This document shows, piece after piece, positions 1 through 64,000 of a stretch of DNA of 64,000 bases. Made by a program: the position numbers and the translations under genes. Source of the DNA: a virus; IMG/VR virus record IMGVR_UViG_3300032287_003559, positions 1-64,000 of that record. The stretch is one strand, 5' to 3'. Below the pieces are notes generated by a model. It did not search any database. It was not told the DNA's origin and worked only from the letters and a program-made list of their open reading frames with translations. Every line of letters begins with the position of its first letter. Position 1 is the first letter of the stretch.

Positions 1-17
1 CTATAGTATGAACACCA
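1..17 (+). repeat. Partial copy 1 (3' end) of the 38-bp early promoter repeat, truncated by window edge
   Basis: CTATAGTATGAACACC is identical to the 3' end and downstream bases of copy 3 (1922-1937). Confidence 0.8.
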
Positions 18-25
18 CTCAACCG

Positions 26-253
26 ATGATCGTCTCTGAAGTCTACTCCTACCACACAAATTGGAAGGAAGGTAAAGTTAATCAAATGTGGATTGAGCAG
101 ATTACTGATAAAGAGTGCGACAATCTCTACGTTGCTGTCGCACACAATCCCCGCAATGGTTCGACAATGGAGATGAGCAATCCCCGCACATCTTACCATG
201 AAACTCTAAACTGGGTTCGTCGGTATTGTGGTACTTTCTGTATTCTTCCCTGA
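26..253 (+). CDS. Hypothetical early protein (start moved from 8 to 26)
   Basis: ORF track 8..253; the ATG at 8 abuts the -10 box TATAGT, and an in-frame ATG at 26 follows an A/C-rich leader. Confidence 0.7.
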   Translation: MIVSEVYSYHTNWKEGKVNQMWIEQITDKECDNLYVAVAHNPRNGSTMEMSNPRTSYHETLNWVRRYCGTFCILP

Positions 254-375
254 TGCGATTCTTTCTTTCTTTTCTTCTCATCTTCGCGACTATTCCGAGT
301 GCATTTGCAACAGTAAATCCACAACAGGAACAACGCGCTGAACAATTCTGCCAAACTAACTCAAATCGCTGCTGA
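253..375 (+). CDS. 40-aa protein with signal peptide (MRFFLSFLLIFATIPSAFA-TVNPQQ...)
   Basis: Translated manually; TGATG overlap with the upstream gene; hydrophobic N-terminus with an AFA cleavage-like motif. Confidence 0.65.
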   Translation: MRFFLSFLLIFATIPSAFATVNPQQEQRAEQFCQTNSNRC

Positions 376-377
376 TT

Positions 378-575
378 ATGCAATTCCAAGTTACTGAAAT
401 TGAGTTTGATTTTGATGATGATGAAGAGTTCACTCAACATCATTATGATAACATCACTGCCGACACTATCGGTATGATTTGGGAAGCAGATGATGAAGAT
501 GACCTAGTAGAAGAAATCACTGCTGCGACAGGTTGGTGTATCAAATCCATTGATTATCGTATCATTCTCAAATGA
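378..575 (+). CDS. Hypothetical acidic small phage protein
   Basis: ORF track; tight operon packing. Confidence 0.75.
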   Translation: MQFQVTEIEFDFDDDEEFTQHHYDNITADTIGMIWEADDEDDLVEEITAATGWCIKSIDYRIILK

Positions 576-733
576 AACACTCTAACACAGTTCGTATCAT
601 CGACAAACTGGGATTGTTCCCTGAGACTAAAGGTAAAGCACGTTACATCTCCGTCAAGACATACAATCATGCGATGGAGATTGTTGACGAACAAAACAAA
701 CTTGGTAACAAAGCTGTCCTGATTAACTGGTGA
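572..733 (+). CDS. Hypothetical 53-aa protein (MKHSNTVRIIDKLG...)
   Basis: Translated manually; ATGA overlap with the previous stop; fills the gap exactly. Confidence 0.7.
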   Translation: MKHSNTVRIIDKLGLFPETKGKARYISVKTYNHAMEIVDEQNKLGNKAVLINW

Positions 734-750
734 TTTCCCTTCCTAATCCT

Positions 751-933
751 ATGTCTGAAACTCAAAAACGTGGTCTGAATGGATTAACTGAACTTGAGTT
801 CTTTTTGAATGAAAAGTGTCGCGAAGATCCTGACCTGTTAGCAACGATTATCAGTGAGTATGTTTGGAGTTTGACTCCTACTAAACTTGCTGAACTTGAG
901 GACTTTCTTGTAAACAACTTCGGAGACAACTGA
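751..933 (+). CDS. Hypothetical protein
   Basis: ORF track 730..933; ATG at 751 preferred over GTG at 730. Confidence 0.65.
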   Translation: MSETQKRGLNGLTELEFFLNEKCREDPDLLATIISEYVWSLTPTKLAELEDFLVNNFGDN

Positions 934-1151
934 TGACTCTTTCACACGAACAAATCGAAGATCTGCGGCAGACTTATGCTGAAATGGTTGTTGATAGCAT
1001 GGACATGGAGACATTGGTATCATTTGCGATTGATTCGATTGTTGATGCTCTGCCTGTGAATGAGCAACAACTGAAACAAGAAATCATTGATCTTTATGAT
1101 GAAGAAATGTACGAAGATTTGCTGGAGAGTGTAACAAACTCAGCAGGTTGA
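933..1151 (+). CDS. Hypothetical acidic protein
   Basis: ORF track; TGATG coupling; its stop abuts repeat copy 2. Confidence 0.75.
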   Translation: MTLSHEQIEDLRQTYAEMVVDSMDMETLVSFAIDSIVDALPVNEQQLKQEIIDLYDEEMYEDLLESVTNSAG

Positions 1152-1189
1152 TAACTGAAACTCTGGGGCCTTTAAATTGTCCCTATAGT
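1152..1189 (+). repeat. 38-bp early promoter repeat, copy 2
   Basis: TAACTGAAACTCTGGGGCCTTTAAATTGTCCCTATAGT; ends in the -10-like TATAGT. Confidence 0.9.
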
Positions 1190-1204
1190 ATGAGCAACAG
1201 TCAA

Positions 1205-1441
1205 ATGCAAACCACTTACACTTCGCCTGATACTGGCAAACTCTATCACATCATCGAATCGCAATCTGAGCGTGGTGCATGGGATGAGAATGGTAACTAT
1301 GCTCCGAAAGTTGTAACACAGTACAGCATCTATGATGACATGAAGATGGTGCAATTTGCATTTGATGAGAATGGAATTGCCAAATCTGTGAGACATCATG
1401 AAGGTTTTCATGATGGTTGGACTTCTTCCCGTTTCGACTGA
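1205..1441 (+). CDS. Hypothetical protein (start 1205)
   Basis: ORF track 1148..1441; upstream starts lie in or abut the repeat; in-frame ATG at 1205. Confidence 0.7.
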   Translation: MQTTYTSPDTGKLYHIIESQSERGAWDENGNYAPKVVTQYSIYDDMKMVQFAFDENGIAKSVRHHEGFHDGWTSSRFD

Positions 1442-1451
1442 TTTTACCACA

Positions 1452-1598
1452 ATGACATTCTCAACTGCTGAAATCTCTGCGCTTCGTTCACTCATTGAGT
1501 TTCATGATGATTGGGATGAAGTGAGCGAACTTCTGGGCACTGACATTGATACTTTGTATGAAAAAGTATGTGCTCTTGATGAGGTGATTGCGCAATGA
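1452..1598 (+). CDS. Hypothetical 48-aa protein
   Basis: ORF track 1398..1598; ATG at 1452 avoids overlap with the previous gene. Confidence 0.65.
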   Translation: MTFSTAEISALRSLIEFHDDWDEVSELLGTDIDTLYEKVCALDEVIAQ

Positions 1599-1738
1599 TT
1601 CAGACGCAATTCTTTATTCTTACTTCTGAACAGTACGAAACATTTAATGATGAATCTGCTGCTGCTGGGGTTAGTCTCGATTACTTTCTTCTAGAGTTTT
1701 GTCAAATCGAAGGTGACTGGGTTAGTGTAGAAAACTGA
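1595..1738 (+). CDS. Hypothetical 47-aa protein (MIQTQFFILTSEQY...)
   Basis: Translated manually; ATGA and TGATG coupling on both sides. Confidence 0.65.
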   Translation: MIQTQFFILTSEQYETFNDESAAAGVSLDYFLLEFCQIEGDWVSVEN

Positions 1739-1893
1739 TGAGAAGCAGAACTTTAACATTCAAATCACCTGATAAAGTGAAACTGATCGCACTATTTTTC
1801 ATTGTTGGTATTGTTTTTTTCCCATCAGTTCGTCATGCTACTGCCTCTGCACTTCATACAACTGCTGACATTTTATCATCCGATTCTCAGTAA
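1738..1893 (+). CDS. 51-aa single-TM membrane protein
   Basis: Translated manually (LIALFFIVGIVFFP hydrophobic stretch); its stop TAA is the first 3 nt of repeat copy 3. Confidence 0.65.
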   Translation: MRSRTLTFKSPDKVKLIALFFIVGIVFFPSVRHATASALHTTADILSSDSQ

Positions 1894-1928
1894 TCACAAC
1901 TCTGGGGCCTTGAAATTGTCCCTATAGT
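1891..1928 (+). repeat. 38-bp early promoter repeat, copy 3
   Basis: TAATCACAACTCTGGGGCCTTGAAATTGTCCCTATAGT. Confidence 0.92.
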
Positions 1929-1949
1929 ATGAACACCGCAACCAACCAA

Positions 1950-2135
1950 ATGCAAACCCCGAAAGTCTATGCTGTCATTGCTGGAAATGATTATGAAGGT
2001 GAAGATTTCGACACGCTGAAACTCTTTGATTGCAAATCTGCTGCAGAAAAGTATAAGGAAGAACTGGAAAAGGATTATGATTATGTGCTGATGGAAACGA
2101 AAGAAGTTTGTATGGAATCTGCAATCGCTGTCTAA
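1950..2135 (+). CDS. Hypothetical protein; single-gene cassette between identical repeats
   Basis: ORF track 1929..2135; ATG at 1950; its stop TAA starts repeat copy 4. Confidence 0.75.
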   Translation: MQTPKVYAVIAGNDYEGEDFDTLKLFDCKSAAEKYKEELEKDYDYVLMETKEVCMESAIAV

Positions 2136-2170
2136 TCACAACTCTGGGGCCTTGAAATTGTCCCTATAGT
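2133..2170 (+). repeat. 38-bp early promoter repeat, copy 4 (identical to copy 3)
   Basis: TAATCACAACTCTGGGGCCTTGAAATTGTCCCTATAGT. Confidence 0.92.
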
Positions 2171-2200
2171 GTAAGCACCACACCCAACCAACTTCCTACC

Positions 2201-2518
2201 ATGCGACTCATCGAACGTCAAATGAACAAAGCAATTCTGAACTCTCAGGATTGGAAATCTGACAACACTGAAGTTATCTATTCCCCCGAACGTGATGCAA
2301 GTTATGTAATGCTTCATGGCAATCACATTGCGACAATCAATGAGACTTCGCTTGAACTTTACACTTGTGGTTATAAAACAAACACCACCAAGTCTCGTCT
2401 CAATGCTATTCTGAAAGAGCACGGAAATGATGCCCGTATCTTTCAACGTAACTTCGAATGGTTTGTTGTAGATAACGATCAAACAGTTCCGTTCACTGAA
2501 GGAATGATCTTGGTCTGA
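2201..2518 (+). CDS. Hypothetical phage protein (LHGNHIA...TTKSRLNAIL)
   Basis: ORF track; first gene after repeat copy 4. Confidence 0.8.
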   Translation: MRLIERQMNKAILNSQDWKSDNTEVIYSPERDASYVMLHGNHIATINETSLELYTCGYKTNTTKSRLNAILKEHGNDARIFQRNFEWFVVDNDQTVPFTEGMILV

Positions 2519-2682
2519 TGAAAGTTATCACTGTTGCCCTATTCACTGTTATCTTTTTTGCCTCATGTGTCGTCGGTCTAAAAACAATCAATCCAAAGAT
2601 CGAAGCACAATGTATAGCAAAAGGAGGACAAGTCTTCACAACTCCTGGTAAGTTTAGTTCTTGTCTTTACTCTGCAAACTAA
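2518..2682 (+). CDS. 54-aa membrane-anchored or secreted protein with C-x2-KGG...C motif
   Basis: Translated manually: MKVITVALFTVIFFASCVVGLKTINPKIEAQCIAKGGQVFTTPGKFSSCLYSAN; TGATG coupling. Confidence 0.65.
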   Translation: MKVITVALFTVIFFASCVVGLKTINPKIEAQCIAKGGQVFTTPGKFSSCLYSAN

Positions 2683-2699
2683 CACTCAACATCCCAAAC

Positions 2700-2882
2700 A
2701 TGATGATGACTAACGAACAAAAGCTTGAGGCATTGACTGATCTTCTATCCAATGTGATTCACTCTCTGGAGATGACAAAGTATGAGATTGAAGATGTATC
2801 AGAAGCAGCAAATGTTGTTCGTGAAGCAGACAACTATCACCAACAAATGCTAGACATTCTTCACTCTAACAACGCACAATGA
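2700..2882 (+). CDS. Hypothetical protein
   Basis: ORF track 2661..2882; ATG at 2700. Confidence 0.7.
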   Translation: MMMTNEQKLEALTDLLSNVIHSLEMTKYEIEDVSEAANVVREADNYHQQMLDILHSNNAQ

Positions 2883-3073
2883 TGATGACTGAAAATTATA
2901 CTGAACAAATTGACTTTCTTATTGCTGACACTCTAGAGAAAGTTCAACATCTAAATCCTGAACTTTATGGTCAATGGTATAGTAAACTCTATCCTCCTCA
3001 TGGTGATATTAAGAACTGGAATGTAGAGACGCTTCATACACTCGAACAACTCATTATTGATTATACAAAATGA
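2879..3073 (+). CDS. Hypothetical protein
   Basis: ORF track; ATGA coupling. Confidence 0.7.
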   Translation: MMMTENYTEQIDFLIADTLEKVQHLNPELYGQWYSKLYPPHGDIKNWNVETLHTLEQLIIDYTK

Positions 3074-3213
3074 CTGAAACTCAAGTGTTCACGATTCGCT
3101 ACTTTACGCCTTATCAACAACAATGGAGAACGCAAACGTTTTCTACACTTGATGAAGCACAAAGAATGGTCAGTTTCTATCAGTCTTGTGGTTCACCGTG
3201 CCATTTAGTTTAA
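3070..3213 (+). CDS. Hypothetical 47-aa protein (IRYFTPY...WRTQTFSTLDEAQRMVSFYQSCGSP)
   Basis: Translated manually; ATGA coupling. Confidence 0.7.
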   Translation: MTETQVFTIRYFTPYQQQWRTQTFSTLDEAQRMVSFYQSCGSPCHLV

Positions 3214-3317
3214 TGTCTAAAGTTCTTGCCTTTCTTGATACTTTGACTGATGAACAGTTAGAGACATTGACTGATGAAGAAATCATCCAAATGATGAAAG
3301 AACAAGAGGAACAGTAA
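3213..3317 (+). CDS. Hypothetical 34-aa acidic peptide
   Basis: Translated manually (MSKVLAFLDTLTDEQLETLTDEEIIQMMKEQEEQ); TAATG coupling. Confidence 0.5.
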   Translation: MSKVLAFLDTLTDEQLETLTDEEIIQMMKEQEEQ

Positions 3318-3412
3318 GTATAAGAGAGGAAGGGAGTTTGCCTCTGTCATGTAAAGAAAGTGACTTCCGTAGAGTATAGATAATGCCTTAAACTTGTTGG
3401 TTGGTGGGTTAT

Positions 3413-3445
3413 AGAGAGAGGACTGGTAATCCTCTCTCTTTTTTT
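3413..3445 (+). terminator. Rho-independent terminator
   Basis: 10-bp stem AGAGAGAGGA/TCCTCTCTCT, 7-nt loop, followed by a T-run. Confidence 0.85.
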
Positions 3446-3639
3446 ATGCTTACTTATACCAATATAGACGAAAAATGTGTAAATGAAAACAATTAAAAAA
3501 TGTATTAAAAAACATATATGCCCTTTCATTCTCTCGCTATGTGTTTATGCTTTGTGTGTCTTTATGCGTGTAGAAGCATAACGATTCTCCTGTAACTTAT
3601 GTCCTTAAAATCCTTCTAGACCTTGTTATCTTACACGTC

Positions 3640-3670
3640 ATTGTATCACACTCCCGCATAAATCCGTCAA
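3640..3670 (-). promoter_or_regulatory. Putative leftward sigma70-type promoter
   Basis: Minus strand TTGACG-N19-TACAAT with extended -10 TG; the spacer is long. Confidence 0.4.
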
Positions 3671-3741
3671 CCCCCCACGGTCACAAAATCCCCACAATTC
3701 CCGCCCAGAATCCCCCGGAAGACCCCTAAATACCCCCAGAC

Positions 3742-3771
3742 TTGACACACTACCTCACAGCATCTTATAAT
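3742..3771 (+). promoter_or_regulatory. Consensus sigma70-type promoter
   Basis: TTGACA-N18-TATAAT, about 30 nt upstream of ATG 3801. Confidence 0.8.
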
Positions 3772-3800
3772 GGTTCCACAACACCCAACGGAGAGAGATC

Positions 3801-3974
3801 ATGTCGGTTGCGTATCATCAAGCTCAGAAGCAGCGTTATAGAATCACTCTGGAAATGTCAGTGCTAGCAGACTTTGACCCTCATCAAATTGACTGGGAGA
3901 AACTCTTCAAACTTGAGCCAAGTGAGAAGTGTGAAGCATACGTTGAGGACCTCGATTGCCCTTCTAAGTGGTAA
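3801..3974 (+). CDS. Hypothetical 57-aa protein (DFDPHQIDWEKLFKLE)
   Basis: Translated manually; GGAG SD and a consensus promoter upstream. Confidence 0.75.
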   Translation: MSVAYHQAQKQRYRITLEMSVLADFDPHQIDWEKLFKLEPSEKCEAYVEDLDCPSKW

Positions 3975-4051
3975 AACAGCACTTTTAGTTTTGATAGCAT
4001 ATTACATCTAAAAACCACTAAATAATGAGGTATTAAGTTATCAAAATACCT

Positions 4052-4507
4052 ATGAACTTATTAAGAGAAATTCTAATCGAAAGGTTGGGTGGAAAGTGTG
4101 TAGAATGTGGTCGAACTGAAACATTAGAGTTCGACCACATTGATCCCTCTACAAAGTCATTCAATATTGCATCAGGTTATAGCAAACCGAAAGAAGTTTT
4201 GTTAGCGGAAGTTGCAAAGTGTCAACTTCTATGTAACAAATGCCACATAGAAAAGAGTAAGAAAGACCTCAAGTTTCGCCCTAAAAATTGTGCTGGCGGC
4301 AGACCTCTTAAGTATAAAGATTTGGGTGTAGGAGTGATGATAAGGGTGCCCGAAAGTGTCACCTTTATTCTACCACAACTGCTAGACGTTATGCAACAGT
4401 TAGAGGAGAAGGGTGAGGATAGTCGTGAGGTGATTTTACAGGTCCTCAGTGACATCGAAGAACGTCTGAGTAACCGAAACTCTGGGGCCTTGAAAGTGTC
4501 CCTATAG
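4052..4507 (+). CDS. HNH endonuclease with C-terminal putative DNA-binding extension
   Basis: CVECG...LEFDHIDP...CQLLCNKCH zinc-binding HNH signature; upstream late-type CTAAATA at 4018-4024. Confidence 0.85.
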   Translation: MNLLREILIERLGGKCVECGRTETLEFDHIDPSTKSFNIASGYSKPKEVLLAEVAKCQLLCNKCHIEKSKKDLKFRPKNCAGGRPLKYKDLGVGVMIRVPESVTFILPQLLDVMQQLEEKGEDSREVILQVLSDIEERLSNRNSGALKVSL

Positions 4508-4508
4508 T
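4471..4508 (+). repeat. 38-bp early promoter repeat, copy 5 (overlaps the HNH 3' end)
   Basis: TAACCGAAACTCTGGGGCCTTGAAAGTGTCCCTATAGT. Confidence 0.9.
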
Positions 4509-4533
4509 GTAAGGACAACCCAACCGCCCTTAA

Positions 4534-4737
4534 ATGTCTCAAACCGCTCTGAACTTCGCTATCGAAAATGCCTTCCAATCTCTTGCTAAAAAGGATTGGA
4601 ATCTGTTCGATGCTTGGTATGAGCGTCTGCACAATGTTCAGATGATTGGTGATATTGAGCAGACTGAAATCATCGAATCTGAGTGGAACGCAACCAACCT
4701 GGATTTGATGCTTGCCGATGTTATGTCTGCTGCCTGA
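4534..4737 (+). CDS. Hypothetical protein
   Basis: ORF track; first gene after repeat copy 5. Confidence 0.75.
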   Translation: MSQTALNFAIENAFQSLAKKDWNLFDAWYERLHNVQMIGDIEQTEIIESEWNATNLDLMLADVMSAA

Positions 4738-4761
4738 TTTCACCTCTTAACTAACACTCAA

Positions 4762-4923
4762 ATGACCCAAGTTCGCACCGTCACCTACACCAACGTTCGG
4801 GACAATGTAGAGCGTACTGTAGAGTTCCCCACTATCAATCAAGCGATGGTATTTGTGCAGTCTCTGCATATCGCTGGTGTGGATGCGATTGTTAATCTGC
4901 TACCTGAAGATGTAGCAGTCTGA
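4762..4923 (+). CDS. Hypothetical 53-aa protein (MTQVRTVTYTNVRDNVERTVEFPT...)
   Basis: Translated manually; A/C-rich leader like its neighbours. Confidence 0.7.
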   Translation: MTQVRTVTYTNVRDNVERTVEFPTINQAMVFVQSLHIAGVDAIVNLLPEDVAV

Positions 4924-5049
4924 TATACTCAACTCCTGTCGCATGAGTATAAACTAGGCACCGCTCCAGGAACTAGCACAACTGCTAGAATGAGGGAACT
5001 AGGGGCACCCTTACTCAACACACAGTTCACTACACTTTCCTTCTTCATT

Positions 5050-5190
5050 ATGTCTAAGACCGTGATGCTTTCTCTGCTGGCTCAAGGTAACAACGGCACT
5101 GAGATTATGTCGATTCTTGATGCAATCGTTGCTGATAATGTTACTGAGGATGATGATAGTCAGGGAACGCTGAATCCGATTGAGTTCTGA
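5050..5190 (+). CDS. Hypothetical 46-aa protein (MSKTVMLSLLAQGNNG...)
   Basis: ORF track 4990..5190; ATG at 5050 lies downstream of TGnTAGAAT at 4983-4991. Confidence 0.65.
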   Translation: MSKTVMLSLLAQGNNGTEIMSILDAIVADNVTEDDDSQGTLNPIEF

Positions 5191-5201
5191 TAGTCTACTG
5201 T

Positions 5202-5241
5202 GCGCCCTCTGGTTGACTCTGGAGGGCGCTTATGTTATGCT
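5202..5241 (+). promoter_or_regulatory. Sigma70-type promoter with -35 inside a GC-rich hairpin (may also terminate upstream transcription)
   Basis: TTGACT(5213)-N17-TATGCT(5236); stem GCGCCCTC/GAGGGCGC at 5202-5229. Confidence 0.55.
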
Positions 5242-5408
5242 TGGTGATGATAGTGATCCGGCAGTGTTTTGCCGCCGATTTGTTATAGCGTGGTGCGGCG
5301 TTGTTATGCCCCCCCCCCTTATTAAAAAAAGCAAACTACCCTAACCTACAGAGGTGACAAATCGAGCTCTAAATATCAATTTCAAAAAAAATTTCCGGAG
5401 GTAAAAAA

Positions 5409-5489
5409 ATGGGTGTAAAGTGGATTCATAAGGGTGGATATTCTCGCCCAGATAAAAGAACTCTAAAGAAAGGCAGTAAAAAGAAATGA
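5409..5489 (+). CDS. 26-aa basic peptide
   Basis: Strong SD GGAGGT and upstream CTAAATA (5369-5375); MGVKWIHKGGYSRPDKRTLKKGSKKK. Confidence 0.5.
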   Translation: MGVKWIHKGGYSRPDKRTLKKGSKKK

Positions 5490-5629
5490 GTCGAAATGTT
5501 CCTTATTGGAATTTTTGGAAGGTTGTTTTTGCAGGATGGATGATACGCTATCCTGGAAGAATGATAAAAATTTTCGGAGTACCAATTGGAATTGTATTAA
5601 TAATGATATATAATGCTGTGAAGAAATAA
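5486..5629 (+). CDS. 47-aa membrane protein (PYWNFWKVVFAGW...)
   Basis: Translated manually; ATGA coupling; hydrophobic C-terminus. Confidence 0.6.
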   Translation: MSRNVPYWNFWKVVFAGWMIRYPGRMIKIFGVPIGIVLIMIYNAVKK

Positions 5630-5649
5630 AAAATTCCGGAAATTTTTTT

Positions 5650-5850
5650 ATGAAAGAACAGGAAAAAATATATCACATATATGCAAAGGGGCAGTGCATA
5701 TATCACAGTTTATCAGAAGAAAAATTTTCTGAGATCTGGGAGATGTTACACAGGATGATTGATTTTTTGGATATGAGTATTTCATCCGAAGATTTGCAAT
5801 ATGAGGAAGTCAGTGTGAATAAACTGATATCATTAAATTCTTCATATTGA
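5650..5850 (+). CDS. Hypothetical protein (paralog of 6663-6824)
   Basis: ORF track; visible similarity to 6663-6824. Confidence 0.75.
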   Translation: MKEQEKIYHIYAKGQCIYHSLSEEKFSEIWEMLHRMIDFLDMSISSEDLQYEEVSVNKLISLNSSY

Positions 5851-5875
5851 CAAATGATAAATAGAACGATAAAAT
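5847..5875 (+). promoter_or_regulatory. Nested sigma70-type and late promoter
   Basis: TTGACA-N17-TAAAAT with ATAAATA (5857-5863) inside the spacer. Confidence 0.7.
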
Positions 5876-5898
5876 TGATCTGATGGTTTTTTTAACTT

Positions 5899-6663
5899 AT
5901 GGCAAAAGGATTTAGTGTTAAGGCATCAACACCAATTTCGAAAGAAGAGTGGGATTATGATGCAATCAAAGAACGAATGAAAGGCAAGTCTATTGTCTTT
6001 TGTCTACCTGGAAGAGGTTGTTCTTTTATTTTTCTAAAAGCATTTGTACAACTTTGTTTTGATCTTGTACAAAATGGAATGAGTATTCAAATTTCACAAG
6101 ACTACTCATCGATGGTTAATTTTGCACGTTGTAAGGTACTTGGTGCAAATGTTCTAAGGGGTCCGAATCAAATTCCTTGGGATGGAAAACTGCAGTATGA
6201 TTATCAACTTTGGATTGACTCGGATATTGTCTTTGACTCTCAAAAGTTCTGGCAACTTTGTGATCTAGCAATTTCAGCAGACGGCACAGAACGTGAGATT
6301 GTTGCTGGGTGGTATGCTACTGAAGATGGTCACACAACATCAGTAGCTCATTGGTTAGAGGAAGAAGACTTCCGTAAGAATGGTGGAGTGATGAATCATG
6401 AAACTGTTGAGTCAATTTCAAAGCGTAAGAAGCCATTTACTGTTGACTACACAGGATTTGGATGGGTCATGATCAAACATGGAGTTTTTGAACGTCTTGA
6501 GTATCCTTGGTTTGCTCCAAAGATGCAAGTCTTTGATTCTGGTAAAGTTCAAGATATGTGTGGTGAGGATGTTTCTTTCTGTCTTGATGCAAAAGAAGCA
6601 GGTATGGTAACCTGGTGTGATCCCAGGATTCGTGTTGGACATGAAAAAACTCGTATTATCTGA
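5899..6663 (+). CDS. Putative GT-A fold (family 2-like) glycosyltransferase
   Basis: DxD motif (LWIDSDIVF), GFGWVMIK, GEDVSFC and RVGHEK motifs typical of GT-A proteins. Confidence 0.7.
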   Translation: MAKGFSVKASTPISKEEWDYDAIKERMKGKSIVFCLPGRGCSFIFLKAFVQLCFDLVQNGMSIQISQDYSSMVNFARCKVLGANVLRGPNQIPWDGKLQYDYQLWIDSDIVFDSQKFWQLCDLAISADGTEREIVAGWYATEDGHTTSVAHWLEEEDFRKNGGVMNHETVESISKRKKPFTVDYTGFGWVMIKHGVFERLEYPWFAPKMQVFDSGKVQDMCGEDVSFCLDAKEAGMVTWCDPRIRVGHEKTRII

Positions 6664-6824
6664 TGGAAAAATCATACAATCTTTTATATAAAGGTCGTAA
6701 GATTTACACGAATCTCAGTGCAGAAGATTGTACTGAGATTCTCCAAGACTTCTCAGAGCGTTTTTTCTCGGGAGAAGACATTGACCCAAATGATTTAGAA
6801 ATGGAGGAACTTTTAAATGGCTAA
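6663..6824 (+). CDS. 53-aa hypothetical protein (paralog of 5650-5850)
   Basis: Translated manually: MEKSYNLLYKGRKIYTNLSAEDCTEILQDFSERFFSGEDIDPNDLEMEELLNG; TGATG coupling. Confidence 0.75.
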   Translation: MEKSYNLLYKGRKIYTNLSAEDCTEILQDFSERFFSGEDIDPNDLEMEELLNG

Positions 6825-6957
6825 AGGTGGAATGAACAAGACGTTGTTTGAACCAGGAGCACCTAAGAAAACTCGTCAAGGAAAATCAGCTCGTACTTTG
6901 TTAAGTGCAACCTCTCGTAATGGACGCAAAAAAAAGTATCGCGGGCAAGGAAAATAA
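6817..6957 (+). CDS. 46-aa basic peptide ending KKYRGQGK
   Basis: Translated manually; GGAGG SD; the KKYRGQG C-terminus is recalled from small proteins of T4-like phages. Confidence 0.75.
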   Translation: MAKGGMNKTLFEPGAPKKTRQGKSARTLLSATSRNGRKKKYRGQGK

Positions 6958-6963
6958 TTTAAC

Positions 6964-7179
6964 ATGCTTCAATTAAACCCACAGATCCCAGTTCTTACTC
7001 CAAAAGGTAAGGGTTGGGCATTTTTTTTAGTAGATCGATCTCAAGAGCACGATCTTGAATGGATTGTATTTTTAGATGATGGCGGATACTGTTGGACTTT
7101 TCGTAATTCTGATATTAGAATTCAAAAAAATGATACTTTTGGTCGAAGAAATATAGAAAGCTTTGATTTCAAGGGATAG
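6964..7179 (+). CDS. Hypothetical protein (MLQLNPQIPVLTPKGKG...)
   Basis: ORF track; operon context. Confidence 0.75.
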   Translation: MLQLNPQIPVLTPKGKGWAFFLVDRSQEHDLEWIVFLDDGGYCWTFRNSDIRIQKNDTFGRRNIESFDFKG

Positions 7180-7222
7180 CAACCCCTTTAAAAGTTCTGA
7201 TTTTTAAATCAGGAGTAAAAAA

Positions 7223-7414
7223 ATGCACAAGCAAACTGATAAGGAACAAAAAACAGAAGAGCAAAAAATGCTCAGGGAAATTTCAAATGATGATTTGATT
7301 CCAAAAAAACATGATTTTAGAATTCAAAAAGAAATTCATGAAAAAATTCGTAATGATGATGATTATGATGATTGGGAATACGGAACTGAACCAATTCCTC
7401 TAGCAGAATTTTGA
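7223..7414 (+). CDS. Hypothetical protein upstream of g25
   Basis: ORF track; AGGAG SD. Confidence 0.7.
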   Translation: MHKQTDKEQKTEEQKMLREISNDDLIPKKHDFRIQKEIHEKIRNDDDYDDWEYGTEPIPLAEF

Positions 7415-7427
7415 TCGATATTCTCTA

Positions 7428-7434
7428 ATAAATA
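7428..7434 (+). promoter_or_regulatory. Late (gp55-dependent) promoter for the baseplate operon
   Basis: ATAAATA about 20 nt upstream of g25; matches the T4 late -10 TATAAATA core. Confidence 0.7.
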
Positions 7435-7454
7435 AGGTAGAATTATAATAATAA

Positions 7455-7856
7455 ATGCCATTAGAGCGGGTAAGTCAAGGTTTCAAGGATATTAGCATGT
7501 CTTTTCAGATTAATCCTCTGAATAATGACTTAATTGCGCTTAAAAATGAAACTGCGATTGCTCGCTCTATTCGTAATATTGTTTTTACTCTTCCCGGAGA
7601 AAAGTTTTTTAATCAAAATTTTGGTTCTAGGGTAAGTAGATCTCTTTTTGAAAATGTAGATGAAATTTCTGCATCTATTATTAAAGATGAAATTGAGAAC
7701 TCAATCAATAATTATGAGCCAAGAGTTCAATTAATTGAGGTGCAAACAATTCCCGATTATGATAATGGTGCATTTGACGTAATCATTTCTTACAGAATTA
7801 TTGGCGCAGATGTTCCTGCTCAACAATTACAGTTTGTTCTGCAACCTACCAGGTAA
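7455..7856 (+). CDS. g25: Baseplate wedge subunit gp25
   Basis: AIARSIRNIVFTLPGEKFF..FGS and NYEPRV motifs of the GPW/gp25 family; precedes g6. Confidence 0.92.
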   Translation: MPLERVSQGFKDISMSFQINPLNNDLIALKNETAIARSIRNIVFTLPGEKFFNQNFGSRVSRSLFENVDEISASIIKDEIENSINNYEPRVQLIEVQTIPDYDNGAFDVIISYRIIGADVPAQQLQFVLQPTR

Positions 7857-7864
7857 TTAGGTAA

Positions 7865-9793
7865 ATGCCATTAGTAAATTTCACAAATCTGGATTTTGAC
7901 CAGATTAAAACAACTCTTAGAGATTACTTAAAATCCAATTCCAACTTTACTGATTACGACTTTGACGGGTCGAATCTTTCAACAATTCTTGACGTTCTTG
8001 CATATAATACATATATTACTTCATATAATGCTAACATGGTAGCAAATGAAGTATTCATTGATAGTGCTACACTTAGGGAAAATGTTGTCGCACTAGCAAG
8101 AAACATTGGATATATTCCAAGATCAAAGAAAGCAGCAACAGCAACGATTAGTTTCTTTGTTGATGCAACAAACATAACTCCATCTCCAACATCATTAACT
8201 CTCAAAAAAGGTCCTGTTGCTAGTACTAATGGTTCATTTGGAAATCAATCTTTTGTTTTTTCTATCTTAGATGATATTACTGTTCCTGTAGTTGATAATA
8301 TTGCATCTTTTACGGACATTAAAATTTACGAAGGAGTATTATTAAATACTGATTTTACCTATAGTTCAAGAAATCCAAATCAAAGATTTATTTTACCAAA
8401 CAGTGGAGTTGATACTGACTTGATTTCGGTATCAGTAAAAAATAATCCTTCACCAACAACAGCATCTATAAAATATAATATTCAAGATAGTTTATTTGAA
8501 ATAGATGGAGAGTCCGAAGTATATTTTTTACAGGAAATAGAAGACGAAAGGTATGAATTAATTTTTGGAGATGATGTATTTGGAAAGGCACTTCAAGAAG
8601 GATATTATATCAGCGCATCATATATTGTTACTAATGGAGATAGTGGTAATGGTATCAATCAATTCACCTTTTCTGGAAGATTAACCTACACAAGAAATTC
8701 TGTAGAATATGTCGTTTCTTCTGGAATTTCTTTACTAACTACAGGTCTATCGTCCAGTGGTGGAGAAAATATTGAATCTGTAGAATCTATCAAAAAATAT
8801 GCACCAAGGATTTATGCATCTCAAAATAGAGCATTGACTGCGAATGATTACGAGACATTAATTCCTGCAAAAATTTATCCAGAAACTGAATCAATTTCTG
8901 TTTTTGGTGGCGAAGAATTAATTCCACCACAATACGGAAAAGTTTTTATTAGTATTAAACCAAGATCTGGAGATTTTCTTCCAAACCTAATTAAAGAAAA
9001 TATTAAACTGAAACTTAAAAAATATGCAGTTGCTGGAATTGTTCCAGAAATTTTAGATTTGAAATATCTTTATATAGAAGTTGATTCAAAAATCTACTAT
9101 AATTCAAATCTTGCCCCTAGCCCTGCATATGTTTCTAGCATAATTCAATCAAATGCTAATAAGTACGCAGAATCATCTGAGTTAAATAAGTATGGTGCAA
9201 GGTTCAAATACAGTAAATTTTTAAAGATAATAGATGACAGTCATTCATCAGTTACCTCAAATATTACTAATATCCAAATGAGAAGAGACCTTAGGGTTGT
9301 TTTGAATACATTCTCAGAATACTCAATCGGATTTGGAAATCAATTCCATATTAATAGTATGGATGGATATAATATTAAATCCTCTGGTTTTGTTGTAAGT
9401 GGAATCAATGAAACTGTTTATCTATCTGATATCCCAGATACCAATAGAACAACAGGATCTATATTTTTATTTACTTTACCAAATTCTTCATCTAGAAGTT
9501 CAACAGTTGTTAAAAGAGGAGTTGGTAAAATTGACTATACCAAAGGTATTATAACATTAAATCCAATCAATATTATCTCAGCAAAAACTAAAGATTCTCA
9601 ATCAATTATTGAGATATCTGCGGTTCCGCAATCAAATGATATAATTGGATTGCAGGATCTGTATTTGCAACTAGATATTAATAACAGTATATTTGAAATG
9701 GTTATTGATGAAGTTTCATCAGGTCTTGATCCTTCAGCATCAAATTATATTGTAACTTCAAGCTATAGCAACGGGAATTTAGTAAGATCGTAA
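7865..9793 (+). CDS. g6: Baseplate wedge protein gp6
   Basis: LDFDQIK..L..YL, FTDYDFDGS.LS.ILDVLAYNT, QNRALTANDY motifs. Confidence 0.93.
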   Translation: MPLVNFTNLDFDQIKTTLRDYLKSNSNFTDYDFDGSNLSTILDVLAYNTYITSYNANMVANEVFIDSATLRENVVALARNIGYIPRSKKAATATISFFVDATNITPSPTSLTLKKGPVASTNGSFGNQSFVFSILDDITVPVVDNIASFTDIKIYEGVLLNTDFTYSSRNPNQRFILPNSGVDTDLISVSVKNNPSPTTASIKYNIQDSLFEIDGESEVYFLQEIEDERYELIFGDDVFGKALQEGYYISASYIVTNGDSGNGINQFTFSGRLTYTRNSVEYVVSSGISLLTTGLSSSGGENIESVESIKKYAPRIYASQNRALTANDYETLIPAKIYPETESISVFGGEELIPPQYGKVFISIKPRSGDFLPNLIKENIKLKLKKYAVAGIVPEILDLKYLYIEVDSKIYYNSNLAPSPAYVSSIIQSNANKYAESSELNKYGARFKYSKFLKIIDDSHSSVTSNITNIQMRRDLRVVLNTFSEYSIGFGNQFHINSMDGYNIKSSGFVVSGINETVYLSDIPDTNRTTGSIFLFTLPNSSSRSSTVVKRGVGKIDYTKGIITLNPINIISAKTKDSQSIIEISAVPQSNDIIGLQDLYLQLDINNSIFEMVIDEVSSGLDPSASNYIVTSSYSNGNLVRS

Positions 9794-9797
9794 TAAA

Positions 9798-12700
9798 ATG
9801 ACAGAAACTAGAATCAAATTTAGCAACATTGTACAAAATCAGCTTCCTGCATATATTAGGGAAGAGTTCCCTTTAGTTTCTGAATTTTTATCGCAATATT
9901 ACATATCACAAGAATTTAAGTCATCACCAATTGACTTAATACAAAATATTGATAGATATGTAAAAATTGATGAGCAGACAAATCTAACGGAGAGTGCTGT
10001 CTTATCAGGAGATCTATCAATTAATGACGATACAATATATGTTTCATTTGACGGATCGGTATCAAATGGAACATATGGATTCCCAGATTCTTATGGTCTA
10101 ATTAAAATTGACGATGAAATTATCACATATACTGGAAAGACTTCAAATTCATTTACAGGATGTATAAGAGGATTTAGTGGGATCACTTCATATGATAAAC
10201 CAAATTCTCCGGACGAATTAGTATTCTCACAATCTGAAATTAGAGAACATACTTCTGGAGCAGTAATTACTAATCTAAGCTCATTATTTTTAAAAGAGTT
10301 TTTAGTAAAATCAAAATACCAATTACTTCCAGGTTTTGGTAACAGAGAGTTAAACGAAAATATAAATCAGTCTCTGTTTATTAAGCAAGCAAAGGATTTT
10401 TATAGAAGTAAAGGAACTGATGAATCTTTTCAGATTTTATTTAAAGCATTATATGGGGAACATGTATCTATAATTAGACCTAAAGATTATTTGTTTAGAC
10501 CATCTGATGCTCACTACTTAGTAACTGAAGATTTAGTTGTTGAAAGTATTTCTGGCGATCCTCTCAATTTAAGCAACTTAACCTTATATCAAGACGAATA
10601 TAATAATATTTCGAAGGCATATGCGCCTATCACTAAAGTTGAAAAAATAATATCTGGAATAGGTAATACTTATTACAAGTTAAGTCTTGATGCTGGATAT
10701 AATAGAGATATTGGCGTAGACGGATCTATATACGGAAACTTCTCAATTCACCCAAAAACAAAAGTAATCGGACAAGTTTCTACCGGAACTACATTTTTAT
10801 CAGTAGATTCTACGGTAGGATTTCCTCAAAGTGGCGAACTATCTGTAGTTTACAGTGATGGTAGCTCAGGAGTTATATCCTACTCCTCAAAGTCTCTTAC
10901 ACAATTCTTTGGATGCTCAAATATATCTGGGACAATTTTAGATGCAAGCAATGTTGGAATCAATACATTTGCATATGCAGTATATGAAAATGAAGTAATA
11001 AAAATAAAAATTAATTCTGTTTTAGAAAATCTTACAATATCTGACGATACTTATTATTATTCAAAGGGAGATAGTGCAGAAATTAAAACATTAGGAATTA
11101 ATTCAAAAGATAGCATATCAAACAATTGGTTGCTAAATTTATCAACAAAATATGATATTCAATCTTTAGTAAGAACAGATAGCTCAGATAATACTTATCA
11201 AATTACCACAAAAAATAATCATATTTTTAAAATTGGAGACAGTGTTACTATCATAGGTAATGGTGGAACTCAAAGAAATTCTACAATAATAGATATTACT
11301 TCCCAAAAATCTTTTACAATAAAGGGTCAGGGAGAACTTCCTTCTAATGAAACTTATTCAATAAAAAGAAATATATTAAAGGTAAATTCTTCGGTATTTC
11401 CATCAAGCTCTATTATTGATGCTAATGTTCAGAATGTTTATAAGTCCAAAGATAAACTTTTAGTTTCTTCACCATCTTTACCATATTATAATCAACAAGC
11501 TCTTGATGCATCAAATAGACTAATAACTTTTACAGGAACATTTGCTCCTGTTGGTATAGCATCAACAGATATTTTTAATATTACTTCTGGTGTTGATCAT
11601 GGATTTTATACTGGAGATTTGATTTATTATACTCCAGAAAAGACATCAACATCTTCAACAGATAGTGAAGGAAATGTAACGGTATCATCCACCATATTAA
11701 GTTCCTTATTTGATGAGGGTCTTTACTATGTTAAGAGAGTAGATCCCAATAACGTAAAATTTGCTAAGAGCAGAACAAATATAAACAATTCAATTTTTAT
11801 ATCAGTTTCTGGTAACGTTACTGTTACTAACAATACAATAGAGCCTTATGATCTTAGGGCAAAATCTTTAGGATCTCAAAAACTATTAAGAGAAATTTCA
11901 ACTGCAATTGATGATGGGCAAGTATATCCAACAAAACCTGGGACAACTGGAATACTTATTAATGGAGTAGAAATCTTAAATTATAAATCAAAAGATAATG
12001 TTTATTATGGTCCTATTGAAGAGATAATAGTAACTGCTGGTGGATCTAACTATGATGTCATCAATCCACCTATTTTAAATATTACAGATTCTGTTGGTGT
12101 TGGTGCTACTGGATACTGTGCAGTAAGTGGTAATTTAAAAGAGATTAGAGTTATTGATCCTGGATTTGATTATGAGGGAACTCCATCTGTAAACATTACT
12201 GGAGGTAATGGACTTAACGCTACTGCGTTAGCAAATATGAAATTAATTTCATATGAAGTATCTTTCAATTCACAATCAAATGCTGCTCTTGTTTCGTTAG
12301 GAAGTTCACTATCAACTATTGGATTTAGCACTTATCACAAATTTAGAAATTCCGAAAGAGTTATCTATAAAACAAGTGGACAAAAAGCAGTTGGTGGATT
12401 ATCGACAGATTCATCATACTATGTTTCAGTAACAAATCCATATACAGTTAGATTGCATAAAACATTAGATGATGCTGTATCTGGTATTAATACGATTACA
12501 TTAACATCTTATGGCGTCGGAAGTCATGCTTTACAATCTTACGATAAAAAATCAGTTTTAGCATCTGTCACTATAGTTGATCCAGGAAGTGGATATGAGA
12601 ATAAGAAAAAGACAGTTTCGTCCAGTGGAATCAGCACTTCTTTAGATTCTATACAATTAAAAAATCATGAATTTAAATCTGGAGAAATAATAACATATAA

Positions 12701-15700
12701 TACAGATGGTACATCAATTAGTGGATTATCAACAAATACAAATTATTATGTAACGAGGATTGATGATGATAGTTTTAAACTTTCACAGGTAGGAATTACT
12801 ACTTCAGATAAAGATTTTTATTATAAAACGAACCAGTATGTTAAATTAAATTCTGTTGGTTCTGGAAACCATATTTTTAATTATCCAGAAATTTCTGTTG
12901 AGATTGTAGGGAATATTGGAATTGCTTCTACTAGCGGAAGCAACTTCAAAGCAATCGTTCAACCAATTTTTAGGGGCGAGATAACTTCTATTCATCTTTC
13001 TAATACTGGAGTTGGTTATGGATCTCCGGATATTTTAAATTATAACAGGATTCCATCAGTTACTCTAAATGCTGGAGTTGGTGGACAATTTACCCCCGTT
13101 ATTTCTGATGGAAAATTAGTCGAAGTAATTGTTAATGATAGAGGAAATGGTTATAATTCTCCACCAGATTTAACTGTAAATGGAGATGGAACAGGTGCTT
13201 CAATTACTCCAATCGTTGAAAATGGAAAGATACAATCAGTAAAAGTAATTGAAGGTGGTGCCGGATATAAATCAAGCACAACCTCAATAATTGTTACTTC
13301 TGCTGGAACAGGAGTTAAATTTTTACCTAAAATAAAATCATGGAATGTCAATCTTTTCCAAAAGTATTTTAATAATATTACAACGGATGATGGATTTATA
13401 GTAAGTTCACTAAATTCGAATTATGGTTTGCAGTATACTCATGTATATGCTCCACGAAAATTAAGAGAAATAATTTATTCAGTAGATCAGACAGGTAATA
13501 TTTTATATGGTGGATCAAAAACTGATCTGAAAAAAATAGATAATAATGAAGTTGTCTCAACAGATCATTCTCCAATTATTGGATGGGCATATGATGGAAA
13601 CCCAATTTATGGACCATATGGATATGTAACTAAGCAGGGTGGAATAATATCTCAGATGAAGTCTGGGTATGTTGAAGACTTAAAGCCAAATAGACCATCA
13701 TTAACAGAATTTCCTCTAGGATTTTTTACTGAAGATTATACTTACTTAAAAGTTTCGGACGAAACTGTTTTAGATGAAAATAACGGAAGATTTTGCGTAA
13801 CTCCAGAGTTTCCTAATGGAACTTATGCTTATTTTGCAACCATTAATAATTCTTATGCAGATTCTTCAGGAACTTTCTCTGGATATAAGAGACCAGTTTT
13901 TCCATATTTAATTGGAGAAAATTATAAATCAAAACCAAACGATTTTAATTTTAAAAAGTCATCAAATCAAGATGAAATTGATTTAAATCAGACAGATTGG
14001 TCAAGAAATACTTATCCATATAATTTAATCGATAATAGTTCTTCATATTCATACTTAACAGTACCAAACCTTTTAAATCAGACTATTGATGTAAAGTATG
14101 CTTCTCCCGGATATATTGAAAGTATTGGAATAACAACAGGTGGTAGTAACTATAAAGTTAATGATTCTGTAGTCTTTGATAATGATGCATCAGGTGGATA
14201 CAGTGCAAGTGCTAAAGTTTCAAGATTAAAAGGAAAATCTGTAAATTCTGTTAGTGTTGCAACAAGTACAATTTATAATGTAGAGTTTTATCCAACTGAT
14301 AATAAAGGATCTCTCATCTTAATTTCTCCAAATCCCCATAAATTCACAAATGGAGATACAATATCTGTTTCTGGATTAAGTACAGATGCAACTCTAATAG
14401 AAGGTTCTTATAAGGTTGGAATCTCAACTATCAATACCTTAACTCTTTCGGCAGGAATTGGCGCCAGCACTGTTACTGGAATAGATACTTATTTTTCAGT
14501 TGTTGGAAATTTAAATCAAAATTATATTAGAGAAAATGATATTTTTGTTATAGGCAGTGAAAGAGTAAAAGTTTTGGCTGTTGATAACAATTCTTCTAGA
14601 ATTAGAGTTCTAAGATCTATTGATAGTACTGTAGGATCATCGCACACTGCTACAGAAGTTCTATACGAAGATCCAAGAAAACTTACAATAAATTCTGGTT
14701 TTAAAACTTCTTATGATTATAAAATCAATAAAGAAATATATTTTGATCCCAGACAATCTGTAGGATTAGGTACTAGATCTGGAGTTGGAATTGGTACAAC
14801 AATATTCTTCTCAAATCCTGGAGTAGGAATTACCCAAATTTTTATTCCAACTAAAACGATTTATATTCCAAACCACCAACTACAAACTGGAGATCAACTT
14901 GTATATTCTCTAAATGGCGGTAGTGCAATTGGAGTTTCTACAAATGGAATTTCTAGTTCAGTTACTCTCTCGGACCAATCCATTCTTTATGTCGCAAAAG
15001 TTTCTGATGACCTGATAGGAATATCTACAGTAAAAGTTGGTCTTGGATCTACTGGAACGTTTTTGGGAATTACTACAGCAACTAATGGGCTAAGTACTTT
15101 ATTTTTTACTGGAATAGGAACAGGAACATATCATAGTTTTAAAACAAATTATTCAGTTATAAGTGGCAGAATTTCTAGGAATTTAGTTACAGTTTCTGTC
15201 GGAGAAACTCATGGATTGCAAAATGATGATAATGTTTTTGTTGATGTAAATCCATCAATATCGACATCATTTGTAATTAAATACAATGATTATAATAGAA
15301 AATTATTAGTATCTCCAAAATCATTCTCATCAGCTGGAGTTAATACATCCACCGAAACAATAACAATTACTAATCATGGATTTATTAATGGTCAAAAAGT
15401 AATTCATAATTCACCATCTCCATCTGGAGGACTTCAAGATAATCAAATTTATTATGTTGTTATTGTTGATGATAATAATATCAGACTTTCAAACAATTAC
15501 TACAGTTCTATTGGTCAGAAACCAACAATAGTAGGTATTACTAGTTCTTCAAGCGGAACCCTTTCTCCGGTCAATCCACCAATTCAGGTATATAGAAATT
15601 CTACAGTAACCTTTGATTTATCAGATTCTTCCCTTTCATATTTAAGTTTATCAAATAGATACCCTGCATTTGATCTAACTTTCTATAAAGATTCTAATTT

Positions 15701-18700
15701 TACGGAAGTATTCAATTCGACAAAGGAAACCAACGTTTTTGAAATACAAAAGTATGGGACTGTTGGTGTAACTACTGATGCAAAGGTAATTTTGACTGTT
15801 AATGATTACATTCCGGATAAACTTTACTATACACTAGTACCAATTTATAATAATATTAATCTTCCTGCAGAAAAAGCGCAAGTAAATATAGATTCTTCAG
15901 TATTTTCAAATAATGAAATTCAGGTAAGGACAAGTGTTTATAATGGTAAGCACAATGTAACTATTGCATCAACAAATTCATTTACATATAATTTATCACA
16001 AACTCCAGAAGCAACTTCTTATTCTTCCACAACGTCTATATTGGAATATGAGACAGATTCTCTGTCCGCATATGGACCTATTTCCAAAATTGATATCGTA
16101 AACAAGGGACAAAATTATTATTCTCTTCCAGGAATAACCTCAGTTATTTCCAATATTGGATCAAATGCATTATTAGAGGCATCTAGTAATACTATAGGAA
16201 AAATAAAGAAAACTAAAATTAACGATATTGGATTTGATTTTCCATCAGATTTTACTATTAGACCAAGTGTTTCTTTACCTCAGATTTGTAAAATAGATCC
16301 CTTAGCATCATTTGAGTCTATAGGAATTACTTCTGTAGGAAGAGGATATACTTGCCCCGCAAAATTGGTAGTTCTTGATGGAAAAACAAACCAAATTGTT
16401 CCTGAAGTTGACCTTAGATATAATCTTGGAGATACTCAAGTAACAATACTAAGAAATGCTTATGGATTGAACAATGTAACTCCAACGATACTACCAACAC
16501 AAAATTCAAATGGTGTTGGAATTAGTTCTATAAGTTTTGATTCAATAACTAAAGATGTAACAGTTGTATTATCTGTAGGATTTAGCACTGCAGATTCTTT
16601 CCCATTTGCAATTAACGATAAAGTTTTAATAGAAAACATTAGTGTAGGCGTTAATTCTACTGCTAAAGGTTACAATTCATCAGATTATAACTATCAATTA
16701 TTCACAATAAACTATGTTGACGCAAATCTTGGCGGAAATAATGCTACAGTAAAATACAATATAGGTCAATTTTTAAATTCAGGCGAAATTCCTGGAAATT
16801 ATGATTCTACAAATTCTTCTGGACGAATTGTACCTCAAAAGTATTTCCCAATCTTTAACCCAATTCTTAAAAAGAATAATTTCTTAATTGATGAAGCAAT
16901 TAAGTCGCCTTCGGCAAATGGATATGTTGAAAGTTGGAATAATTTGACAAATTATTTAAAAATACGTTCTACAGAAGATTTTGTTATCGGAGAAACTGTA
17001 GAAGGTTCAGTATCTAAAACACAAGGTATTATTTCCACTCTCAACAGGTTTGATTCATTCTTAAAATTAAACTCAAAATCAAAAGTTGAGAAGGGATGGC
17101 AAGATGATGCTGGATTTTTAAATCAAAATTTACAAAAGATTCAGGATAGTTATTATTATCAAAATTTCTCATATTCACTTAAATCTAAAGTAGATTATGA
17201 TACTTGGAAAGATTCTGTAGATACTTTAAATCACACTCTAGGATTTAAACGGTTTGCAGATTATCAATTAGAGTCAGCATTACCAAAATTAAATTCCAAC
17301 TCTATGGTTGTTGGTCTTTCAACAGATTTAACATACTTTGATTCTACAACTGATATTGTAAGTTTTGTTGATTTAAATTGCGTTTATGATTTTGATTCTG
17401 TAAGGGAAAATTCTTTACAGATTGGATCATCTAGTTTTTCAGATGAAATAACATTTTCAAGTAGAATTTTGACTGACTATTTTGAGTCAGTTGGAAATAG
17501 AGTTTTATATATTGATGATATTAGTTCTCAATTTAATAGTAATCCTAGATCATCAAGATTTAGTGAGGTTCATAGATTTGATCTTGGTGATGCTAGAGCC
17601 CAAAAATACATTACCTATGTAAGAGATAGAAGATATAGTGGACAGAGGCAGGTAATGCTCGTAACTCTTTTGCATGATGGTTCTTTAGGATATATTAGCC
17701 AATATGGTAGGGTTGAATCTACATATGATCAAGGATCTTTTGATTTTGCTATTGAGGGAACAGAGGGTATTTTATTATTCTATCCAACAAAATATACAGT
17801 AAATGATTATAATGTAACTACATTATCATATAATCTAAAAGATAATCTTACTGGCGCAGGTTCATCTAGTTTTGGTGGTATTGTAGATATAAAAACTAGC
17901 AGCGTTAGTGTTTCTTCTGGAGCAACCACGATTGTTGGAATTGCTAGTACTTATACGTCAGCAAAGGTTTTAGTGGAAATAACGGGTTCAAACGGTGATT
18001 ATCAATTTGATGAATTGAGCATTTTGCATGATGGTACAACGATAGAATTTATAGATTATGGACAATTAACAACTATATCCGCTAACCAATATTCAAATAC
18101 AGGTCTGGGAACTTACTACCCATATCTTTCAGGATCTCAATTAAAAATTGATTTTACTCCATTTGCTGGAATAGGTGTAACTGTTAATACGATACAAGTT
18201 GCTATTGGTAATACTTTATCATCTGGTATTGGAACTTTTGATATGAAACGTGCTAGATTAAGTGCAAGATCAACATCAATATCTTCATCACCATCTCCAG
18301 TAGCTACCGTAATTGCAGAATATCCACAAGATTATGACTGCGCTTATGCAATACTTCAAGTTTCCGATACAACTAACAATAGACATCAATTATCAGAACT
18401 TGTTATCTTAGATGATGACGCAGAGACTTATTTTGCAGAATATGCAAATGTAGAAACTTTTGCTGGACTGGGAACTGTGGGAGCAGCAACAACAACATCA
18501 ACCAGAATAACTTTTACACCTCTTCCAAATATAAATGTTCAAGTAAAAATATTCTTTAATGCTTTAAGATATCAAGATGATGAGAAAGATGTTGTTGATT
18601 TTAATAATGCTACATTAGAAACAAATGATGGCGTGTATTATGGTACAGAAAGAGATATTAAGAGAGCATTTGAACTATCACATGATGGATATAAAATTTT

Positions 18701-21700
18701 CCAAAGATATTTTGATGCTAGCGATTCCACTGTGGTTGATACTACAACAAATATTATAAAATTACCAAACCACTTCTTTGTAAGTGGTGAGGAGTTAATT
18801 TATACTAATGCAGGAGCTGGAAGTACGACAGCGATTGGTATAGCTACAACTAGCTTTGTTGGTGTTGGAACTACTAACAGATTGCCTTCAAGTGTCTATG
18901 CAGTAAAACTCAATAATAATTCGATTAGGTTGGCTGCTAGTGCAGCAGATGCTCTCAAATCGGTTCCAGTAACTTTAGATATTACAAGTGTTGGTATAGG
19001 TACTACCCATTCATTTACATCCAAAAATCAAAATGCTAAAGTTCTAGTAGCGATTGACAATTTAATTCAATCTCCAGTTGTTGCAAGTGCAGTTACTACT
19101 ACATTATCAATTAATGCATATACAACTGATGATGTATTATATTTTAGTGGGATTACTTCATTTTTTGGAGGAGATTTAATCAAGATTGGAAGCGAAATTA
19201 TGAGAATTGATGCTGTTGGATTTGGGAGTACTAATGCAATAAGAGTTCGCAGACCATGGCTTGGAACTGTAGTTGCAGGATATTCAACAGGATCTTTAGT
19301 AACTAAAGTTTCCGGAAATTATAATATTGTCGATAATACTATTAATTTTGTTGAAGCACCATATGGAAATATTCCACTGAGCACAAGTACAAATGCACCA
19401 GATGAAAGAGATTGGGTGGGAATATCTACATCTTCTAGTTTCCAAGGAAGAACTTTCTTGAGATCTGGTGTACCAAATACGTCTAATGAGACTTATTATA
19501 AAAACTATATCTTTGATGATATTTCTTCTGCATTTAATGGAATAAGAAGAGATTTTACACTAAAGTCGAATAAATCTAATGTAAGTGGTATTTATGATGA
19601 AAATGCTATCATATTAATAAATGATATTTTCCAAGAACCTGGATTATCAGCAGGATATACTCTTTCAGAAAACACTGGAATAACTTCAATTAGTTTTGTT
19701 GGAACTGGAATTTCAGTTTCATATGACATAAACAATTCAAATCTTCCAGTTGGTGGAATTATTGTATCGGTTGGTTCATCTGAAGGATTTGGGTATCAAC
19801 CTCTTGTTTCTGCTGGAGGAACTGCCTCAATATCTGGATTAGGTACAGTTTCTTCTATCAGCATTGGAAATAGTGGTTCTGGATATAGGGCAGCAAATCT
19901 GTATCAGGTTGTTACAAATACTTCATCCATTACAGGCATAGGATCTACTGTTTTTGCTATTGCTAATAATAATAGTGTCTTTAAAGTTTTAGAATTTACA
20001 AATAGTGGTTCAAATTGTAAAGTAAGTATTGGAACTTATATTTCCAATGCAAATATCATATCAGTTGGTACAACAACTATCAATATTGGATCCGCTAGCA
20101 CATCAACAAGACAAATCCCATCTGGAACTAAAGTTATTGTTTCAATAACAAATCCTACAGTAGGGTATGTAAATGTTGGTGTTGGTACTAGTGGTATTAA
20201 TACCTCTGGAATTTCTACAATCACTCATATTGGAATTGCGACAATTAGGGGTGGATATGTTGTATCTCCAGTTAGCATAACTAATCCAGGATCTGGATAC
20301 ACTTCAACAAGTAGACCATATGTAGTTATTGACGATCCTCTTTCATATTCAAATATTCCATTAATTTATAGTTCATCTTCATCTGGAATTGGAACACAAG
20401 CAACGATTGATATTGTTGTTGGACAAGGATCTAGTATTATTGATTTTGAGCTAAAAAATACGGGATATGGATATGGGCAAGGAGAAATTTTAACAATTGC
20501 CCCAGGTGGACTTACTGGAATTCCAACAACATCAAGTGCATTATTCAGAGAATTTCAAATTAGTGTTCAGAATACATTTTCAGATAAATTTACTGGATGG
20601 TCTATTGGACAATTACAAGCATTAGATGATTTGGATAGTCTATTCAATGGAAAAAGAGTTGTTTTCCCAATCACTTATCTAGGAAGTCTTGTTTCAATAC
20701 TTGCTTCAAAAGGTTCAAATATAAGTGTTCAAGACTCATTACTTGTTTTTATCAATGATGTTCTTCAAGTTCCTGGAGAAGCTTATTATTTCCCAGGAGG
20801 AAGTTCTATAACATTTGCAGAACCACCAAAATCTGGAGATAGTTCAAAAATTATTTTCTACAAAGGAAGCGGTTCTATTGATGTCGTTGAAAGAAATATT
20901 TTAGAAACTGTAAAAATAGGTGATGAATTAACAATAGGTTATGATTCATCTAGTGGACAAAGTTCAACATTGCAAGAGGAAACAAGAACAGTTACGAATA
21001 TAAATTCAACTGATTTGGTAAATACAAATCCTTATTTTGGTCCAGGAAATACATCAGATGAAACACTATTGAGACCTGTTGTTTGGTGTAGACAAACTGA
21101 AGATAAGATTATAAATGAGAAAGGAATTGGAAAAGATAGAATTCTCTACGAAGCGTCTATTTATCCATCATCATATCTTATTCAATCTGTTGGAATTGGA
21201 TCGACAATTGTTTATGTTGATAATATAAGACCATTTTTCAATCCATTAAATGAGAATAACACATCGCTTTCTTTCCAGAAAGATATTGCAATTATATCTC
21301 AGGATTCTAAAGTAGCAGCAGCTGCAACTGCAGTTGTATCTACTGCAGGAACTATATCTAGAATAGTTATTTCTGATGGTGGAGTTGGATATACAACTAA
21401 TCCTTCGGTAACTATACAAAATCCTGTGGGTTTGGGAACAACTCAAAGAGCACAGGCATCATCAACAATTTCTGCTGGTGGTACAGTTTCTTCTATAACA
21501 GTAACTTCTCCAGGTACAGGATATACATTTATATCTCCACCAAATGTATTGATTGAGTTACCATTCTTTAGTATTGAAAGTAATACTGTTAATTCTTATG
21601 AGGGTGATTTTGGAATAATCACAGGTATAGCAACTACTTCAGTTGGAGTTGCATCTACAGCAATTGTATTTGATTTTCTTATTCCAAATAATTCGTTCTT

Positions 21701-22130
21701 AAGAAATTCTGCGATAAGTGGTGTGACGACCGTTAGTGCAATTCAACCAGGATACTACTTTGTCGTATACAATTCTAATGTCGGTAGAGGTGTAACTTCT
21801 CTTAATTCTTCTAGAGCAGTTGTTGGAGTAGGATCAACTTTCTTAGATAATGTATATCAGGCTGTAGCAGTCTCAATAGCTCAAACATCCACAGTTGGAT
21901 TTGGATTCACATATGTTGCAAAAGTAACTGCAAGTCTTTCATCATATAATGGACTAAGTGGAATTGGGTTTAGTAATTTTTATGGAGAATTTAGTTGGGG
22001 AAGAATTTCTTTAGGTTCAAGATCTAAAGATAATTCATATAATGCATATACCTTGAGGGGATTTGTTGGTTTAAGTACTGGTACAATGATTAGAAGGTCA
22101 AATTCTCTGAAGTATCTGAACTATATGTGA
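9798..22130 (+). CDS. g7: Giant baseplate wedge initiator / structural protein (gp7-like, 4110 aa)
   Basis: Lies between g6 and g8; FYRSKGTDESFQILFKALYG and IQDSYYYQNFSYSLKS motifs; many beta-rich internal repeats. Confidence 0.75.
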   Translation: MTETRIKFSNIVQNQLPAYIREEFPLVSEFLSQYYISQEFKSSPIDLIQNIDRYVKIDEQTNLTESAVLSGDLSINDDTIYVSFDGSVSNGTYGFPDSYGLIKIDDEIITYTGKTSNSFTGCIRGFSGITSYDKPNSPDELVFSQSEIREHTSGAVITNLSSLFLKEFLVKSKYQLLPGFGNRELNENINQSLFIKQAKDFYRSKGTDESFQILFKALYGEHVSIIRPKDYLFRPSDAHYLVTEDLVVESISGDPLNLSNLTLYQDEYNNISKAYAPITKVEKIISGIGNTYYKLSLDAGYNRDIGVDGSIYGNFSIHPKTKVIGQVSTGTTFLSVDSTVGFPQSGELSVVYSDGSSGVISYSSKSLTQFFGCSNISGTILDASNVGINTFAYAVYENEVIKIKINSVLENLTISDDTYYYSKGDSAEIKTLGINSKDSISNNWLLNLSTKYDIQSLVRTDSSDNTYQITTKNNHIFKIGDSVTIIGNGGTQRNSTIIDITSQKSFTIKGQGELPSNETYSIKRNILKVNSSVFPSSSIIDANVQNVYKSKDKLLVSSPSLPYYNQQALDASNRLITFTGTFAPVGIASTDIFNITSGVDHGFYTGDLIYYTPEKTSTSSTDSEGNVTVSSTILSSLFDEGLYYVKRVDPNNVKFAKSRTNINNSIFISVSGNVTVTNNTIEPYDLRAKSLGSQKLLREISTAIDDGQVYPTKPGTTGILINGVEILNYKSKDNVYYGPIEEIIVTAGGSNYDVINPPILNITDSVGVGATGYCAVSGNLKEIRVIDPGFDYEGTPSVNITGGNGLNATALANMKLISYEVSFNSQSNAALVSLGSSLSTIGFSTYHKFRNSERVIYKTSGQKAVGGLSTDSSYYVSVTNPYTVRLHKTLDDAVSGINTITLTSYGVGSHALQSYDKKSVLASVTIVDPGSGYENKKKTVSSSGISTSLDSIQLKNHEFKSGEIITYNTDGTSISGLSTNTNYYVTRIDDDSFKLSQVGITTSDKDFYYKTNQYVKLNSVGSGNHIFNYPEISVEIVGNIGIASTSGSNFKAIVQPIFRGEITSIHLSNTGVGYGSPDILNYNRIPSVTLNAGVGGQFTPVISDGKLVEVIVNDRGNGYNSPPDLTVNGDGTGASITPIVENGKIQSVKVIEGGAGYKSSTTSIIVTSAGTGVKFLPKIKSWNVNLFQKYFNNITTDDGFIVSSLNSNYGLQYTHVYAPRKLREIIYSVDQTGNILYGGSKTDLKKIDNNEVVSTDHSPIIGWAYDGNPIYGPYGYVTKQGGIISQMKSGYVEDLKPNRPSLTEFPLGFFTEDYTYLKVSDETVLDENNGRFCVTPEFPNGTYAYFATINNSYADSSGTFSGYKRPVFPYLIGENYKSKPNDFNFKKSSNQDEIDLNQTDWSRNTYPYNLIDNSSSYSYLTVPNLLNQTIDVKYASPGYIESIGITTGGSNYKVNDSVVFDNDASGGYSASAKVSRLKGKSVNSVSVATSTIYNVEFYPTDNKGSLILISPNPHKFTNGDTISVSGLSTDATLIEGSYKVGISTINTLTLSAGIGASTVTGIDTYFSVVGNLNQNYIRENDIFVIGSERVKVLAVDNNSSRIRVLRSIDSTVGSSHTATEVLYEDPRKLTINSGFKTSYDYKINKEIYFDPRQSVGLGTRSGVGIGTTIFFSNPGVGITQIFIPTKTIYIPNHQLQTGDQLVYSLNGGSAIGVSTNGISSSVTLSDQSILYVAKVSDDLIGISTVKVGLGSTGTFLGITTATNGLSTLFFTGIGTGTYHSFKTNYSVISGRISRNLVTVSVGETHGLQNDDNVFVDVNPSISTSFVIKYNDYNRKLLVSPKSFSSAGVNTSTETITITNHGFINGQKVIHNSPSPSGGLQDNQIYYVVIVDDNNIRLSNNYYSSIGQKPTIVGITSSSSGTLSPVNPPIQVYRNSTVTFDLSDSSLSYLSLSNRYPAFDLTFYKDSNFTEVFNSTKETNVFEIQKYGTVGVTTDAKVILTVNDYIPDKLYYTLVPIYNNINLPAEKAQVNIDSSVFSNNEIQVRTSVYNGKHNVTIASTNSFTYNLSQTPEATSYSSTTSILEYETDSLSAYGPISKIDIVNKGQNYYSLPGITSVISNIGSNALLEASSNTIGKIKKTKINDIGFDFPSDFTIRPSVSLPQICKIDPLASFESIGITSVGRGYTCPAKLVVLDGKTNQIVPEVDLRYNLGDTQVTILRNAYGLNNVTPTILPTQNSNGVGISSISFDSITKDVTVVLSVGFSTADSFPFAINDKVLIENISVGVNSTAKGYNSSDYNYQLFTINYVDANLGGNNATVKYNIGQFLNSGEIPGNYDSTNSSGRIVPQKYFPIFNPILKKNNFLIDEAIKSPSANGYVESWNNLTNYLKIRSTEDFVIGETVEGSVSKTQGIISTLNRFDSFLKLNSKSKVEKGWQDDAGFLNQNLQKIQDSYYYQNFSYSLKSKVDYDTWKDSVDTLNHTLGFKRFADYQLESALPKLNSNSMVVGLSTDLTYFDSTTDIVSFVDLNCVYDFDSVRENSLQIGSSSFSDEITFSSRILTDYFESVGNRVLYIDDISSQFNSNPRSSRFSEVHRFDLGDARAQKYITYVRDRRYSGQRQVMLVTLLHDGSLGYISQYGRVESTYDQGSFDFAIEGTEGILLFYPTKYTVNDYNVTTLSYNLKDNLTGAGSSSFGGIVDIKTSSVSVSSGATTIVGIASTYTSAKVLVEITGSNGDYQFDELSILHDGTTIEFIDYGQLTTISANQYSNTGLGTYYPYLSGSQLKIDFTPFAGIGVTVNTIQVAIGNTLSSGIGTFDMKRARLSARSTSISSSPSPVATVIAEYPQDYDCAYAILQVSDTTNNRHQLSELVILDDDAETYFAEYANVETFAGLGTVGAATTTSTRITFTPLPNINVQVKIFFNALRYQDDEKDVVDFNNATLETNDGVYYGTERDIKRAFELSHDGYKIFQRYFDASDSTVVDTTTNIIKLPNHFFVSGEELIYTNAGAGSTTAIGIATTSFVGVGTTNRLPSSVYAVKLNNNSIRLAASAADALKSVPVTLDITSVGIGTTHSFTSKNQNAKVLVAIDNLIQSPVVASAVTTTLSINAYTTDDVLYFSGITSFFGGDLIKIGSEIMRIDAVGFGSTNAIRVRRPWLGTVVAGYSTGSLVTKVSGNYNIVDNTINFVEAPYGNIPLSTSTNAPDERDWVGISTSSSFQGRTFLRSGVPNTSNETYYKNYIFDDISSAFNGIRRDFTLKSNKSNVSGIYDENAIILINDIFQEPGLSAGYTLSENTGITSISFVGTGISVSYDINNSNLPVGGIIVSVGSSEGFGYQPLVSAGGTASISGLGTVSSISIGNSGSGYRAANLYQVVTNTSSITGIGSTVFAIANNNSVFKVLEFTNSGSNCKVSIGTYISNANIISVGTTTINIGSASTSTRQIPSGTKVIVSITNPTVGYVNVGVGTSGINTSGISTITHIGIATIRGGYVVSPVSITNPGSGYTSTSRPYVVIDDPLSYSNIPLIYSSSSSGIGTQATIDIVVGQGSSIIDFELKNTGYGYGQGEILTIAPGGLTGIPTTSSALFREFQISVQNTFSDKFTGWSIGQLQALDDLDSLFNGKRVVFPITYLGSLVSILASKGSNISVQDSLLVFINDVLQVPGEAYYFPGGSSITFAEPPKSGDSSKIIFYKGSGSIDVVERNILETVKIGDELTIGYDSSSGQSSTLQEETRTVTNINSTDLVNTNPYFGPGNTSDETLLRPVVWCRQTEDKIINEKGIGKDRILYEASIYPSSYLIQSVGIGSTIVYVDNIRPFFNPLNENNTSLSFQKDIAIISQDSKVAAAATAVVSTAGTISRIVISDGGVGYTTNPSVTIQNPVGLGTTQRAQASSTISAGGTVSSITVTSPGTGYTFISPPNVLIELPFFSIESNTVNSYEGDFGIITGIATTSVGVASTAIVFDFLIPNNSFLRNSAISGVTTVSAIQPGYYFVVYNSNVGRGVTSLNSSRAVVGVGSTFLDNVYQAVAVSIAQTSTVGFGFTYVAKVTASLSSYNGLSGIGFSNFYGEFSWGRISLGSRSKDNSYNAYTLRGFVGLSTGTMIRRSNSLKYLNYM

Positions 22131-22136
22131 TAAATA
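22130..22136 (+). promoter_or_regulatory. Late promoter upstream of g8
   Basis: ATAAATA. Confidence 0.7.
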
Positions 22137-22153
22137 GATAAAAAACTCATAAA

Positions 22154-23704
22154 ATGGCTGCAATTATAACCGATCAAATTAGAATATTGAATGCTAAAAA
22201 TTTTGTAGCGGGAGTTACTACCTCTAGAAATTCTTATTATTCTTTTATTGGTTTGCCAAATGCAACTGATATTCAGTCTGATTGGGATACCACCCCACCT
22301 TCACCAAAAGATAATTTTAACGAAGAAAATAATTACTGGGATACGATGATTGCATTGAAAAAAATCAATGCAAGTGATATAAGACAGGTCATACAAAAGA
22401 GAGTTTGGTCATCAGGTACAGTATATGATATGTACCGTCATGACTATAGTAGATCAAACACTGCGAAGGTCTCTGGATCGACAAATTTATACTCTTCATT
22501 CTTTTATGTTTTAAATAGTGACTATAGGGTTTATATCTGCTTACAGAACGGAACAAATCCAGAAAATCCAAATGGAAAACCTTCATTAGATGAGCCAACA
22601 TTTACAGATTTAGAGCCAAGATCTGCTGGTTCTAGTGGAGATGGTTATATATGGAAGTATCTGTATACTATTAAACCAAATGATATTGTAAAATTTGATT
22701 CTACAGATTTTATGCCAGTTCCTTCTGATTGGGATACTGCAGCAGAAAATTCTGCCGTAAGAGATAACGCAGTGGATGGATCTATTAAAATTGTAACAAT
22801 TACTAATAGAGGAGTTGGTGTAGGGACTGCAAATAGAACTTATACGAGGGTTCCAATTAGAGGTGACGGTACAGGAGCAGAGTGTACAATTGTAGTTAAC
22901 AATGATCAGCAAGTAGAATCTGTAGTTGTTTCAAATCAAGGATCTGGATATACCTATGGGAACGTTGATTTAGCTGCTGGAGGAGCTCCAACTGGAACAA
23001 CAACTCCAACTTTTGATGTTATCATTCCCCCTCAGGGAGGACATGGATATGATATCTATAGGGAACTTGGAGCATACAATGTTCTTCTTTACTCAAGAAT
23101 AGAAAATGATGTAGAAAACCCAGATTTTATTACAGGAAATCAAATTGCCAGGGTTGGTATTGTAAAAGATCCCAAATCTTTTGCATCTTCTCAAATATTA
23201 ACCTTAGATAAGGCAAGTGCCCTACCTGCACTTAGATTAACTGGAATAGGTTATAGCTCTGCCACATTTACTGCAGATTCTTACATATATCAGACAGTAT
23301 CGACGGGAACTACTGCTGTTGGAAGAGTTGTAAGTTATGATCAAACAACAGGGGTATTAAAGTACTGGCAAGATAGAACTTTTGCAGGGTTTACCACCGC
23401 AGGAATTGGGATAACAAATCCATCTTATGGATATGACCTCACTGAATTTACAAGCTCACCTTCAACAGGCGGTAGTGTAACTATAGTTGGTGGAAGTGTT
23501 AATTTATCAATAAGTACTTCATTTACCGGTCTATCAACAGTAATAAATAGTAGGACCTATTATCTTGGGCAATCATTTACAAATGGTATTGCTTCACCTG
23601 AGGTTAAAAAATACAGTGGTAGTATCATTTATGTAGATAACAGGCCATCAATTACAAGATCATCAAATCAAAAAGAAGATATTAAAGTCATTTTGCAGTT
23701 CTAA
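22154..23704 (+). CDS. g8: Baseplate wedge protein gp8
   Basis: MAAIITDQIRILNA, YRVYICLQN, DGYIWKYLYTI, C-terminal QKEDIKVILQF. Confidence 0.9.
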   Translation: MAAIITDQIRILNAKNFVAGVTTSRNSYYSFIGLPNATDIQSDWDTTPPSPKDNFNEENNYWDTMIALKKINASDIRQVIQKRVWSSGTVYDMYRHDYSRSNTAKVSGSTNLYSSFFYVLNSDYRVYICLQNGTNPENPNGKPSLDEPTFTDLEPRSAGSSGDGYIWKYLYTIKPNDIVKFDSTDFMPVPSDWDTAAENSAVRDNAVDGSIKIVTITNRGVGVGTANRTYTRVPIRGDGTGAECTIVVNNDQQVESVVVSNQGSGYTYGNVDLAAGGAPTGTTTPTFDVIIPPQGGHGYDIYRELGAYNVLLYSRIENDVENPDFITGNQIARVGIVKDPKSFASSQILTLDKASALPALRLTGIGYSSATFTADSYIYQTVSTGTTAVGRVVSYDQTTGVLKYWQDRTFAGFTTAGIGITNPSYGYDLTEFTSSPSTGGSVTIVGGSVNLSISTSFTGLSTVINSRTYYLGQSFTNGIASPEVKKYSGSIIYVDNRPSITRSSNQKEDIKVILQF

Positions 23705-23710
23705 AGAATT

Positions 23711-26700
23711 ATGTCTCAGCAAACTAATCTCAATACATCTCCATATTTTGATGATTTTGATGCAAATAATGACTATTATAGAGTTCTTTTTAAACCTGGA
23801 TACCCTGTACAGGCAAGAGAACTGACAACTTTACAATCAATATTACAAAACCAGATTGAAAAATTTGGACAGCACTTTTTTAAAGAGGGTGCTAAAGTTA
23901 TTCCAGGAAACACTGCATATAATGCACTTTATTATGCGGTCGAGTTAAATAATACTTATCTAGGAGTGCCCCTATTAGCTTATGCAGATCAGCTAATAGG
24001 GTCAAAAATTACTGGGCAAATTTCTGGAATTACTGCAGTAGTTAATCAAGTATTGTCGCCAACCGATTCTGAGAGAGGTAATATAACTTTATACGTTAGT
24101 TATATTGGTTCTAGCACTCAAAATAATTCAACTCAACAGTTTTTTGATGGAGAATCTTTAGTATCAAACGTATCAATTTCTTCCGGACTTCTTGGAAACT
24201 CAACCATTTCTGCAGGTTCTCCTTTTGGAATTACAGTAGCAAATAATGCAACTTCAATTGGATCTGCATTTTCAATAACAGATGGTGTTTATTTTGTTCG
24301 TGGACAATTTGTAAATGTTAATTCAGAAACATTAATTCTTGATCAATATACAAATAAACCAAATTATAGAATAGGTTTATTTGTTAATGAGGAAATTGTA
24401 AACGCTGATATTGATGAGTCACTAAATGACAATTCCCAGGGATTTAATAACTATTCAGCACCAGGTGCAGATAGATTAAAGATCTCAGTCTCTTTATTTA
24501 AAAAAAGTTTAGATGATTTTAATGATAATTCATTTGTTGAATTAGCAACTGTTAAAGATGGTGTTCTTATATCACAAAAAACAACGACCAGTTACAATAT
24601 AATTTCAGATGAACTAGCAAGAAGAACATATTCAGAATCTGGCGATTATTATGTAAACCCCTTTGATGTTTCTATAAAAGAATCTTTAAATAATGGATTG
24701 GGAAATCGTGGTATTTTCAATATTGGACAATTTACTTATGGTGGATCTACACCATCTGATGATTTAGCTGTATATCAAGTATCTCCAGGAAAAGCCTTTG
24801 TAAGGGGATATGAAATTGAAACAGTTTCCTCAACATTTTTAGACGTACCAAAGCCAAGAACAACAAAAACATTAGAAAATTTAGGAATTAATTATAATAC
24901 CGGACCAACATTAAGATTAAATAGAGTTTATGGTTCTCCAGTTGTTGGTGTTGGAAATACTTATGTTCTAAGTTTAAGAAGCGAAAGAGTTGGATCTGCT
25001 CAAACAACTGCCCCAGGGAAAGAAATTGGAGTAGCAAGAGTTTATGATTTTAAACTAGAATCTGGATCATACAATGCTTCTAATTTAAATACAAATCAGT
25101 GGAATATATCTCTTTATGATATTCAAACAACAACTGAAATAACTCTCAATGAGCCAACTACACTTTCAATTCCAACTTTTGTAAAAGGAAATTCGAGTGG
25201 AGCTACAGCATTCCTAAAAGATGCAGTTTCAAACTCAAAATCTCTTGTTTTATATGAAAAAAATGGAGATTTTATAGCAAATGAATCATTTAGCTTTAAT
25301 GGTATAAACAACGGAAGAGTTGCTGTCGCAGTAACGTCATATGGAATTTCTGATATTAAATCTGTTTATGGTATTGTAGGATCTGCGTCTACATTTACAG
25401 CTGATACAATTCAATCTAACGCATATTCTGTTGGAATAGCAACTATTAGTTCATATTCTGGAAGTATTAGTACAATAACAAGCACAAATGTTTTATTCCC
25501 AGGAACAATCGTCAAACCCGGCAATTTAGTTAGATATACTAGTGCTTCTTCACCCGATCCAATAATTGCTAGGGTTGTTAGTGTTGGTGCAACTTTGGTC
25601 ACTATTACTCAAGTACAATCAGTACCTGGAATTACAAGTAGTGTATTACCTTCAAGTTCACTATCAGTAACAGATTTACAGATATTAACAACCAATTTAG
25701 AAAGTTCCACCGATAATACTCTTTATACAAAATTACCAAAGAACAATATTTCTTCAGTAGATCTTACCAACTCTTCACTAACAATAAGAAAATCATATAC
25801 CGTTAATATTTCCGGAAATCAACTATCTACTCCAGTTAGTGCAGGAACTAATGAAACATTTTTACCTTTTGATGAGGAAAGATATTCATTAATCAGGTCT
25901 GATGGAACAACCGAGGTTCTTACTTCTGATAAATTTGCTTTTATTTCTGGTTCAACGCAGTTGCAGATATACAATTTAGGTTCCAATAATATTGGAGCTA
26001 CTTTAATTGCTAGTTTAACAAAATCTAAACCAAAAGCAAAAATAAAGAGAAAAAATAGAGTTAATTCAATATTAATCAATAGATCTGCTTATTCATCTTC
26101 GGGTATTGGATCAACTACTCTGAATGACGGTCTAGTATATGGAAATTATCCATATGGAACTAGGGTTCAGGATCAAAATTTATCCCTAAACGTTTCAGAC
26201 GTTGTTGAAGTACATGCGATTTATGAATCATTAGATACATCAAACCCTTCAGCGCCAACAGTAATATTATCTTCAATTAGTGGACCATCGACAAAAACTG
26301 CAGATTTAATTATTGGAGAACAATTTGTTGGTCAACTTAGTGGAGCAATTGGCATATGTGCAGAAAAACTTACAGACTCTCAGATTTCATTTATTTCAAA
26401 AAATCAAAATAATTTTAAAGAAGGCGAAACAATTAAATTTGCAGAGTCAAATATAACAGCAGTAATTACTACTTTAAATTCTCCAAGTTCAAATATTTCA
26501 TCCAACTTTATTTTTACAAACGGTCAAAAAGATACTTTTTATGATTATGGAGTTATTTCAAGAAAATCTAATGCTGAAGAACCATCAAGAAAATTAAGAA
26601 TATATTTCTCAAATGGATACTATGATTCTACAGATGATGGAGATATTACGACAATAAATTCTTATACTGGATTTGATTATGGAAAAGAAATTCAAACTGT

Positions 26701-29700
26701 TAGTGGGATAAGAAATTCTGATATTATTGATATAAGACCAAAGACTACTGATTTCTCGGTTGCAGAAAATGTAAGATCTCCATTAGAATTTTATGGAAGA
26801 ACTTTTAATGGATCCGGAAACTCTGCAGCAAATATACTAGCTTCAGATGAACAGATTGTAACTACTTTTTCATTCTATCTAGGAAGAATAGATAGAATTT
26901 ACGTCACAAAAGACGGAAAAATGCAAGTTAAATATGGAACTCCATCTGAAAAACTTGAAAAACCTGTTTCTGTCGATGATGCTCTTGAAATTGCGACCGT
27001 AATTCTTCCACCTTATCTTTATAATGTATCCCAAGCTTCAATGGAGTTTTTGGATCATAAGAGATATAGAATGGTTGATATTAAACAACTTGAAAATAGA
27101 ATTAAAAATATCGAATATTATACCACACTATCTCTTCTTGAAACTAATACTGCGAATTTATTTGTTTCTGATGATAATGGATTGAATAGATTTAAATCTG
27201 GATTTTTTGTAGATAATTTCACTTCTCTTCTTGCACAAGAAGATAGTATCTTATATAAAAATAGTATTGATATTGAAAATAAAGAACTTAGACCAGCACA
27301 CTATACAAATTCAATTGATCTAGTTGCCGGTCCAGTTATTGGTATTGACCCAACAGATGATTTGCAATTTACTCCAATAGAAGGAACAAATGTTAGAAAA
27401 TCTGGAGATATTGTAACACTAGATTATGCTGAAGTAGAGTGGTTTAAGCAATCTTTTGCAACAAGATCGGAAAGTGTAACTCCTTTCTTAATTAGTTTTT
27501 GGCAGGGAACTGTAGAATTAACACCTTCATCAGATACATGGGTAGATACAACTCGTTTAGAAGCAAAGATTATTAATACTGAAGGAAATTATGCAGAAAC
27601 TCTTGCAAATGCAGTTAAAACCTTAAATGTAGATCCTCAGACTGGATTTGCTCCTGTCGTTTGGAATGCATGGCAAACTAATTGGACTGGAACTGAAATT
27701 GTTAATACAACAGCGACAAGAACCGAAGTTTCTGGAGGTGCTTGGAGAGGTGGTGGTGGAGCTCGTGCATCATTTGAAACCCAAACAACTTCTGTAATCC
27801 AAGATCAACTTAGAGAGACTAGAGATACTGGTGTTACTAGTAGAACTGGTTTGAGGACAATTGTTACGGAACAATTTGATAAGACTTCAGTTGGGGATAG
27901 AGTCGTAAGCAGAAATCTTATTCCTTATATGAGATCTAGAAATATTCAATTTATTTCTAAAAAAGTCAAACCATTAACACAATTATATGCGTTCTTTGAT
28001 GGTGTAGATGTTACAAAATATTGTGTCCCTAAACTTCTTGAAATAAGCATGGTTTCGGGAACTTTCCAAGTTGGAGAAACTGTAATAGGTGTAGCACAAA
28101 AAACTGGACTTGGACCAGAATCCGGACAAAATACTCCTAAGATAACATTTAGAGTTGCTCAATCAGATCATAAAGAAGGACCATACAATTCAGCGACTTC
28201 AACTTTCTCATATAACCCATATACTGGACAAACAATTCAGGCAACCTATTCTTCAACCTCAACAATTTTAAACGTTGATACTTTCTCTTTATCGAATCAA
28301 CCACAAGGACAATATAGTGGATGGGTTGAATCTGGAATGAGACTGGTTGGTCAAACAAGTGGTGCCCAAGCTACAATTACTAATTTAAGATTAGTATCCG
28401 ATATATCTGCAACATTGATTGGTAGTTTCTTTATTCCAAATCCAAATATCAATATCCATCCAAAATTTGAATCTGGTACTAAAACATTTACTCTAGTCAA
28501 TAATAATTTAAATGACCAGAATGCAGCTACAACAATTGCAGAAGAAGGATTTATTTCAAGTGGAACACTAGAAACGGTTCAAGAAAATATTATTTCTGTT
28601 AGAAATGCAAGAATTCAAAATAAGCAAGAATTTGAGCAAAATGCAGTATCAAGAACGACAGGAACTCAGATTGTTTCGAGTAGTGTTATTTCTAGAACCC
28701 AGAGACAAGTTCTTGTTGGATGGTATGATCCTCTTGCACAATCATTCTTAGTTGAAGATGAAACTGGAGTTTTCTTGACCAGATGCGATGTCTTCTTTAG
28801 ATCTAAAGATGATATGGATATTCCTGTAACGTTCCAATTAAGAACGATGCAGAACGGATTCCCAACACAGAAAGTTTTACCACTTTCAGAGGTCACTTTA
28901 GATCCAGATCAAGTAAATACCTCATCTGACGGATCTGTTGCAACTTCATTTGTATTTAAAGCTCCCGTTTATCTAGAGGGTGGAAAAGATTATTGCGTAT
29001 GCCTTGCTTCAAATTCTACAAAATATAGCGTATATATTTCAAGAATTGGAGAAAATGATCTATTAACACAAACATTTATTTCAAATCAACCAACTCTTGG
29101 TTCTCTATTCAAATCACAAAATGCATCTACTTGGGAAGCAAGTCAGTGGGAAGATCTTAAATTTACTCTTTATAGAGCAGACTTTTTAACTTCAGGTACT
29201 GTAGAGTTTTACAATCCAGAATTAACATCTGGTAATAATCAAATACCAACACTACTCCCAAATTCTCTGATTACAAATTCAAAGAGAATTAGAATTGGAA
29301 TTGGATCAACTTTAAATGATTCTGGTTTAACTTTGGGGAATACTGTTCTACAATCAAATACAAATGCAACAGGAAATTATGTAGGATCTGCTGGAATTGC
29401 TACAGGAACTCTTGGTATAATCAATCCTGGAATAGGATATACACCTACAAGTGGTGGATTAACTTTCAACAGTATTAATCTTACAACTATTACTGGTAGT
29501 GGTAGAGATGCGACTGCAAATGTTACCATTAGTAATGGAGTGGCTGTTGCAGCAACAATTGTAAGTGGAGGAACTGGATATCAAGTTGGAGATGTTTTAA
29601 GTATTGGTCCTATTGGAATATCTTCAGTTGGAAAAAATATAAGACTTTCTGTTGGATCAATTTCTGCAGTTAATCAACTAATTCTAGATAATGTTCAAGG

Positions 29701-31159
29701 AGATTTTATAACAGGAGTTGGAAATACAGTACAATACATTAATAATTCTGGAGTTACAACTACTTTAAATGCATCTACTGGAGGAAATGTAACAATAAGT
29801 CAGATTAATACTGAAACTGATGGATTACATATTCAAGTTAATCATAAAAATCATGGAATGTATTCCAATCAAAACTATGTAACTATTTCTGGAGTAACTC
29901 CAGACATTGCACCATCAAAATTAAATGTTGCATATAATTTTGATTCTACTTCATCTCTTTCATTAAGCAGTATTGCAAACTTTAATACATTTGAAAATGT
30001 TGGTGTCGGAACTACCAATCCTGGATATATTTTGATTGGAGAAGAAGTTATTTCTTACACATCCACATCTGGTGGAGTTATTGGCGGGACAATTACAAGA
30101 GGATCAAATCCAAAAAATTATCCTGCAGGAACTCCTGTTTATAAGTATGAACTTGGCGGAGTCTCTTTAAACAGAATCAATACTACACACAATCTCAGTG
30201 ATGTAACAGTATCTGATCCAATAACCTTTGATTCATATTATGTTAAACTTAATATGACCTCAAATGGAACTGACAGATCTGTTGGAACTGGTTTCCCTAA
30301 ACTCTACTTAAATTCATCAAAATCAACTGGAGGATTTAATATTAAAGCAACTCAAAATATTCCATTTGAATTAATTACTCCAATGGTACAAAATCTTACT
30401 GTTCAGGGGACATCATTAAGTGGAGAACTCAGAACAGTAACTGGAAAGAGTATTAGTGGGTCAGAAATTCCATTTGTAGATAATGGATTTGAAACTATCT
30501 CCTTGAATAAAACAAATTATTTGGATAGTACTAGAATAATCTCATCTAAAGTTAACGAAGATATTAAATTAACAAATTTACCTGGAAATAAATCATTAAA
30601 TATGAGATTGTCTCTGAACACAACAAACACTAAACTGAGTCCAGTTATTGATACTCAAAGAGTTAATGTTATAACTACTTCAAATAGAGTAAATAGCGTT
30701 ATAAGTAATTATTCTACTGATAATAGAGTTAATAGCATATCAGATGATCCTACTTCTTTCCAATATATTTCAAAAGAAATTAATTTGGAAAATTCTGCAT
30801 CATCTCTATTAGTTCTAGCAAATGCGAATATCAACCTTTATTCAGATATTCGTGTTTTCTATGCAATTGGACAAAATCAAAACTTTACTCCAGTTTTTGT
30901 ACCATTCCCAGGATATATGAATTTGAATGATAGAAAGCAAATTATTGATCCATCACTAAATGATGGTCGTCCAGATTCTTTTGTTTCTCCATCAACACAT
31001 TTAGCATTTTCCCCACAAGACTTGGAGTATAAGGAATATTCTTTCAGTATTGATCAATTGCCTGCATTTAGATCATATAGAATCAAAATTCTTCTGACTT
31101 CTACGAATCAGACTTATGTACCAAGATTGAAAGATCTTAGAGTTATTGCTTTAGCATGA
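23711..31159 (+). CDS. Large virion structural protein, VrlC/DUF4815-like
   Basis: NLN.SPYFDDF, YRVLFKPG.PVQARELT.LQSILQNQIE, APGADRLKI, DPLAQSF, SLFKSQN motifs. Confidence 0.82.
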   Translation: MSQQTNLNTSPYFDDFDANNDYYRVLFKPGYPVQARELTTLQSILQNQIEKFGQHFFKEGAKVIPGNTAYNALYYAVELNNTYLGVPLLAYADQLIGSKITGQISGITAVVNQVLSPTDSERGNITLYVSYIGSSTQNNSTQQFFDGESLVSNVSISSGLLGNSTISAGSPFGITVANNATSIGSAFSITDGVYFVRGQFVNVNSETLILDQYTNKPNYRIGLFVNEEIVNADIDESLNDNSQGFNNYSAPGADRLKISVSLFKKSLDDFNDNSFVELATVKDGVLISQKTTTSYNIISDELARRTYSESGDYYVNPFDVSIKESLNNGLGNRGIFNIGQFTYGGSTPSDDLAVYQVSPGKAFVRGYEIETVSSTFLDVPKPRTTKTLENLGINYNTGPTLRLNRVYGSPVVGVGNTYVLSLRSERVGSAQTTAPGKEIGVARVYDFKLESGSYNASNLNTNQWNISLYDIQTTTEITLNEPTTLSIPTFVKGNSSGATAFLKDAVSNSKSLVLYEKNGDFIANESFSFNGINNGRVAVAVTSYGISDIKSVYGIVGSASTFTADTIQSNAYSVGIATISSYSGSISTITSTNVLFPGTIVKPGNLVRYTSASSPDPIIARVVSVGATLVTITQVQSVPGITSSVLPSSSLSVTDLQILTTNLESSTDNTLYTKLPKNNISSVDLTNSSLTIRKSYTVNISGNQLSTPVSAGTNETFLPFDEERYSLIRSDGTTEVLTSDKFAFISGSTQLQIYNLGSNNIGATLIASLTKSKPKAKIKRKNRVNSILINRSAYSSSGIGSTTLNDGLVYGNYPYGTRVQDQNLSLNVSDVVEVHAIYESLDTSNPSAPTVILSSISGPSTKTADLIIGEQFVGQLSGAIGICAEKLTDSQISFISKNQNNFKEGETIKFAESNITAVITTLNSPSSNISSNFIFTNGQKDTFYDYGVISRKSNAEEPSRKLRIYFSNGYYDSTDDGDITTINSYTGFDYGKEIQTVSGIRNSDIIDIRPKTTDFSVAENVRSPLEFYGRTFNGSGNSAANILASDEQIVTTFSFYLGRIDRIYVTKDGKMQVKYGTPSEKLEKPVSVDDALEIATVILPPYLYNVSQASMEFLDHKRYRMVDIKQLENRIKNIEYYTTLSLLETNTANLFVSDDNGLNRFKSGFFVDNFTSLLAQEDSILYKNSIDIENKELRPAHYTNSIDLVAGPVIGIDPTDDLQFTPIEGTNVRKSGDIVTLDYAEVEWFKQSFATRSESVTPFLISFWQGTVELTPSSDTWVDTTRLEAKIINTEGNYAETLANAVKTLNVDPQTGFAPVVWNAWQTNWTGTEIVNTTATRTEVSGGAWRGGGGARASFETQTTSVIQDQLRETRDTGVTSRTGLRTIVTEQFDKTSVGDRVVSRNLIPYMRSRNIQFISKKVKPLTQLYAFFDGVDVTKYCVPKLLEISMVSGTFQVGETVIGVAQKTGLGPESGQNTPKITFRVAQSDHKEGPYNSATSTFSYNPYTGQTIQATYSSTSTILNVDTFSLSNQPQGQYSGWVESGMRLVGQTSGAQATITNLRLVSDISATLIGSFFIPNPNINIHPKFESGTKTFTLVNNNLNDQNAATTIAEEGFISSGTLETVQENIISVRNARIQNKQEFEQNAVSRTTGTQIVSSSVISRTQRQVLVGWYDPLAQSFLVEDETGVFLTRCDVFFRSKDDMDIPVTFQLRTMQNGFPTQKVLPLSEVTLDPDQVNTSSDGSVATSFVFKAPVYLEGGKDYCVCLASNSTKYSVYISRIGENDLLTQTFISNQPTLGSLFKSQNASTWEASQWEDLKFTLYRADFLTSGTVEFYNPELTSGNNQIPTLLPNSLITNSKRIRIGIGSTLNDSGLTLGNTVLQSNTNATGNYVGSAGIATGTLGIINPGIGYTPTSGGLTFNSINLTTITGSGRDATANVTISNGVAVAATIVSGGTGYQVGDVLSIGPIGISSVGKNIRLSVGSISAVNQLILDNVQGDFITGVGNTVQYINNSGVTTTLNASTGGNVTISQINTETDGLHIQVNHKNHGMYSNQNYVTISGVTPDIAPSKLNVAYNFDSTSSLSLSSIANFNTFENVGVGTTNPGYILIGEEVISYTSTSGGVIGGTITRGSNPKNYPAGTPVYKYELGGVSLNRINTTHNLSDVTVSDPITFDSYYVKLNMTSNGTDRSVGTGFPKLYLNSSKSTGGFNIKATQNIPFELITPMVQNLTVQGTSLSGELRTVTGKSISGSEIPFVDNGFETISLNKTNYLDSTRIISSKVNEDIKLTNLPGNKSLNMRLSLNTTNTKLSPVIDTQRVNVITTSNRVNSVISNYSTDNRVNSISDDPTSFQYISKEINLENSASSLLVLANANINLYSDIRVFYAIGQNQNFTPVFVPFPGYMNLNDRKQIIDPSLNDGRPDSFVSPSTHLAFSPQDLEYKEYSFSIDQLPAFRSYRIKILLTSTNQTYVPRLKDLRVIALA

Positions 31160-31160
31160 T

Positions 31161-31388
31161 ATGAATTATATTAAAGTTGAGGGTCACTCAAATTTAATGA
31201 GAGACCCCAATACAAATTCAATAATAAACAAAAATATGACAGAATATCAAGAGTATATTTCAAAACGTAATGCAAAAAATGAGGAGAATCAAAAGTTACA
31301 GAATCTTGAATATGATCTTGCTAATATGAAGGGTGACCTTGACGAAATTAAATCTTTACTAAGGAGTTTACTTGATGGATCCAGATAA
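31161..31388 (+). CDS. Small conserved coiled-coil protein
   Basis: ORF track; KVEGHSNLMRDPNTNSIIN followed by a coiled coil. Confidence 0.8.
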   Translation: MNYIKVEGHSNLMRDPNTNSIINKNMTEYQEYISKRNAKNEENQKLQNLEYDLANMKGDLDEIKSLLRSLLDGSR

Positions 31389-31557
31389 AATACAACTTGA
31401 AAATTTAAGTAAAAGTTTTGAATACTTTAAAGTTTCAAATGAAATAGATAATATAGAAGATATTGAATTAATCAAAAATATTGCAAAGTGCTATTATAAA
31501 TTATACTTAAAGCAACAAGAAGTAGTATCCTCTTTAGGAGTCCCAAATGTCAACTAA
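31375..31557 (+). CDS. Hypothetical protein (KLYLKQQEVV)
   Basis: ORF track 31372..31557; ATG at 31375 with AGGAG SD. Confidence 0.75.
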   Translation: MDPDKIQLENLSKSFEYFKVSNEIDNIEDIELIKNIAKCYYKLYLKQQEVVSSLGVPNVN

Positions 31558-31933
31558 AAACATAACATTTGATACTGATTCTGGAGTTGCTTATCATGTT
31601 CACTTTGTTATTAACTCCGGAGCAGATTTTAGGGCAAATTTTAACGTAAATAATGTTTCCAATGCTCCCTTCAACTTTACTGGATGGACAGGAACATCCA
31701 GAATGGCTAAAAGTGTCTCTATAGGTTCCTCATCTTACCCCGTAGCAACCTTTAATGTCGGTTTTACTAGTGCTTCCTCCGGAAAATTTAATATATCTTT
31801 AGGTTCATCTGCCACTAGAACATTAACCGAAGGTAGATATGTTTACGACATTTTGGTCAGCTCTGGTTCTACAGTTTATAGAATAGTAAGTGGAAATATC
31901 GTAGTTATACCAGGAATTTCTTCGGCACCCTAA
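31547..31933 (+). CDS. Probable virion structural protein (Ig-like)
   Basis: GRYVYDILV...RIVSGNIVVIPGIS beta-sandwich pattern; located in the structural operon. Confidence 0.7.
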   Translation: MSTKNITFDTDSGVAYHVHFVINSGADFRANFNVNNVSNAPFNFTGWTGTSRMAKSVSIGSSSYPVATFNVGFTSASSGKFNISLGSSATRTLTEGRYVYDILVSSGSTVYRIVSGNIVVIPGISSAP

Positions 31934-31956
31934 ATATCTCTAGAGGTATTAGATAA

Positions 31957-32802
31957 ATGGCTCAACCATCTACTAGACAAGAATTAATTGATTATTGCAA
32001 AAGAAAACTGGGAGCACCAGTCTTGGAAATTAATGTAGCTGATGAGCAAATTGAAGATTTAGTTGATGATGCTATACAGTTTTTTCAAGAGCGTCATTTT
32101 GATGGCGTATATCCAACATTTTTCAAATATCAATTTACTCAAGATGATGTTGATAGAGGTAGAGCAAGGGGAGCAAATTCTAGCGTAGGAATTGTAACTA
32201 CTAATGTTACTGCAAATGTTGCAGGAATAACAACTACTTTTAAATATGAGGAAAATAGCAATTATTTGCAAGTTCCTCCAGGAGTCATAGGTGTAAATAA
32301 AATATTCCAATATGATGGATCTAACACTATTACACATAACATGTTCAGTGTTAAGTATCAGTTATTCTTGAATGATATTTATTATTGGGGAACTACTGAG
32401 CTTTTGTCTTATGCAATGGTAAAAACATACTTAGAAGATTTGGATTTTCTACTCAACACGCAGAAGCAGATTCGTTTCAATAAAAGACAAGATAGACTTT
32501 ATCTTGATATTGATTGGGGAGCCGTAAATGTAGGAAGCTACGTTATAATTGATTGTTATTCGGTGTTGGATCCAAATGATTATAGTCGGGTTTGGAATGA
32601 TTCATTTATTAAACCATACTTAACATCATTGATAAAAAAACAATGGGGACAGAATATGATGAAATTTACTGGTGTTAAACTTCCAGGTGGCGTTGAACTT
32701 AATGGTCGTCAAATGTATGATGATGCCCAAAGAGAACTTGATATTTTAATGGAAAAAATGTCGAATACTTATGAACTTCCACCTCTAGACATGGTTGGTT
32801 AA
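31957..32802 (+). CDS. g13: Neck protein gp13
   Basis: LGAPVLEINV.DEQI.D, KKQWGQNM.KF.GV.LPGGV.LNG; late promoter CTAAATA at 31930. Confidence 0.93.
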   Translation: MAQPSTRQELIDYCKRKLGAPVLEINVADEQIEDLVDDAIQFFQERHFDGVYPTFFKYQFTQDDVDRGRARGANSSVGIVTTNVTANVAGITTTFKYEENSNYLQVPPGVIGVNKIFQYDGSNTITHNMFSVKYQLFLNDIYYWGTTELLSYAMVKTYLEDLDFLLNTQKQIRFNKRQDRLYLDIDWGAVNVGSYVIIDCYSVLDPNDYSRVWNDSFIKPYLTSLIKKQWGQNMMKFTGVKLPGGVELNGRQMYDDAQRELDILMEKMSNTYELPPLDMVG

Positions 32803-32806
32803 TTAA

Positions 32807-34222
32807 ATGCTTAATCCATTTTTTCTTCAAGGTTCTGAATCAGAGAGAAATCTTATTCAAGATTTGGTCAATGAACAATTGAGAATGTATGGAATTGAAG
32901 TTTATTATTTGCCAAGAAAGTATATTACACAAAAAACTGTTATAAAAGAAGTTATAGAATCTTCGTTTGAAGATGCTTATCCAATAGAAGCTTATCTAGT
33001 AAGTTATGAGGGATATGGAGATAATCCAACTATTCTTTCAAAATTTGGAATTCAAGCACTTAATGAATTAACTTTAACCATATCAAGAGAGAGATTTGAA
33101 ACATATATTTCTCCTCTTATGAAAAATGAACAAAATATTCGATTATCTACTAGACCGAAAGAAGGAGATTTAATTTATTTTCCTCTTGGAGATCGTTTGT
33201 TTGAAATAAAATATGTCGAACATGAACAACCATTCTATCAAATTAATGGAAATACTAGTTATGATTTACGATGCGAATTATTCAGATATGAAGACGAAGT
33301 AATTGATACCGGAATATCTGAGATTGATAATTATATTGGTGGAACTGGTACAGGCGATGTAGATTATGAAACTAATGTTTACGCATCGATTCAAACATTA
33401 ACTCTTGTTGGGACTGCATCGACTGCATCTGCAATAACTACATTGGTTAACAATGGTATAAGATTCTTTACTGTTACTAATAGGGGTGGTGGATACTCTT
33501 ATCCACCAAGAGTTGCAATTTCTTCTGCACCAACGGGCGGTATGACTGGTGTAGGATCAGCAACAATGATTGGTGGTATTGTTGTTTGCGACAGGAATGT
33601 TAATCCCAATTTAAAATCAGTTCAATCTGTGGAAGTTATAAACCCAGGATATGGATACACTATTGCACCTAAAGTTGCATTTTTTGGTGATGGTGTTGGA
33701 GCGGCGGCGACAGCAACAATTGGTAGTGGAATCGTAGGAGTAATAACGGTTACAAACGGAGGATCTGGATATACATCTCCACCGCCAATCACATTTGTGG
33801 GGATTTCGACTGTTTCTGCTGCTGCCACAGCAGTAGTAAGCTCCGCCGGAACTATTACGCAAATAAGAATAACGAATGCTGGTCTTGGATATTCACAGGC
33901 ACCAACAATTATAATAGGAAATCCTTCAACAACTTCCAGTGGAGATTATATTTTTAATGAAATAATAACAGGATCAATAAGCAACACTACAGCAAGAGTT
34001 AGATCGTGGAATTCTGTGACTAATAAACTTGAAATTTCAAATGTATCTGGAGAATTTGCAATTTCAGAATCTATTATTGGATCAGATTCTGGCGCTTCGC
34101 ATGTATTAAGAGTAGTTGATTCAACCCCAGTCAATGATGGATTTTCAGATAATAAAAATATAGAAACAGAAGCAGATTCAATCATAGATTTTAGTGAGAT
34201 AAATCCGTTCGGAATGCCGTAG
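32807..34222 (+). CDS. g14: Neck protein gp14 with C-terminal extension
   Basis: YYLPR, SKFG, RPKEGDLIYFP, LFEIKYVE; ends DFSEINPFG. Confidence 0.9.
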   Translation: MLNPFFLQGSESERNLIQDLVNEQLRMYGIEVYYLPRKYITQKTVIKEVIESSFEDAYPIEAYLVSYEGYGDNPTILSKFGIQALNELTLTISRERFETYISPLMKNEQNIRLSTRPKEGDLIYFPLGDRLFEIKYVEHEQPFYQINGNTSYDLRCELFRYEDEVIDTGISEIDNYIGGTGTGDVDYETNVYASIQTLTLVGTASTASAITTLVNNGIRFFTVTNRGGGYSYPPRVAISSAPTGGMTGVGSATMIGGIVVCDRNVNPNLKSVQSVEVINPGYGYTIAPKVAFFGDGVGAAATATIGSGIVGVITVTNGGSGYTSPPPITFVGISTVSAAATAVVSSAGTITQIRITNAGLGYSQAPTIIIGNPSTTSSGDYIFNEIITGSISNTTARVRSWNSVTNKLEISNVSGEFAISESIIGSDSGASHVLRVVDSTPVNDGFSDNKNIETEADSIIDFSEINPFGMP

Positions 34223-34270
34223 TATAAATATATTTTATTATGATCAAATACTAGTAAAAAATTTATAGCA

Positions 34271-35272
34271 ATGTTTGAATATTTTTATAACGAAATCTTA
34301 AGAAAAACCGTAATTGCTTTTGGTTCTTTATTTAATGGTATAGAAATAAAGCATACGAATACATCAGATAATGTTGTTAGTGTTATAAAAGTTCCACTTG
34401 CGTATGGACCAACACAAAAGTTTTTGGCTAGACTTGAGCAATCTGCAGATCTTAGTCAAAAAACTCAAATAACTTTACCAAGAATGTCATTTGAGTTTAC
34501 TGGATTGACTTATGATGCAACAAGAAAAGTCACAACAACTCAAACATTTACTGTAAAAGATTCCACTGACGGCACAGAAACGAAGAAAGTTTTTATGCCT
34601 GTTCCATATAATATGCAATTTGAATTAAGCATTATGTCAAAACTTAATGATGATTGCCTTCAAATAGTTGAGCAAATTTTACCTTATTTTCAACCAGCTT
34701 ATTCTTTAACAGTTGAACTATTAGACAACATTAATGAAAAAAGGGATATTCCAATAGTTTTAGAAAATATAACTATGCAGGATGACTATGAGGGCAATTT
34801 TACTACTAGAAGAGTTTTAATTTACACTCTAAGATTTACAGCAAAAACATATTTGTTTGGACCTGTTGCCTCTGCAACGAAGGATGTTATCAAAAGAGCT
34901 TCTATTGGATATATTTCGGGCGGAACTACTTCCTCTCCAAAAAGAGAAGTTGTATATGCTTCCGAACCTAGAGCAATTAAGAACTATACCGGAATTGTTG
35001 TTGCAAACATCACTAAAGATATTGGAACGTCAGATACACTAATTTCAGTAAATAATGCAAGTCAAATTAGTGCAAATAGTTACATTGAGATTGAGGGTGA
35101 AGAAATTTACATTAAATCAAAATCTGGAAATGTTCTTACAGTTGAAAGAGGTAGAGATGGGACAAATATTATCTCGCATATTTCTGGAGCAGAAGTCAAA
35201 TCAATCACTACTGCAGACAATCTTCTAATTGAAGAAGGTGACGATTTTGGATTTAGTGGATCAATCGTATAA
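34271..35272 (+). CDS. g15: Tail sheath stabilizer / completion protein gp15
   Basis: FG.LFN.I, VPLAYGP.QKFLARL, LPRMSFE, QIVEQILPYFQP; TATAAATA at 34223. Confidence 0.92.
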   Translation: MFEYFYNEILRKTVIAFGSLFNGIEIKHTNTSDNVVSVIKVPLAYGPTQKFLARLEQSADLSQKTQITLPRMSFEFTGLTYDATRKVTTTQTFTVKDSTDGTETKKVFMPVPYNMQFELSIMSKLNDDCLQIVEQILPYFQPAYSLTVELLDNINEKRDIPIVLENITMQDDYEGNFTTRRVLIYTLRFTAKTYLFGPVASATKDVIKRASIGYISGGTTSSPKREVVYASEPRAIKNYTGIVVANITKDIGTSDTLISVNNASQISANSYIEIEGEEIYIKSKSGNVLTVERGRDGTNIISHISGAEVKSITTADNLLIEEGDDFGFSGSIV

Positions 35273-35281
35273 AAAATTAAC

Positions 35282-35731
35282 ATGAAAATGACAAAAAAAT
35301 TTGATGATTTGAATGATGCATTTAATATTGCGGGAGAAATAATTTCTACTGATTCGGAAACTAATATTGAAAAAATAGAAAATAAAGTAGAAAATATTGC
35401 AAACATATCTGAAGATATTAAAAAAGATTATGATTATACTAGAGGTAATCTCTATTCTTTAATAGAAAAGGGGCAAGAAGCAATCAATGGAATTTTGGAA
35501 CTAGCACAAGAAAGTGAAATGCCTCGTGCTTATGAAGTCGCTGGACAACTTATAAAAAATGTTGCAGATATTGCAGATAAATTGATGGATCTTCAAAAGA
35601 AACTCAAAGATATTGATGAAAATACCTCAAATAAAGGACCAACGACAGTTAACAATGCTTTATTTGTTGGATCCACCGCAGAGCTAGCGAAACTTTTAAA
35701 GCAACAGTCTCAAGACACAAAAAATCAATAA
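35282..35731 (+). CDS. g16: Terminase small subunit gp16
   Basis: DYDYTRGNL, PRAYEVAGQLIK, NNALFVGSTAEL. Confidence 0.9.
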   Translation: MKMTKKFDDLNDAFNIAGEIISTDSETNIEKIENKVENIANISEDIKKDYDYTRGNLYSLIEKGQEAINGILELAQESEMPRAYEVAGQLIKNVADIADKLMDLQKKLKDIDENTSNKGPTTVNNALFVGSTAELAKLLKQQSQDTKNQ

Positions 35732-35756
35732 ATATAAAAAGATTCAGAGTATATAA

Positions 35757-37433
35757 ATGCAAAGGTTTAAACCACATAAAACGGTTGAGCAAATAGCAAA
35801 AAAACATCGTTTAGACGTTGCATTTATACAAAAGCAACTTGATATTGGAGAGCCTATAGAACACGAGCATACTAATGACCATGCTCTTGCAAGAGATATT
35901 GCTCTTCAACATTTGGATGAAATTCCAGACTATTATACTCGTCTTAAAAAAATGGAAGCATCTGCAAAGAAAGAACATAAAAAATTTAAAGATGTAAAAG
36001 AATCTCACGAAGAACAAAGATATTGTCCATTATGTGATAAAAGAGAAACTAGATCGGAGTGTAGTTATGGGGAAAAAGCATGGGATAAGGTATCCGTAAA
36101 AGATGAAGAATATTCAATGGTTCGCTCAGAATTAAAAACTATGGCGGATGCTATTAAGAGATTGGAAATGAAAGTTGGAAAAGGTGAAGGAAATTTAGAA
36201 GCATGGGTACAATCAAAAATCACTAAAGCAGCAGATTATATCGATACTGCAGCAGACTATGTTACAAACGAAGAAATAGAAGAGTCATGCTGGAAGGGAT
36301 ATAAGCAGATAGGAATGAAGAAAAAAGGAAAAAAAACTGTACCAAATTGCGTACCAGAAGAAACTAAATTGGTAGAAAAGATTATTGCTGAGATTATTGA
36401 GGAATCAAAATCGGGAGATTCTTCTCTGCACGATTGGTTCACCAAAAGTAAATCATCGGATGGAAAACCAGGGTGGGTTCAATTAGGTGGAAAATATGCA
36501 GGAAAACCATGTGCAAAACAACCGGGACAAACAACAAAACCAAAATGCGGTAGTTCCAAAATGTCTGCAGAAATGTCCCCAGAAGAGGAAGAAAGAGCTG
36601 CAAGAAGAAAAAGAAAGGAAGATCCAAATCCAGAGAGATCTGGTAAAGCAAGAAATGTTGCAACCGAAGAATACGTCGATGAGGATGCATGTAAAGAAAA
36701 AGTAAAATCGAGATATAAAATTTGGCCAAGTGCATATGCATCTGGAGCACTTGTAAAGTGCCGTAAAGTTGGATCTAAAAATTGGGGCAATAAGTCAAAG
36801 TCTAAAAATGAAGACGTTACTATTGAAGATTTGAATGGTAACACATTTGCAGAAGTTATTGATGTTATTAAACCAGATCCAATTAAAGGTTTTAAATCCC
36901 AGATAGAAGAAGCAACAAGACTTCAATCTGAAACTGGAAATATCATTGCGGTTGTTTTAAGTTGGAGGGGAAAAACATATTCAATTAGAATGTTTTTCCC
37001 ACAAGTATCAATTCCATCAAAAAAAGAAGTAACCTCAGAAATACAAAAAATATACCCAGGATCTATTGTTTTGCAATTCAATGTTTCATCAATTCAAGCG
37101 GGAATGCCGCTCATTCAAGTAGTAAATTCTAAATCAAAAAATTATCTTTTAAACAACAAAACAATTGGTGAAGAAACTATAGAAGAAGTTGCTGCATGGC
37201 AGCGTAAGGAAGGAAAAAACCAAAGTGGTGGACTTAATGAAAAGGGAAGAAAATCTTACGAAAGAGAAAATCCGGGAAGTGACCTTAAAGCGCCAAGCAA
37301 AAAAGTAGGAAATCCGCGTAGAGCATCATTCTGCGCCAGAATGAGGGGAATGAAAAACAAATTGACTTCAGCAAAAACTGCAAATGATCCAAATTCAAGA
37401 ATTAATAAATCACTTAGAGCCTGGAATTGTTAA
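35757..37433 (+). CDS. Multi-module hypothetical protein between g16 and g17 (DUF5661-like N-terminus, DUF6321-like C-terminus)
   Basis: EHEHT...ARDIALQHLDEIPDYYTRL; GGLNEKGRKSY...RRASFCARM...SLRAWNC; ATAAATA at 35728. Confidence 0.7.
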   Translation: MQRFKPHKTVEQIAKKHRLDVAFIQKQLDIGEPIEHEHTNDHALARDIALQHLDEIPDYYTRLKKMEASAKKEHKKFKDVKESHEEQRYCPLCDKRETRSECSYGEKAWDKVSVKDEEYSMVRSELKTMADAIKRLEMKVGKGEGNLEAWVQSKITKAADYIDTAADYVTNEEIEESCWKGYKQIGMKKKGKKTVPNCVPEETKLVEKIIAEIIEESKSGDSSLHDWFTKSKSSDGKPGWVQLGGKYAGKPCAKQPGQTTKPKCGSSKMSAEMSPEEEERAARRKRKEDPNPERSGKARNVATEEYVDEDACKEKVKSRYKIWPSAYASGALVKCRKVGSKNWGNKSKSKNEDVTIEDLNGNTFAEVIDVIKPDPIKGFKSQIEEATRLQSETGNIIAVVLSWRGKTYSIRMFFPQVSIPSKKEVTSEIQKIYPGSIVLQFNVSSIQAGMPLIQVVNSKSKNYLLNNKTIGEETIEEVAAWQRKEGKNQSGGLNEKGRKSYERENPGSDLKAPSKKVGNPRRASFCARMRGMKNKLTSAKTANDPNSRINKSLRAWNC

Positions 37434-37450
37434 TATAAGAGAAATTTATT

Positions 37451-39100
37451 ATGGCCGATGATATTTACTTAGGTAATCCTAATCTAAAAAAAGCAAATAC
37501 TGCTATAGAATTTACTCAAGATCAAATTCTTGAGTTTGTAAAATGTAAAAATGATCCAGTTTATTTTGCAAAAAATTATGTGAAGATTGTCACATTGGAT
37601 CATGGTCTTATGCCTTTTGAAATGTACCCATTTCAAGAAAAATTGGTTAATAACTTTCATAAGCATAGGTTTAATATTTGCAAGATGCCGCGCCAGACCG
37701 GAAAGTCAACTACTGTGGTATCTTTTCTTTTACACTATGCAGTTTTTAACGATAATGTAAATATTGGTATTCTTGCAAACAAAGCAGCTACTGCTAGAGA
37801 ATTATTAGATAGACTTCAAACAGCTTATGAGAATCTTCCCAAATGGATGCAGCAAGGAATCATCTCTTGGAACAAAGGATCTTTGGAACTGGAAAATGGA
37901 AGTAAAATCTTGGCTGCTTCTACTTCTGCTTCTGCGGTTAGGGGCATGTCTTTCAATATCCTATTTTTGGACGAATTTGCGTTCGTTCCGAATCACATTG
38001 CAGATTCGTTCTTTGCTTCTGTTTATCCTACAATTACTTCGGGCAAAAACACAAAAGTAATCATTGTTTCTACACCGCACGGTATGAATCATTTTTACCG
38101 AATGTGGCATGATGCTGAAAAAGGAAAAAACGAATATGTCTTTACAGATGTTCATTGGAGTGAAGTTCCGGGAAGAGATGAACAATGGAAGGCACAAACC
38201 ATTGCAAATACTTCAGAGCAACAATTTAAAGTAGAATTTGAGTGCGAATTTCTTGGATCTGTTGATACTTTGATTGCCCCATCAAAACTTAGAAGCCTTG
38301 TCTATGACCATCCTAAGACTCGTAGCGCGGGTTTAGATGTTTATTTGGATCCGGTAGATCAACATGATTATTTAATTACTGTAGACGTTGCTAGGGGTGT
38401 TGGAAATGATTATTCGGCATTTACTGTTGTAGATATAACTCAATTTCCTCATAGAGTTGTTGCAAAATATAGAAATAATGAAATAAAACCGATGCTTTTT
38501 CCAAGCATAATTCATGAGACAGCAATTGCTTATAATGATGCATATATTCTCTGTGAAGTAAATGATGTTGGAGATCAAGTAGCAAGTATTCTCCAGTATG
38601 ACTTAGAGTATAATAATCTTCTTATGTGCTCTATGAGAGGAAGAGCTGGTCAAATTGTTGGGCAAGGATTTAGTGGAAAGAAAACACAACTTGGAGTTAA
38701 GATGTCCAAAACTGTAAAAAAAGTTGGATGTCTTAATCTCAAGACTATGATAGAAGAAAATAAATTATATTTGAACGATTATGAAATAATTAGTGAACTT
38801 ACAACTTTTATTCAGAAGCACAATTCATTTGAAGCTGAAGAGGGATGTAATGACGATTTGGCAATGTGTTTGGTAATTTATGCATGGTTAGTTGCTCAAG
38901 ATTATTTTAAAGAGTTAACTGATCAAGATGTAAGAAAACGTCTTTATGAAGAGCAAAAAAATCAAATAGAACAGGATATGTCCCCATTTGGATTCATATC
39001 AGATGGATTAGATGAAGAAAGTTTTGTAGATGTTGATGGAGATAGGTGGCATCTTGATGAGTATGGTGATATGGCTCATATGTGGAATTATATGACGTAA
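37451..39100 (+). CDS. g17: Terminase large subunit gp17
   Basis: YLGNPNLK, Walker A PRQTGKST, Walker B LFLDEFAF, nuclease DVARG and NDDLAM motifs. Confidence 0.97.
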   Translation: MADDIYLGNPNLKKANTAIEFTQDQILEFVKCKNDPVYFAKNYVKIVTLDHGLMPFEMYPFQEKLVNNFHKHRFNICKMPRQTGKSTTVVSFLLHYAVFNDNVNIGILANKAATARELLDRLQTAYENLPKWMQQGIISWNKGSLELENGSKILAASTSASAVRGMSFNILFLDEFAFVPNHIADSFFASVYPTITSGKNTKVIIVSTPHGMNHFYRMWHDAEKGKNEYVFTDVHWSEVPGRDEQWKAQTIANTSEQQFKVEFECEFLGSVDTLIAPSKLRSLVYDHPKTRSAGLDVYLDPVDQHDYLITVDVARGVGNDYSAFTVVDITQFPHRVVAKYRNNEIKPMLFPSIIHETAIAYNDAYILCEVNDVGDQVASILQYDLEYNNLLMCSMRGRAGQIVGQGFSGKKTQLGVKMSKTVKKVGCLNLKTMIEENKLYLNDYEIISELTTFIQKHNSFEAEEGCNDDLAMCLVIYAWLVAQDYFKELTDQDVRKRLYEEQKNQIEQDMSPFGFISDGLDEESFVDVDGDRWHLDEYGDMAHMWNYMT

Positions 39101-39330
39101 TGGAATTAGATAAACAAATAAAACTTGGACATTTATTGCTCACCGATAGAAAATGTAGAGTTTGTGGCGAAATAAAGAATCTAACAGATGACTTTTATAG
39201 GACTAGAAAAAACCGAGGACCAGTTGCATCATCTTATTCTTATGAATGTAAAGATTGTACAGTAAAGAGGGTGATAGAAGCGAGAAGAAATAAGCCATAT
39301 CAAAGTGACTGGGAATACCCAAATTGGTAA
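39100..39330 (+). CDS. Small zinc-finger protein (CxxC...CxxC)
   Basis: RKCRVCGEIK...FYR...YECKDC; TAATG coupling puts the start at 39100. Confidence 0.7.
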   Translation: MELDKQIKLGHLLLTDRKCRVCGEIKNLTDDFYRTRKNRGPVASSYSYECKDCTVKRVIEARRNKPYQSDWEYPNW

Positions 39331-39412
39331 GTAGTTCACCACACATTTCCCCACCGTAAAGTAATTTTTTAATAAATATTTTCAGATAAACTGAGACTTT
39401 ACGGAGAAAAAC

Positions 39413-41611
39413 ATGGCGACTCCTCAATTATCTCCAGGCGTACTCGTCAGAGAGGTTGATCTAACAGTAGGAAGAGCTGATAATGTTTTAAATAACATTG
39501 GAGCAATTGCAGGTCCTTTCCCAATTGGACCCGTAGATTTTCCAATTGATATTGCAACCGAACAAGATTTAATCAATACTTTCGGCAAACCAATTTCATC
39601 AGACACACAATACGAATATTGGATGAGTGCATCCTCCTACCTTTCATATGGAGGGGTTCTAAAAGTTGTTAGAACTGATGGAGCAACTTTAAATAACGCC
39701 AATGCGGGTGTTGGTATTGGTACTACAGCTAGTGCTAAAATCAAAAATTATGATGATTACCTATCCAATTGGTCTGAAGCAACTAATTTCACTTATGCAG
39801 CAAAAAATCCAGGAACATGGGCAAACGGATTAAAAGTTTGCTTTATCGATAACTATGCTGACCAAACTATTGGTATTGCATCAACTAACCCAGGAAACCT
39901 AGGCGCTGCTATTGGACTTGGAGTTACTGCAACTCTTACAAACGTGGTCCTCTCAGGTGCAGGGTCAACATCGTTGTTTAATGGATATCTTAAAGGAATT
40001 ATTACTGGGGTTACTACAGATACTGTAGCAGGAAATAGTTCGATTGATGTTCATGTCATTTCTAGAGTTTCTTCTGCTGGAACAGAGACCTTCATCAATT
40101 ATGCTCAAGGAACTACTTCAGCATCATTCACAACTGCAAGTACAATTAGATTTATAAACACAACTGGAATTGCTACTGGAGCATCTGCAGCAACTGGAGT
40201 AACTCCATCATCAGTTGTTGACTGGTATGATCAACAAACTTTAGGTCTTACAAATAGCACAATTTTCTGGAAATCGATAGCACCAAAACCAACATCTAAT
40301 CAATATTCTATTGATAGATCTGGCGAAAACGATGCTATGCATATTGCCGTGGTTGATGACTTAGGAACAATCACAGGAAGCCAAGGAGCCTTAATTGAAA
40401 AGCACGTAGGCATTTCAAAGGCTCTTGATGCAGTGTCTTCGGTCAATTCCCCACAGAAAATATGGTATAAGCAGTATCTTGCAGATTTTTCAACACAAAT
40501 CTGGGCTGGGGTCAATCCATCATCTGGTGCGGATTCTTTCTGGGGAACTTCACCAAGAGCAATTGGATTCTCTACTTTCTTTACTCCATATACTACAGCA
40601 CAAGGTCTCTGGGGACAAAACGCACAAGGAATCAAATTCAGTGCAATTGGAAATAAAACTTATAACTTAAGTGGTGGAACCAACTACTCAGCTGCTGGCG
40701 GATATGCAGCCACTCTCGGAGATTTACAAAACTCATACAATCTTTTCTCAAATAAAGATAATATCCAAGTTGATTACTTGATCATGGGTCCTGGTTTGAC
40801 CAACAAATCAGATTCACAAGCAAAGGCAGGTTATCTAATATCTCTTGCTGATGGAAGAAAGGATTGTATGGCGGTTATTGGACCACATAGAGCGGATTTG
40901 ATTGGTGTTACAAACAATGTAACCCAAACAACTAACTTAATTAACTACTTTAGCCCCCTTTCCTCCTCATCATATGCAGTATTTGATAGTGGATATAAGT
41001 ACACTTATGATAGATTTAATAATAGATTCGTATATATTCCTTGCAATGCTGATGTTGCAGGTCTAATGTGCCGTACAAACATTGTTGCATATCCATGGTT
41101 CTCCCCTGCTGGACAGCAAAGAGGAGTTTTAAACAATGTTGTAAAACTTGCATATAATCCATCCAAAGCACAAAGAGATCAACTCTATCCATTAAGAATC
41201 AATTCGATTGTTACACAACCAGGAGTTGGGACACTTCTCTTTGGAGACAAAACTGCAATTGGTTATGCATCAGCTTTTGATCGTATTAATGTTCGCCGCC
41301 TGTTCCTTACGGTAGAGCAAGCGTTGCAAAAAGCAGCACAAGCTCAACTCTTTGAACTCAATGACGAACTAACAAGAGCAAACTTCAGAAACATTGTTGA
41401 ACCATACCTCCGTGATATTCAAGCAAAGAGAGGTCTTTATGGTTTCCTTGTTGTTTGCGATACTTCAAATAACACTCCAGATGTTATTGATAACAATGAA
41501 TTTAGAGCTGATATCTACCTGAAACCATCCAAGTCTATCAACTACGTCACTCTGACCTTTGTGGCCACCAGAACTGGTGTAAGTTTTGAAGAAGTTGCTG
41601 GTACAGTTTGA
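39413..41611 (+). CDS. g18: Tail sheath protein gp18
   Basis: LSPGVLVREVDLT, PWFSPAG..RG, FDRINVRRLF; ATAAATA at 39372. Confidence 0.97.
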   Translation: MATPQLSPGVLVREVDLTVGRADNVLNNIGAIAGPFPIGPVDFPIDIATEQDLINTFGKPISSDTQYEYWMSASSYLSYGGVLKVVRTDGATLNNANAGVGIGTTASAKIKNYDDYLSNWSEATNFTYAAKNPGTWANGLKVCFIDNYADQTIGIASTNPGNLGAAIGLGVTATLTNVVLSGAGSTSLFNGYLKGIITGVTTDTVAGNSSIDVHVISRVSSAGTETFINYAQGTTSASFTTASTIRFINTTGIATGASAATGVTPSSVVDWYDQQTLGLTNSTIFWKSIAPKPTSNQYSIDRSGENDAMHIAVVDDLGTITGSQGALIEKHVGISKALDAVSSVNSPQKIWYKQYLADFSTQIWAGVNPSSGADSFWGTSPRAIGFSTFFTPYTTAQGLWGQNAQGIKFSAIGNKTYNLSGGTNYSAAGGYAATLGDLQNSYNLFSNKDNIQVDYLIMGPGLTNKSDSQAKAGYLISLADGRKDCMAVIGPHRADLIGVTNNVTQTTNLINYFSPLSSSSYAVFDSGYKYTYDRFNNRFVYIPCNADVAGLMCRTNIVAYPWFSPAGQQRGVLNNVVKLAYNPSKAQRDQLYPLRINSIVTQPGVGTLLFGDKTAIGYASAFDRINVRRLFLTVEQALQKAAQAQLFELNDELTRANFRNIVEPYLRDIQAKRGLYGFLVVCDTSNNTPDVIDNNEFRADIYLKPSKSINYVTLTFVATRTGVSFEEVAGTV

Positions 41612-41645
41612 TTTTTAATTAAACCAAAAAAGGAGGAACTAAAAA

Positions 41646-42212
41646 ATGGCACATTCTATTCAGGATTTTAAATCAGCACTTGTTGGGGGCGGTGCCCGCC
41701 CCAATCTATTCCAAGTTGAAATTCCAGCACCACCAGCAGGAGTAAATTTAACTTCGAATTTCCCAATTCTTTGCAAAACTGCCGCACTGCCTGCATCAAA
41801 CATTGCTTCAATTGATATTCCTTTTAGAGGGAGAATCTTTAAGGTTGCAGGTGATCGTACATTTGATACTTGGACAATTACTGTTATCAATGATCAAGAC
41901 TTTACAATTAGAAAAGCATTTGAAACTTGGATGCAATCTATTGGACAGTATGGAGATGCTAGTGGTTTTACTGATCCATCCGATTATATGGTAGATGCAT
42001 TTGTTAAGCAGTTTAAGAGAGGTGCTTCCGCTACTGGAACTGGAGTTGCTACTGGAACCGGATTAGAAGTCGCTGCAACATATCAATTTTACAGCATTTT
42101 CCCAACCAATATTTCTGCAATTGATCTTTCATATGATACCTCAGATACAATTGAGGAATTTACTGTTGAATTCCAAGTTCAGTACTGGACACCTGCCGAA
42201 AATAAAGGCTAA
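41646..42212 (+). CDS. g19: Tail tube protein gp19
   Basis: GGARPNLF, AGDRTFDTWTITVIND, IEEFTVEFQVQYW. Confidence 0.95.
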   Translation: MAHSIQDFKSALVGGGARPNLFQVEIPAPPAGVNLTSNFPILCKTAALPASNIASIDIPFRGRIFKVAGDRTFDTWTITVINDQDFTIRKAFETWMQSIGQYGDASGFTDPSDYMVDAFVKQFKRGASATGTGVATGTGLEVAATYQFYSIFPTNISAIDLSYDTSDTIEEFTVEFQVQYWTPAENKG

Positions 42213-42248
42213 TAAATAGTCTAAAGATAAAGACTAAAAAAATAAATT

Positions 42249-43964
42249 ATGGCAAAATTATTTGGATTCTCTATTGAGGATACTGAAAACCAATCACCCA
42301 CTGCTTTGTCTCCAGTCCCACCTAATAGTGAGGACTCGGCTGACTACTATCTAAGCAGTGGGTTTTTTGGTTCTTACGTAGATATTGAGGGAGTTTATAG
42401 AACAGAATTTGATCTAATTAAAAGATATAGGGAGATGGCACTTCACCCAGAATGTGATAGTGCAATTGAAGATATTGTAAACGAAGCAATAGTAAGTGAT
42501 ACTAACGATAGTCCTGTAGAAATTGAACTTTCAAATCTTAATGCTAGTGACGGTATTAAAAAGAAAATCAGAGAAGAATTTAAATATATTTTAGAACTTT
42601 TAGATTTTGATAAAAAATCCCACGAAATTTATAGAAATTGGTATATTGATGGAAGACTTTATTATCATAAAGTAATTGATTTAAAAAACCCAGAGGCAGG
42701 TATTCAAGAACTGCGATATATTGATGCAATGAAAATGCGTTATGTGAGACAAGCAAAGAAAAAGGAAGGTAATAGATATACATTCACGAACAGGAATATT
42801 GATAATCCAATGGATTTTGAGTTTCCTGAAATTGAAGAATATTTTGTATACAATCCAAAAATGACTTATCCGACAGGAACCCCTGCTCCAGGAGCTCTTG
42901 GAGGTTCTAGTCAAGGAATCAAAATGTCTAGGGATTCTATTACATATTGCACTTCGGGTCTTGTAGATAGAAATAAAGGATCAACTCTTTCATATCTTCA
43001 TAAAGCAATTAAGTCTCTCAATCAACTTCGCATGATTGAAGATAGTCTTGTTATCTATAGACTATCTCGCGCTCCAGAAAGAAGAATTTTTTATATTGAT
43101 GTAGGCAATCTTCCTAAAGTAAAAGCAGAACAATATCTTCGTGATGTAATGATGCGTTATAGAAACAAACTTGTTTATGATGCAAGTACTGGAGAAATTC
43201 GCGATGATAAAAAATTCATGGCTATGCTTGAAGATTTTTGGCTCCCTCGTAGAGAAGGTGGTCGCGGAACAGAAATTTCCACTCTTCCCGGAGGACAAAA
43301 TCTTGGAGAAATTACTGATATTGAATACTTTAAGAAAAAACTCTATCGCTCTCTAAATGTTCCACCATCAAGAATGGACGGCGAAGGTGGTTTTAATCTC
43401 GGTCGTTCTTCAGAGATTCTTCGCGATGAAGTAAAATTTAGCAAATTTGTTGCTAGACTAAGAAAGAGATTTTCTGCAATGTTTAGCGATATGCTAAAAA
43501 CTCAACTAATTCTGAAAAATATTATTACACCAGAAGATTGGAATGTTATGGATGAGCACATCCAATACGACTTTTTATATGATAATCATTTTGCGGAACT
43601 TAAGGATGCAGAACTATTAAATGAAAGACTTAACATGGTACAGGTTGCCGAACCGTATGTAGGGAAATATTTTTCACAAGATTATGTGAGACGTAAGATT
43701 CTTCGTCAAACTGATATTGAAATTATTGAGCAGGATAATTTAATCAAAAAAGAAATTAAAGATGGTGTTATTCCTGATCCAAATATTCCTATCGATCCTA
43801 CAACAGGAATGCCAATTCAACCAGGAATGGGTATGGATTTAGGACAACCAGTAGTAGAACCAAATCTTGATGGGGCAGCAGACGCTGGATCTACAAAAGT
43901 AGATGGAAAAGCAGTTGAAATGAATACAAATATTGTAAAAATGCCCAAGGGTGGTGAGATATAA
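42249..43964 (+). CDS. g20: Portal vertex protein gp20
   Basis: YRLSRAPERRIFYIDVGNLPK.KAEQY, EDFWLPRREGGRGTEI; ATAAATA at 42212. Confidence 0.98.
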   Translation: MAKLFGFSIEDTENQSPTALSPVPPNSEDSADYYLSSGFFGSYVDIEGVYRTEFDLIKRYREMALHPECDSAIEDIVNEAIVSDTNDSPVEIELSNLNASDGIKKKIREEFKYILELLDFDKKSHEIYRNWYIDGRLYYHKVIDLKNPEAGIQELRYIDAMKMRYVRQAKKKEGNRYTFTNRNIDNPMDFEFPEIEEYFVYNPKMTYPTGTPAPGALGGSSQGIKMSRDSITYCTSGLVDRNKGSTLSYLHKAIKSLNQLRMIEDSLVIYRLSRAPERRIFYIDVGNLPKVKAEQYLRDVMMRYRNKLVYDASTGEIRDDKKFMAMLEDFWLPRREGGRGTEISTLPGGQNLGEITDIEYFKKKLYRSLNVPPSRMDGEGGFNLGRSSEILRDEVKFSKFVARLRKRFSAMFSDMLKTQLILKNIITPEDWNVMDEHIQYDFLYDNHFAELKDAELLNERLNMVQVAEPYVGKYFSQDYVRRKILRQTDIEIIEQDNLIKKEIKDGVIPDPNIPIDPTTGMPIQPGMGMDLGQPVVEPNLDGAADAGSTKVDGKAVEMNTNIVKMPKGGEI

Positions 43965-43994
43965 ATATACACAGTTACAAATTAATGCATAAAA

Positions 43995-44183
43995 ATGGAT
44001 GATTTACTGGATATGATTCTCGCGGACGAATCTCCCTCACAAATTAGTGATCAAATTAAAGATTTACTTTTTGCAAAATCTGCAGAAAGAATAGATTCTT
44101 TGCGTCCTTCTGTAGCAAATTCTATGTTTGGTCAAGATGAACTAAGTAATGATGAAGGAGAATATGGAGCAGAAGAAAACTGA
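43995..44183 (+). CDS. Small acidic prohead core protein (gp67-position)
   Basis: Directly after g20 with TATAAATA at 43960; acidic helical sequence. Confidence 0.55.
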   Translation: MDDLLDMILADESPSQISDQIKDLLFAKSAERIDSLRPSVANSMFGQDELSNDEGEYGAEEN

Positions 44184-44195
44184 GAGTGATGAATA

Positions 44196-45071
44196 ATGGC
44201 AGGTCTGTCGGACTTTTTTAAACTTATTGAAGAAGAAAAAAAGAAACAGGATAAAGAACTATATTCTCTTCTTGGTGAAGAATTTTCCACGGATAAATTT
44301 ATTGATACTCTGATTTCATCTGCAAAAAAAGAGGTAAAAAAAGAAAAAATTATTGAAAAGAAAATAGAAAAAATATTTAATGATATCCTAATAGATGAAA
44401 AAGATTCTACAGAATCAAAAATAGTTGAAGAAAATATAGAAGAAATAATAGAAGAAGAACTTTTTGAAGAGACTGTTGAGGATCCTTTGATTGAAAAATC
44501 TTTGGGTCTTCTTTCAGAACCATCTAATATTAAACAACAAAACGATCCATTGACTCCAATAGATCAAAAATTTGCAACTCTTGAAGATTTACAGAATCAC
44601 TATAAGATTTTTATTTCTCGTATTCAACAACAACTTTCTACTCTTGGGGGAAGTGGTGAGACTCGTTTAGAATTTTTAGATGATGTTGATAGAAATTCAG
44701 TAAAGGTAAATAATAAATTTCTAAGATATAATTCAAATACTGGGAAATGGAAAGGTTCTGACGCTGGAGAAGGTCCATTTATATCTTCAACAACTTATGT
44801 AACTACATCATCTTATACAATTCTTGAAGGTGATTATTACATAGGAGTTAATTATGCCGGAGCGGTTACAATCACTCTTCCAAATGGAGTGATTCAAGGA
44901 ACAACATACATTGTAAAGGATGAACTTGGGGAAGCTTCCAAGGGAACAAATAGATATATAACAATACTTCCATCTGGATCTGATTTGATTGATGGTAGAG
45001 ATAGAGCAATTCTTGCTTTTGATTATGGTTCACTTACTTTTGTTTATAGAAACGGTTGGAGGGTAGTTTAA
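44196..45071 (+). CDS. Hypothetical protein: acidic N-terminus plus fibre-type C-terminal beta domain
   Basis: E/K-rich N half; C-terminal YYIGVN...VTITLP...YIVKDE...IDG...GSLTFVY..GW pattern recalled from phage fibre proteins. Confidence 0.6.
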   Translation: MAGLSDFFKLIEEEKKKQDKELYSLLGEEFSTDKFIDTLISSAKKEVKKEKIIEKKIEKIFNDILIDEKDSTESKIVEENIEEIIEEELFEETVEDPLIEKSLGLLSEPSNIKQQNDPLTPIDQKFATLEDLQNHYKIFISRIQQQLSTLGGSGETRLEFLDDVDRNSVKVNNKFLRYNSNTGKWKGSDAGEGPFISSTTYVTTSSYTILEGDYYIGVNYAGAVTITLPNGVIQGTTYIVKDELGEASKGTNRYITILPSGSDLIDGRDRAILAFDYGSLTFVYRNGWRVV

Positions 45072-46291
45072 TGTCTCATTTATATCAACCAAGTTTAGAC
45101 CAACACGATGCATTTGGTCGTTTAAGAATTTCAAGTCCACTTACACTTTTTGATTCATCGCATAGATATAGGGATAATAATTTATGGACTAGTTTAGTTG
45201 TAGGAACTGGTTCTACTGTTGGATTTGTAACGACACAAGGATTAGTGCAGATTGGTATTGGAACTACTGCAGGATGTTCTGTTATCAGAGAAACAACAAA
45301 GGTATTTTCATATCAACCAGGAAAATCTCTGGAAGTTATGAATACTTTTGTAATGAATGCACCAAAACAAAATCTAATGCAAAGAGTTGGATATTTTGGA
45401 GCAGATAATGGAATATATTTTGAGGTTGATGGAAATACTGTAAATTTTGTTGAAAGAAGCATTGTATCTGGAATGATGTCTGAAAGCAGAGTTCCACAAT
45501 CACAATGGTTATATGATAAAATGGATGGAACTGGTCCTTCTGGACTTGTACTTGATACATCTCAAGCACAAATCTTCTGGATGGATATTGAGTGGTTAGG
45601 AGTCGGAACAGTAAGAGTTGGTTTCGTAATTGATGGACAATTCATTCACTGCCATTCGTTTCACCACGCAAATAGAATTCAATCAACATATATTACAACT
45701 GGTTCATTGCCTCTAAGATATGAGATTGCAAATACTGGAATTACAACAAGTTCAAGCACACTTAAACAGATTTGTTCCACGGTAATTTCAGAAGGTGGTT
45801 ATGAACTTCGCGGATTGCAACAGGCAGTAGGAACTGCAGTTACATCACCAGTCAATTTACCATTACCTGCCGGAACTTATTATCCAATAATATCACTTAG
45901 ACTTAGGACAACACCAAATCGTCTAGATGCAATTGTAATTTTGACGGCAATTTCAATGTTGGGTATCACAAATAATGCAAATTATAATTGGCAGGTGAGA
46001 GCAAGTTGCATTACGTCTGGGGGAACTTGGAATATTGCAGGTATAGATTCTGCTGTAGAATATAAAATTGACGGAGGAACAGTTAGTGGTGGTAGAGTTT
46101 TAGCAAGTGGATATTTCAATTCTTCACAGCAAGCGTCAGTTCCAGTAGATATTCTTAAGGAAGCATTATTTTCTTTCCAATTGGAAAGAGATGGTTTAAC
46201 TTCAACTCCATATGAGACGGCACTAGTTTGCTCTGCAAGTGTGAATGCCGACATTCTTGCTTCTATGGATTGGGAAGAAATTAGTAGGTAA
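45071..46291 (+). CDS. Hypothetical beta-rich probable virion protein
   Basis: ORF track 45056..; ATG at 45071 (TAATG coupling); DAFGRLR, YQPGKS, EWLGVGTVRVGF motifs. Confidence 0.65.
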   Translation: MSHLYQPSLDQHDAFGRLRISSPLTLFDSSHRYRDNNLWTSLVVGTGSTVGFVTTQGLVQIGIGTTAGCSVIRETTKVFSYQPGKSLEVMNTFVMNAPKQNLMQRVGYFGADNGIYFEVDGNTVNFVERSIVSGMMSESRVPQSQWLYDKMDGTGPSGLVLDTSQAQIFWMDIEWLGVGTVRVGFVIDGQFIHCHSFHHANRIQSTYITTGSLPLRYEIANTGITTSSSTLKQICSTVISEGGYELRGLQQAVGTAVTSPVNLPLPAGTYYPIISLRLRTTPNRLDAIVILTAISMLGITNNANYNWQVRASCITSGGTWNIAGIDSAVEYKIDGGTVSGGRVLASGYFNSSQQASVPVDILKEALFSFQLERDGLTSTPYETALVCSASVNADILASMDWEEISR

Positions 46292-46333
46292 TCTCATATT
46301 TTATAAATAACTAATAAATGTATTATAAGAATA

Positions 46334-46888
46334 ATGACGCATAGACCAGTTGGGGCTGGGTCCTCATTCACATTTACTGCAGGAACTGCATCAACTTCAT
46401 CTACATTTTCAGTTCAATCTGATACTTTAAGAGTTGTTGCTGTTGGTAACGCTGCACATGTTGCAATTGCAGCAAGTCCAACTGCATCAACAACTGATTA
46501 TTATATTCCCTCCGGAACTGCAATAACTCTTGCATTGACTAAAGCATCTAATAGAGTTGTCGGTGTTACTACAGGAACATCAACGATTCTTACCTTTGCA
46601 GAGGGAACTCAGGCACCTTTCGGTGTTGGTGATTATATTAGTTTAACTGCAAATGCACAGTCATATTATAACTTTACTCACCAACAAGTTACGTCAGTAG
46701 ATACTACTTCTGGCATAAATGGATTTTTCCAAGGGAGAATTGTTGTAAGTTATGATTCAAGTGGAATTGTAACTTCCTTCTCTTCTCCAAATGCAACAGC
46801 AGTTATTTCTCAAAGAATTTCTGCTTATGGCGCAACTGGAGATGGATCACTTTATTATCAGCAAGTACAAATTACCAACCAAGCATGA
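46334..46888 (+). CDS. Hypothetical S/T-rich protein upstream of g21, probably virion-associated
   Basis: ORF track; TATAAATA at 46302. Confidence 0.7.
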   Translation: MTHRPVGAGSSFTFTAGTASTSSTFSVQSDTLRVVAVGNAAHVAIAASPTASTTDYYIPSGTAITLALTKASNRVVGVTTGTSTILTFAEGTQAPFGVGDYISLTANAQSYYNFTHQQVTSVDTTSGINGFFQGRIVVSYDSSGIVTSFSSPNATAVISQRISAYGATGDGSLYYQQVQITNQA

Positions 46889-47538
46889 TGAAACTTATCA
46901 CAGAAGAAATAGAATCAGTAGAAGTTATTTCTGAAAATGTAAACGGTAAAAAGACTCTGTATATTCAAGGACCTTTCCTTCAGACTGAGCAACCAAATAG
47001 AAATAACAGAATATATCGTCTTCCAGTAATGGAAAGAGAAGTTAAAAGATATACTGAACAGTATGTAAATAAGGGACGTGCTCTTGGCGAACTTGGTCAT
47101 CCAGATGGACCAACTGTAAATCTTGATAGAGTTTCTCATAAGATCGTTTCACTTCATCGTGAAGGAAATAACTTCATTGGAAAAGCGCAGATTCTTTCCA
47201 CTCCTATGGGAAAGATTGCAGAATCTCTCCTTAAGGAAGGCGTAACTTTGGGAGTTTCTTCTCGTGGAATTGGATCTCTAAAACCAACTCGTGAAGGATA
47301 TAACGAAGTAGGCGAAGATTTTATGCTTGCAACTGCTGCTGATATTGTCGCTGATCCTTCTGCACCTGATGCTTTTGTTCAAGGAATTATGGAAGGAAAG
47401 GAGTGGGTATGGGATGGTGGGGTTTTGAGGGAGAAAGAAGCAGAAAACACTAGACGCAGAATAAACACTCTTGTTGATGAAGGAATTCTTGAAGAGTATA
47501 AAATATCATTATTCAATGAGTTTTTAAATTCATTGTAA
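46885..47538 (+). CDS. g21: Prohead protease gp21
   Basis: ALGELGHP, VSHKI, GVSSRG.GS, DIVADPSAPDAFV. Confidence 0.96.
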   Translation: MMKLITEEIESVEVISENVNGKKTLYIQGPFLQTEQPNRNNRIYRLPVMEREVKRYTEQYVNKGRALGELGHPDGPTVNLDRVSHKIVSLHREGNNFIGKAQILSTPMGKIAESLLKEGVTLGVSSRGIGSLKPTREGYNEVGEDFMLATAADIVADPSAPDAFVQGIMEGKEWVWDGGVLREKEAENTRRRINTLVDEGILEEYKISLFNEFLNSL

Positions 47539-47593
47539 TTTATTAATTTATAAATAAATATAGATTAAATTAGAGGTTAATCGGAGAGTTCAA

Positions 47594-48748
47594 ATGTCTC
47601 GTGGAGATTTACAAGAAATGGAAGTAGGCACAAAGCAATCCAGAACCGCCGTAAATGCAAATGCAAAGGCGGGAGCACCAATGCCAAAACTAGATGCAGG
47701 TGCTGTTGCAGGTCAAACTGGAGATTGGGAAGATCTTGGTGGACCAGATCCTTCAAACTACCGCCCAGATGATGATTCAGCAAAACTTAAAACCCCTGGA
47801 GCAACTCTTAAGCAAGTAAGAGATGTTGTCAATAAGGGCGCTAAGGCTGCAGAACCGATGAAGGGTTTGAATAAAGAAGATACTGAATATGATGAAGATG
47901 AAGAACTCTTAGAAGAAATTGACGAAGAAGACGAAGATCTAGTAGAAGCAAAGAAAGAGAAGAAGGAAAAGGAAGAAGAGGATGAAGAAGATGAGGATGA
48001 AGAAGAAGATGAAGATATGAAGGAAGAGTATAGCATTGAAGAAGATGTCAATGCTCTCTTAGGAGGCGAAGAACTTTCTGAGCAATTCAAGGAGAAAGCA
48101 AAGACAATTTTTGAAGCTGCTTTAAAATCAAAAGTTACTGAAATTAAAGAAGCACTTGAAGTTCAGTATGAAGAGAGACTTTCTGAAGAAATTGAGGAAG
48201 TTAAAGAAGAACTTAAGAATCGTGTAGATTCATATCTAGAATATGTTTCTGACGAGTGGTTTGCTGAGAATACTCTCGTTATCGAGAAAGGACTCAAAAC
48301 CGAAATGACTGAATCATTCCTAACTGGAATGAAGCAACTTTTTGAAGAGCATTATGTAACAATCCCTGAAGATAAATATGATGTACTTGAGAGTATGGTA
48401 GAAAAACTTGATGAAATGGAGACAAAACTCAACGAGCAAATTGAGAAGAATATCTCCCTTAACAAGCGTCTCGCAGAGTCGGTTGCTGATGGGATTTTAG
48501 ATCAAGTTTCTGAGGGACTAGCTCTTACTCAGAAAGACAAGCTCGCTTCACTTGCCGAAAGTGTTGAGTTTGAAAGTGAAGAAGAATATCGTGAGAAACT
48601 GGAGACCTTGAAGGAGGCATACTTCTCAAGATCTGCATCTCCATCCGCTAAAACTGAAACCCTTTCAGAGGGAGTAAGCGTTGCACATGAGTCCGTCTCA
48701 AATTCAATGGCTACTTATCTGAAAACTCTTTCAGCATTCAGCAAATAA
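47594..48748 (+). CDS. g22: Prohead core scaffold protein gp22
   Basis: Acidic tract, FKEKAKTIFEAA, VDSYLEYV..EW; TATAAATA at 47549; lies between g21 and g23. Confidence 0.93.
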   Translation: MSRGDLQEMEVGTKQSRTAVNANAKAGAPMPKLDAGAVAGQTGDWEDLGGPDPSNYRPDDDSAKLKTPGATLKQVRDVVNKGAKAAEPMKGLNKEDTEYDEDEELLEEIDEEDEDLVEAKKEKKEKEEEDEEDEDEEEDEDMKEEYSIEEDVNALLGGEELSEQFKEKAKTIFEAALKSKVTEIKEALEVQYEERLSEEIEEVKEELKNRVDSYLEYVSDEWFAENTLVIEKGLKTEMTESFLTGMKQLFEEHYVTIPEDKYDVLESMVEKLDEMETKLNEQIEKNISLNKRLAESVADGILDQVSEGLALTQKDKLASLAESVEFESEEEYREKLETLKEAYFSRSASPSAKTETLSEGVSVAHESVSNSMATYLKTLSAFSK

Positions 48749-48803
48749 TTGAATTTAATATAATTCAAACCCCAAACAAACACACTAGAAAAGGTAAACG
48801 CAA

Positions 48804-50234
48804 ATGTTCCAATCAGAGCATCTGCAGGAAAAGTGGGCACCACTCCTCAACTATGAGGGTCTTGATCCAATCAAAGATTCCCATCGTAGAGCAGTAACCG
48901 CTGTCCTGTTAGAAAACCAAGAAAAATTCCTTCGTGAGCAATCAGCTTTCGAAATGTCAGGTTCATTCCTGTCAGAAGCACCAACCAACTCAGCTAATGC
49001 TGTTGGTGGTTCTGGTGGTTTCGGTGGCGGTGCAACTGCTGCTGGTCCTACCGCAGGTTTCGACCCTGTTCTAATCTCACTAATCCGCCGTTCAATGCCT
49101 AACCTGGTCGCTTATGACCTGGCTGGCGTTCAACCAATGAGTGGTCCTACTGGACTCATCTTCGCAATGCGTTCACGTTATACCAACCAGAGTGGTACTG
49201 AAGCATTCTACAACGAAGTAGACTCTTCATTCTCTGGTCAAGACGCTGGATTCAACATTGCTGGTTTTGGTAGCACAAACGCTGGTCTTGGTACAACTGG
49301 ACCACAAAGAGGCACCAACCCATCAGTTCTTAACCCAGTTGGTGGTGGTGGCGATCAAGTAGCATACAACGTTGGACAAGGCATGCCAACGGGTGATGCA
49401 GAACAACTTGACGGTACTACTGGTGACGCATTCAACCAGATGGCTTTCTCGATCGAGAAAGTCACCGTTACTGCAAAGTCACGCGCTCTGAAAGCTGAGT
49501 ACTCACTTGAGCTCGCTCAAGACCTCAAGGCAATCCACGGTCTGAATGCTGAAGCGGAATTAGCAAACATTCTCTCAACTGAGATTCTTGCTGAAATCAA
49601 CCGCGAAGTCATCAGAACCATCTATAAGGTTGCTGAACAGGGTGCTGTACAGAACGTTGCAACCCCAGGTATCTTCGACCTCGACGTTGACTCCAACGGT
49701 CGTTGGTCAGTTGAGAAGTTCAAGGGTCTTCTGTTCCAAATTGAGAGAGATGCTAACGCTATCGCTCAGAGAACTCGTCGTGGAAAGGGTAACATCATCA
49801 TGTGCTCTGCTGACGTTGCTTCAGCACTGACCATGGCTGGTGTTCTCGACTACACCCCTGCACTCAACGCTAACCTGAATGTCGATGATACCGGCAACAC
49901 CTTTGCTGGTACTCTGATGGGCAAGTTCCGCGTCTATATTGACCCATATTCGGCTAACTTGACCTCAGCTAACGCTGCACCAGGTAACCAGTATTATGTC
50001 GTAGGTTATAAGGGTTCTTCCCCTTATGATGCAGGTCTCTTCTACTGCCCATATGTTCCTCTCCAAATGGTACGTGCCGTTGGTGAGAACAGCTTCCAGC
50101 CCAAGATTGGCTTTAAGACCCGTTATGGTCTTGTTTCCAACCCATTCGCTGAAGGCACCACTCAGGGTCTTGGTAGACTACAGGTTGACTCCAACCGTTA
50201 CTACAGACGTGTTGCAGTTAAAAACCTCATGTGA
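48804..50234 (+). CDS. g23: Major capsid protein gp23
   Basis: LISLIRRSMPNL, GVQPM.GPTGLIFAMR, KSRALKAEY..ELAQDLKAIHG, FQPKIGFKTRYG. Confidence 0.99.
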   Translation: MFQSEHLQEKWAPLLNYEGLDPIKDSHRRAVTAVLLENQEKFLREQSAFEMSGSFLSEAPTNSANAVGGSGGFGGGATAAGPTAGFDPVLISLIRRSMPNLVAYDLAGVQPMSGPTGLIFAMRSRYTNQSGTEAFYNEVDSSFSGQDAGFNIAGFGSTNAGLGTTGPQRGTNPSVLNPVGGGGDQVAYNVGQGMPTGDAEQLDGTTGDAFNQMAFSIEKVTVTAKSRALKAEYSLELAQDLKAIHGLNAEAELANILSTEILAEINREVIRTIYKVAEQGAVQNVATPGIFDLDVDSNGRWSVEKFKGLLFQIERDANAIAQRTRRGKGNIIMCSADVASALTMAGVLDYTPALNANLNVDDTGNTFAGTLMGKFRVYIDPYSANLTSANAAPGNQYYVVGYKGSSPYDAGLFYCPYVPLQMVRAVGENSFQPKIGFKTRYGLVSNPFAEGTTQGLGRLQVDSNRYYRRVAVKNLM

Positions 50235-50253
50235 GTCTTTCTCACAATTTTTC

Positions 50254-50280
50254 AAAGGTGCCGAAAGGCACCTTTTTTTT
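50254..50280 (+). terminator. Rho-independent terminator after g23
   Basis: AAAGGTGCC-GAAA-GGCACCTTT followed by a T-run; late promoter CTAAATA follows at 50283. Confidence 0.92.
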
Positions 50281-50301
50281 ATCTAAATATTTAAAAAAAC
50301 A

Positions 50302-50847
50302 ATGGCAACTCAGATTGAAAATAGAAATTTTCTATCCCCTACAGGATTTAAATTTACTTTAAAAAGAAGTCCAAAAGTTGCATTTTTTTGTAATGAAGCA
50401 AACATACCCGAATTAAATCTTGGAATTGCTCTTCAACCGACATATTTGAAAGATATCGACATTCCAGGAGATAAAATTGTTTTTGGTGATTTAAATTTAA
50501 GATTTTTGGTTGACGAAAATCTTGAAAATTATATGGAAATTCAAAATTGGATTCGTGGATTAGGGTATCCAGAAAATCTACAGCAGTTTGCAGATTTAGA
50601 AAATCAAGGATTGATTCAAGGGAATTATGCCAAAGATAGGCAGAACATATATTCTGACGGCACCCTTCAGATCTTAACAAGCAGTTCTATTCCAAATTTT
50701 CAAGTCGTTTTTAAAGATTTGTTTCCTTATTCGTTAGGAACTCTTACCTTTGATGCAACATCTACGGATATTGCATACTTTACGGCAGATGTAAGTTTCA
50801 AGTATACTATCTACAGTATAACTGATCTTAGTGGAAATAATTTATGA
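50302..50847 (+). CDS. g3: Tail tube terminator / completion protein gp3
   Basis: NFLSPTGFKF, FLVDENLENYMEIQNW, FKDLFP.SL..L.F. Confidence 0.85.
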   Translation: MATQIENRNFLSPTGFKFTLKRSPKVAFFCNEANIPELNLGIALQPTYLKDIDIPGDKIVFGDLNLRFLVDENLENYMEIQNWIRGLGYPENLQQFADLENQGLIQGNYAKDRQNIYSDGTLQILTSSSIPNFQVVFKDLFPYSLGTLTFDATSTDIAYFTADVSFKYTIYSITDLSGNNL

Positions 50848-51281
50848 GTATTGATTTAGCAACTATTCAAGAGATGTGGGAGAAAGATTCAAAAATAGAT
50901 CCAGATAATCTTCATACAGAATCTTTAAACATACCAACTCTTCATGCGAAATATTTTGATTTATATAATACAATAAATCTATTGAAGAAAAAAGCAGAAC
51001 AACAAAGAAAAAGAATTCGTCATGAAAGATATGAATATTTTACAGGAAAGGCAGATCCAGAAATTTATTTAGAAAATCCATTTCCCAAAAAGATAAGAGA
51101 TAAAGAAACGCTTCAAGGATATTTGGATTCTGACGAAAAATTATCTCAAGTATCTCTTAAAATTGAGTACTATGAAACTCTCCTAAATTATATTGAGAGT
51201 ATTCTTAAGGTTATTCAAAATAGAACTTACCAAATTAAGAATGCTATTGAATTTATAAAATTCCAGGCAGGTTATGGTTGA
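50844..51281 (+). CDS. uvsY: Recombination mediator UvsY
   Basis: W.KDSKID, IP.LHAKY, RTYQIKNAIEF..F.AG; adjacent to uvsW. Confidence 0.88.
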   Translation: MSIDLATIQEMWEKDSKIDPDNLHTESLNIPTLHAKYFDLYNTINLLKKKAEQQRKRIRHERYEYFTGKADPEIYLENPFPKKIRDKETLQGYLDSDEKLSQVSLKIEYYETLLNYIESILKVIQNRTYQIKNAIEFIKFQAGYG

Positions 51282-52755
51282 TACGACGAATTTGATTATA
51301 AGCAAGTCTAATGAAGTTTTTTTAAAGATAAGAACAGAACCTCATATAGAGTATGAATTAAGAGATCATTTTAAGTTTGAAGTTCCTGGGGCTAAATTTA
51401 TGCCCCAGTATAGAAACAAATACTGGAATGGTGAGATACATTTATATGATATTAGATCCAAGCAGATTTATGTTGGTCTTTTAGATAGACTAGTAAGTTT
51501 TTGTGAGCAATATGGATATTCATACAAATTTGAAACCAATAAATTCTATGGGCAACCCTTTGAAGTAAATGAAGATATATCATTTGAGGGTGTTAGAGAT
51601 TACATGCACTCTATTTGCTCACATTCTCCTCGACAGTATCAAATAGAGGGTGTATATGATGCATTGAGACACAATAGGAAACTATTGATAAGTCCCACTG
51701 CATCAGGAAAATCTTTGATGATTTATTCTCTCGTAAGATATTACGTAGATAAAGGTCAAAAAATTCTTTTAGTTGTTCCAACGACATCTCTCGTAGAACA
51801 GATGTATAAGGATTTTCTAGACTATGGTTGGGATGCTGAATCATATTGCCACCGTATCTATTCTGGAAGAGAAAAAACAAATGAACATTCTGTTACGATT
51901 ACTACGTGGCAATCAGTATATAAACTAGAACGTTCATTTTTTGAAGATTACAATGTGATTATAGGAGATGAAGCTCATTTGTTCAAGAGCAAATCTCTAG
52001 TTGAAATTATGACTAAACTTCATCATGCAAAGTATAGATTTGGTTTTACCGGAACTTTAGATGGAACTCAAACACATAAATGGGTTCTTGAAGGGTTATT
52101 TGGACCATCATATAAAGTTACAAGAACTGATGAATTAATGCAACAAGGACATCTATCTCAGTTGGATATTCGATGCCTTGTGCTTAAGCATCCTCCTCAA
52201 AAATTTGAAACCTATGAGGATGAAATACAATATCTTATTTCTCATGAGCAAAGAAATAAATTTATAACCAATCTTACTTTAGATTTGAAAGGAAATACTC
52301 TTGTTCTTTTCTCCAGAGTAGAAGCGCATGGAGCAGTTTTATATGAAAAGATAAATACTAACAAGCGAGATGATCGTAAAGTATTTTTTGTTCATGGCGG
52401 TGTCGACACCGAAGAAAGAGAGTTGGTTAGAGAAATTACAGAAAGAGAAAATAATGCAATTATTGTAGCTTCTTATGGAACTTTTTCTACCGGAATTAAT
52501 ATTAAAAATCTACATAATGTAATATTTTCTTCTCCTAGCAAATCAAGAGTTAGGAATTTACAATCAATTGGAAGAGTGCTAAGAAAAGGTAAAAATAAAA
52601 CAAAAGCAGTACTTTATGATATTGCAGATGATTGCACATACAACTCAAGAAAAAATTATACTTTAAATCATCTCATTGAAAGAATAAAAATCTATAATGA
52701 AGAAAATTTTAATTATGAAATAATAACTATACAACTTAAGAAAAATGGGAATTGA
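51274..52755 (+). CDS. uvsW: SF2 RNA-DNA/DNA helicase UvsW
   Basis: SPTASGKS, GDEAH, GFTGTL, LQSIGRVLR. Confidence 0.95.
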   Translation: MVDTTNLIISKSNEVFLKIRTEPHIEYELRDHFKFEVPGAKFMPQYRNKYWNGEIHLYDIRSKQIYVGLLDRLVSFCEQYGYSYKFETNKFYGQPFEVNEDISFEGVRDYMHSICSHSPRQYQIEGVYDALRHNRKLLISPTASGKSLMIYSLVRYYVDKGQKILLVVPTTSLVEQMYKDFLDYGWDAESYCHRIYSGREKTNEHSVTITTWQSVYKLERSFFEDYNVIIGDEAHLFKSKSLVEIMTKLHHAKYRFGFTGTLDGTQTHKWVLEGLFGPSYKVTRTDELMQQGHLSQLDIRCLVLKHPPQKFETYEDEIQYLISHEQRNKFITNLTLDLKGNTLVLFSRVEAHGAVLYEKINTNKRDDRKVFFVHGGVDTEERELVREITERENNAIIVASYGTFSTGINIKNLHNVIFSSPSKSRVRNLQSIGRVLRKGKNKTKAVLYDIADDCTYNSRKNYTLNHLIERIKIYNEENFNYEIITIQLKKNGN

Positions 52756-53140
52756 AGAAGACTTTTATGCTACAGTCAAATTAAAAACAGGTGAAGAAAT
52801 ATTCTGCAAGATCGCTGCATCAGAAGAAGAAGATAGGACAATGTTAATTATTTCCAATCCTATTGTTCTAGTAGAGGTTAAGAGTAGGAGTGGAATGATT
52901 GGATATAAAATTGAACCATGGATCAAAACTTCTACAGAAGATATGTTTATTATTAATCTTGAAGATGTTCTGACTTTATCTGAATCATCAGATATAGAAA
53001 TGATTATTATGTATCAAAATTATATTCGTCAATCAAATAAAGAAAAAACAAATCAAGCAAAACTAACAAGAAAGATGGGATACATCTCAAATGTTAATGA
53101 TGCTAAAGAGATCTTAGAGAAACTTTATAAGAATAGCTAA
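52745..53140 (+). CDS. Conserved hypothetical protein, Sm-like fold
   Basis: VKLKTGEEIF...NPI...PW pattern; lies between uvsW and g55. Confidence 0.65.
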   Translation: MGIEEDFYATVKLKTGEEIFCKIAASEEEDRTMLIISNPIVLVEVKSRSGMIGYKIEPWIKTSTEDMFIINLEDVLTLSESSDIEMIIMYQNYIRQSNKEKTNQAKLTRKMGYISNVNDAKEILEKLYKNS

Positions 53141-53169
53141 ACCTAATCTTATCAACCTCAACAAAGGTA

Positions 53170-53198
53170 ATTGTACAGGTATTTGAATACCTTGTCAA
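53170..53198 (-). promoter_or_regulatory. Antisense sigma70-type promoter
   Basis: Minus strand TTGACA-N17-TACAAT. Confidence 0.65.
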
Positions 53199-53220
53199 CT
53201 ATTTGTATAGATGTTATAAT
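53192..53220 (+). promoter_or_regulatory. Sigma70-type promoter of g55
   Basis: TTGTCA-N17-TATAAT with extended -10 TG. Confidence 0.8.
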
Positions 53221-53245
53221 CCATACATAATAATGATAAAAACTT

Positions 53246-53743
53246 ATGATAACCACAGCAGTCATGACCAAGAGAAAGAGGTCAGAGCATTACGTCAATA
53301 ACAAAGAGTTTCTTGCAGCTCTAATTAAGTACCGCGAAGACAAGGAAATTGCAGAAATCCAAGGGAAACCAAAACCTCCTATTCCTCGCTACATTGGGGA
53401 GTGCTTCCTGAAGATCGCAAATCATCTTTCCTTCAAGCCAAACTTCGTGAACTATATGTTCAAGGAAGATATGATTTCTGATGGTATTGAAAATTGTGTC
53501 CAGTATATTCATAATTTCAATCCCGAGAAGTCACAAAATCCTTTTGCATACTTTACTCAGATTATTCACTATGCTTTTCTTCGTCGTATTCAAAGAGAAA
53601 AGCGTCAATTAGAAATCAAAAATAAAATTCTTGAGCGTTCTGGATACTCTGAAGTGTTTGGAGACGACAACACGGTTGACGGAAGCAATTATTCCGATTA
53701 CAATAGCATCAAGGACAACGTTCATTCAAAACTTCGTTACTGA
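53246..53743 (+). CDS. g55: Late transcription sigma factor gp55
   Basis: HYVNNKEFL, YIGECFLKIA, DMISDGIENC, NPFAYFTQI..YAFLRRI..EK. Confidence 0.95.
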   Translation: MITTAVMTKRKRSEHYVNNKEFLAALIKYREDKEIAEIQGKPKPPIPRYIGECFLKIANHLSFKPNFVNYMFKEDMISDGIENCVQYIHNFNPEKSQNPFAYFTQIIHYAFLRRIQREKRQLEIKNKILERSGYSEVFGDDNTVDGSNYSDYNSIKDNVHSKLRY

Positions 53744-54777
53744 TGCGTATCGCTATCATCACAGACACTCACTATGGTGCTAGAAAAGGTTCAAAACTTT
53801 TTCATGATTATTTTGAACTTTTCTACAAGAATGTGTTTTTCCCGACGCTGGAACAGTACGGGATTGATACAGTCATTCATATGGGCGATGCTTTTGATAG
53901 TCGTAAGTCAATTGATTATCAAAGTTTAGAGTGGGCTAAAAGAGTTGTATTTGAACCTCTTAAAAATTATCAGGTTCATATGATTGTTGGTAATCACGAC
54001 AGTTATTATAAGAACACAAATAATACAAATTCTCCACAACTTCTTCTGAAAGATTATCCAAATATTCAAACTTATTCCGATCCGAGTGAGATCAGAGTTG
54101 GAAATCTTGATATTCTTCTTCTACCCTGGATTTGTTCGGAAAATGAAGAAAAGACTCTTAAGATGATTAAAAAGACCAAGGCAAAAGTTGCTATGGGACA
54201 TCTAGAACTTCAAGGATTCCGTGTAAATAGTCAGATTATTATGGAACATGGACTTGAAGCAAATATTTTTAAAGACTTCTCTAGGGTATTTTCTGGTCAT
54301 TACCACACTCGTTCTAATAATGGAAATGTATTCTATCTTGGAAATCCTTACCAGATGTTTTGGACTGACGTAAATGATACTCGGGGATTTACAATTTTCG
54401 ATACAGAAACATTAGAACATATTGCTATAGATAATCCTTATAGAATGTTTTATAATATTTACTATGAGGATACTAACTATCAAACATTTGATACTCGTGA
54501 GTATGAAAATAAAATAGTGAAAGTAGTTGTTCGTAAAAAGTCAGATACTAAAAAATTTGAAAAGTTTATTGATAAACTCTATTCTTCCAATATCGCAGAA
54601 CTTAAGATTATTGAAAACTTCGATATTCAAGAACCAGAAGATTTTGAAGCATTTGAAAGTGAAGATACTATTTCGATCTTGAATAGATATATTCAGGAGG
54701 CAGAAATTAATCTTGATAAATCTACCATTCAGAAAATGATGCAAGAAATTTATCAGGAGGCTTGTGAATTGGTTTAA
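53743..54777 (+). CDS. g47: Recombination endonuclease subunit gp47 (Mre11/SbcD-like)
   Basis: DTHYG, GDAFD, GNHD, GH.E, SGHYH metallophosphoesterase motifs. Confidence 0.95.
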   Translation: MRIAIITDTHYGARKGSKLFHDYFELFYKNVFFPTLEQYGIDTVIHMGDAFDSRKSIDYQSLEWAKRVVFEPLKNYQVHMIVGNHDSYYKNTNNTNSPQLLLKDYPNIQTYSDPSEIRVGNLDILLLPWICSENEEKTLKMIKKTKAKVAMGHLELQGFRVNSQIIMEHGLEANIFKDFSRVFSGHYHTRSNNGNVFYLGNPYQMFWTDVNDTRGFTIFDTETLEHIAIDNPYRMFYNIYYEDTNYQTFDTREYENKIVKVVVRKKSDTKKFEKFIDKLYSSNIAELKIIENFDIQEPEDFEAFESEDTISILNRYIQEAEINLDKSTIQKMMQEIYQEACELV

Positions 54778-55052
54778 TGTTTATTTTAACAATTAATGGT
54801 AGAGAAACAGAAGGTGCATATTCAGTAATTGATGATGAGGGAGAGCATATCTTATATCTCTTTGAAGAAGAGGACGATGCTGTAAGATATGCTATGATGT
54901 TAGAAGAAGATGGATACCCTGAAATGCATGTAATTGAAATTGAAGATGATGTGATGATAAAAACATGTGAACTTCATGGATATCAATACACTCTTATTAC
55001 TCCAAATGATATTGTAATTCCACCAAATAACTCTAGTTATGATTTTATTTAA
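54777..55052 (+). CDS. DUF3110-like protein
   Basis: EGAYS...LFEEEDDAVRYAMMLE..GYP...C...GY.Y resembles cyanobacterial DUF3110. Confidence 0.65.
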   Translation: MFILTINGRETEGAYSVIDDEGEHILYLFEEEDDAVRYAMMLEEDGYPEMHVIEIEDDVMIKTCELHGYQYTLITPNDIVIPPNNSSYDFI

Positions 55053-56751
55053 GACTATTCGTTGGAAAAATTTTCTTTCTACCGGCAATCAATATACTGA
55101 AGTTGACTTTACAAAAAATAAAACTAATTTGATCGTTGGTACGAATGGTGCAGGTAAGAGTACTGTTCTTGATGCTCTGACCTTTTCTTTGTTTGGAAAA
55201 CCATTTCGTAAAATTAATAAACCTCAACTTATCAATTCCGTAAATGAAAAGGATTGTAAAGTTGAGGTTGAGTTTTCTGTTGGAAAAACAGAATGGAAGA
55301 TCGTGCGCGGAATTAAACCTGCCTTGTTTGAAGTATGGAGAAATAATTCTATTCTGGACCAATCTGCTGCTGCATTGGACCAACAGAAATGGTTGGAACA
55401 AAACGTTCTGAAAATGAACTATAAGTCTTTTACTCAGATTGTTATTTTGGGTTCTAGTACTTTCGTTCCTTTCATGCAACTTTCTGCTGCTAATCGTCGC
55501 GAAGTGATTGAGGACTTGCTTGACATTAAAATTTTCTCTTCTATGAATGTGGTTATCAAAGAGAAAATTCGTCAGGCAAAGGAAGAGATTAAAGTTCTGG
55601 ATCTTAAGAAACAATCTCTTGCAGAAAAACTTAAGATGCAAGAAGAGTTTATTGAAGAGTTAGAGAACAGAGGAAAAGAAAGTATTGATAACAATAATCG
55701 GAAAATTTCCGATTTGGATAAAGAAATTCAACAACATATGGATGAAAATACTTCTCTGGAAGAACCTCTTTATGAGTATATCCGAGAGCAAGATAAGTTA
55801 GTTGGATATGCAGATAAGCTTCGTAAGTTGGGAAATCTGAAAGGTAAAATATCTCAAAAAGTATCGACTATTACTAAAGAGCATAAATTCTTCACAGAAA
55901 ATACGGTTTGTCCTACCTGCACTCAAGAGATTGATGAGACCTTTAGAATAAATAGAATTACCGACGCTCAAAATAAAGCAAAGGAGTTGCAATCTGGTTA
56001 TAAAGAACTAGAGGAGGCAATTAAAGAGGAAGAAGAGCGAGAGCGTCAATTCACCGCTCTATCGAAGGAGATTTCTAAATTAACGAATGGCATTTCTCAA
56101 AACAATATTAAGATTAACGGACTACGGAGACAAATCCGAAATCTTGAAAATGAAATTCAAACTCTTACCGAGAACCTTGCAAACCGAAATTCTGAACATG
56201 AGAAGTTAGAATCCTTCAAAGACAATCTAAAAACTACATACGACGAACTCGCTTCTAAAAAAGACCTAATCAACTACTACGATTTTTCGTATAGTTTGCT
56301 CAAAGACGGTGGAGTAAAATCCAAAATCATTAAGAAGTATCTACCGCTGATAAATCAGCAAGTAAATCGTTATCTTCAGATGATGGATTTCTATATTAAC
56401 TTCACACTTGATGAGGAATTTAACGAAACCGTCCAGTCTCCTATTCACGAAGATTTCTCCTATGCTTCCTTTAGTGAAGGAGAAAAAATGAGGATTGACC
56501 TTGCACTACTCTTTACTTGGAGAGAGGTTGCAAGATTTAAGAACTCCGTAAATACAAATCTTCTGATTATGGATGAGGTATTTGATTCATCTCTGGATGG
56601 ATTTGGAACAGAAGAGTTTCTTAAGATTATTCGTTATGTAATTAAAGACGCAAACATTTTTGTTATCTCTCACAAAACTGGTCTTGAGGACAAATTTGAA
56701 AGTGTCACAAAGTTTGAGAAAGTCAAAGGTTTTTCTCGTATGGTGGTCTGA
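55039..56751 (+). CDS. g46: Recombination ATPase subunit gp46 (Rad50/SbcC-like)
   Basis: GTNGAGKST, CPTC zinc hook, FSEGEKMRIDL, LIMDEVFD, VISH. Confidence 0.96.
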   Translation: MILFKTIRWKNFLSTGNQYTEVDFTKNKTNLIVGTNGAGKSTVLDALTFSLFGKPFRKINKPQLINSVNEKDCKVEVEFSVGKTEWKIVRGIKPALFEVWRNNSILDQSAAALDQQKWLEQNVLKMNYKSFTQIVILGSSTFVPFMQLSAANRREVIEDLLDIKIFSSMNVVIKEKIRQAKEEIKVLDLKKQSLAEKLKMQEEFIEELENRGKESIDNNNRKISDLDKEIQQHMDENTSLEEPLYEYIREQDKLVGYADKLRKLGNLKGKISQKVSTITKEHKFFTENTVCPTCTQEIDETFRINRITDAQNKAKELQSGYKELEEAIKEEEERERQFTALSKEISKLTNGISQNNIKINGLRRQIRNLENEIQTLTENLANRNSEHEKLESFKDNLKTTYDELASKKDLINYYDFSYSLLKDGGVKSKIIKKYLPLINQQVNRYLQMMDFYINFTLDEEFNETVQSPIHEDFSYASFSEGEKMRIDLALLFTWREVARFKNSVNTNLLIMDEVFDSSLDGFGTEEFLKIIRYVIKDANIFVISHKTGLEDKFESVTKFEKVKGFSRMVV

Positions 56752-56765
56752 ACCACTCAAGAACA

Positions 56766-56987
56766 ATGCAAGTCCCAAACTGGAAGCACCATTCCAAGAA
56801 AGAACAGAAACGAAAACTTAAACCGCAAGCACTGAGGCAAGCAAAAGCACGACTAGCCCAGTTCAAAAAGCGTCACATGGGTCGCCCACAAGGCGACCTT
56901 TCGTTTTATGATGGTCTCATACGAAACAAATCCAATGGCTGTCAATCACGAAATCAAGTCTCAACTCGCCAAGTTGCTTGCGACTGA
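56766..56987 (+). CDS. Small basic protein (PNWKHHSKKEQKRKLKPQALRQAK)
   Basis: ORF track; the 3' part overlaps the downstream promoter and gene start. Confidence 0.5.
   Translation: MQVPNWKHHSKKEQKRKLKPQALRQAKARLAQFKKRHMGRPQGDLSFYDGLIRNKSNGCQSRNQVSTRQVACD
56858..56912 (+). promoter_or_regulatory. Hairpin-type phage promoter (CCAGTT...stem-loop...TATGAT)
   Basis: CCAGTT at 56858, stem GGTCGCC/GGCGACC, -10 TATGAT at 56907; same spacing as 60005-60059. Confidence 0.65.
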
Positions 56988-59124
56988 AGACCTTGTAGTA
57001 GAGCACAAGAAGGTTGAGACTGCCTGCTTTAACGTTCATACGAGGGTTTTGACTCTTCCGATGTGGGAGCGTGCTTCTGGGACCGTCTACGACCTTCTGG
57101 TGGGGCATGAGGTTGGACATGCACTCTTTACCCCCGATGAGGATTGGACTGAAACTGTAAAGGTTCCTCCGCAGTTTGTGAATGTGGTTGAGGATGCTCG
57201 CATTGAGAAACTGATGAAGCGTAAGTATGCTGGACTTGCTAAAACTTTCTTCTCTGGTTATAAAGAACTGAACGAAGAAGATTTCTTTCAACTTGAAGAT
57301 GAAGATGTTTCCAAGTTTAATCTTGCTGACAGGGCAAACCTTTATTTTAAGGTAGGTAATTTTCTTTCTCTTGAGTTTACTGCTAAAGAGAAGGAGATTA
57401 TTGACCTGATTGCAGTTTCTGAAAGTTTTGCAGACGTTCTGATTGCTGCAGAAGAACTTTACAAGTATTGTAAGAAAGAAAAGGAACAAGAAAAGGTTGA
57501 TGAGATTGAAACTCAACAACCTCAAGGTTCTGCAACTTCTCCTACTGAGAATCAATCGGATGAAGGTGAAGGTGATAGTGAAGAAGAAGGTAAAGCAAAT
57601 AAACCCGATACAAATGGTGAGTTGGATGAAAACAAATCTTCCGATAGTAGTCAGCAATCTACTTCTTCTAATGTGAGTGTAGATGAAGAACCTGAAATCA
57701 AGACTGTAGATAATCTTGAGGATAAAATCCGTGAGCTTGTAAGTAAAGATGGATATGAGAATGTCTATGTTGAAGTTCCGAAAGTAAATCTGGAAACGAT
57801 TATCGGCAAGAACTCTGAGATTCATAAAGAGATTACTGGTGCTTTTAATCAGCAACAGAACTCTTACAATGAGTGTAACAACACCACTTCAGTTGATTTG
57901 TTTAAAGAAGCAGATACTTCTTTCCGTCAGTTTAAAGTTTCCGCTCAAAAGGAAGTGAACTATCTGGTGAAAGAGTTTGAGTGCCGTAAGTCTGCGGATT
58001 CTTATGCTCGTGCATCTACTGCTCGCACTGGAGTTCTTGATACTGCTCGTCTTCATTCTTACAAGTTCAGTGAGGATTTGTTTAAGAAAGTGACTGTGCT
58101 TCCTGATGGTAAAAATCATGGACTGATTTTCATTCTGGATTGGTCGGGTTCTATGGCTAATGTTCTTCTGGATACTTGCAAGCAACTCTTTAATCTGATT
58201 TGGTTCTGTAAGAAAGTTTCTATTCCTTTTGAGGTTTATGCTTTCACAAATGAATGGCGACGTAACGCATATGATTATGAAACTGGGAAACATGTTGCAG
58301 CAGACCGTACCTCTCACTATGAAAAGAAAGAAGGTGTGTTTTGTATTGATGAAGACTTTGCCTTGATGAATATTCTCACCAGCAAGGTTTCTGGTAACGA
58401 ACTGGAAAAGCAACTGATGAATATTTGGCGTCTTGCTGTGTATTTTGGAGATACTTATCACACTCCTTATACTTGTCCTTCTCGTCTATATTTGTCTGGA
58501 ACTCCTCTAAATGAAAGTTTGGTTGCTCTGCATCAAATTCTTCCCAAGTTTCAAAGTGAGAATAAACTGCAGAAGGTTCAGTGCGTGATTCTGACTGATG
58601 GTGAAGCAAACGTTCTTCCTTATCATAAAGAAGTGAAGCGTGCTTGGGAAAAACAACCTTATCTTGGAGTTCATGGTATTGGTTCCAATTCTTTTCTGCG
58701 AGATAGGAAACTTGGAACTACCTATAAACTGGATGGTGTTTATCAGGGATATCATAAGTTCACTGATGTGATGCTTCTCAATCTTCGTGATAAGTTTCCT
58801 TTTACAAACTTCATTGGTATTCGGGTTCTTTCCAGCCGTGACGCATATCGCTTCATTAGTCTCTATCATTCTGCTTCTGATGAAGACTATAAGCAGTACA
58901 TTAAAATTCAGGATGATTGGAAGAAACTGAAGAGTTTCACGATTACCAAATCTGGATATCACGCTTACTTTGGTCTTTCTTCCTCTGCTCTGTCTCAAGA
59001 TGCTGAGTTTGATGTTTCAGAATCTGCAACAAAAGCACAAATCAAATCTGCTTTTGTGAAGTCTCTGAAGACTAAGAAACTTAACAAAAAGGTTCTTGGT
59101 GAGTTCATTTCTCTTGTTGCATAA
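56935..59124 (+). CDS. Metallopeptidase-like plus VWA domain protein (CobT-like partner of the AAA ATPase)
   Basis: HEVGH...NVVEDARIE; acidic linker; MIDAS DWSGS...GTPL...LTDGE. Confidence 0.85.
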   Translation: MAVNHEIKSQLAKLLATEDLVVEHKKVETACFNVHTRVLTLPMWERASGTVYDLLVGHEVGHALFTPDEDWTETVKVPPQFVNVVEDARIEKLMKRKYAGLAKTFFSGYKELNEEDFFQLEDEDVSKFNLADRANLYFKVGNFLSLEFTAKEKEIIDLIAVSESFADVLIAAEELYKYCKKEKEQEKVDEIETQQPQGSATSPTENQSDEGEGDSEEEGKANKPDTNGELDENKSSDSSQQSTSSNVSVDEEPEIKTVDNLEDKIRELVSKDGYENVYVEVPKVNLETIIGKNSEIHKEITGAFNQQQNSYNECNNTTSVDLFKEADTSFRQFKVSAQKEVNYLVKEFECRKSADSYARASTARTGVLDTARLHSYKFSEDLFKKVTVLPDGKNHGLIFILDWSGSMANVLLDTCKQLFNLIWFCKKVSIPFEVYAFTNEWRRNAYDYETGKHVAADRTSHYEKKEGVFCIDEDFALMNILTSKVSGNELEKQLMNIWRLAVYFGDTYHTPYTCPSRLYLSGTPLNESLVALHQILPKFQSENKLQKVQCVILTDGEANVLPYHKEVKRAWEKQPYLGVHGIGSNSFLRDRKLGTTYKLDGVYQGYHKFTDVMLLNLRDKFPFTNFIGIRVLSSRDAYRFISLYHSASDEDYKQYIKIQDDWKKLKSFTITKSGYHAYFGLSSSALSQDAEFDVSESATKAQIKSAFVKSLKTKKLNKKVLGEFISLVA

Positions 59125-59151
59125 ATACCTAAAAAGTATTTCTGCGTAAAA

Positions 59152-60000
59152 ATGAGAACCTATCAAGAATTTGTTTCTGAAATGACCTATGGTAGAGGTC
59201 GTGGACCAATCGGTAGAGCAGATAGGAACAGTGGTAGAAATCGTTATCTGGGGTCTCCTACACCAGAACAGGAAAGAGAAAACAAATCTGCAGCAGATAA
59301 AGCTGCTGCAGATGCTGTTGCAAAATTAAGAAGAGCAAGAGCAAGAGAAATGAAGGAAGAGGTAGAACTTGATGAAGGTATGACGATGAAGGACTTTAAG
59401 GCAAATCGTCAGAAGAATAAAAGAAGAGCTGCTTCTGCCGATGCTGTGAAGAGAGGTCATGTAGGTAAGGAATGGTATAACAGCGGTAGAAAGTATTCTC
59501 CAGATGAAGCAAAGAGAATGCGTTCAAAACTGGATGATGAAGAAAGACGTACAAGACATCGTAGTGCTGTAGAACCTGATAATGAGAGTGATGATAACTT
59601 CTCTGCAGACAAGACGAAGAATCCAAAGAAACTCCGTAAGCAAAAAGCGATGGGAGAACTTGGTGAAGCATTAGATAAAAAATTCGATTCTATGAGAAGT
59701 CGTGGTGGAAGAAGTGCTCCTCCAGAAGAGCGTTCTGTTGGTGGCGAAATGAATAGAAAAAGTAAGGATTATTGGGCGGATACTTTAGGTAAGAATAGAG
59801 ATAGAGGAAAGGGTAGTAAAGCAAAAAGAAGAGCTGCGGCACTTGGGGAGGATAACGTTCAGGAGTTATTCATTACAAGAAAATCTCCAGAACAAAAAGC
59901 AGATGAGGCAAGAAAGAAAAAAGTAGCAACACTCATTCGTTTAATGCAACACGCAAAAGACCCTGCTGCTGATGTTGCTAAGTCCAAAAAGGAAGGTTGA
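59152..60000 (+). CDS. Basic late protein with a T4-type capsid-targeting sequence (putative internal head protein)
   Basis: N-terminus MRTYQEFVSE versus T4 internal-protein leader MKTYQEFIAE; ATAAATA at 59121. Confidence 0.7.
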   Translation: MRTYQEFVSEMTYGRGRGPIGRADRNSGRNRYLGSPTPEQERENKSAADKAAADAVAKLRRARAREMKEEVELDEGMTMKDFKANRQKNKRRAASADAVKRGHVGKEWYNSGRKYSPDEAKRMRSKLDDEERRTRHRSAVEPDNESDDNFSADKTKNPKKLRKQKAMGELGEALDKKFDSMRSRGGRSAPPEERSVGGEMNRKSKDYWADTLGKNRDRGKGSKAKRRAAALGEDNVQELFITRKSPEQKADEARKKKVATLIRLMQHAKDPAADVAKSKKEG

Positions 60001-60004
60001 TGGA

Positions 60005-60059
60005 CCAGTTGCTGAACTGACTACTCGGGGTCTCTAGGACCCCTTTTTTGTCCTATAAT
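60005..60059 (+). promoter_or_regulatory. Hairpin-type phage promoter; the hairpin plus T6 may double as a terminator
   Basis: CCAGTT-gctg-AACTG, stem GGGGTC/GACCCC, TTGTCC-TATAAT. Confidence 0.7.
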
Positions 60060-60087
60060 AACTTCAGTGAAACAAACCACTCACATC

Positions 60088-61215
60088 ATGACTCGCACTA
60101 AAATGACTGACGACCAAATCCTTGAGGACCTCAAAAATACTTTTGGAAAAGAATTCACTGCTGCCGATGTTCGCGGATACTGTGCTGCTAAAAGCATCTC
60201 CTATCAAACTGTTACTAAGCGACTGGAGCAGTTTAAAGTTGGTCGTGGTAAGTGGAATCTGGAAGTGACTCAAAAGAAAGTGGAAGAAATCGAACGTTCC
60301 TTTAATTCCGTTGCTGTTCTTCCTGAAGTACATCAAAACCTCATTCCTGATAAAGATGATACCTTCGTCAAGTTTGGTAACTTTAACGATATTAAAAAGA
60401 TTATTCAGTCCCGTCTCTTTTATCCTACGTTCATTACGGGTCTTTCGGGTAACGGTAAAACGTTCAGTGTGGAGCAAGCGTGTGCTCAGCTTAAGCGTGA
60501 ACTCATTCGTGTAAATATTACGATTGAGACTGATGAGGATGATTTGATTGGTGGTTTTCGTCTTGTGAACGGTGAGACTGCCTGGCACAATGGTCCTGTG
60601 ATTGAGGCACTTGAGCGTGGTGCGATTCTGCTTCTGGACGAGATTGACCTTGCTTCCAATAAGATTCTTTGCCTCCAGTCTGTTCTTGAGGGTAAAGGTG
60701 TCTTCCTCAAGAAGATTGGTCGTTTTGTAAAACCTGCCGCTGGATTCAACGTGATTGCTACTGCAAACACGAAGGGTAAGGGTTCTGATGACGGACGCTT
60801 TATTGGTACTAACGTTCTCAATGAGGCATTCTTGGAACGCTTCCCTGTGACCTTCGAACAGTCTTATCCTGCTCCTGCAGTAGAGCAGAAGATTCTGGAA
60901 TGTATTGCTCTGGACCTAGGTGTGGAAGACCGCGACTTCTGTAAGCGTCTGGTTGACTGGGGTGATATCATCCGTAAGACCTTCTACGATGGTGGTATTG
61001 AGGAAATCATCAGCACCCGCCGACTGGTTCATATCATCCGTGCTTACAGCATCTTTGGTGATAAAGCTAAAGCGATTCAAGTTTGTGTGAATCGTTTTGA
61101 TGATGAAACTAAGCAAGCATTCTTGGAACTGTATGATAAAGTTGATGTTGACTTTGTGATGCCTAGTAATGAGATGCAGGTTGAGGGTCTTCTTGACGAA
61201 CAACCTCAATCTTGA
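60088..61215 (+). CDS. cobS: MoxR/CobS-like AAA+ ATPase
   Basis: GLSGNGKT, LLLDEID, ATANTKGKG, LNEAFLERF, ISTRRL. Confidence 0.85.
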   Translation: MTRTKMTDDQILEDLKNTFGKEFTAADVRGYCAAKSISYQTVTKRLEQFKVGRGKWNLEVTQKKVEEIERSFNSVAVLPEVHQNLIPDKDDTFVKFGNFNDIKKIIQSRLFYPTFITGLSGNGKTFSVEQACAQLKRELIRVNITIETDEDDLIGGFRLVNGETAWHNGPVIEALERGAILLLDEIDLASNKILCLQSVLEGKGVFLKKIGRFVKPAAGFNVIATANTKGKGSDDGRFIGTNVLNEAFLERFPVTFEQSYPAPAVEQKILECIALDLGVEDRDFCKRLVDWGDIIRKTFYDGGIEEIISTRRLVHIIRAYSIFGDKAKAIQVCVNRFDDETKQAFLELYDKVDVDFVMPSNEMQVEGLLDEQPQS

Positions 61216-61221
61216 TAGAAT
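61193..61221 (+). promoter_or_regulatory. Sigma70-type promoter for the clamp/loader operon
   Basis: TTGACG-N17-TAGAAT with extended -10 TG. Confidence 0.7.
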
Positions 61222-61260
61222 ATAAGGAGGTAAATGTGCCTCCTCTTTTGTCCTTTTACT

Positions 61261-61707
61261 ATGAAAATTATGCCCGAAAACTTTGAGAGCACTTATAAAG
61301 ATTCTATTGCTAACTATTGGTGTGATGATGGAATTAGTTTCACTGGAAATCCTAACTACGCTCCCGATACTATTACCTTTAATTTGAATATGCCCGAAGA
61401 TACAAACAAAAACGGTTTCTGGAAATATGAGGAAGATAAAACTCTGAAGCAAGTCGAAGAGTATCTTGTTAGTACATACAAATCCCACTATACTTCCGAA
61501 CAGTCTAAAACTCAAACTCTTGATTTGATTGAAAGTATTGGTGACGCTGAACCATTTACTCGCTCAAATGCTATCAAATATCTTTCTCGTTTTGGGAAAA
61601 AGAATGGTAAATCCAAACAAGATATTCTAAAAGCAATTCATTATTGCATTCTTCTTTATCATTTTGCTGGTCTTCACAAGAACAAATCTGACCAATATAA
61701 CTACTGA
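61261..61707 (+). CDS. DUF3310-like protein
   Basis: STYKSHY, NAIKYLSRFGKKNG...DILKAIHY; start uncertain (61234, 61261 or later). Confidence 0.7.
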   Translation: MKIMPENFESTYKDSIANYWCDDGISFTGNPNYAPDTITFNLNMPEDTNKNGFWKYEEDKTLKQVEEYLVSTYKSHYTSEQSKTQTLDLIESIGDAEPFTRSNAIKYLSRFGKKNGKSKQDILKAIHYCILLYHFAGLHKNKSDQYNY

Positions 61708-61712
61708 TTATT

Positions 61713-62378
61713 ATGAAACTCTCTGATAAAACCCTTACGCTTCTTAAGAATTTTTCTTCTATCAACCAGTCTATTCTTTTTAAAGAAGGAAACTCTCTTC
61801 GTACTATTTCTGTAATGAAGAATATTCTCGCTGAAGCAACAATTGAAGAAGAACTTCCTAAAGACTTTGGTATCTATGATCTTAATCAGTTTCTGAATGG
61901 TCTAAATCTTCATCAGAATGCTGAACTTGATTTTGAGAACGATAATTATGTTGTTATCCGCGAAGGAAAGTCTCGCTCAAAGTATTTCTTTGCAGATCCT
62001 AATGTAATTGTTACTCCTCCGGATAAAAATATTTCTCTTCCATCCGAAGATGTTTGTTTCATTCTTGATACCAAAGAACTTGATAAACTACTCAAGGCTG
62101 CTGGTGTATATCAACTTCCAGATCTTTCTGTGGTTGGTGAAGCAGGTGTAGTGAAACTAGTTGTTCGTGATAAGAAAAACGATACATCTAATGATTTTTC
62201 TATTGTTGTTGGGGAGACTGATGAAGTCTTTACTTTCAACTTCAAAGTGGAAAATATCAAAATTCTTCCTGGTTCCTATGAAGTTGTGATTTCATCTAAA
62301 CTTTTGTCGCGATTTAAGAATACTGGATATGATGTGCAGTATTATATTGCTCTAGAGCCTGATTCAACATTCGGATGA
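61713..62378 (+). CDS. g45: Sliding clamp gp45
   Basis: MKLS..TL.LLKNFSSINQSI, FGIYDLNQFL, YYIALEPDS. Confidence 0.95.
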   Translation: MKLSDKTLTLLKNFSSINQSILFKEGNSLRTISVMKNILAEATIEEELPKDFGIYDLNQFLNGLNLHQNAELDFENDNYVVIREGKSRSKYFFADPNVIVTPPDKNISLPSEDVCFILDTKELDKLLKAAGVYQLPDLSVVGEAGVVKLVVRDKKNDTSNDFSIVVGETDEVFTFNFKVENIKILPGSYEVVISSKLLSRFKNTGYDVQYYIALEPDSTFG

Positions 62379-62884
62379 ATATCTTTGTAACAAGTGAATA
62401 TCCTGCAGAGAGTGCTATCTGTCTTCCCGACAAGCACATTGTCAAAATGCCTTTAGAATGTTGCCAAATGCTTTCTATTGTATCATCTAAATGGTATCAC
62501 AACTACGGACCTCTTCTTAAGGCAGACAATACTCCCTACAGTACAGAGAAGGGTGCCTTTCGCAACCATCCTTGTACAAAATGGGCAGCAGAGAGTATTC
62601 ATAATGCCTACTGGCTGATTAAGCATGGTCTTAATCTTTGTGATGAATATACTCTACGTTATGGTAAGGTTCATTCCTGTTACAAGACACTCGTAGATGC
62701 CTTTTATTTGTTTCCCCGTGGTAAAATTAATAAGGTAGAAAACTTTGTTCGTGCTATGCCTGATGAGTATAAACTTGACACAAGCATTGACACTTTTACT
62801 GCTTACAAGATGTATATCGCATCCAAACCTTGGGTTGCATCTAATTATCTTCGTATGCCAGAACGAAAACCTGAATGGATTTGA
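62375..62884 (+). CDS. Pyrimidine-dimer DNA glycosylase / DenV-related protein
   Basis: MNIF...DKHIVKMPLE..QML...NHPCTKW...LCDEYT.RYGK.H. Confidence 0.7.
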   Translation: MNIFVTSEYPAESAICLPDKHIVKMPLECCQMLSIVSSKWYHNYGPLLKADNTPYSTEKGAFRNHPCTKWAAESIHNAYWLIKHGLNLCDEYTLRYGKVHSCYKTLVDAFYLFPRGKINKVENFVRAMPDEYKLDTSIDTFTAYKMYIASKPWVASNYLRMPERKPEWI

Positions 62885-62886
62885 TT

Positions 62887-63831
62887 ATGACAAGTGAATT
62901 TCTTTATGTGGAAAAGTACCGTCCTCAAGTGATTGAGGATTGTATTCTTCCCGATGATACTAAAAAAACTTTTAAGGAGTTTGTGGAGAAGGGTGAGATC
63001 CCAAATCTACTTCTTGCAGGACCTCCTGGTATTGGTAAAACTACAATCGCAAAAGCATTATGTAATGAATTGGGGGCAGACTATTATGTCATCAACGGAT
63101 CCGACGAAGGACGTTTCTTGGATACTGTACGGAACCAAGCGAAGAACTTCGCTTCGACCGTTTCACTTACGGGATCTTCTAAACACAAAGTTATCATCAT
63201 CGACGAAGCTGATAACACAGGCAACGACGTACAACTCTTACTACGGGCAAATATTGAGGCATTTTATAACAACTGCCGATTCATCTTTACCTGCAACTAT
63301 AAGAATAAGATTATTGAACCTCTGCACTCCCGTTGTGCCGTCATTGACTTCACAATCAAAGGCAAACAAAAGCAGCAACTTGCAGGAGCATTCTTCAAAC
63401 GTCTCCAAACAATCTTGGATCAGGAAAGGATTGAATATGACCAAAAAGTTCTTGCGGAATTGGTATCTAAGCACTTCCCAGACTTCCGCAGAGTCCTTAA
63501 TGAATGTCAAAGATATTCAACTGGAGGAAAGATCGACACTGGCATTCTTGCATCTTTCTCAGACATCTCAGTAAATGAACTCATCAAGAATCTCAAAGAG
63601 AAAAACTTCACCGAAGTACGCAAGTGGGTGGTCTCCAACTTGGACAACGATGCTACTAGTTTACTTCGTAGGGTGTATGACTCCTGTTATGATTGCCTTT
63701 CACCCCAATCTATCCCTGCTGCCGTTCTTGTTATTGCTAAGTATCAATACCAATGTGCGTTCGTGGCTGATCAGGAAATTAACCTCCTAGCAGCATTGAC
63801 TGAACTGATGTGTGAGTGTGAATTCAAATGA
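62887..63831 (+). CDS. g44: Clamp loader large subunit gp44
   Basis: VEKYRP, GPPGIGKTT, IIIDEAD, PLHSRC, FPDFRR; start 62875 or 62887. Confidence 0.95.
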   Translation: MTSEFLYVEKYRPQVIEDCILPDDTKKTFKEFVEKGEIPNLLLAGPPGIGKTTIAKALCNELGADYYVINGSDEGRFLDTVRNQAKNFASTVSLTGSSKHKVIIIDEADNTGNDVQLLLRANIEAFYNNCRFIFTCNYKNKIIEPLHSRCAVIDFTIKGKQKQQLAGAFFKRLQTILDQERIEYDQKVLAELVSKHFPDFRRVLNECQRYSTGGKIDTGILASFSDISVNELIKNLKEKNFTEVRKWVVSNLDNDATSLLRRVYDSCYDCLSPQSIPAAVLVIAKYQYQCAFVADQEINLLAALTELMCECEFK

Positions 63832-64000
63832 AATCTCTTAAGACACCGTTGCGCTATCCTGGAGGCAAGTCCCGTGCTTGCGTCAAAATGGATCCATACT
63901 TCCCAGATCTCCGTAACTATGATGAGTTTCGTGAACCATTCTTGGGTGGTGGTTCTGTTGCTATTCACGTTACAAAGAAATATCCTTTTCTTAAGATTTG
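63828..64000 (+). CDS. dam: DNA adenine methyltransferase (D12/Dam class), 5' partial
   Basis: Translated manually: MKSLKTPLRYPGGKSRA...EPFLGGGSV; runs off the window end. Confidence 0.88.
   Translation, partial: MKSLKTPLRYPGGKSRACVKMDPYFPDLRNYDEFREPFLGGGSVAIHVTKKYPFLKI

Follow-up and report, generated by a model that had tools for sequence, protein, structure and literature searches.

A motif that recurs in the virion proteins of this cyanophage, G-[IVLF]-[GAST]-[ST]-T, is probably a structural idiom of one cyanophage clade, marking the passage from strand to loop. In the window, that is, the whole stretch of 64,000 nucleotides analysed, this pentamer and the tetramer G[IVLF][ST]T occur in the genes listed in Table 1, and the examples quoted in an earlier note on this DNA, the tandem pair of gp23 among them, all lie where it had placed them. 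The enrichment over shuffled controls that the note had supposed was also confirmed: the 21 structural ORFs of the window (13,806 aa) hold 26 pentamers, compared with 1.8 expected from global and 2.5 from 30-residue local composition-preserving shuffles, and none of 1000 shuffles gave 26. Counting pentamers and tetramers together, 53 copies were observed against 6.5-8.4 expected, 19 against 4.9 when the gp7-like protein was left out, and 15 against 3.2 when both this protein and VrlC were removed. When proteins were tested singly (2000 local shuffles, P < 0.05, uncorrected for 21 proteins), the gp7-like protein (34 motifs, 3.4 expected), gp18 (4, 0.5), the product of ORF 45056 (3, 0.24), gp8 (3, 0.44) and gp23 (2, 0.15) fell below the threshold; the VrlC-like protein alone was not significantly enriched in local shuffles (4 observed, 1.7 expected, P about 0.1). 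Since V or I stands at position -1 in 69% of the copies, the real unit is the strict hexamer [VI]G[IVLF][GA][ST]T, which has 35 copies in the whole 175-kb genome. After [VI]G[IVLF][GA]x, position 5 is filled by 45 T, 4 S and 3 A, a dominance of threonine that we read as that expected of a beta-branched structural position.

Table 1. Putative promoter elements, glycosyltransferase gene and motif-bearing genes of the window.
Feature	Coordinates	Strand	Details
Promoter-like TTGACA (5847-5852) and late-type GATAAATA (5856-5863)	5847..5863	+	Putative, read in the sequence, upstream of the glycosyltransferase
GT-A fold glycosyltransferase, 254 aa	5899..6663	+	D107-S108-D109, E223-D224, H248
gp7-like giant baseplate protein, 4110 aa	9798..22130	+	15 pentamers, 19 tetramers, 13 strict hexamers; hexamer DNA starts include 11550, 12915, 14784, 15036, 18834, 18858, 18990, 21189, 21426, 21642, 21822
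gp8 baseplate wedge protein	22154..23704	+	3 tetramers at aa 20, 412, 459
VrlC-like protein, DUF4815, 2482 aa	23711..31159	+	4 pentamers at aa 798, 1863, 2014, 2098
gp13 neck protein	31957..32802	+	VGIVTT and AGITTT about aa 78-94
gp14 neck protein with C-terminal extension	32807..34222	+	VGIST at aa 332, in module shared with the gp7-like protein
gp18 tail sheath	39413..41611	+	VGIGTT nt 39710-39727, IGIAST nt 39869-39886, GVTT aa 199, GFST aa 385
Virion structural protein, phrog_1645	45056..46291	+	IGIGTT nt 45251-45268, plus GITT, GLTST
DUF7243 protein	46334..46888	+	One VGVTT, chance-level
gp23 major capsid protein	48804..50234	+	Tandem AGFGST-N-AGLGTT, AGFGSTNAGLGTT, aa 153-165 = nt 49260-49298

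Across the genome, 33 of the 35 hexamers belong to ORFs that have structural matches (gp7-like, VrlC-like, gp18, and PHROG families for tail fibres, baseplate or virion structure) and the other two to ORFs 78398 and 152491, both of unknown function. That no copy had been noticed in the replication enzymes holds at this genome-wide level; within the window it carries no weight, because only 0.1-0.6 copies would be expected there. The description of the motif as virion-wide is overstated: the gp7-like protein and VrlC, together with proteins outside the window that match PHROG tail-fibre or virion-structural families, hold 29 of the 35 hexamers.

In 12 of the 35 hexamers a P follows T-T within three residues, and this long form corresponds to the capping loop that has been published for trimeric beta-helix fibres. 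The fibre ORF 117679-119964 aligns with the Bdellovibrio fibre chains 8OJN (E = 6.3e-5) and 8OND (E = 4.4e-3), and both alignments span exactly '...G-R-V-G-V-G-T-T-A-P-T-S-A-L-H-V'. The Bdellovibrio segments are beta-helix capping loops, with the consensus V-G-G/N-pi-X-X-P-X-X-X-L, that close the edge of the beta-structure after a strand, and such loops occur also in S74-type phage fibres and in MyRF (Caulton et al., 2024, PMC10769870). Those of the MAT proteins Bd3182 and Bd2133 (PDB 8OJN/8ONC/8OND) have the same sequence as the phage long form, V-G-hydrophobic-G-T-T-x-P-x-x-x-L. Unlike them, most copies of the window are a six-residue core without the P-x-x-x-L tail, and they lie in the baseplate giant, in outer domains of the sheath and in a capsid loop, with structures that are predicted only. 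We infer that short forms such as those of the gp7-like protein, VrlC, gp18 and gp23 would have, locally, the structural role that the loops have in the solved fibres. Residues 2990-4110 of the gp7-like protein were modelled with AlphaFold (pLDDT 65, moderate), and 10 copies outside low-confidence stretches were mapped by hand; six are predicted to lie in a loop that starts at the end of a strand, four of these with V(-1) in the strand or a bridge, and the remaining four in strands beside a tight turn. All four motifs of gp18 fall within residues 101-418, a stretch that does not align with T4 gp18 residues 97-339, and the gp23 pair falls between two blocks that align with T4 gp23, so that the expectation of exposed loops without T4 counterpart is partly borne out, as far as most well-modelled copies and these two stretches go. 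The missing tail of most short forms and the moderate gp7-like model speak against a structural idiom.

Many of the motif-bearing segments are homologous modules that have been shuffled. Residues 308-373 of gp14 match residues 3851-3922 of the gp7-like protein (BLASTP, E = 2.6e-6), ORF 45056..46291 has a module in common with ORF 170698-173700 of its own genome (E = 1e-21), and sharing was also found between the gp7-like protein and gp8, between gp14 and VrlC, and in a network among six fibre ORFs, the aligned pieces often having the motif on both sides. The carriers had been called non-homologous, which is only partly true because many of these segments are shared modules. Among 112 homologues of the gp7-like protein, the motif class is kept on average at 51% of the sites, and in a set of 113, half or more of the sequences retain the motif at 11 sites; the 25 rare sites are not in excess of those for control residue orders (median 20, maximum 43). 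The motif excess in this family is due to conserved sites and not to repeated gains, and the proposal of convergent acquisition was not upheld. In other proteins, the gp8 tetramers are kept or nearly kept in S-SM2 and none is found at the aligned positions of S-RIM8 and ACG-2014f, the full-length VrlC-like orthologue of S-RIM8 has none of the four pentamers, and the second gp18 site reads TIGIASTNP or RIGIGTTAP in the clade versus IVTFAATPT in S-PM2.

The gene at 5899-6663 encodes a genuine GT-A enzyme with a DSD motif, located 0.8 kb upstream of gp25 as had been claimed, and the late-promoter-like sequence reported before it is present, as a putative element. The protein itself has no Pfam match; its PHROG matches are phrog_1574 (function unknown; 3e-113) and phrog_34859 (glycosyltransferase; 1.6e-8), and of 89 diverse relatives, 25 match Pfam GT2 and others GT21 or Anp1, with R77, D107, G186 and D224 invariant. 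Its AlphaFold model (pLDDT 94.3) retrieved GT-A enzymes with Foldseek, STIV A197 at the top (E = 9.5e-9), and the same list contained LH3, COLGALT1, Mnn9, GlfT2 and GalNAc-transferases, the GT-A fold being common to enzymes with very different acceptors. In the 10 enzyme-bearing relatives for which both positions are available, a distance of 6-13 kb separates the gene from the main motif cluster, which is downstream of it on the same strand and in S-SM2 and ACG-2014f (cluster or aligned ORF) is the gp7-like gene. S-SCSM2R ORF96, S-SCSM1 gp008 and P-SSM2 gp109, in the order listed, are given as glycosyltransferases of 'cell wall synthesis and modification' in Table 1 of PMC12801897, where host-surface or DNA modification is assumed and the motif is not mentioned. 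We take these to be the same gene, as S-SCSM2R has a 74%-identical match of 753 nt annotated 'glycosyltransferase', ORF96 has 251 aa, and P-SSM2 and S-SCSM1 also match.

Among 27 complete Kyanoviridae genomes, all 13 with at least two hexamers (2-33 copies) carry the glycosyltransferase, and all 14 without it have 0-1 hexamers. The supposed correlation of motif density with the enzyme is thus matched, but the split is one bipartition of the portal tree (SH-aLRT 100; 13 enzyme-bearing genomes and one truncated record), that is, one event and not a correlation. Inside the clade, ACG-2014f and S-CAM7 have the enzyme and few hexamers (2 and 4); in ACG-2014f the gene is intact and the full-length gp7-like orthologue has no hexamers and 2 pentamers. 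Outside it, S-TIM5 (enzyme identity 54%, 1 motif hit) and a 735-kb jumbo phage (39%, 2 hits) have the enzyme without motif enrichment. The gp23 loop G[LFVI]GTT was found in 10 of 12 sampled enzyme-bearing relatives, besides our own phage, versus none of 12 without the enzyme. A structural idiom does not obviously explain the near-absence of the hexamer from the 14 genomes of the sister clade, and its restriction to this clade at orthologous positions of conserved proteins (the gp23 loop, the second gp18 site) also counts against it.

We consider it rather unlikely that the late-made GT-A enzyme of the phage uses the motif, in exposed virion-protein loops, as its acceptor for O-glycosylation; in that case its core target and best candidate would be G-[LFVI]-G-T-T in the gp23 loop, with the copies in fibres and baseplate as additional ones. 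Enrichment, predicted loops in regions that vary between phages, and co-distribution agree with such a sequon on their face, as do the DSD, ED and H residues of the enzyme, its gene position behind the late-type element, and the gp23 site, which persists in ACG-2014f and S-CAM7, where nearly all other copies are lost. STIV A197 (PDB 2C0N), its best structural match, is a minimal viral GT-A whose presumed glycosylation substrate is the major coat protein B345 (review PMC10551542); the two virus-encoded enzymes are alike in their small size, single domain and DxD motif, but they are only 17% identical, with a TM-score of 0.45-0.59, and the acceptor of A197 is itself putative. Against this reading stand the single event behind the co-distribution, the four enzyme-bearing phages without motif enrichment, the published structural role of the long form, the hydrophobic and glycine flanks of the motif, which like its bias for T over S suit a structural turn, and the lack of excess of newly gained sites in the gp7-like homologues. 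Virion glycosylation in Che8 and related mycobacteriophages was reportedly described by Freeman et al. in 2023, and we know of no defined hexamer sequon from glycosylated mycobacteriophages. According to the passages of PMC11256854 and PMC12801897 that cite this system, Che8 and its relatives use their own glycosyltransferases and the glycans on their capsid proteins form a shield; there the sugars were measured, and the enzyme of the present phage belongs to a different family. Our literature search found no report of glycosylation of any cyanomyovirus virion.

A docking or assembly tag for a clade-specific chaperone, cement or decoration protein, acting during folding or on the finished particle, is still less probable. 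The clade-specific distribution, the constraint at the protein level and the loop copies in several virion proteins, including capsid and sheath, would suit it, but no candidate partner was found, and against it also count the shortness and partial hydrophobicity of the motif and the great differences in location and copy number among the proteins that hold most copies; fibre structure alone explains the long form. Least credible of all is that the motif is a by-product of composition or a translated recombination or regulatory element of the DNA. G, S and T are abundant in the motif-bearing proteins, and valine at position -1 is somewhat over-encoded by GTT (27 of 29, versus 53% genome-wide); however, the excess is 10- to 25-fold over both kinds of shuffle, the structural proteins of S-PM2 and S-RIM8 have similar expected counts and no excess, and the forward order of residue classes ranks first of 720 in the proteome (35 copies; median 0; reverse order 1). 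Synonymous codons differ between the copies, and therefore the constraint is on the protein and not on the DNA; codons at positions other than -1 match genome usage, and all 33 DNA-pattern matches of this genome are on the coding strand, with only few opposite across the sampled records. These comparisons largely refute the explanation by composition or DNA element.

Returning to the motif as a strand-to-loop idiom, we consider it probable that the hydrophobic residue closes a beta-strand, with G-hydrophobic-G/A-S/T-T as the short connection into the next one, and that the long form, G-N/S-V-G-I-G-T-T-x-P-x-x-x-L-x-V, caps the edges of trimeric beta-helix fibres. Its abundance in this phage would have three causes: in one major clade of T4-like cyanophages, related beta-rich modules make up the fibres, the giant gp7-like protein and domains added to gp14 and to further virion proteins; these modules had the loop from the start; and they were later duplicated and shuffled. 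The GT-A glycosyltransferase encoded ahead of the baseplate genes, itself a genuine enzyme, marks this clade as well, and its acceptor need not be the motif.

The examples of the motif G[IVLF][GAST][ST]T that the earlier note had quoted from the structural proteins were all found where it placed them, and the enrichment that it proposed was confirmed, as the structural ORFs of the window contain 26 copies of this pentamer versus 1.8-2.5 in global and local composition shuffles. When the tetramer G[IVLF][ST]T is added, the count rises to 53 versus 6.5-8.4 in the shuffles. The excess remains without the gp7-like giant baseplate protein (19 versus 4.9 expected) and without both this protein and the VrlC-like protein (15 versus 3.2 expected). 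Valine or isoleucine precedes the motif glycine in 69% of copies, and therefore the real unit is [VI]G[IVLF][GA][ST]T, here called the hexamer, of which the whole genome holds 35 copies spread over 13 ORFs. None of the other 720 arrangements of the hexamer's residue classes is as frequent as the forward one (median 0, reverse order 1). Synonymous codons inside the motif vary as they do elsewhere in the genome, which places the selection at the level of the protein. Neither composition nor a DNA-level element explains the pattern, the former being excluded by the shuffles and the 720 orders and the latter by the codon variation; a general T4-like structural feature was rejected as well, since the structural modules of S-PM2, S-RIM8 and T2 showed no excess. 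ORFs with structural matches (gp7-like, VrlC-like, gp18 and PHROG families of tail-fibre, baseplate and virion-structural proteins) carry 33 of the 35 hexamers, and the other two lie in ORFs 78398 and 152491, which have no function assigned. The earlier remark that the motif had not been noticed in replication enzymes is uninformative within the window, where only 0.1-0.6 copies are expected, but it holds genome-wide. No paper on the motif strings (VGIGTT, GIGTTNP and others) was found in the literature.

The genome is that of a T4-like cyanomyovirus of 175,135 bp, whose first 64 kb form the window, and its nearest named phage is S-SM2 (gp15 67.5% identity, portal about 80%). The order of the structural module is listed in the table, together with the exact TATAAATA late-promoter motifs, whose number lies under the chance expectation (4 versus 7.6).

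Features of the window, in gene order, with the late-promoter motifs in the last row
Feature	Position	Remark
Glycosyltransferase gene, 254 aa	5899-6663 (+)	0.8 kb upstream of gp25
gp25	7455	first gene of the structural module
gp6	7865	after gp25
gp7-like protein, 4110 aa	9798-22130	after gp6
gp8		between the gp7-like and VrlC-like genes
VrlC-like protein, 2482 aa, DUF4815		after gp8
gp13, gp14, gp15, gp16	32807-34222 (gp14)	downstream of the VrlC-like gene, in that order
Modular protein	35757	after gp16, before gp17
gp17, gp18, gp19, gp20		after the modular protein
Accessory virion proteins (three)	44196, 45056, 46334	between gp20 and gp21
gp21, gp22, gp23	48804-50234 (gp23)	last listed genes of the module
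TATAAATA motifs (four, all + strand)	34223, 43960, 46302, 47549	just before gp15; end of gp20; before ORF 46334; before gp22

Outside the window the motif is repeated in a longer form, G-N/S-V-G-I-G-T-T-N/T-P-x-x-x-L-x-V. When the fibre ORF 117679-119964, which lies outside the window and is not one of its proteins, was compared by sequence search with solved structures, it matched the Bdellovibrio proteins Bd3182 (8OJN chain C, E = 6.3e-5) and Bd2133 (8OND, E = 4.4e-3), both alignments being centred on the motif. In the Bdellovibrio fibres this segment has been described as a capping loop at the edges of trimeric beta-helices, with the consensus V-G-G/N-pi-X-X-P-X-X-X-L, and the feature is present in MyRF as well (PMC10769870). 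For the long form, solved structures of proteins from other organisms thus provide an explanation that is purely structural. The consensus V-G-(hydrophobic)-G/N-small-X-X-P-X-X-X-L occurs in the fibre ORFs outside the window and in 12 of the 35 hexamers, and the long-form proline is likewise carried by 12 of the 35. In contrast, the six-residue core mostly stands alone in the proteins of the window, and most copies in gp7-like, VrlC-like, gp18 and gp23 consist of the first six residues only. At least seven fibre-like ORFs with shuffled modules and repeated capping loops cluster outside the window (117679-119964 and 152491-174490), and the 1945-aa ORF at 156004 matches phrog_529 (tail fibre) along its whole length.

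The C-terminal 1121 residues of the gp7-like protein (2990-4110) were modelled by AlphaFold as a monomer from 50 aligned homologues (pLDDT 65, many domains 70-89), and ten motif copies, all outside the low-confidence stretches, were mapped on the model. In this monomer model six of the ten form a loop from the end of a strand into the next strand, with the preceding valine itself in a strand or bridge in four of the six, and the remaining four are located inside strands, next to a tight turn. A fold search with the model returned only weak multi-domain matches with TM-score below 0.1, so no fold was assigned. The position that follows [VI]G[IVLF][GA]x is occupied by T in 45 cases, S in 4 and A in 3, a bias that agrees with a structural role for a beta-branched residue. 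The four gp18 copies all fall in residues 101-418, the part not aligning with T4 gp18 residues 97-339, and in gp23 the tandem pair sits between two blocks that align with T4; we take these stretches to be the outer, variable parts of the T4 sheath and capsid subunits. The loop location therefore fits both a structural role and the proposal of the earlier note, a glycosylation sequon or docking tag, and does not separate them. The gp7-like protein also contains a YHYH domain (PF14240, aa 1252-1353, E = 1e-21) and, at aa ~840-1050, small-unit repeats H-x-F-x-x-G-D/E...G-G-L-S-T...Y-Y-V...L, which are the source of many of the four-residue G-L-S-T copies.

The proteins carrying the motif had been called non-homologous, which is correct only in part, since an all-against-all comparison revealed that many of them have modules in common. 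Modules are shared by gp7-like with gp14 and gp8, by gp14 with VrlC-like, and by ORF 45071 (the accessory protein listed at 45056) with ORF 170698; six fibre ORFs also have modules in common with one another, and the aligned pieces often bear the motif on both sides. With 471 aa, gp14 is almost double its T4 length, and its extension module (…N-P-G-S-G-Y-T-S-x-P…) is common to gp7-like and VrlC-like. Each of 113 gp7-like homologues (identity at least 55%) has 5-21 pentamers, the motif class is kept by 51% of homologues on average over the 34 gp7-like sites of this phage, and the motif residues are slightly more conserved than their flanks (0.68 versus 0.60). Of the 61 distinct motif sites in the family, 11 occur in half or more of the sequences and 25 are rare; for 119 control residue orders the medians are 27 for all sites and 20 for rare ones (maximum 43 rare). 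Therefore, the excess was inherited and not repeatedly gained, and the convergent acquisition suggested earlier finds no support among these homologues, where the number of rare sites lies between the median and the maximum of the controls.

The enzyme encoded upstream of the structural module had been identified as a GT-A glycosyltransferase, and its AlphaFold model (pLDDT 94.3, pTM 0.89) confirmed a Rossmann-like GT-A fold. Foldseek returned 162 PDB matches at E <= 0.001, and the 40 matches listed are all GT-A enzymes or GT-A-like proteins (among them 2C0N, 9DYT, 6FXM, 9EVK and 3ZF8), with STIV A197 in first place, then mimivirus R699, LH3, COLGALT1, Mnn9, GlfT2 and GalNAc-transferases. The DxD motif, the acidic pair and the C-terminal His of GT-A enzymes are all present; none of 89 relatives (27-86% identity) departs from D107 or D224, and the conservation of S108, D109, E223 and H248 reaches at least 90%. 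The enzyme itself has no Pfam match at E <= 0.01; 25 of the 89 relatives match PF00535 and 13 match PF13506, members of the family match GT2, GT21 and Anp1 models, and the enzyme matches phrog_34859 'glycosyltransferase' (1.6e-8). The family comprises 1890 cluster representatives at E <= 0.001, and TTGACA and a late-type GATAAATA stand upstream of the gene in this phage. For STIV A197, glycosylation of the STIV coat protein is presumed but unproven (PMC10551542); the GT-A fold tells nothing firm about the acceptor of the predicted enzyme. The glycosyltransferases of S-SCSM2R, S-SCSM1 and P-SSM2, which we take to be the same gene, have been listed under presumed cell-wall modification, without experiment (PMC12801897).

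Some relatives of the enzyme differ in length or context. The B23 homologue (MN695335.1 120757-121638) matches in two pieces within one open frame of 297 aa, with an HNH homing endonuclease annotated beneath the match, and the P-TIM68 homologue (KM359505.1 58617-59513) is ~45 aa longer than that of this phage; both look like carriers of insertions. In an unrelated uncultured phage (Logan SRR17165181 and SRR17165171), a Phage_capsid_3 gene, whose product lacks the motif, stands 1.2 kb upstream of a 29%-identical member, after which come pyruvyl-transferase-like, radical SAM, methyltransferase and GT1 genes. Four distant representatives of the family are on contigs of 1.3-6.7 kb without the motif, too little sequence to count either way.

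For the comparison across genomes, the hexamer was counted as a DNA pattern in whole records, which were also searched with the enzyme; the reversed pattern gave 0-2 matches per record. Among the genomes with the enzyme, this phage has 33 hexamers, DSL-LC03 20, S-SM2 and P-SSM2 18 each, Sf-FS3 16, S-CAM9 and S-T4 15 each, S-SSM7 and P-TIM68 14 each, S-SKS1 12, B23 10, S-CAM7 4 and ACG-2014f 2. Without the enzyme, S-PM2, S-RIM8, ACG-2014d, S-RIM2, Syn9, P-HM1, P-RSM4, P-SSM7, S-CRM01 and S-BM3 have none, and ACG-2014j, P-SSM4, S-RSM4 and Syn19 have one each. Enzyme presence and hexamer count thus separate completely in the sampled complete genomes (2-33 versus 0-1), none of which combines motif enrichment with lack of the enzyme. 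In the portal trees, the enzyme-bearing genomes all fall on one side of a single branch (support 96/97 in the careful tree, SH-aLRT 100 in the 28-genome tree). Both traits can be accounted for by a single gain or a single loss, which makes the whole sample equivalent to one observation, and no joint gain or loss was found in independent lineages beyond this shared branch within Kyanoviridae. The predicted correlation between motif density and glycosyltransferase therefore appeared as a full separation, but on one branch, and with enzyme-bearing genomes that are poor in the motif. In ACG-2014f the enzyme is intact, and the full-length gp7-like orthologue (4228 aa) contains 0 hexamers and 2 pentamers, the motif sites of this phage being replaced in it; the sister of ACG-2014f is S-CAM7. 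The tetramer is still enriched in that orthologue (13 copies; pentamers and tetramers 15 versus 2.3 expected). Outside Kyanoviridae, S-TIM5 (enzyme 54% identical) and the 735-kb uncultured phage LR756501 (39% identical) have one and two hexamer matches, respectively. Motif-rich genomes always carry the enzyme; the enzyme does not require the motif.

One apparent counterexample, S-PRM1 (no enzyme, 5 hexamers), was rejected as an incomplete record that is not countable. The RefSeq record (NC_055761.1, 144,311 bp) is labelled complete; it starts at the gp14-like gene and so is probably an incomplete assembly. It lacks gp6 and a ~30-kb block (glycosyltransferase, gp25, gp6, gp7-like, gp8 and VrlC) that its near-identical relative S-CAM9 has.

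The major capsid protein gp23 was aligned from 25 genomes. Its loop (within aa 135-200) reads G-[LFVI]-G-T-T in this phage and in 10 of 12 sampled enzyme-bearing relatives, ACG-2014f and S-CAM7 included, the exceptions being P-TIM68 (GIGTN) and Sf-FS3 (GFGTG). It differs in all 12 enzyme-less genomes (GSANN, PLGDG, GAGVGG, G-ATN and others), and both clades retain the N-P-x-x-L-N next to it. This pattern is again a trait of one clade; the loop is an abundant site, probably exposed on the particle. In longer form it splits the deep Kyanoviridae clades into G-[LFVI]-G-T-T-x-Q-x-G-S/T-N-P versus mostly D-A-E-G-T/A-N-P.

We consider it fairly probable that the motif is a strand-to-loop structural idiom. 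Its long form would be the known fibre capping loop, within one cyanophage clade its copies would have been inherited and then increased in number as modules were shuffled, and the neighbouring predicted glycosyltransferase would be a marker of this clade whose target need not be the motif. It seems unlikely that one of the two major marine T4-like cyanophage clades sugar-coats its particles by means of the conserved GT-A enzyme, encoded a short way upstream of the baseplate genes, which would O-glycosylate these loops. The acceptor would then be the S/T-T of G-hydrophobic-G-S/T-T loops, with the G-[LFVI]-G-T-T loop of the major capsid protein as primary site and the fibre and baseplate loops as secondary sites. 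Two observations keep this proposal alive: the enzyme is present in every motif-rich genome, and the gp23 loop, its strongest point, is found in 10 of 12 sampled enzyme-bearing relatives and in no enzyme-less genome. However, independent evolutionary support is absent, as enzyme and motif share one tree branch, and homologues of the enzyme occur with few hexamers (S-TIM5 1, LR756501 2, ACG-2014f and S-CAM7 2-4). The literature search found no virion glycosylation in cyanomyoviruses, no glycoproteomics and no cryo-EM structure of a member of the clade, and glycosylation is not mentioned by Sullivan et al. (2010). That the motif serves as a docking tag is highly improbable, since there is no candidate partner.

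Virion proteomes have reportedly been published for S-PM2 and Syn9; both phages belong to the enzyme-less clade, and therefore these proteomes cannot answer the question of glycosylation. A single peptide, the gp23 loop, in any cultured member of the enzyme-bearing clade would decide it, and the present analysis narrows the experiment to that peptide. Were the sequon real, a glycosylation site would be defined for the first time in a marine phage, and it would lie on the major capsid protein of viruses that are among the most abundant in the sea; such a phage sequon, with its glycan shield, would have consequences for host recognition, grazing, stickiness and the stability of the particle. Should the structural idiom be correct, the gain would be modest yet real: the signature of six residues by which two deep Kyanoviridae clades are separated (2-33 versus 0-1 copies per genome) would mark fibres and baseplates that are built in another way, and the capping-loop motif described in 2024 would be extended from bacterial fibres to cyanophage virion proteins.
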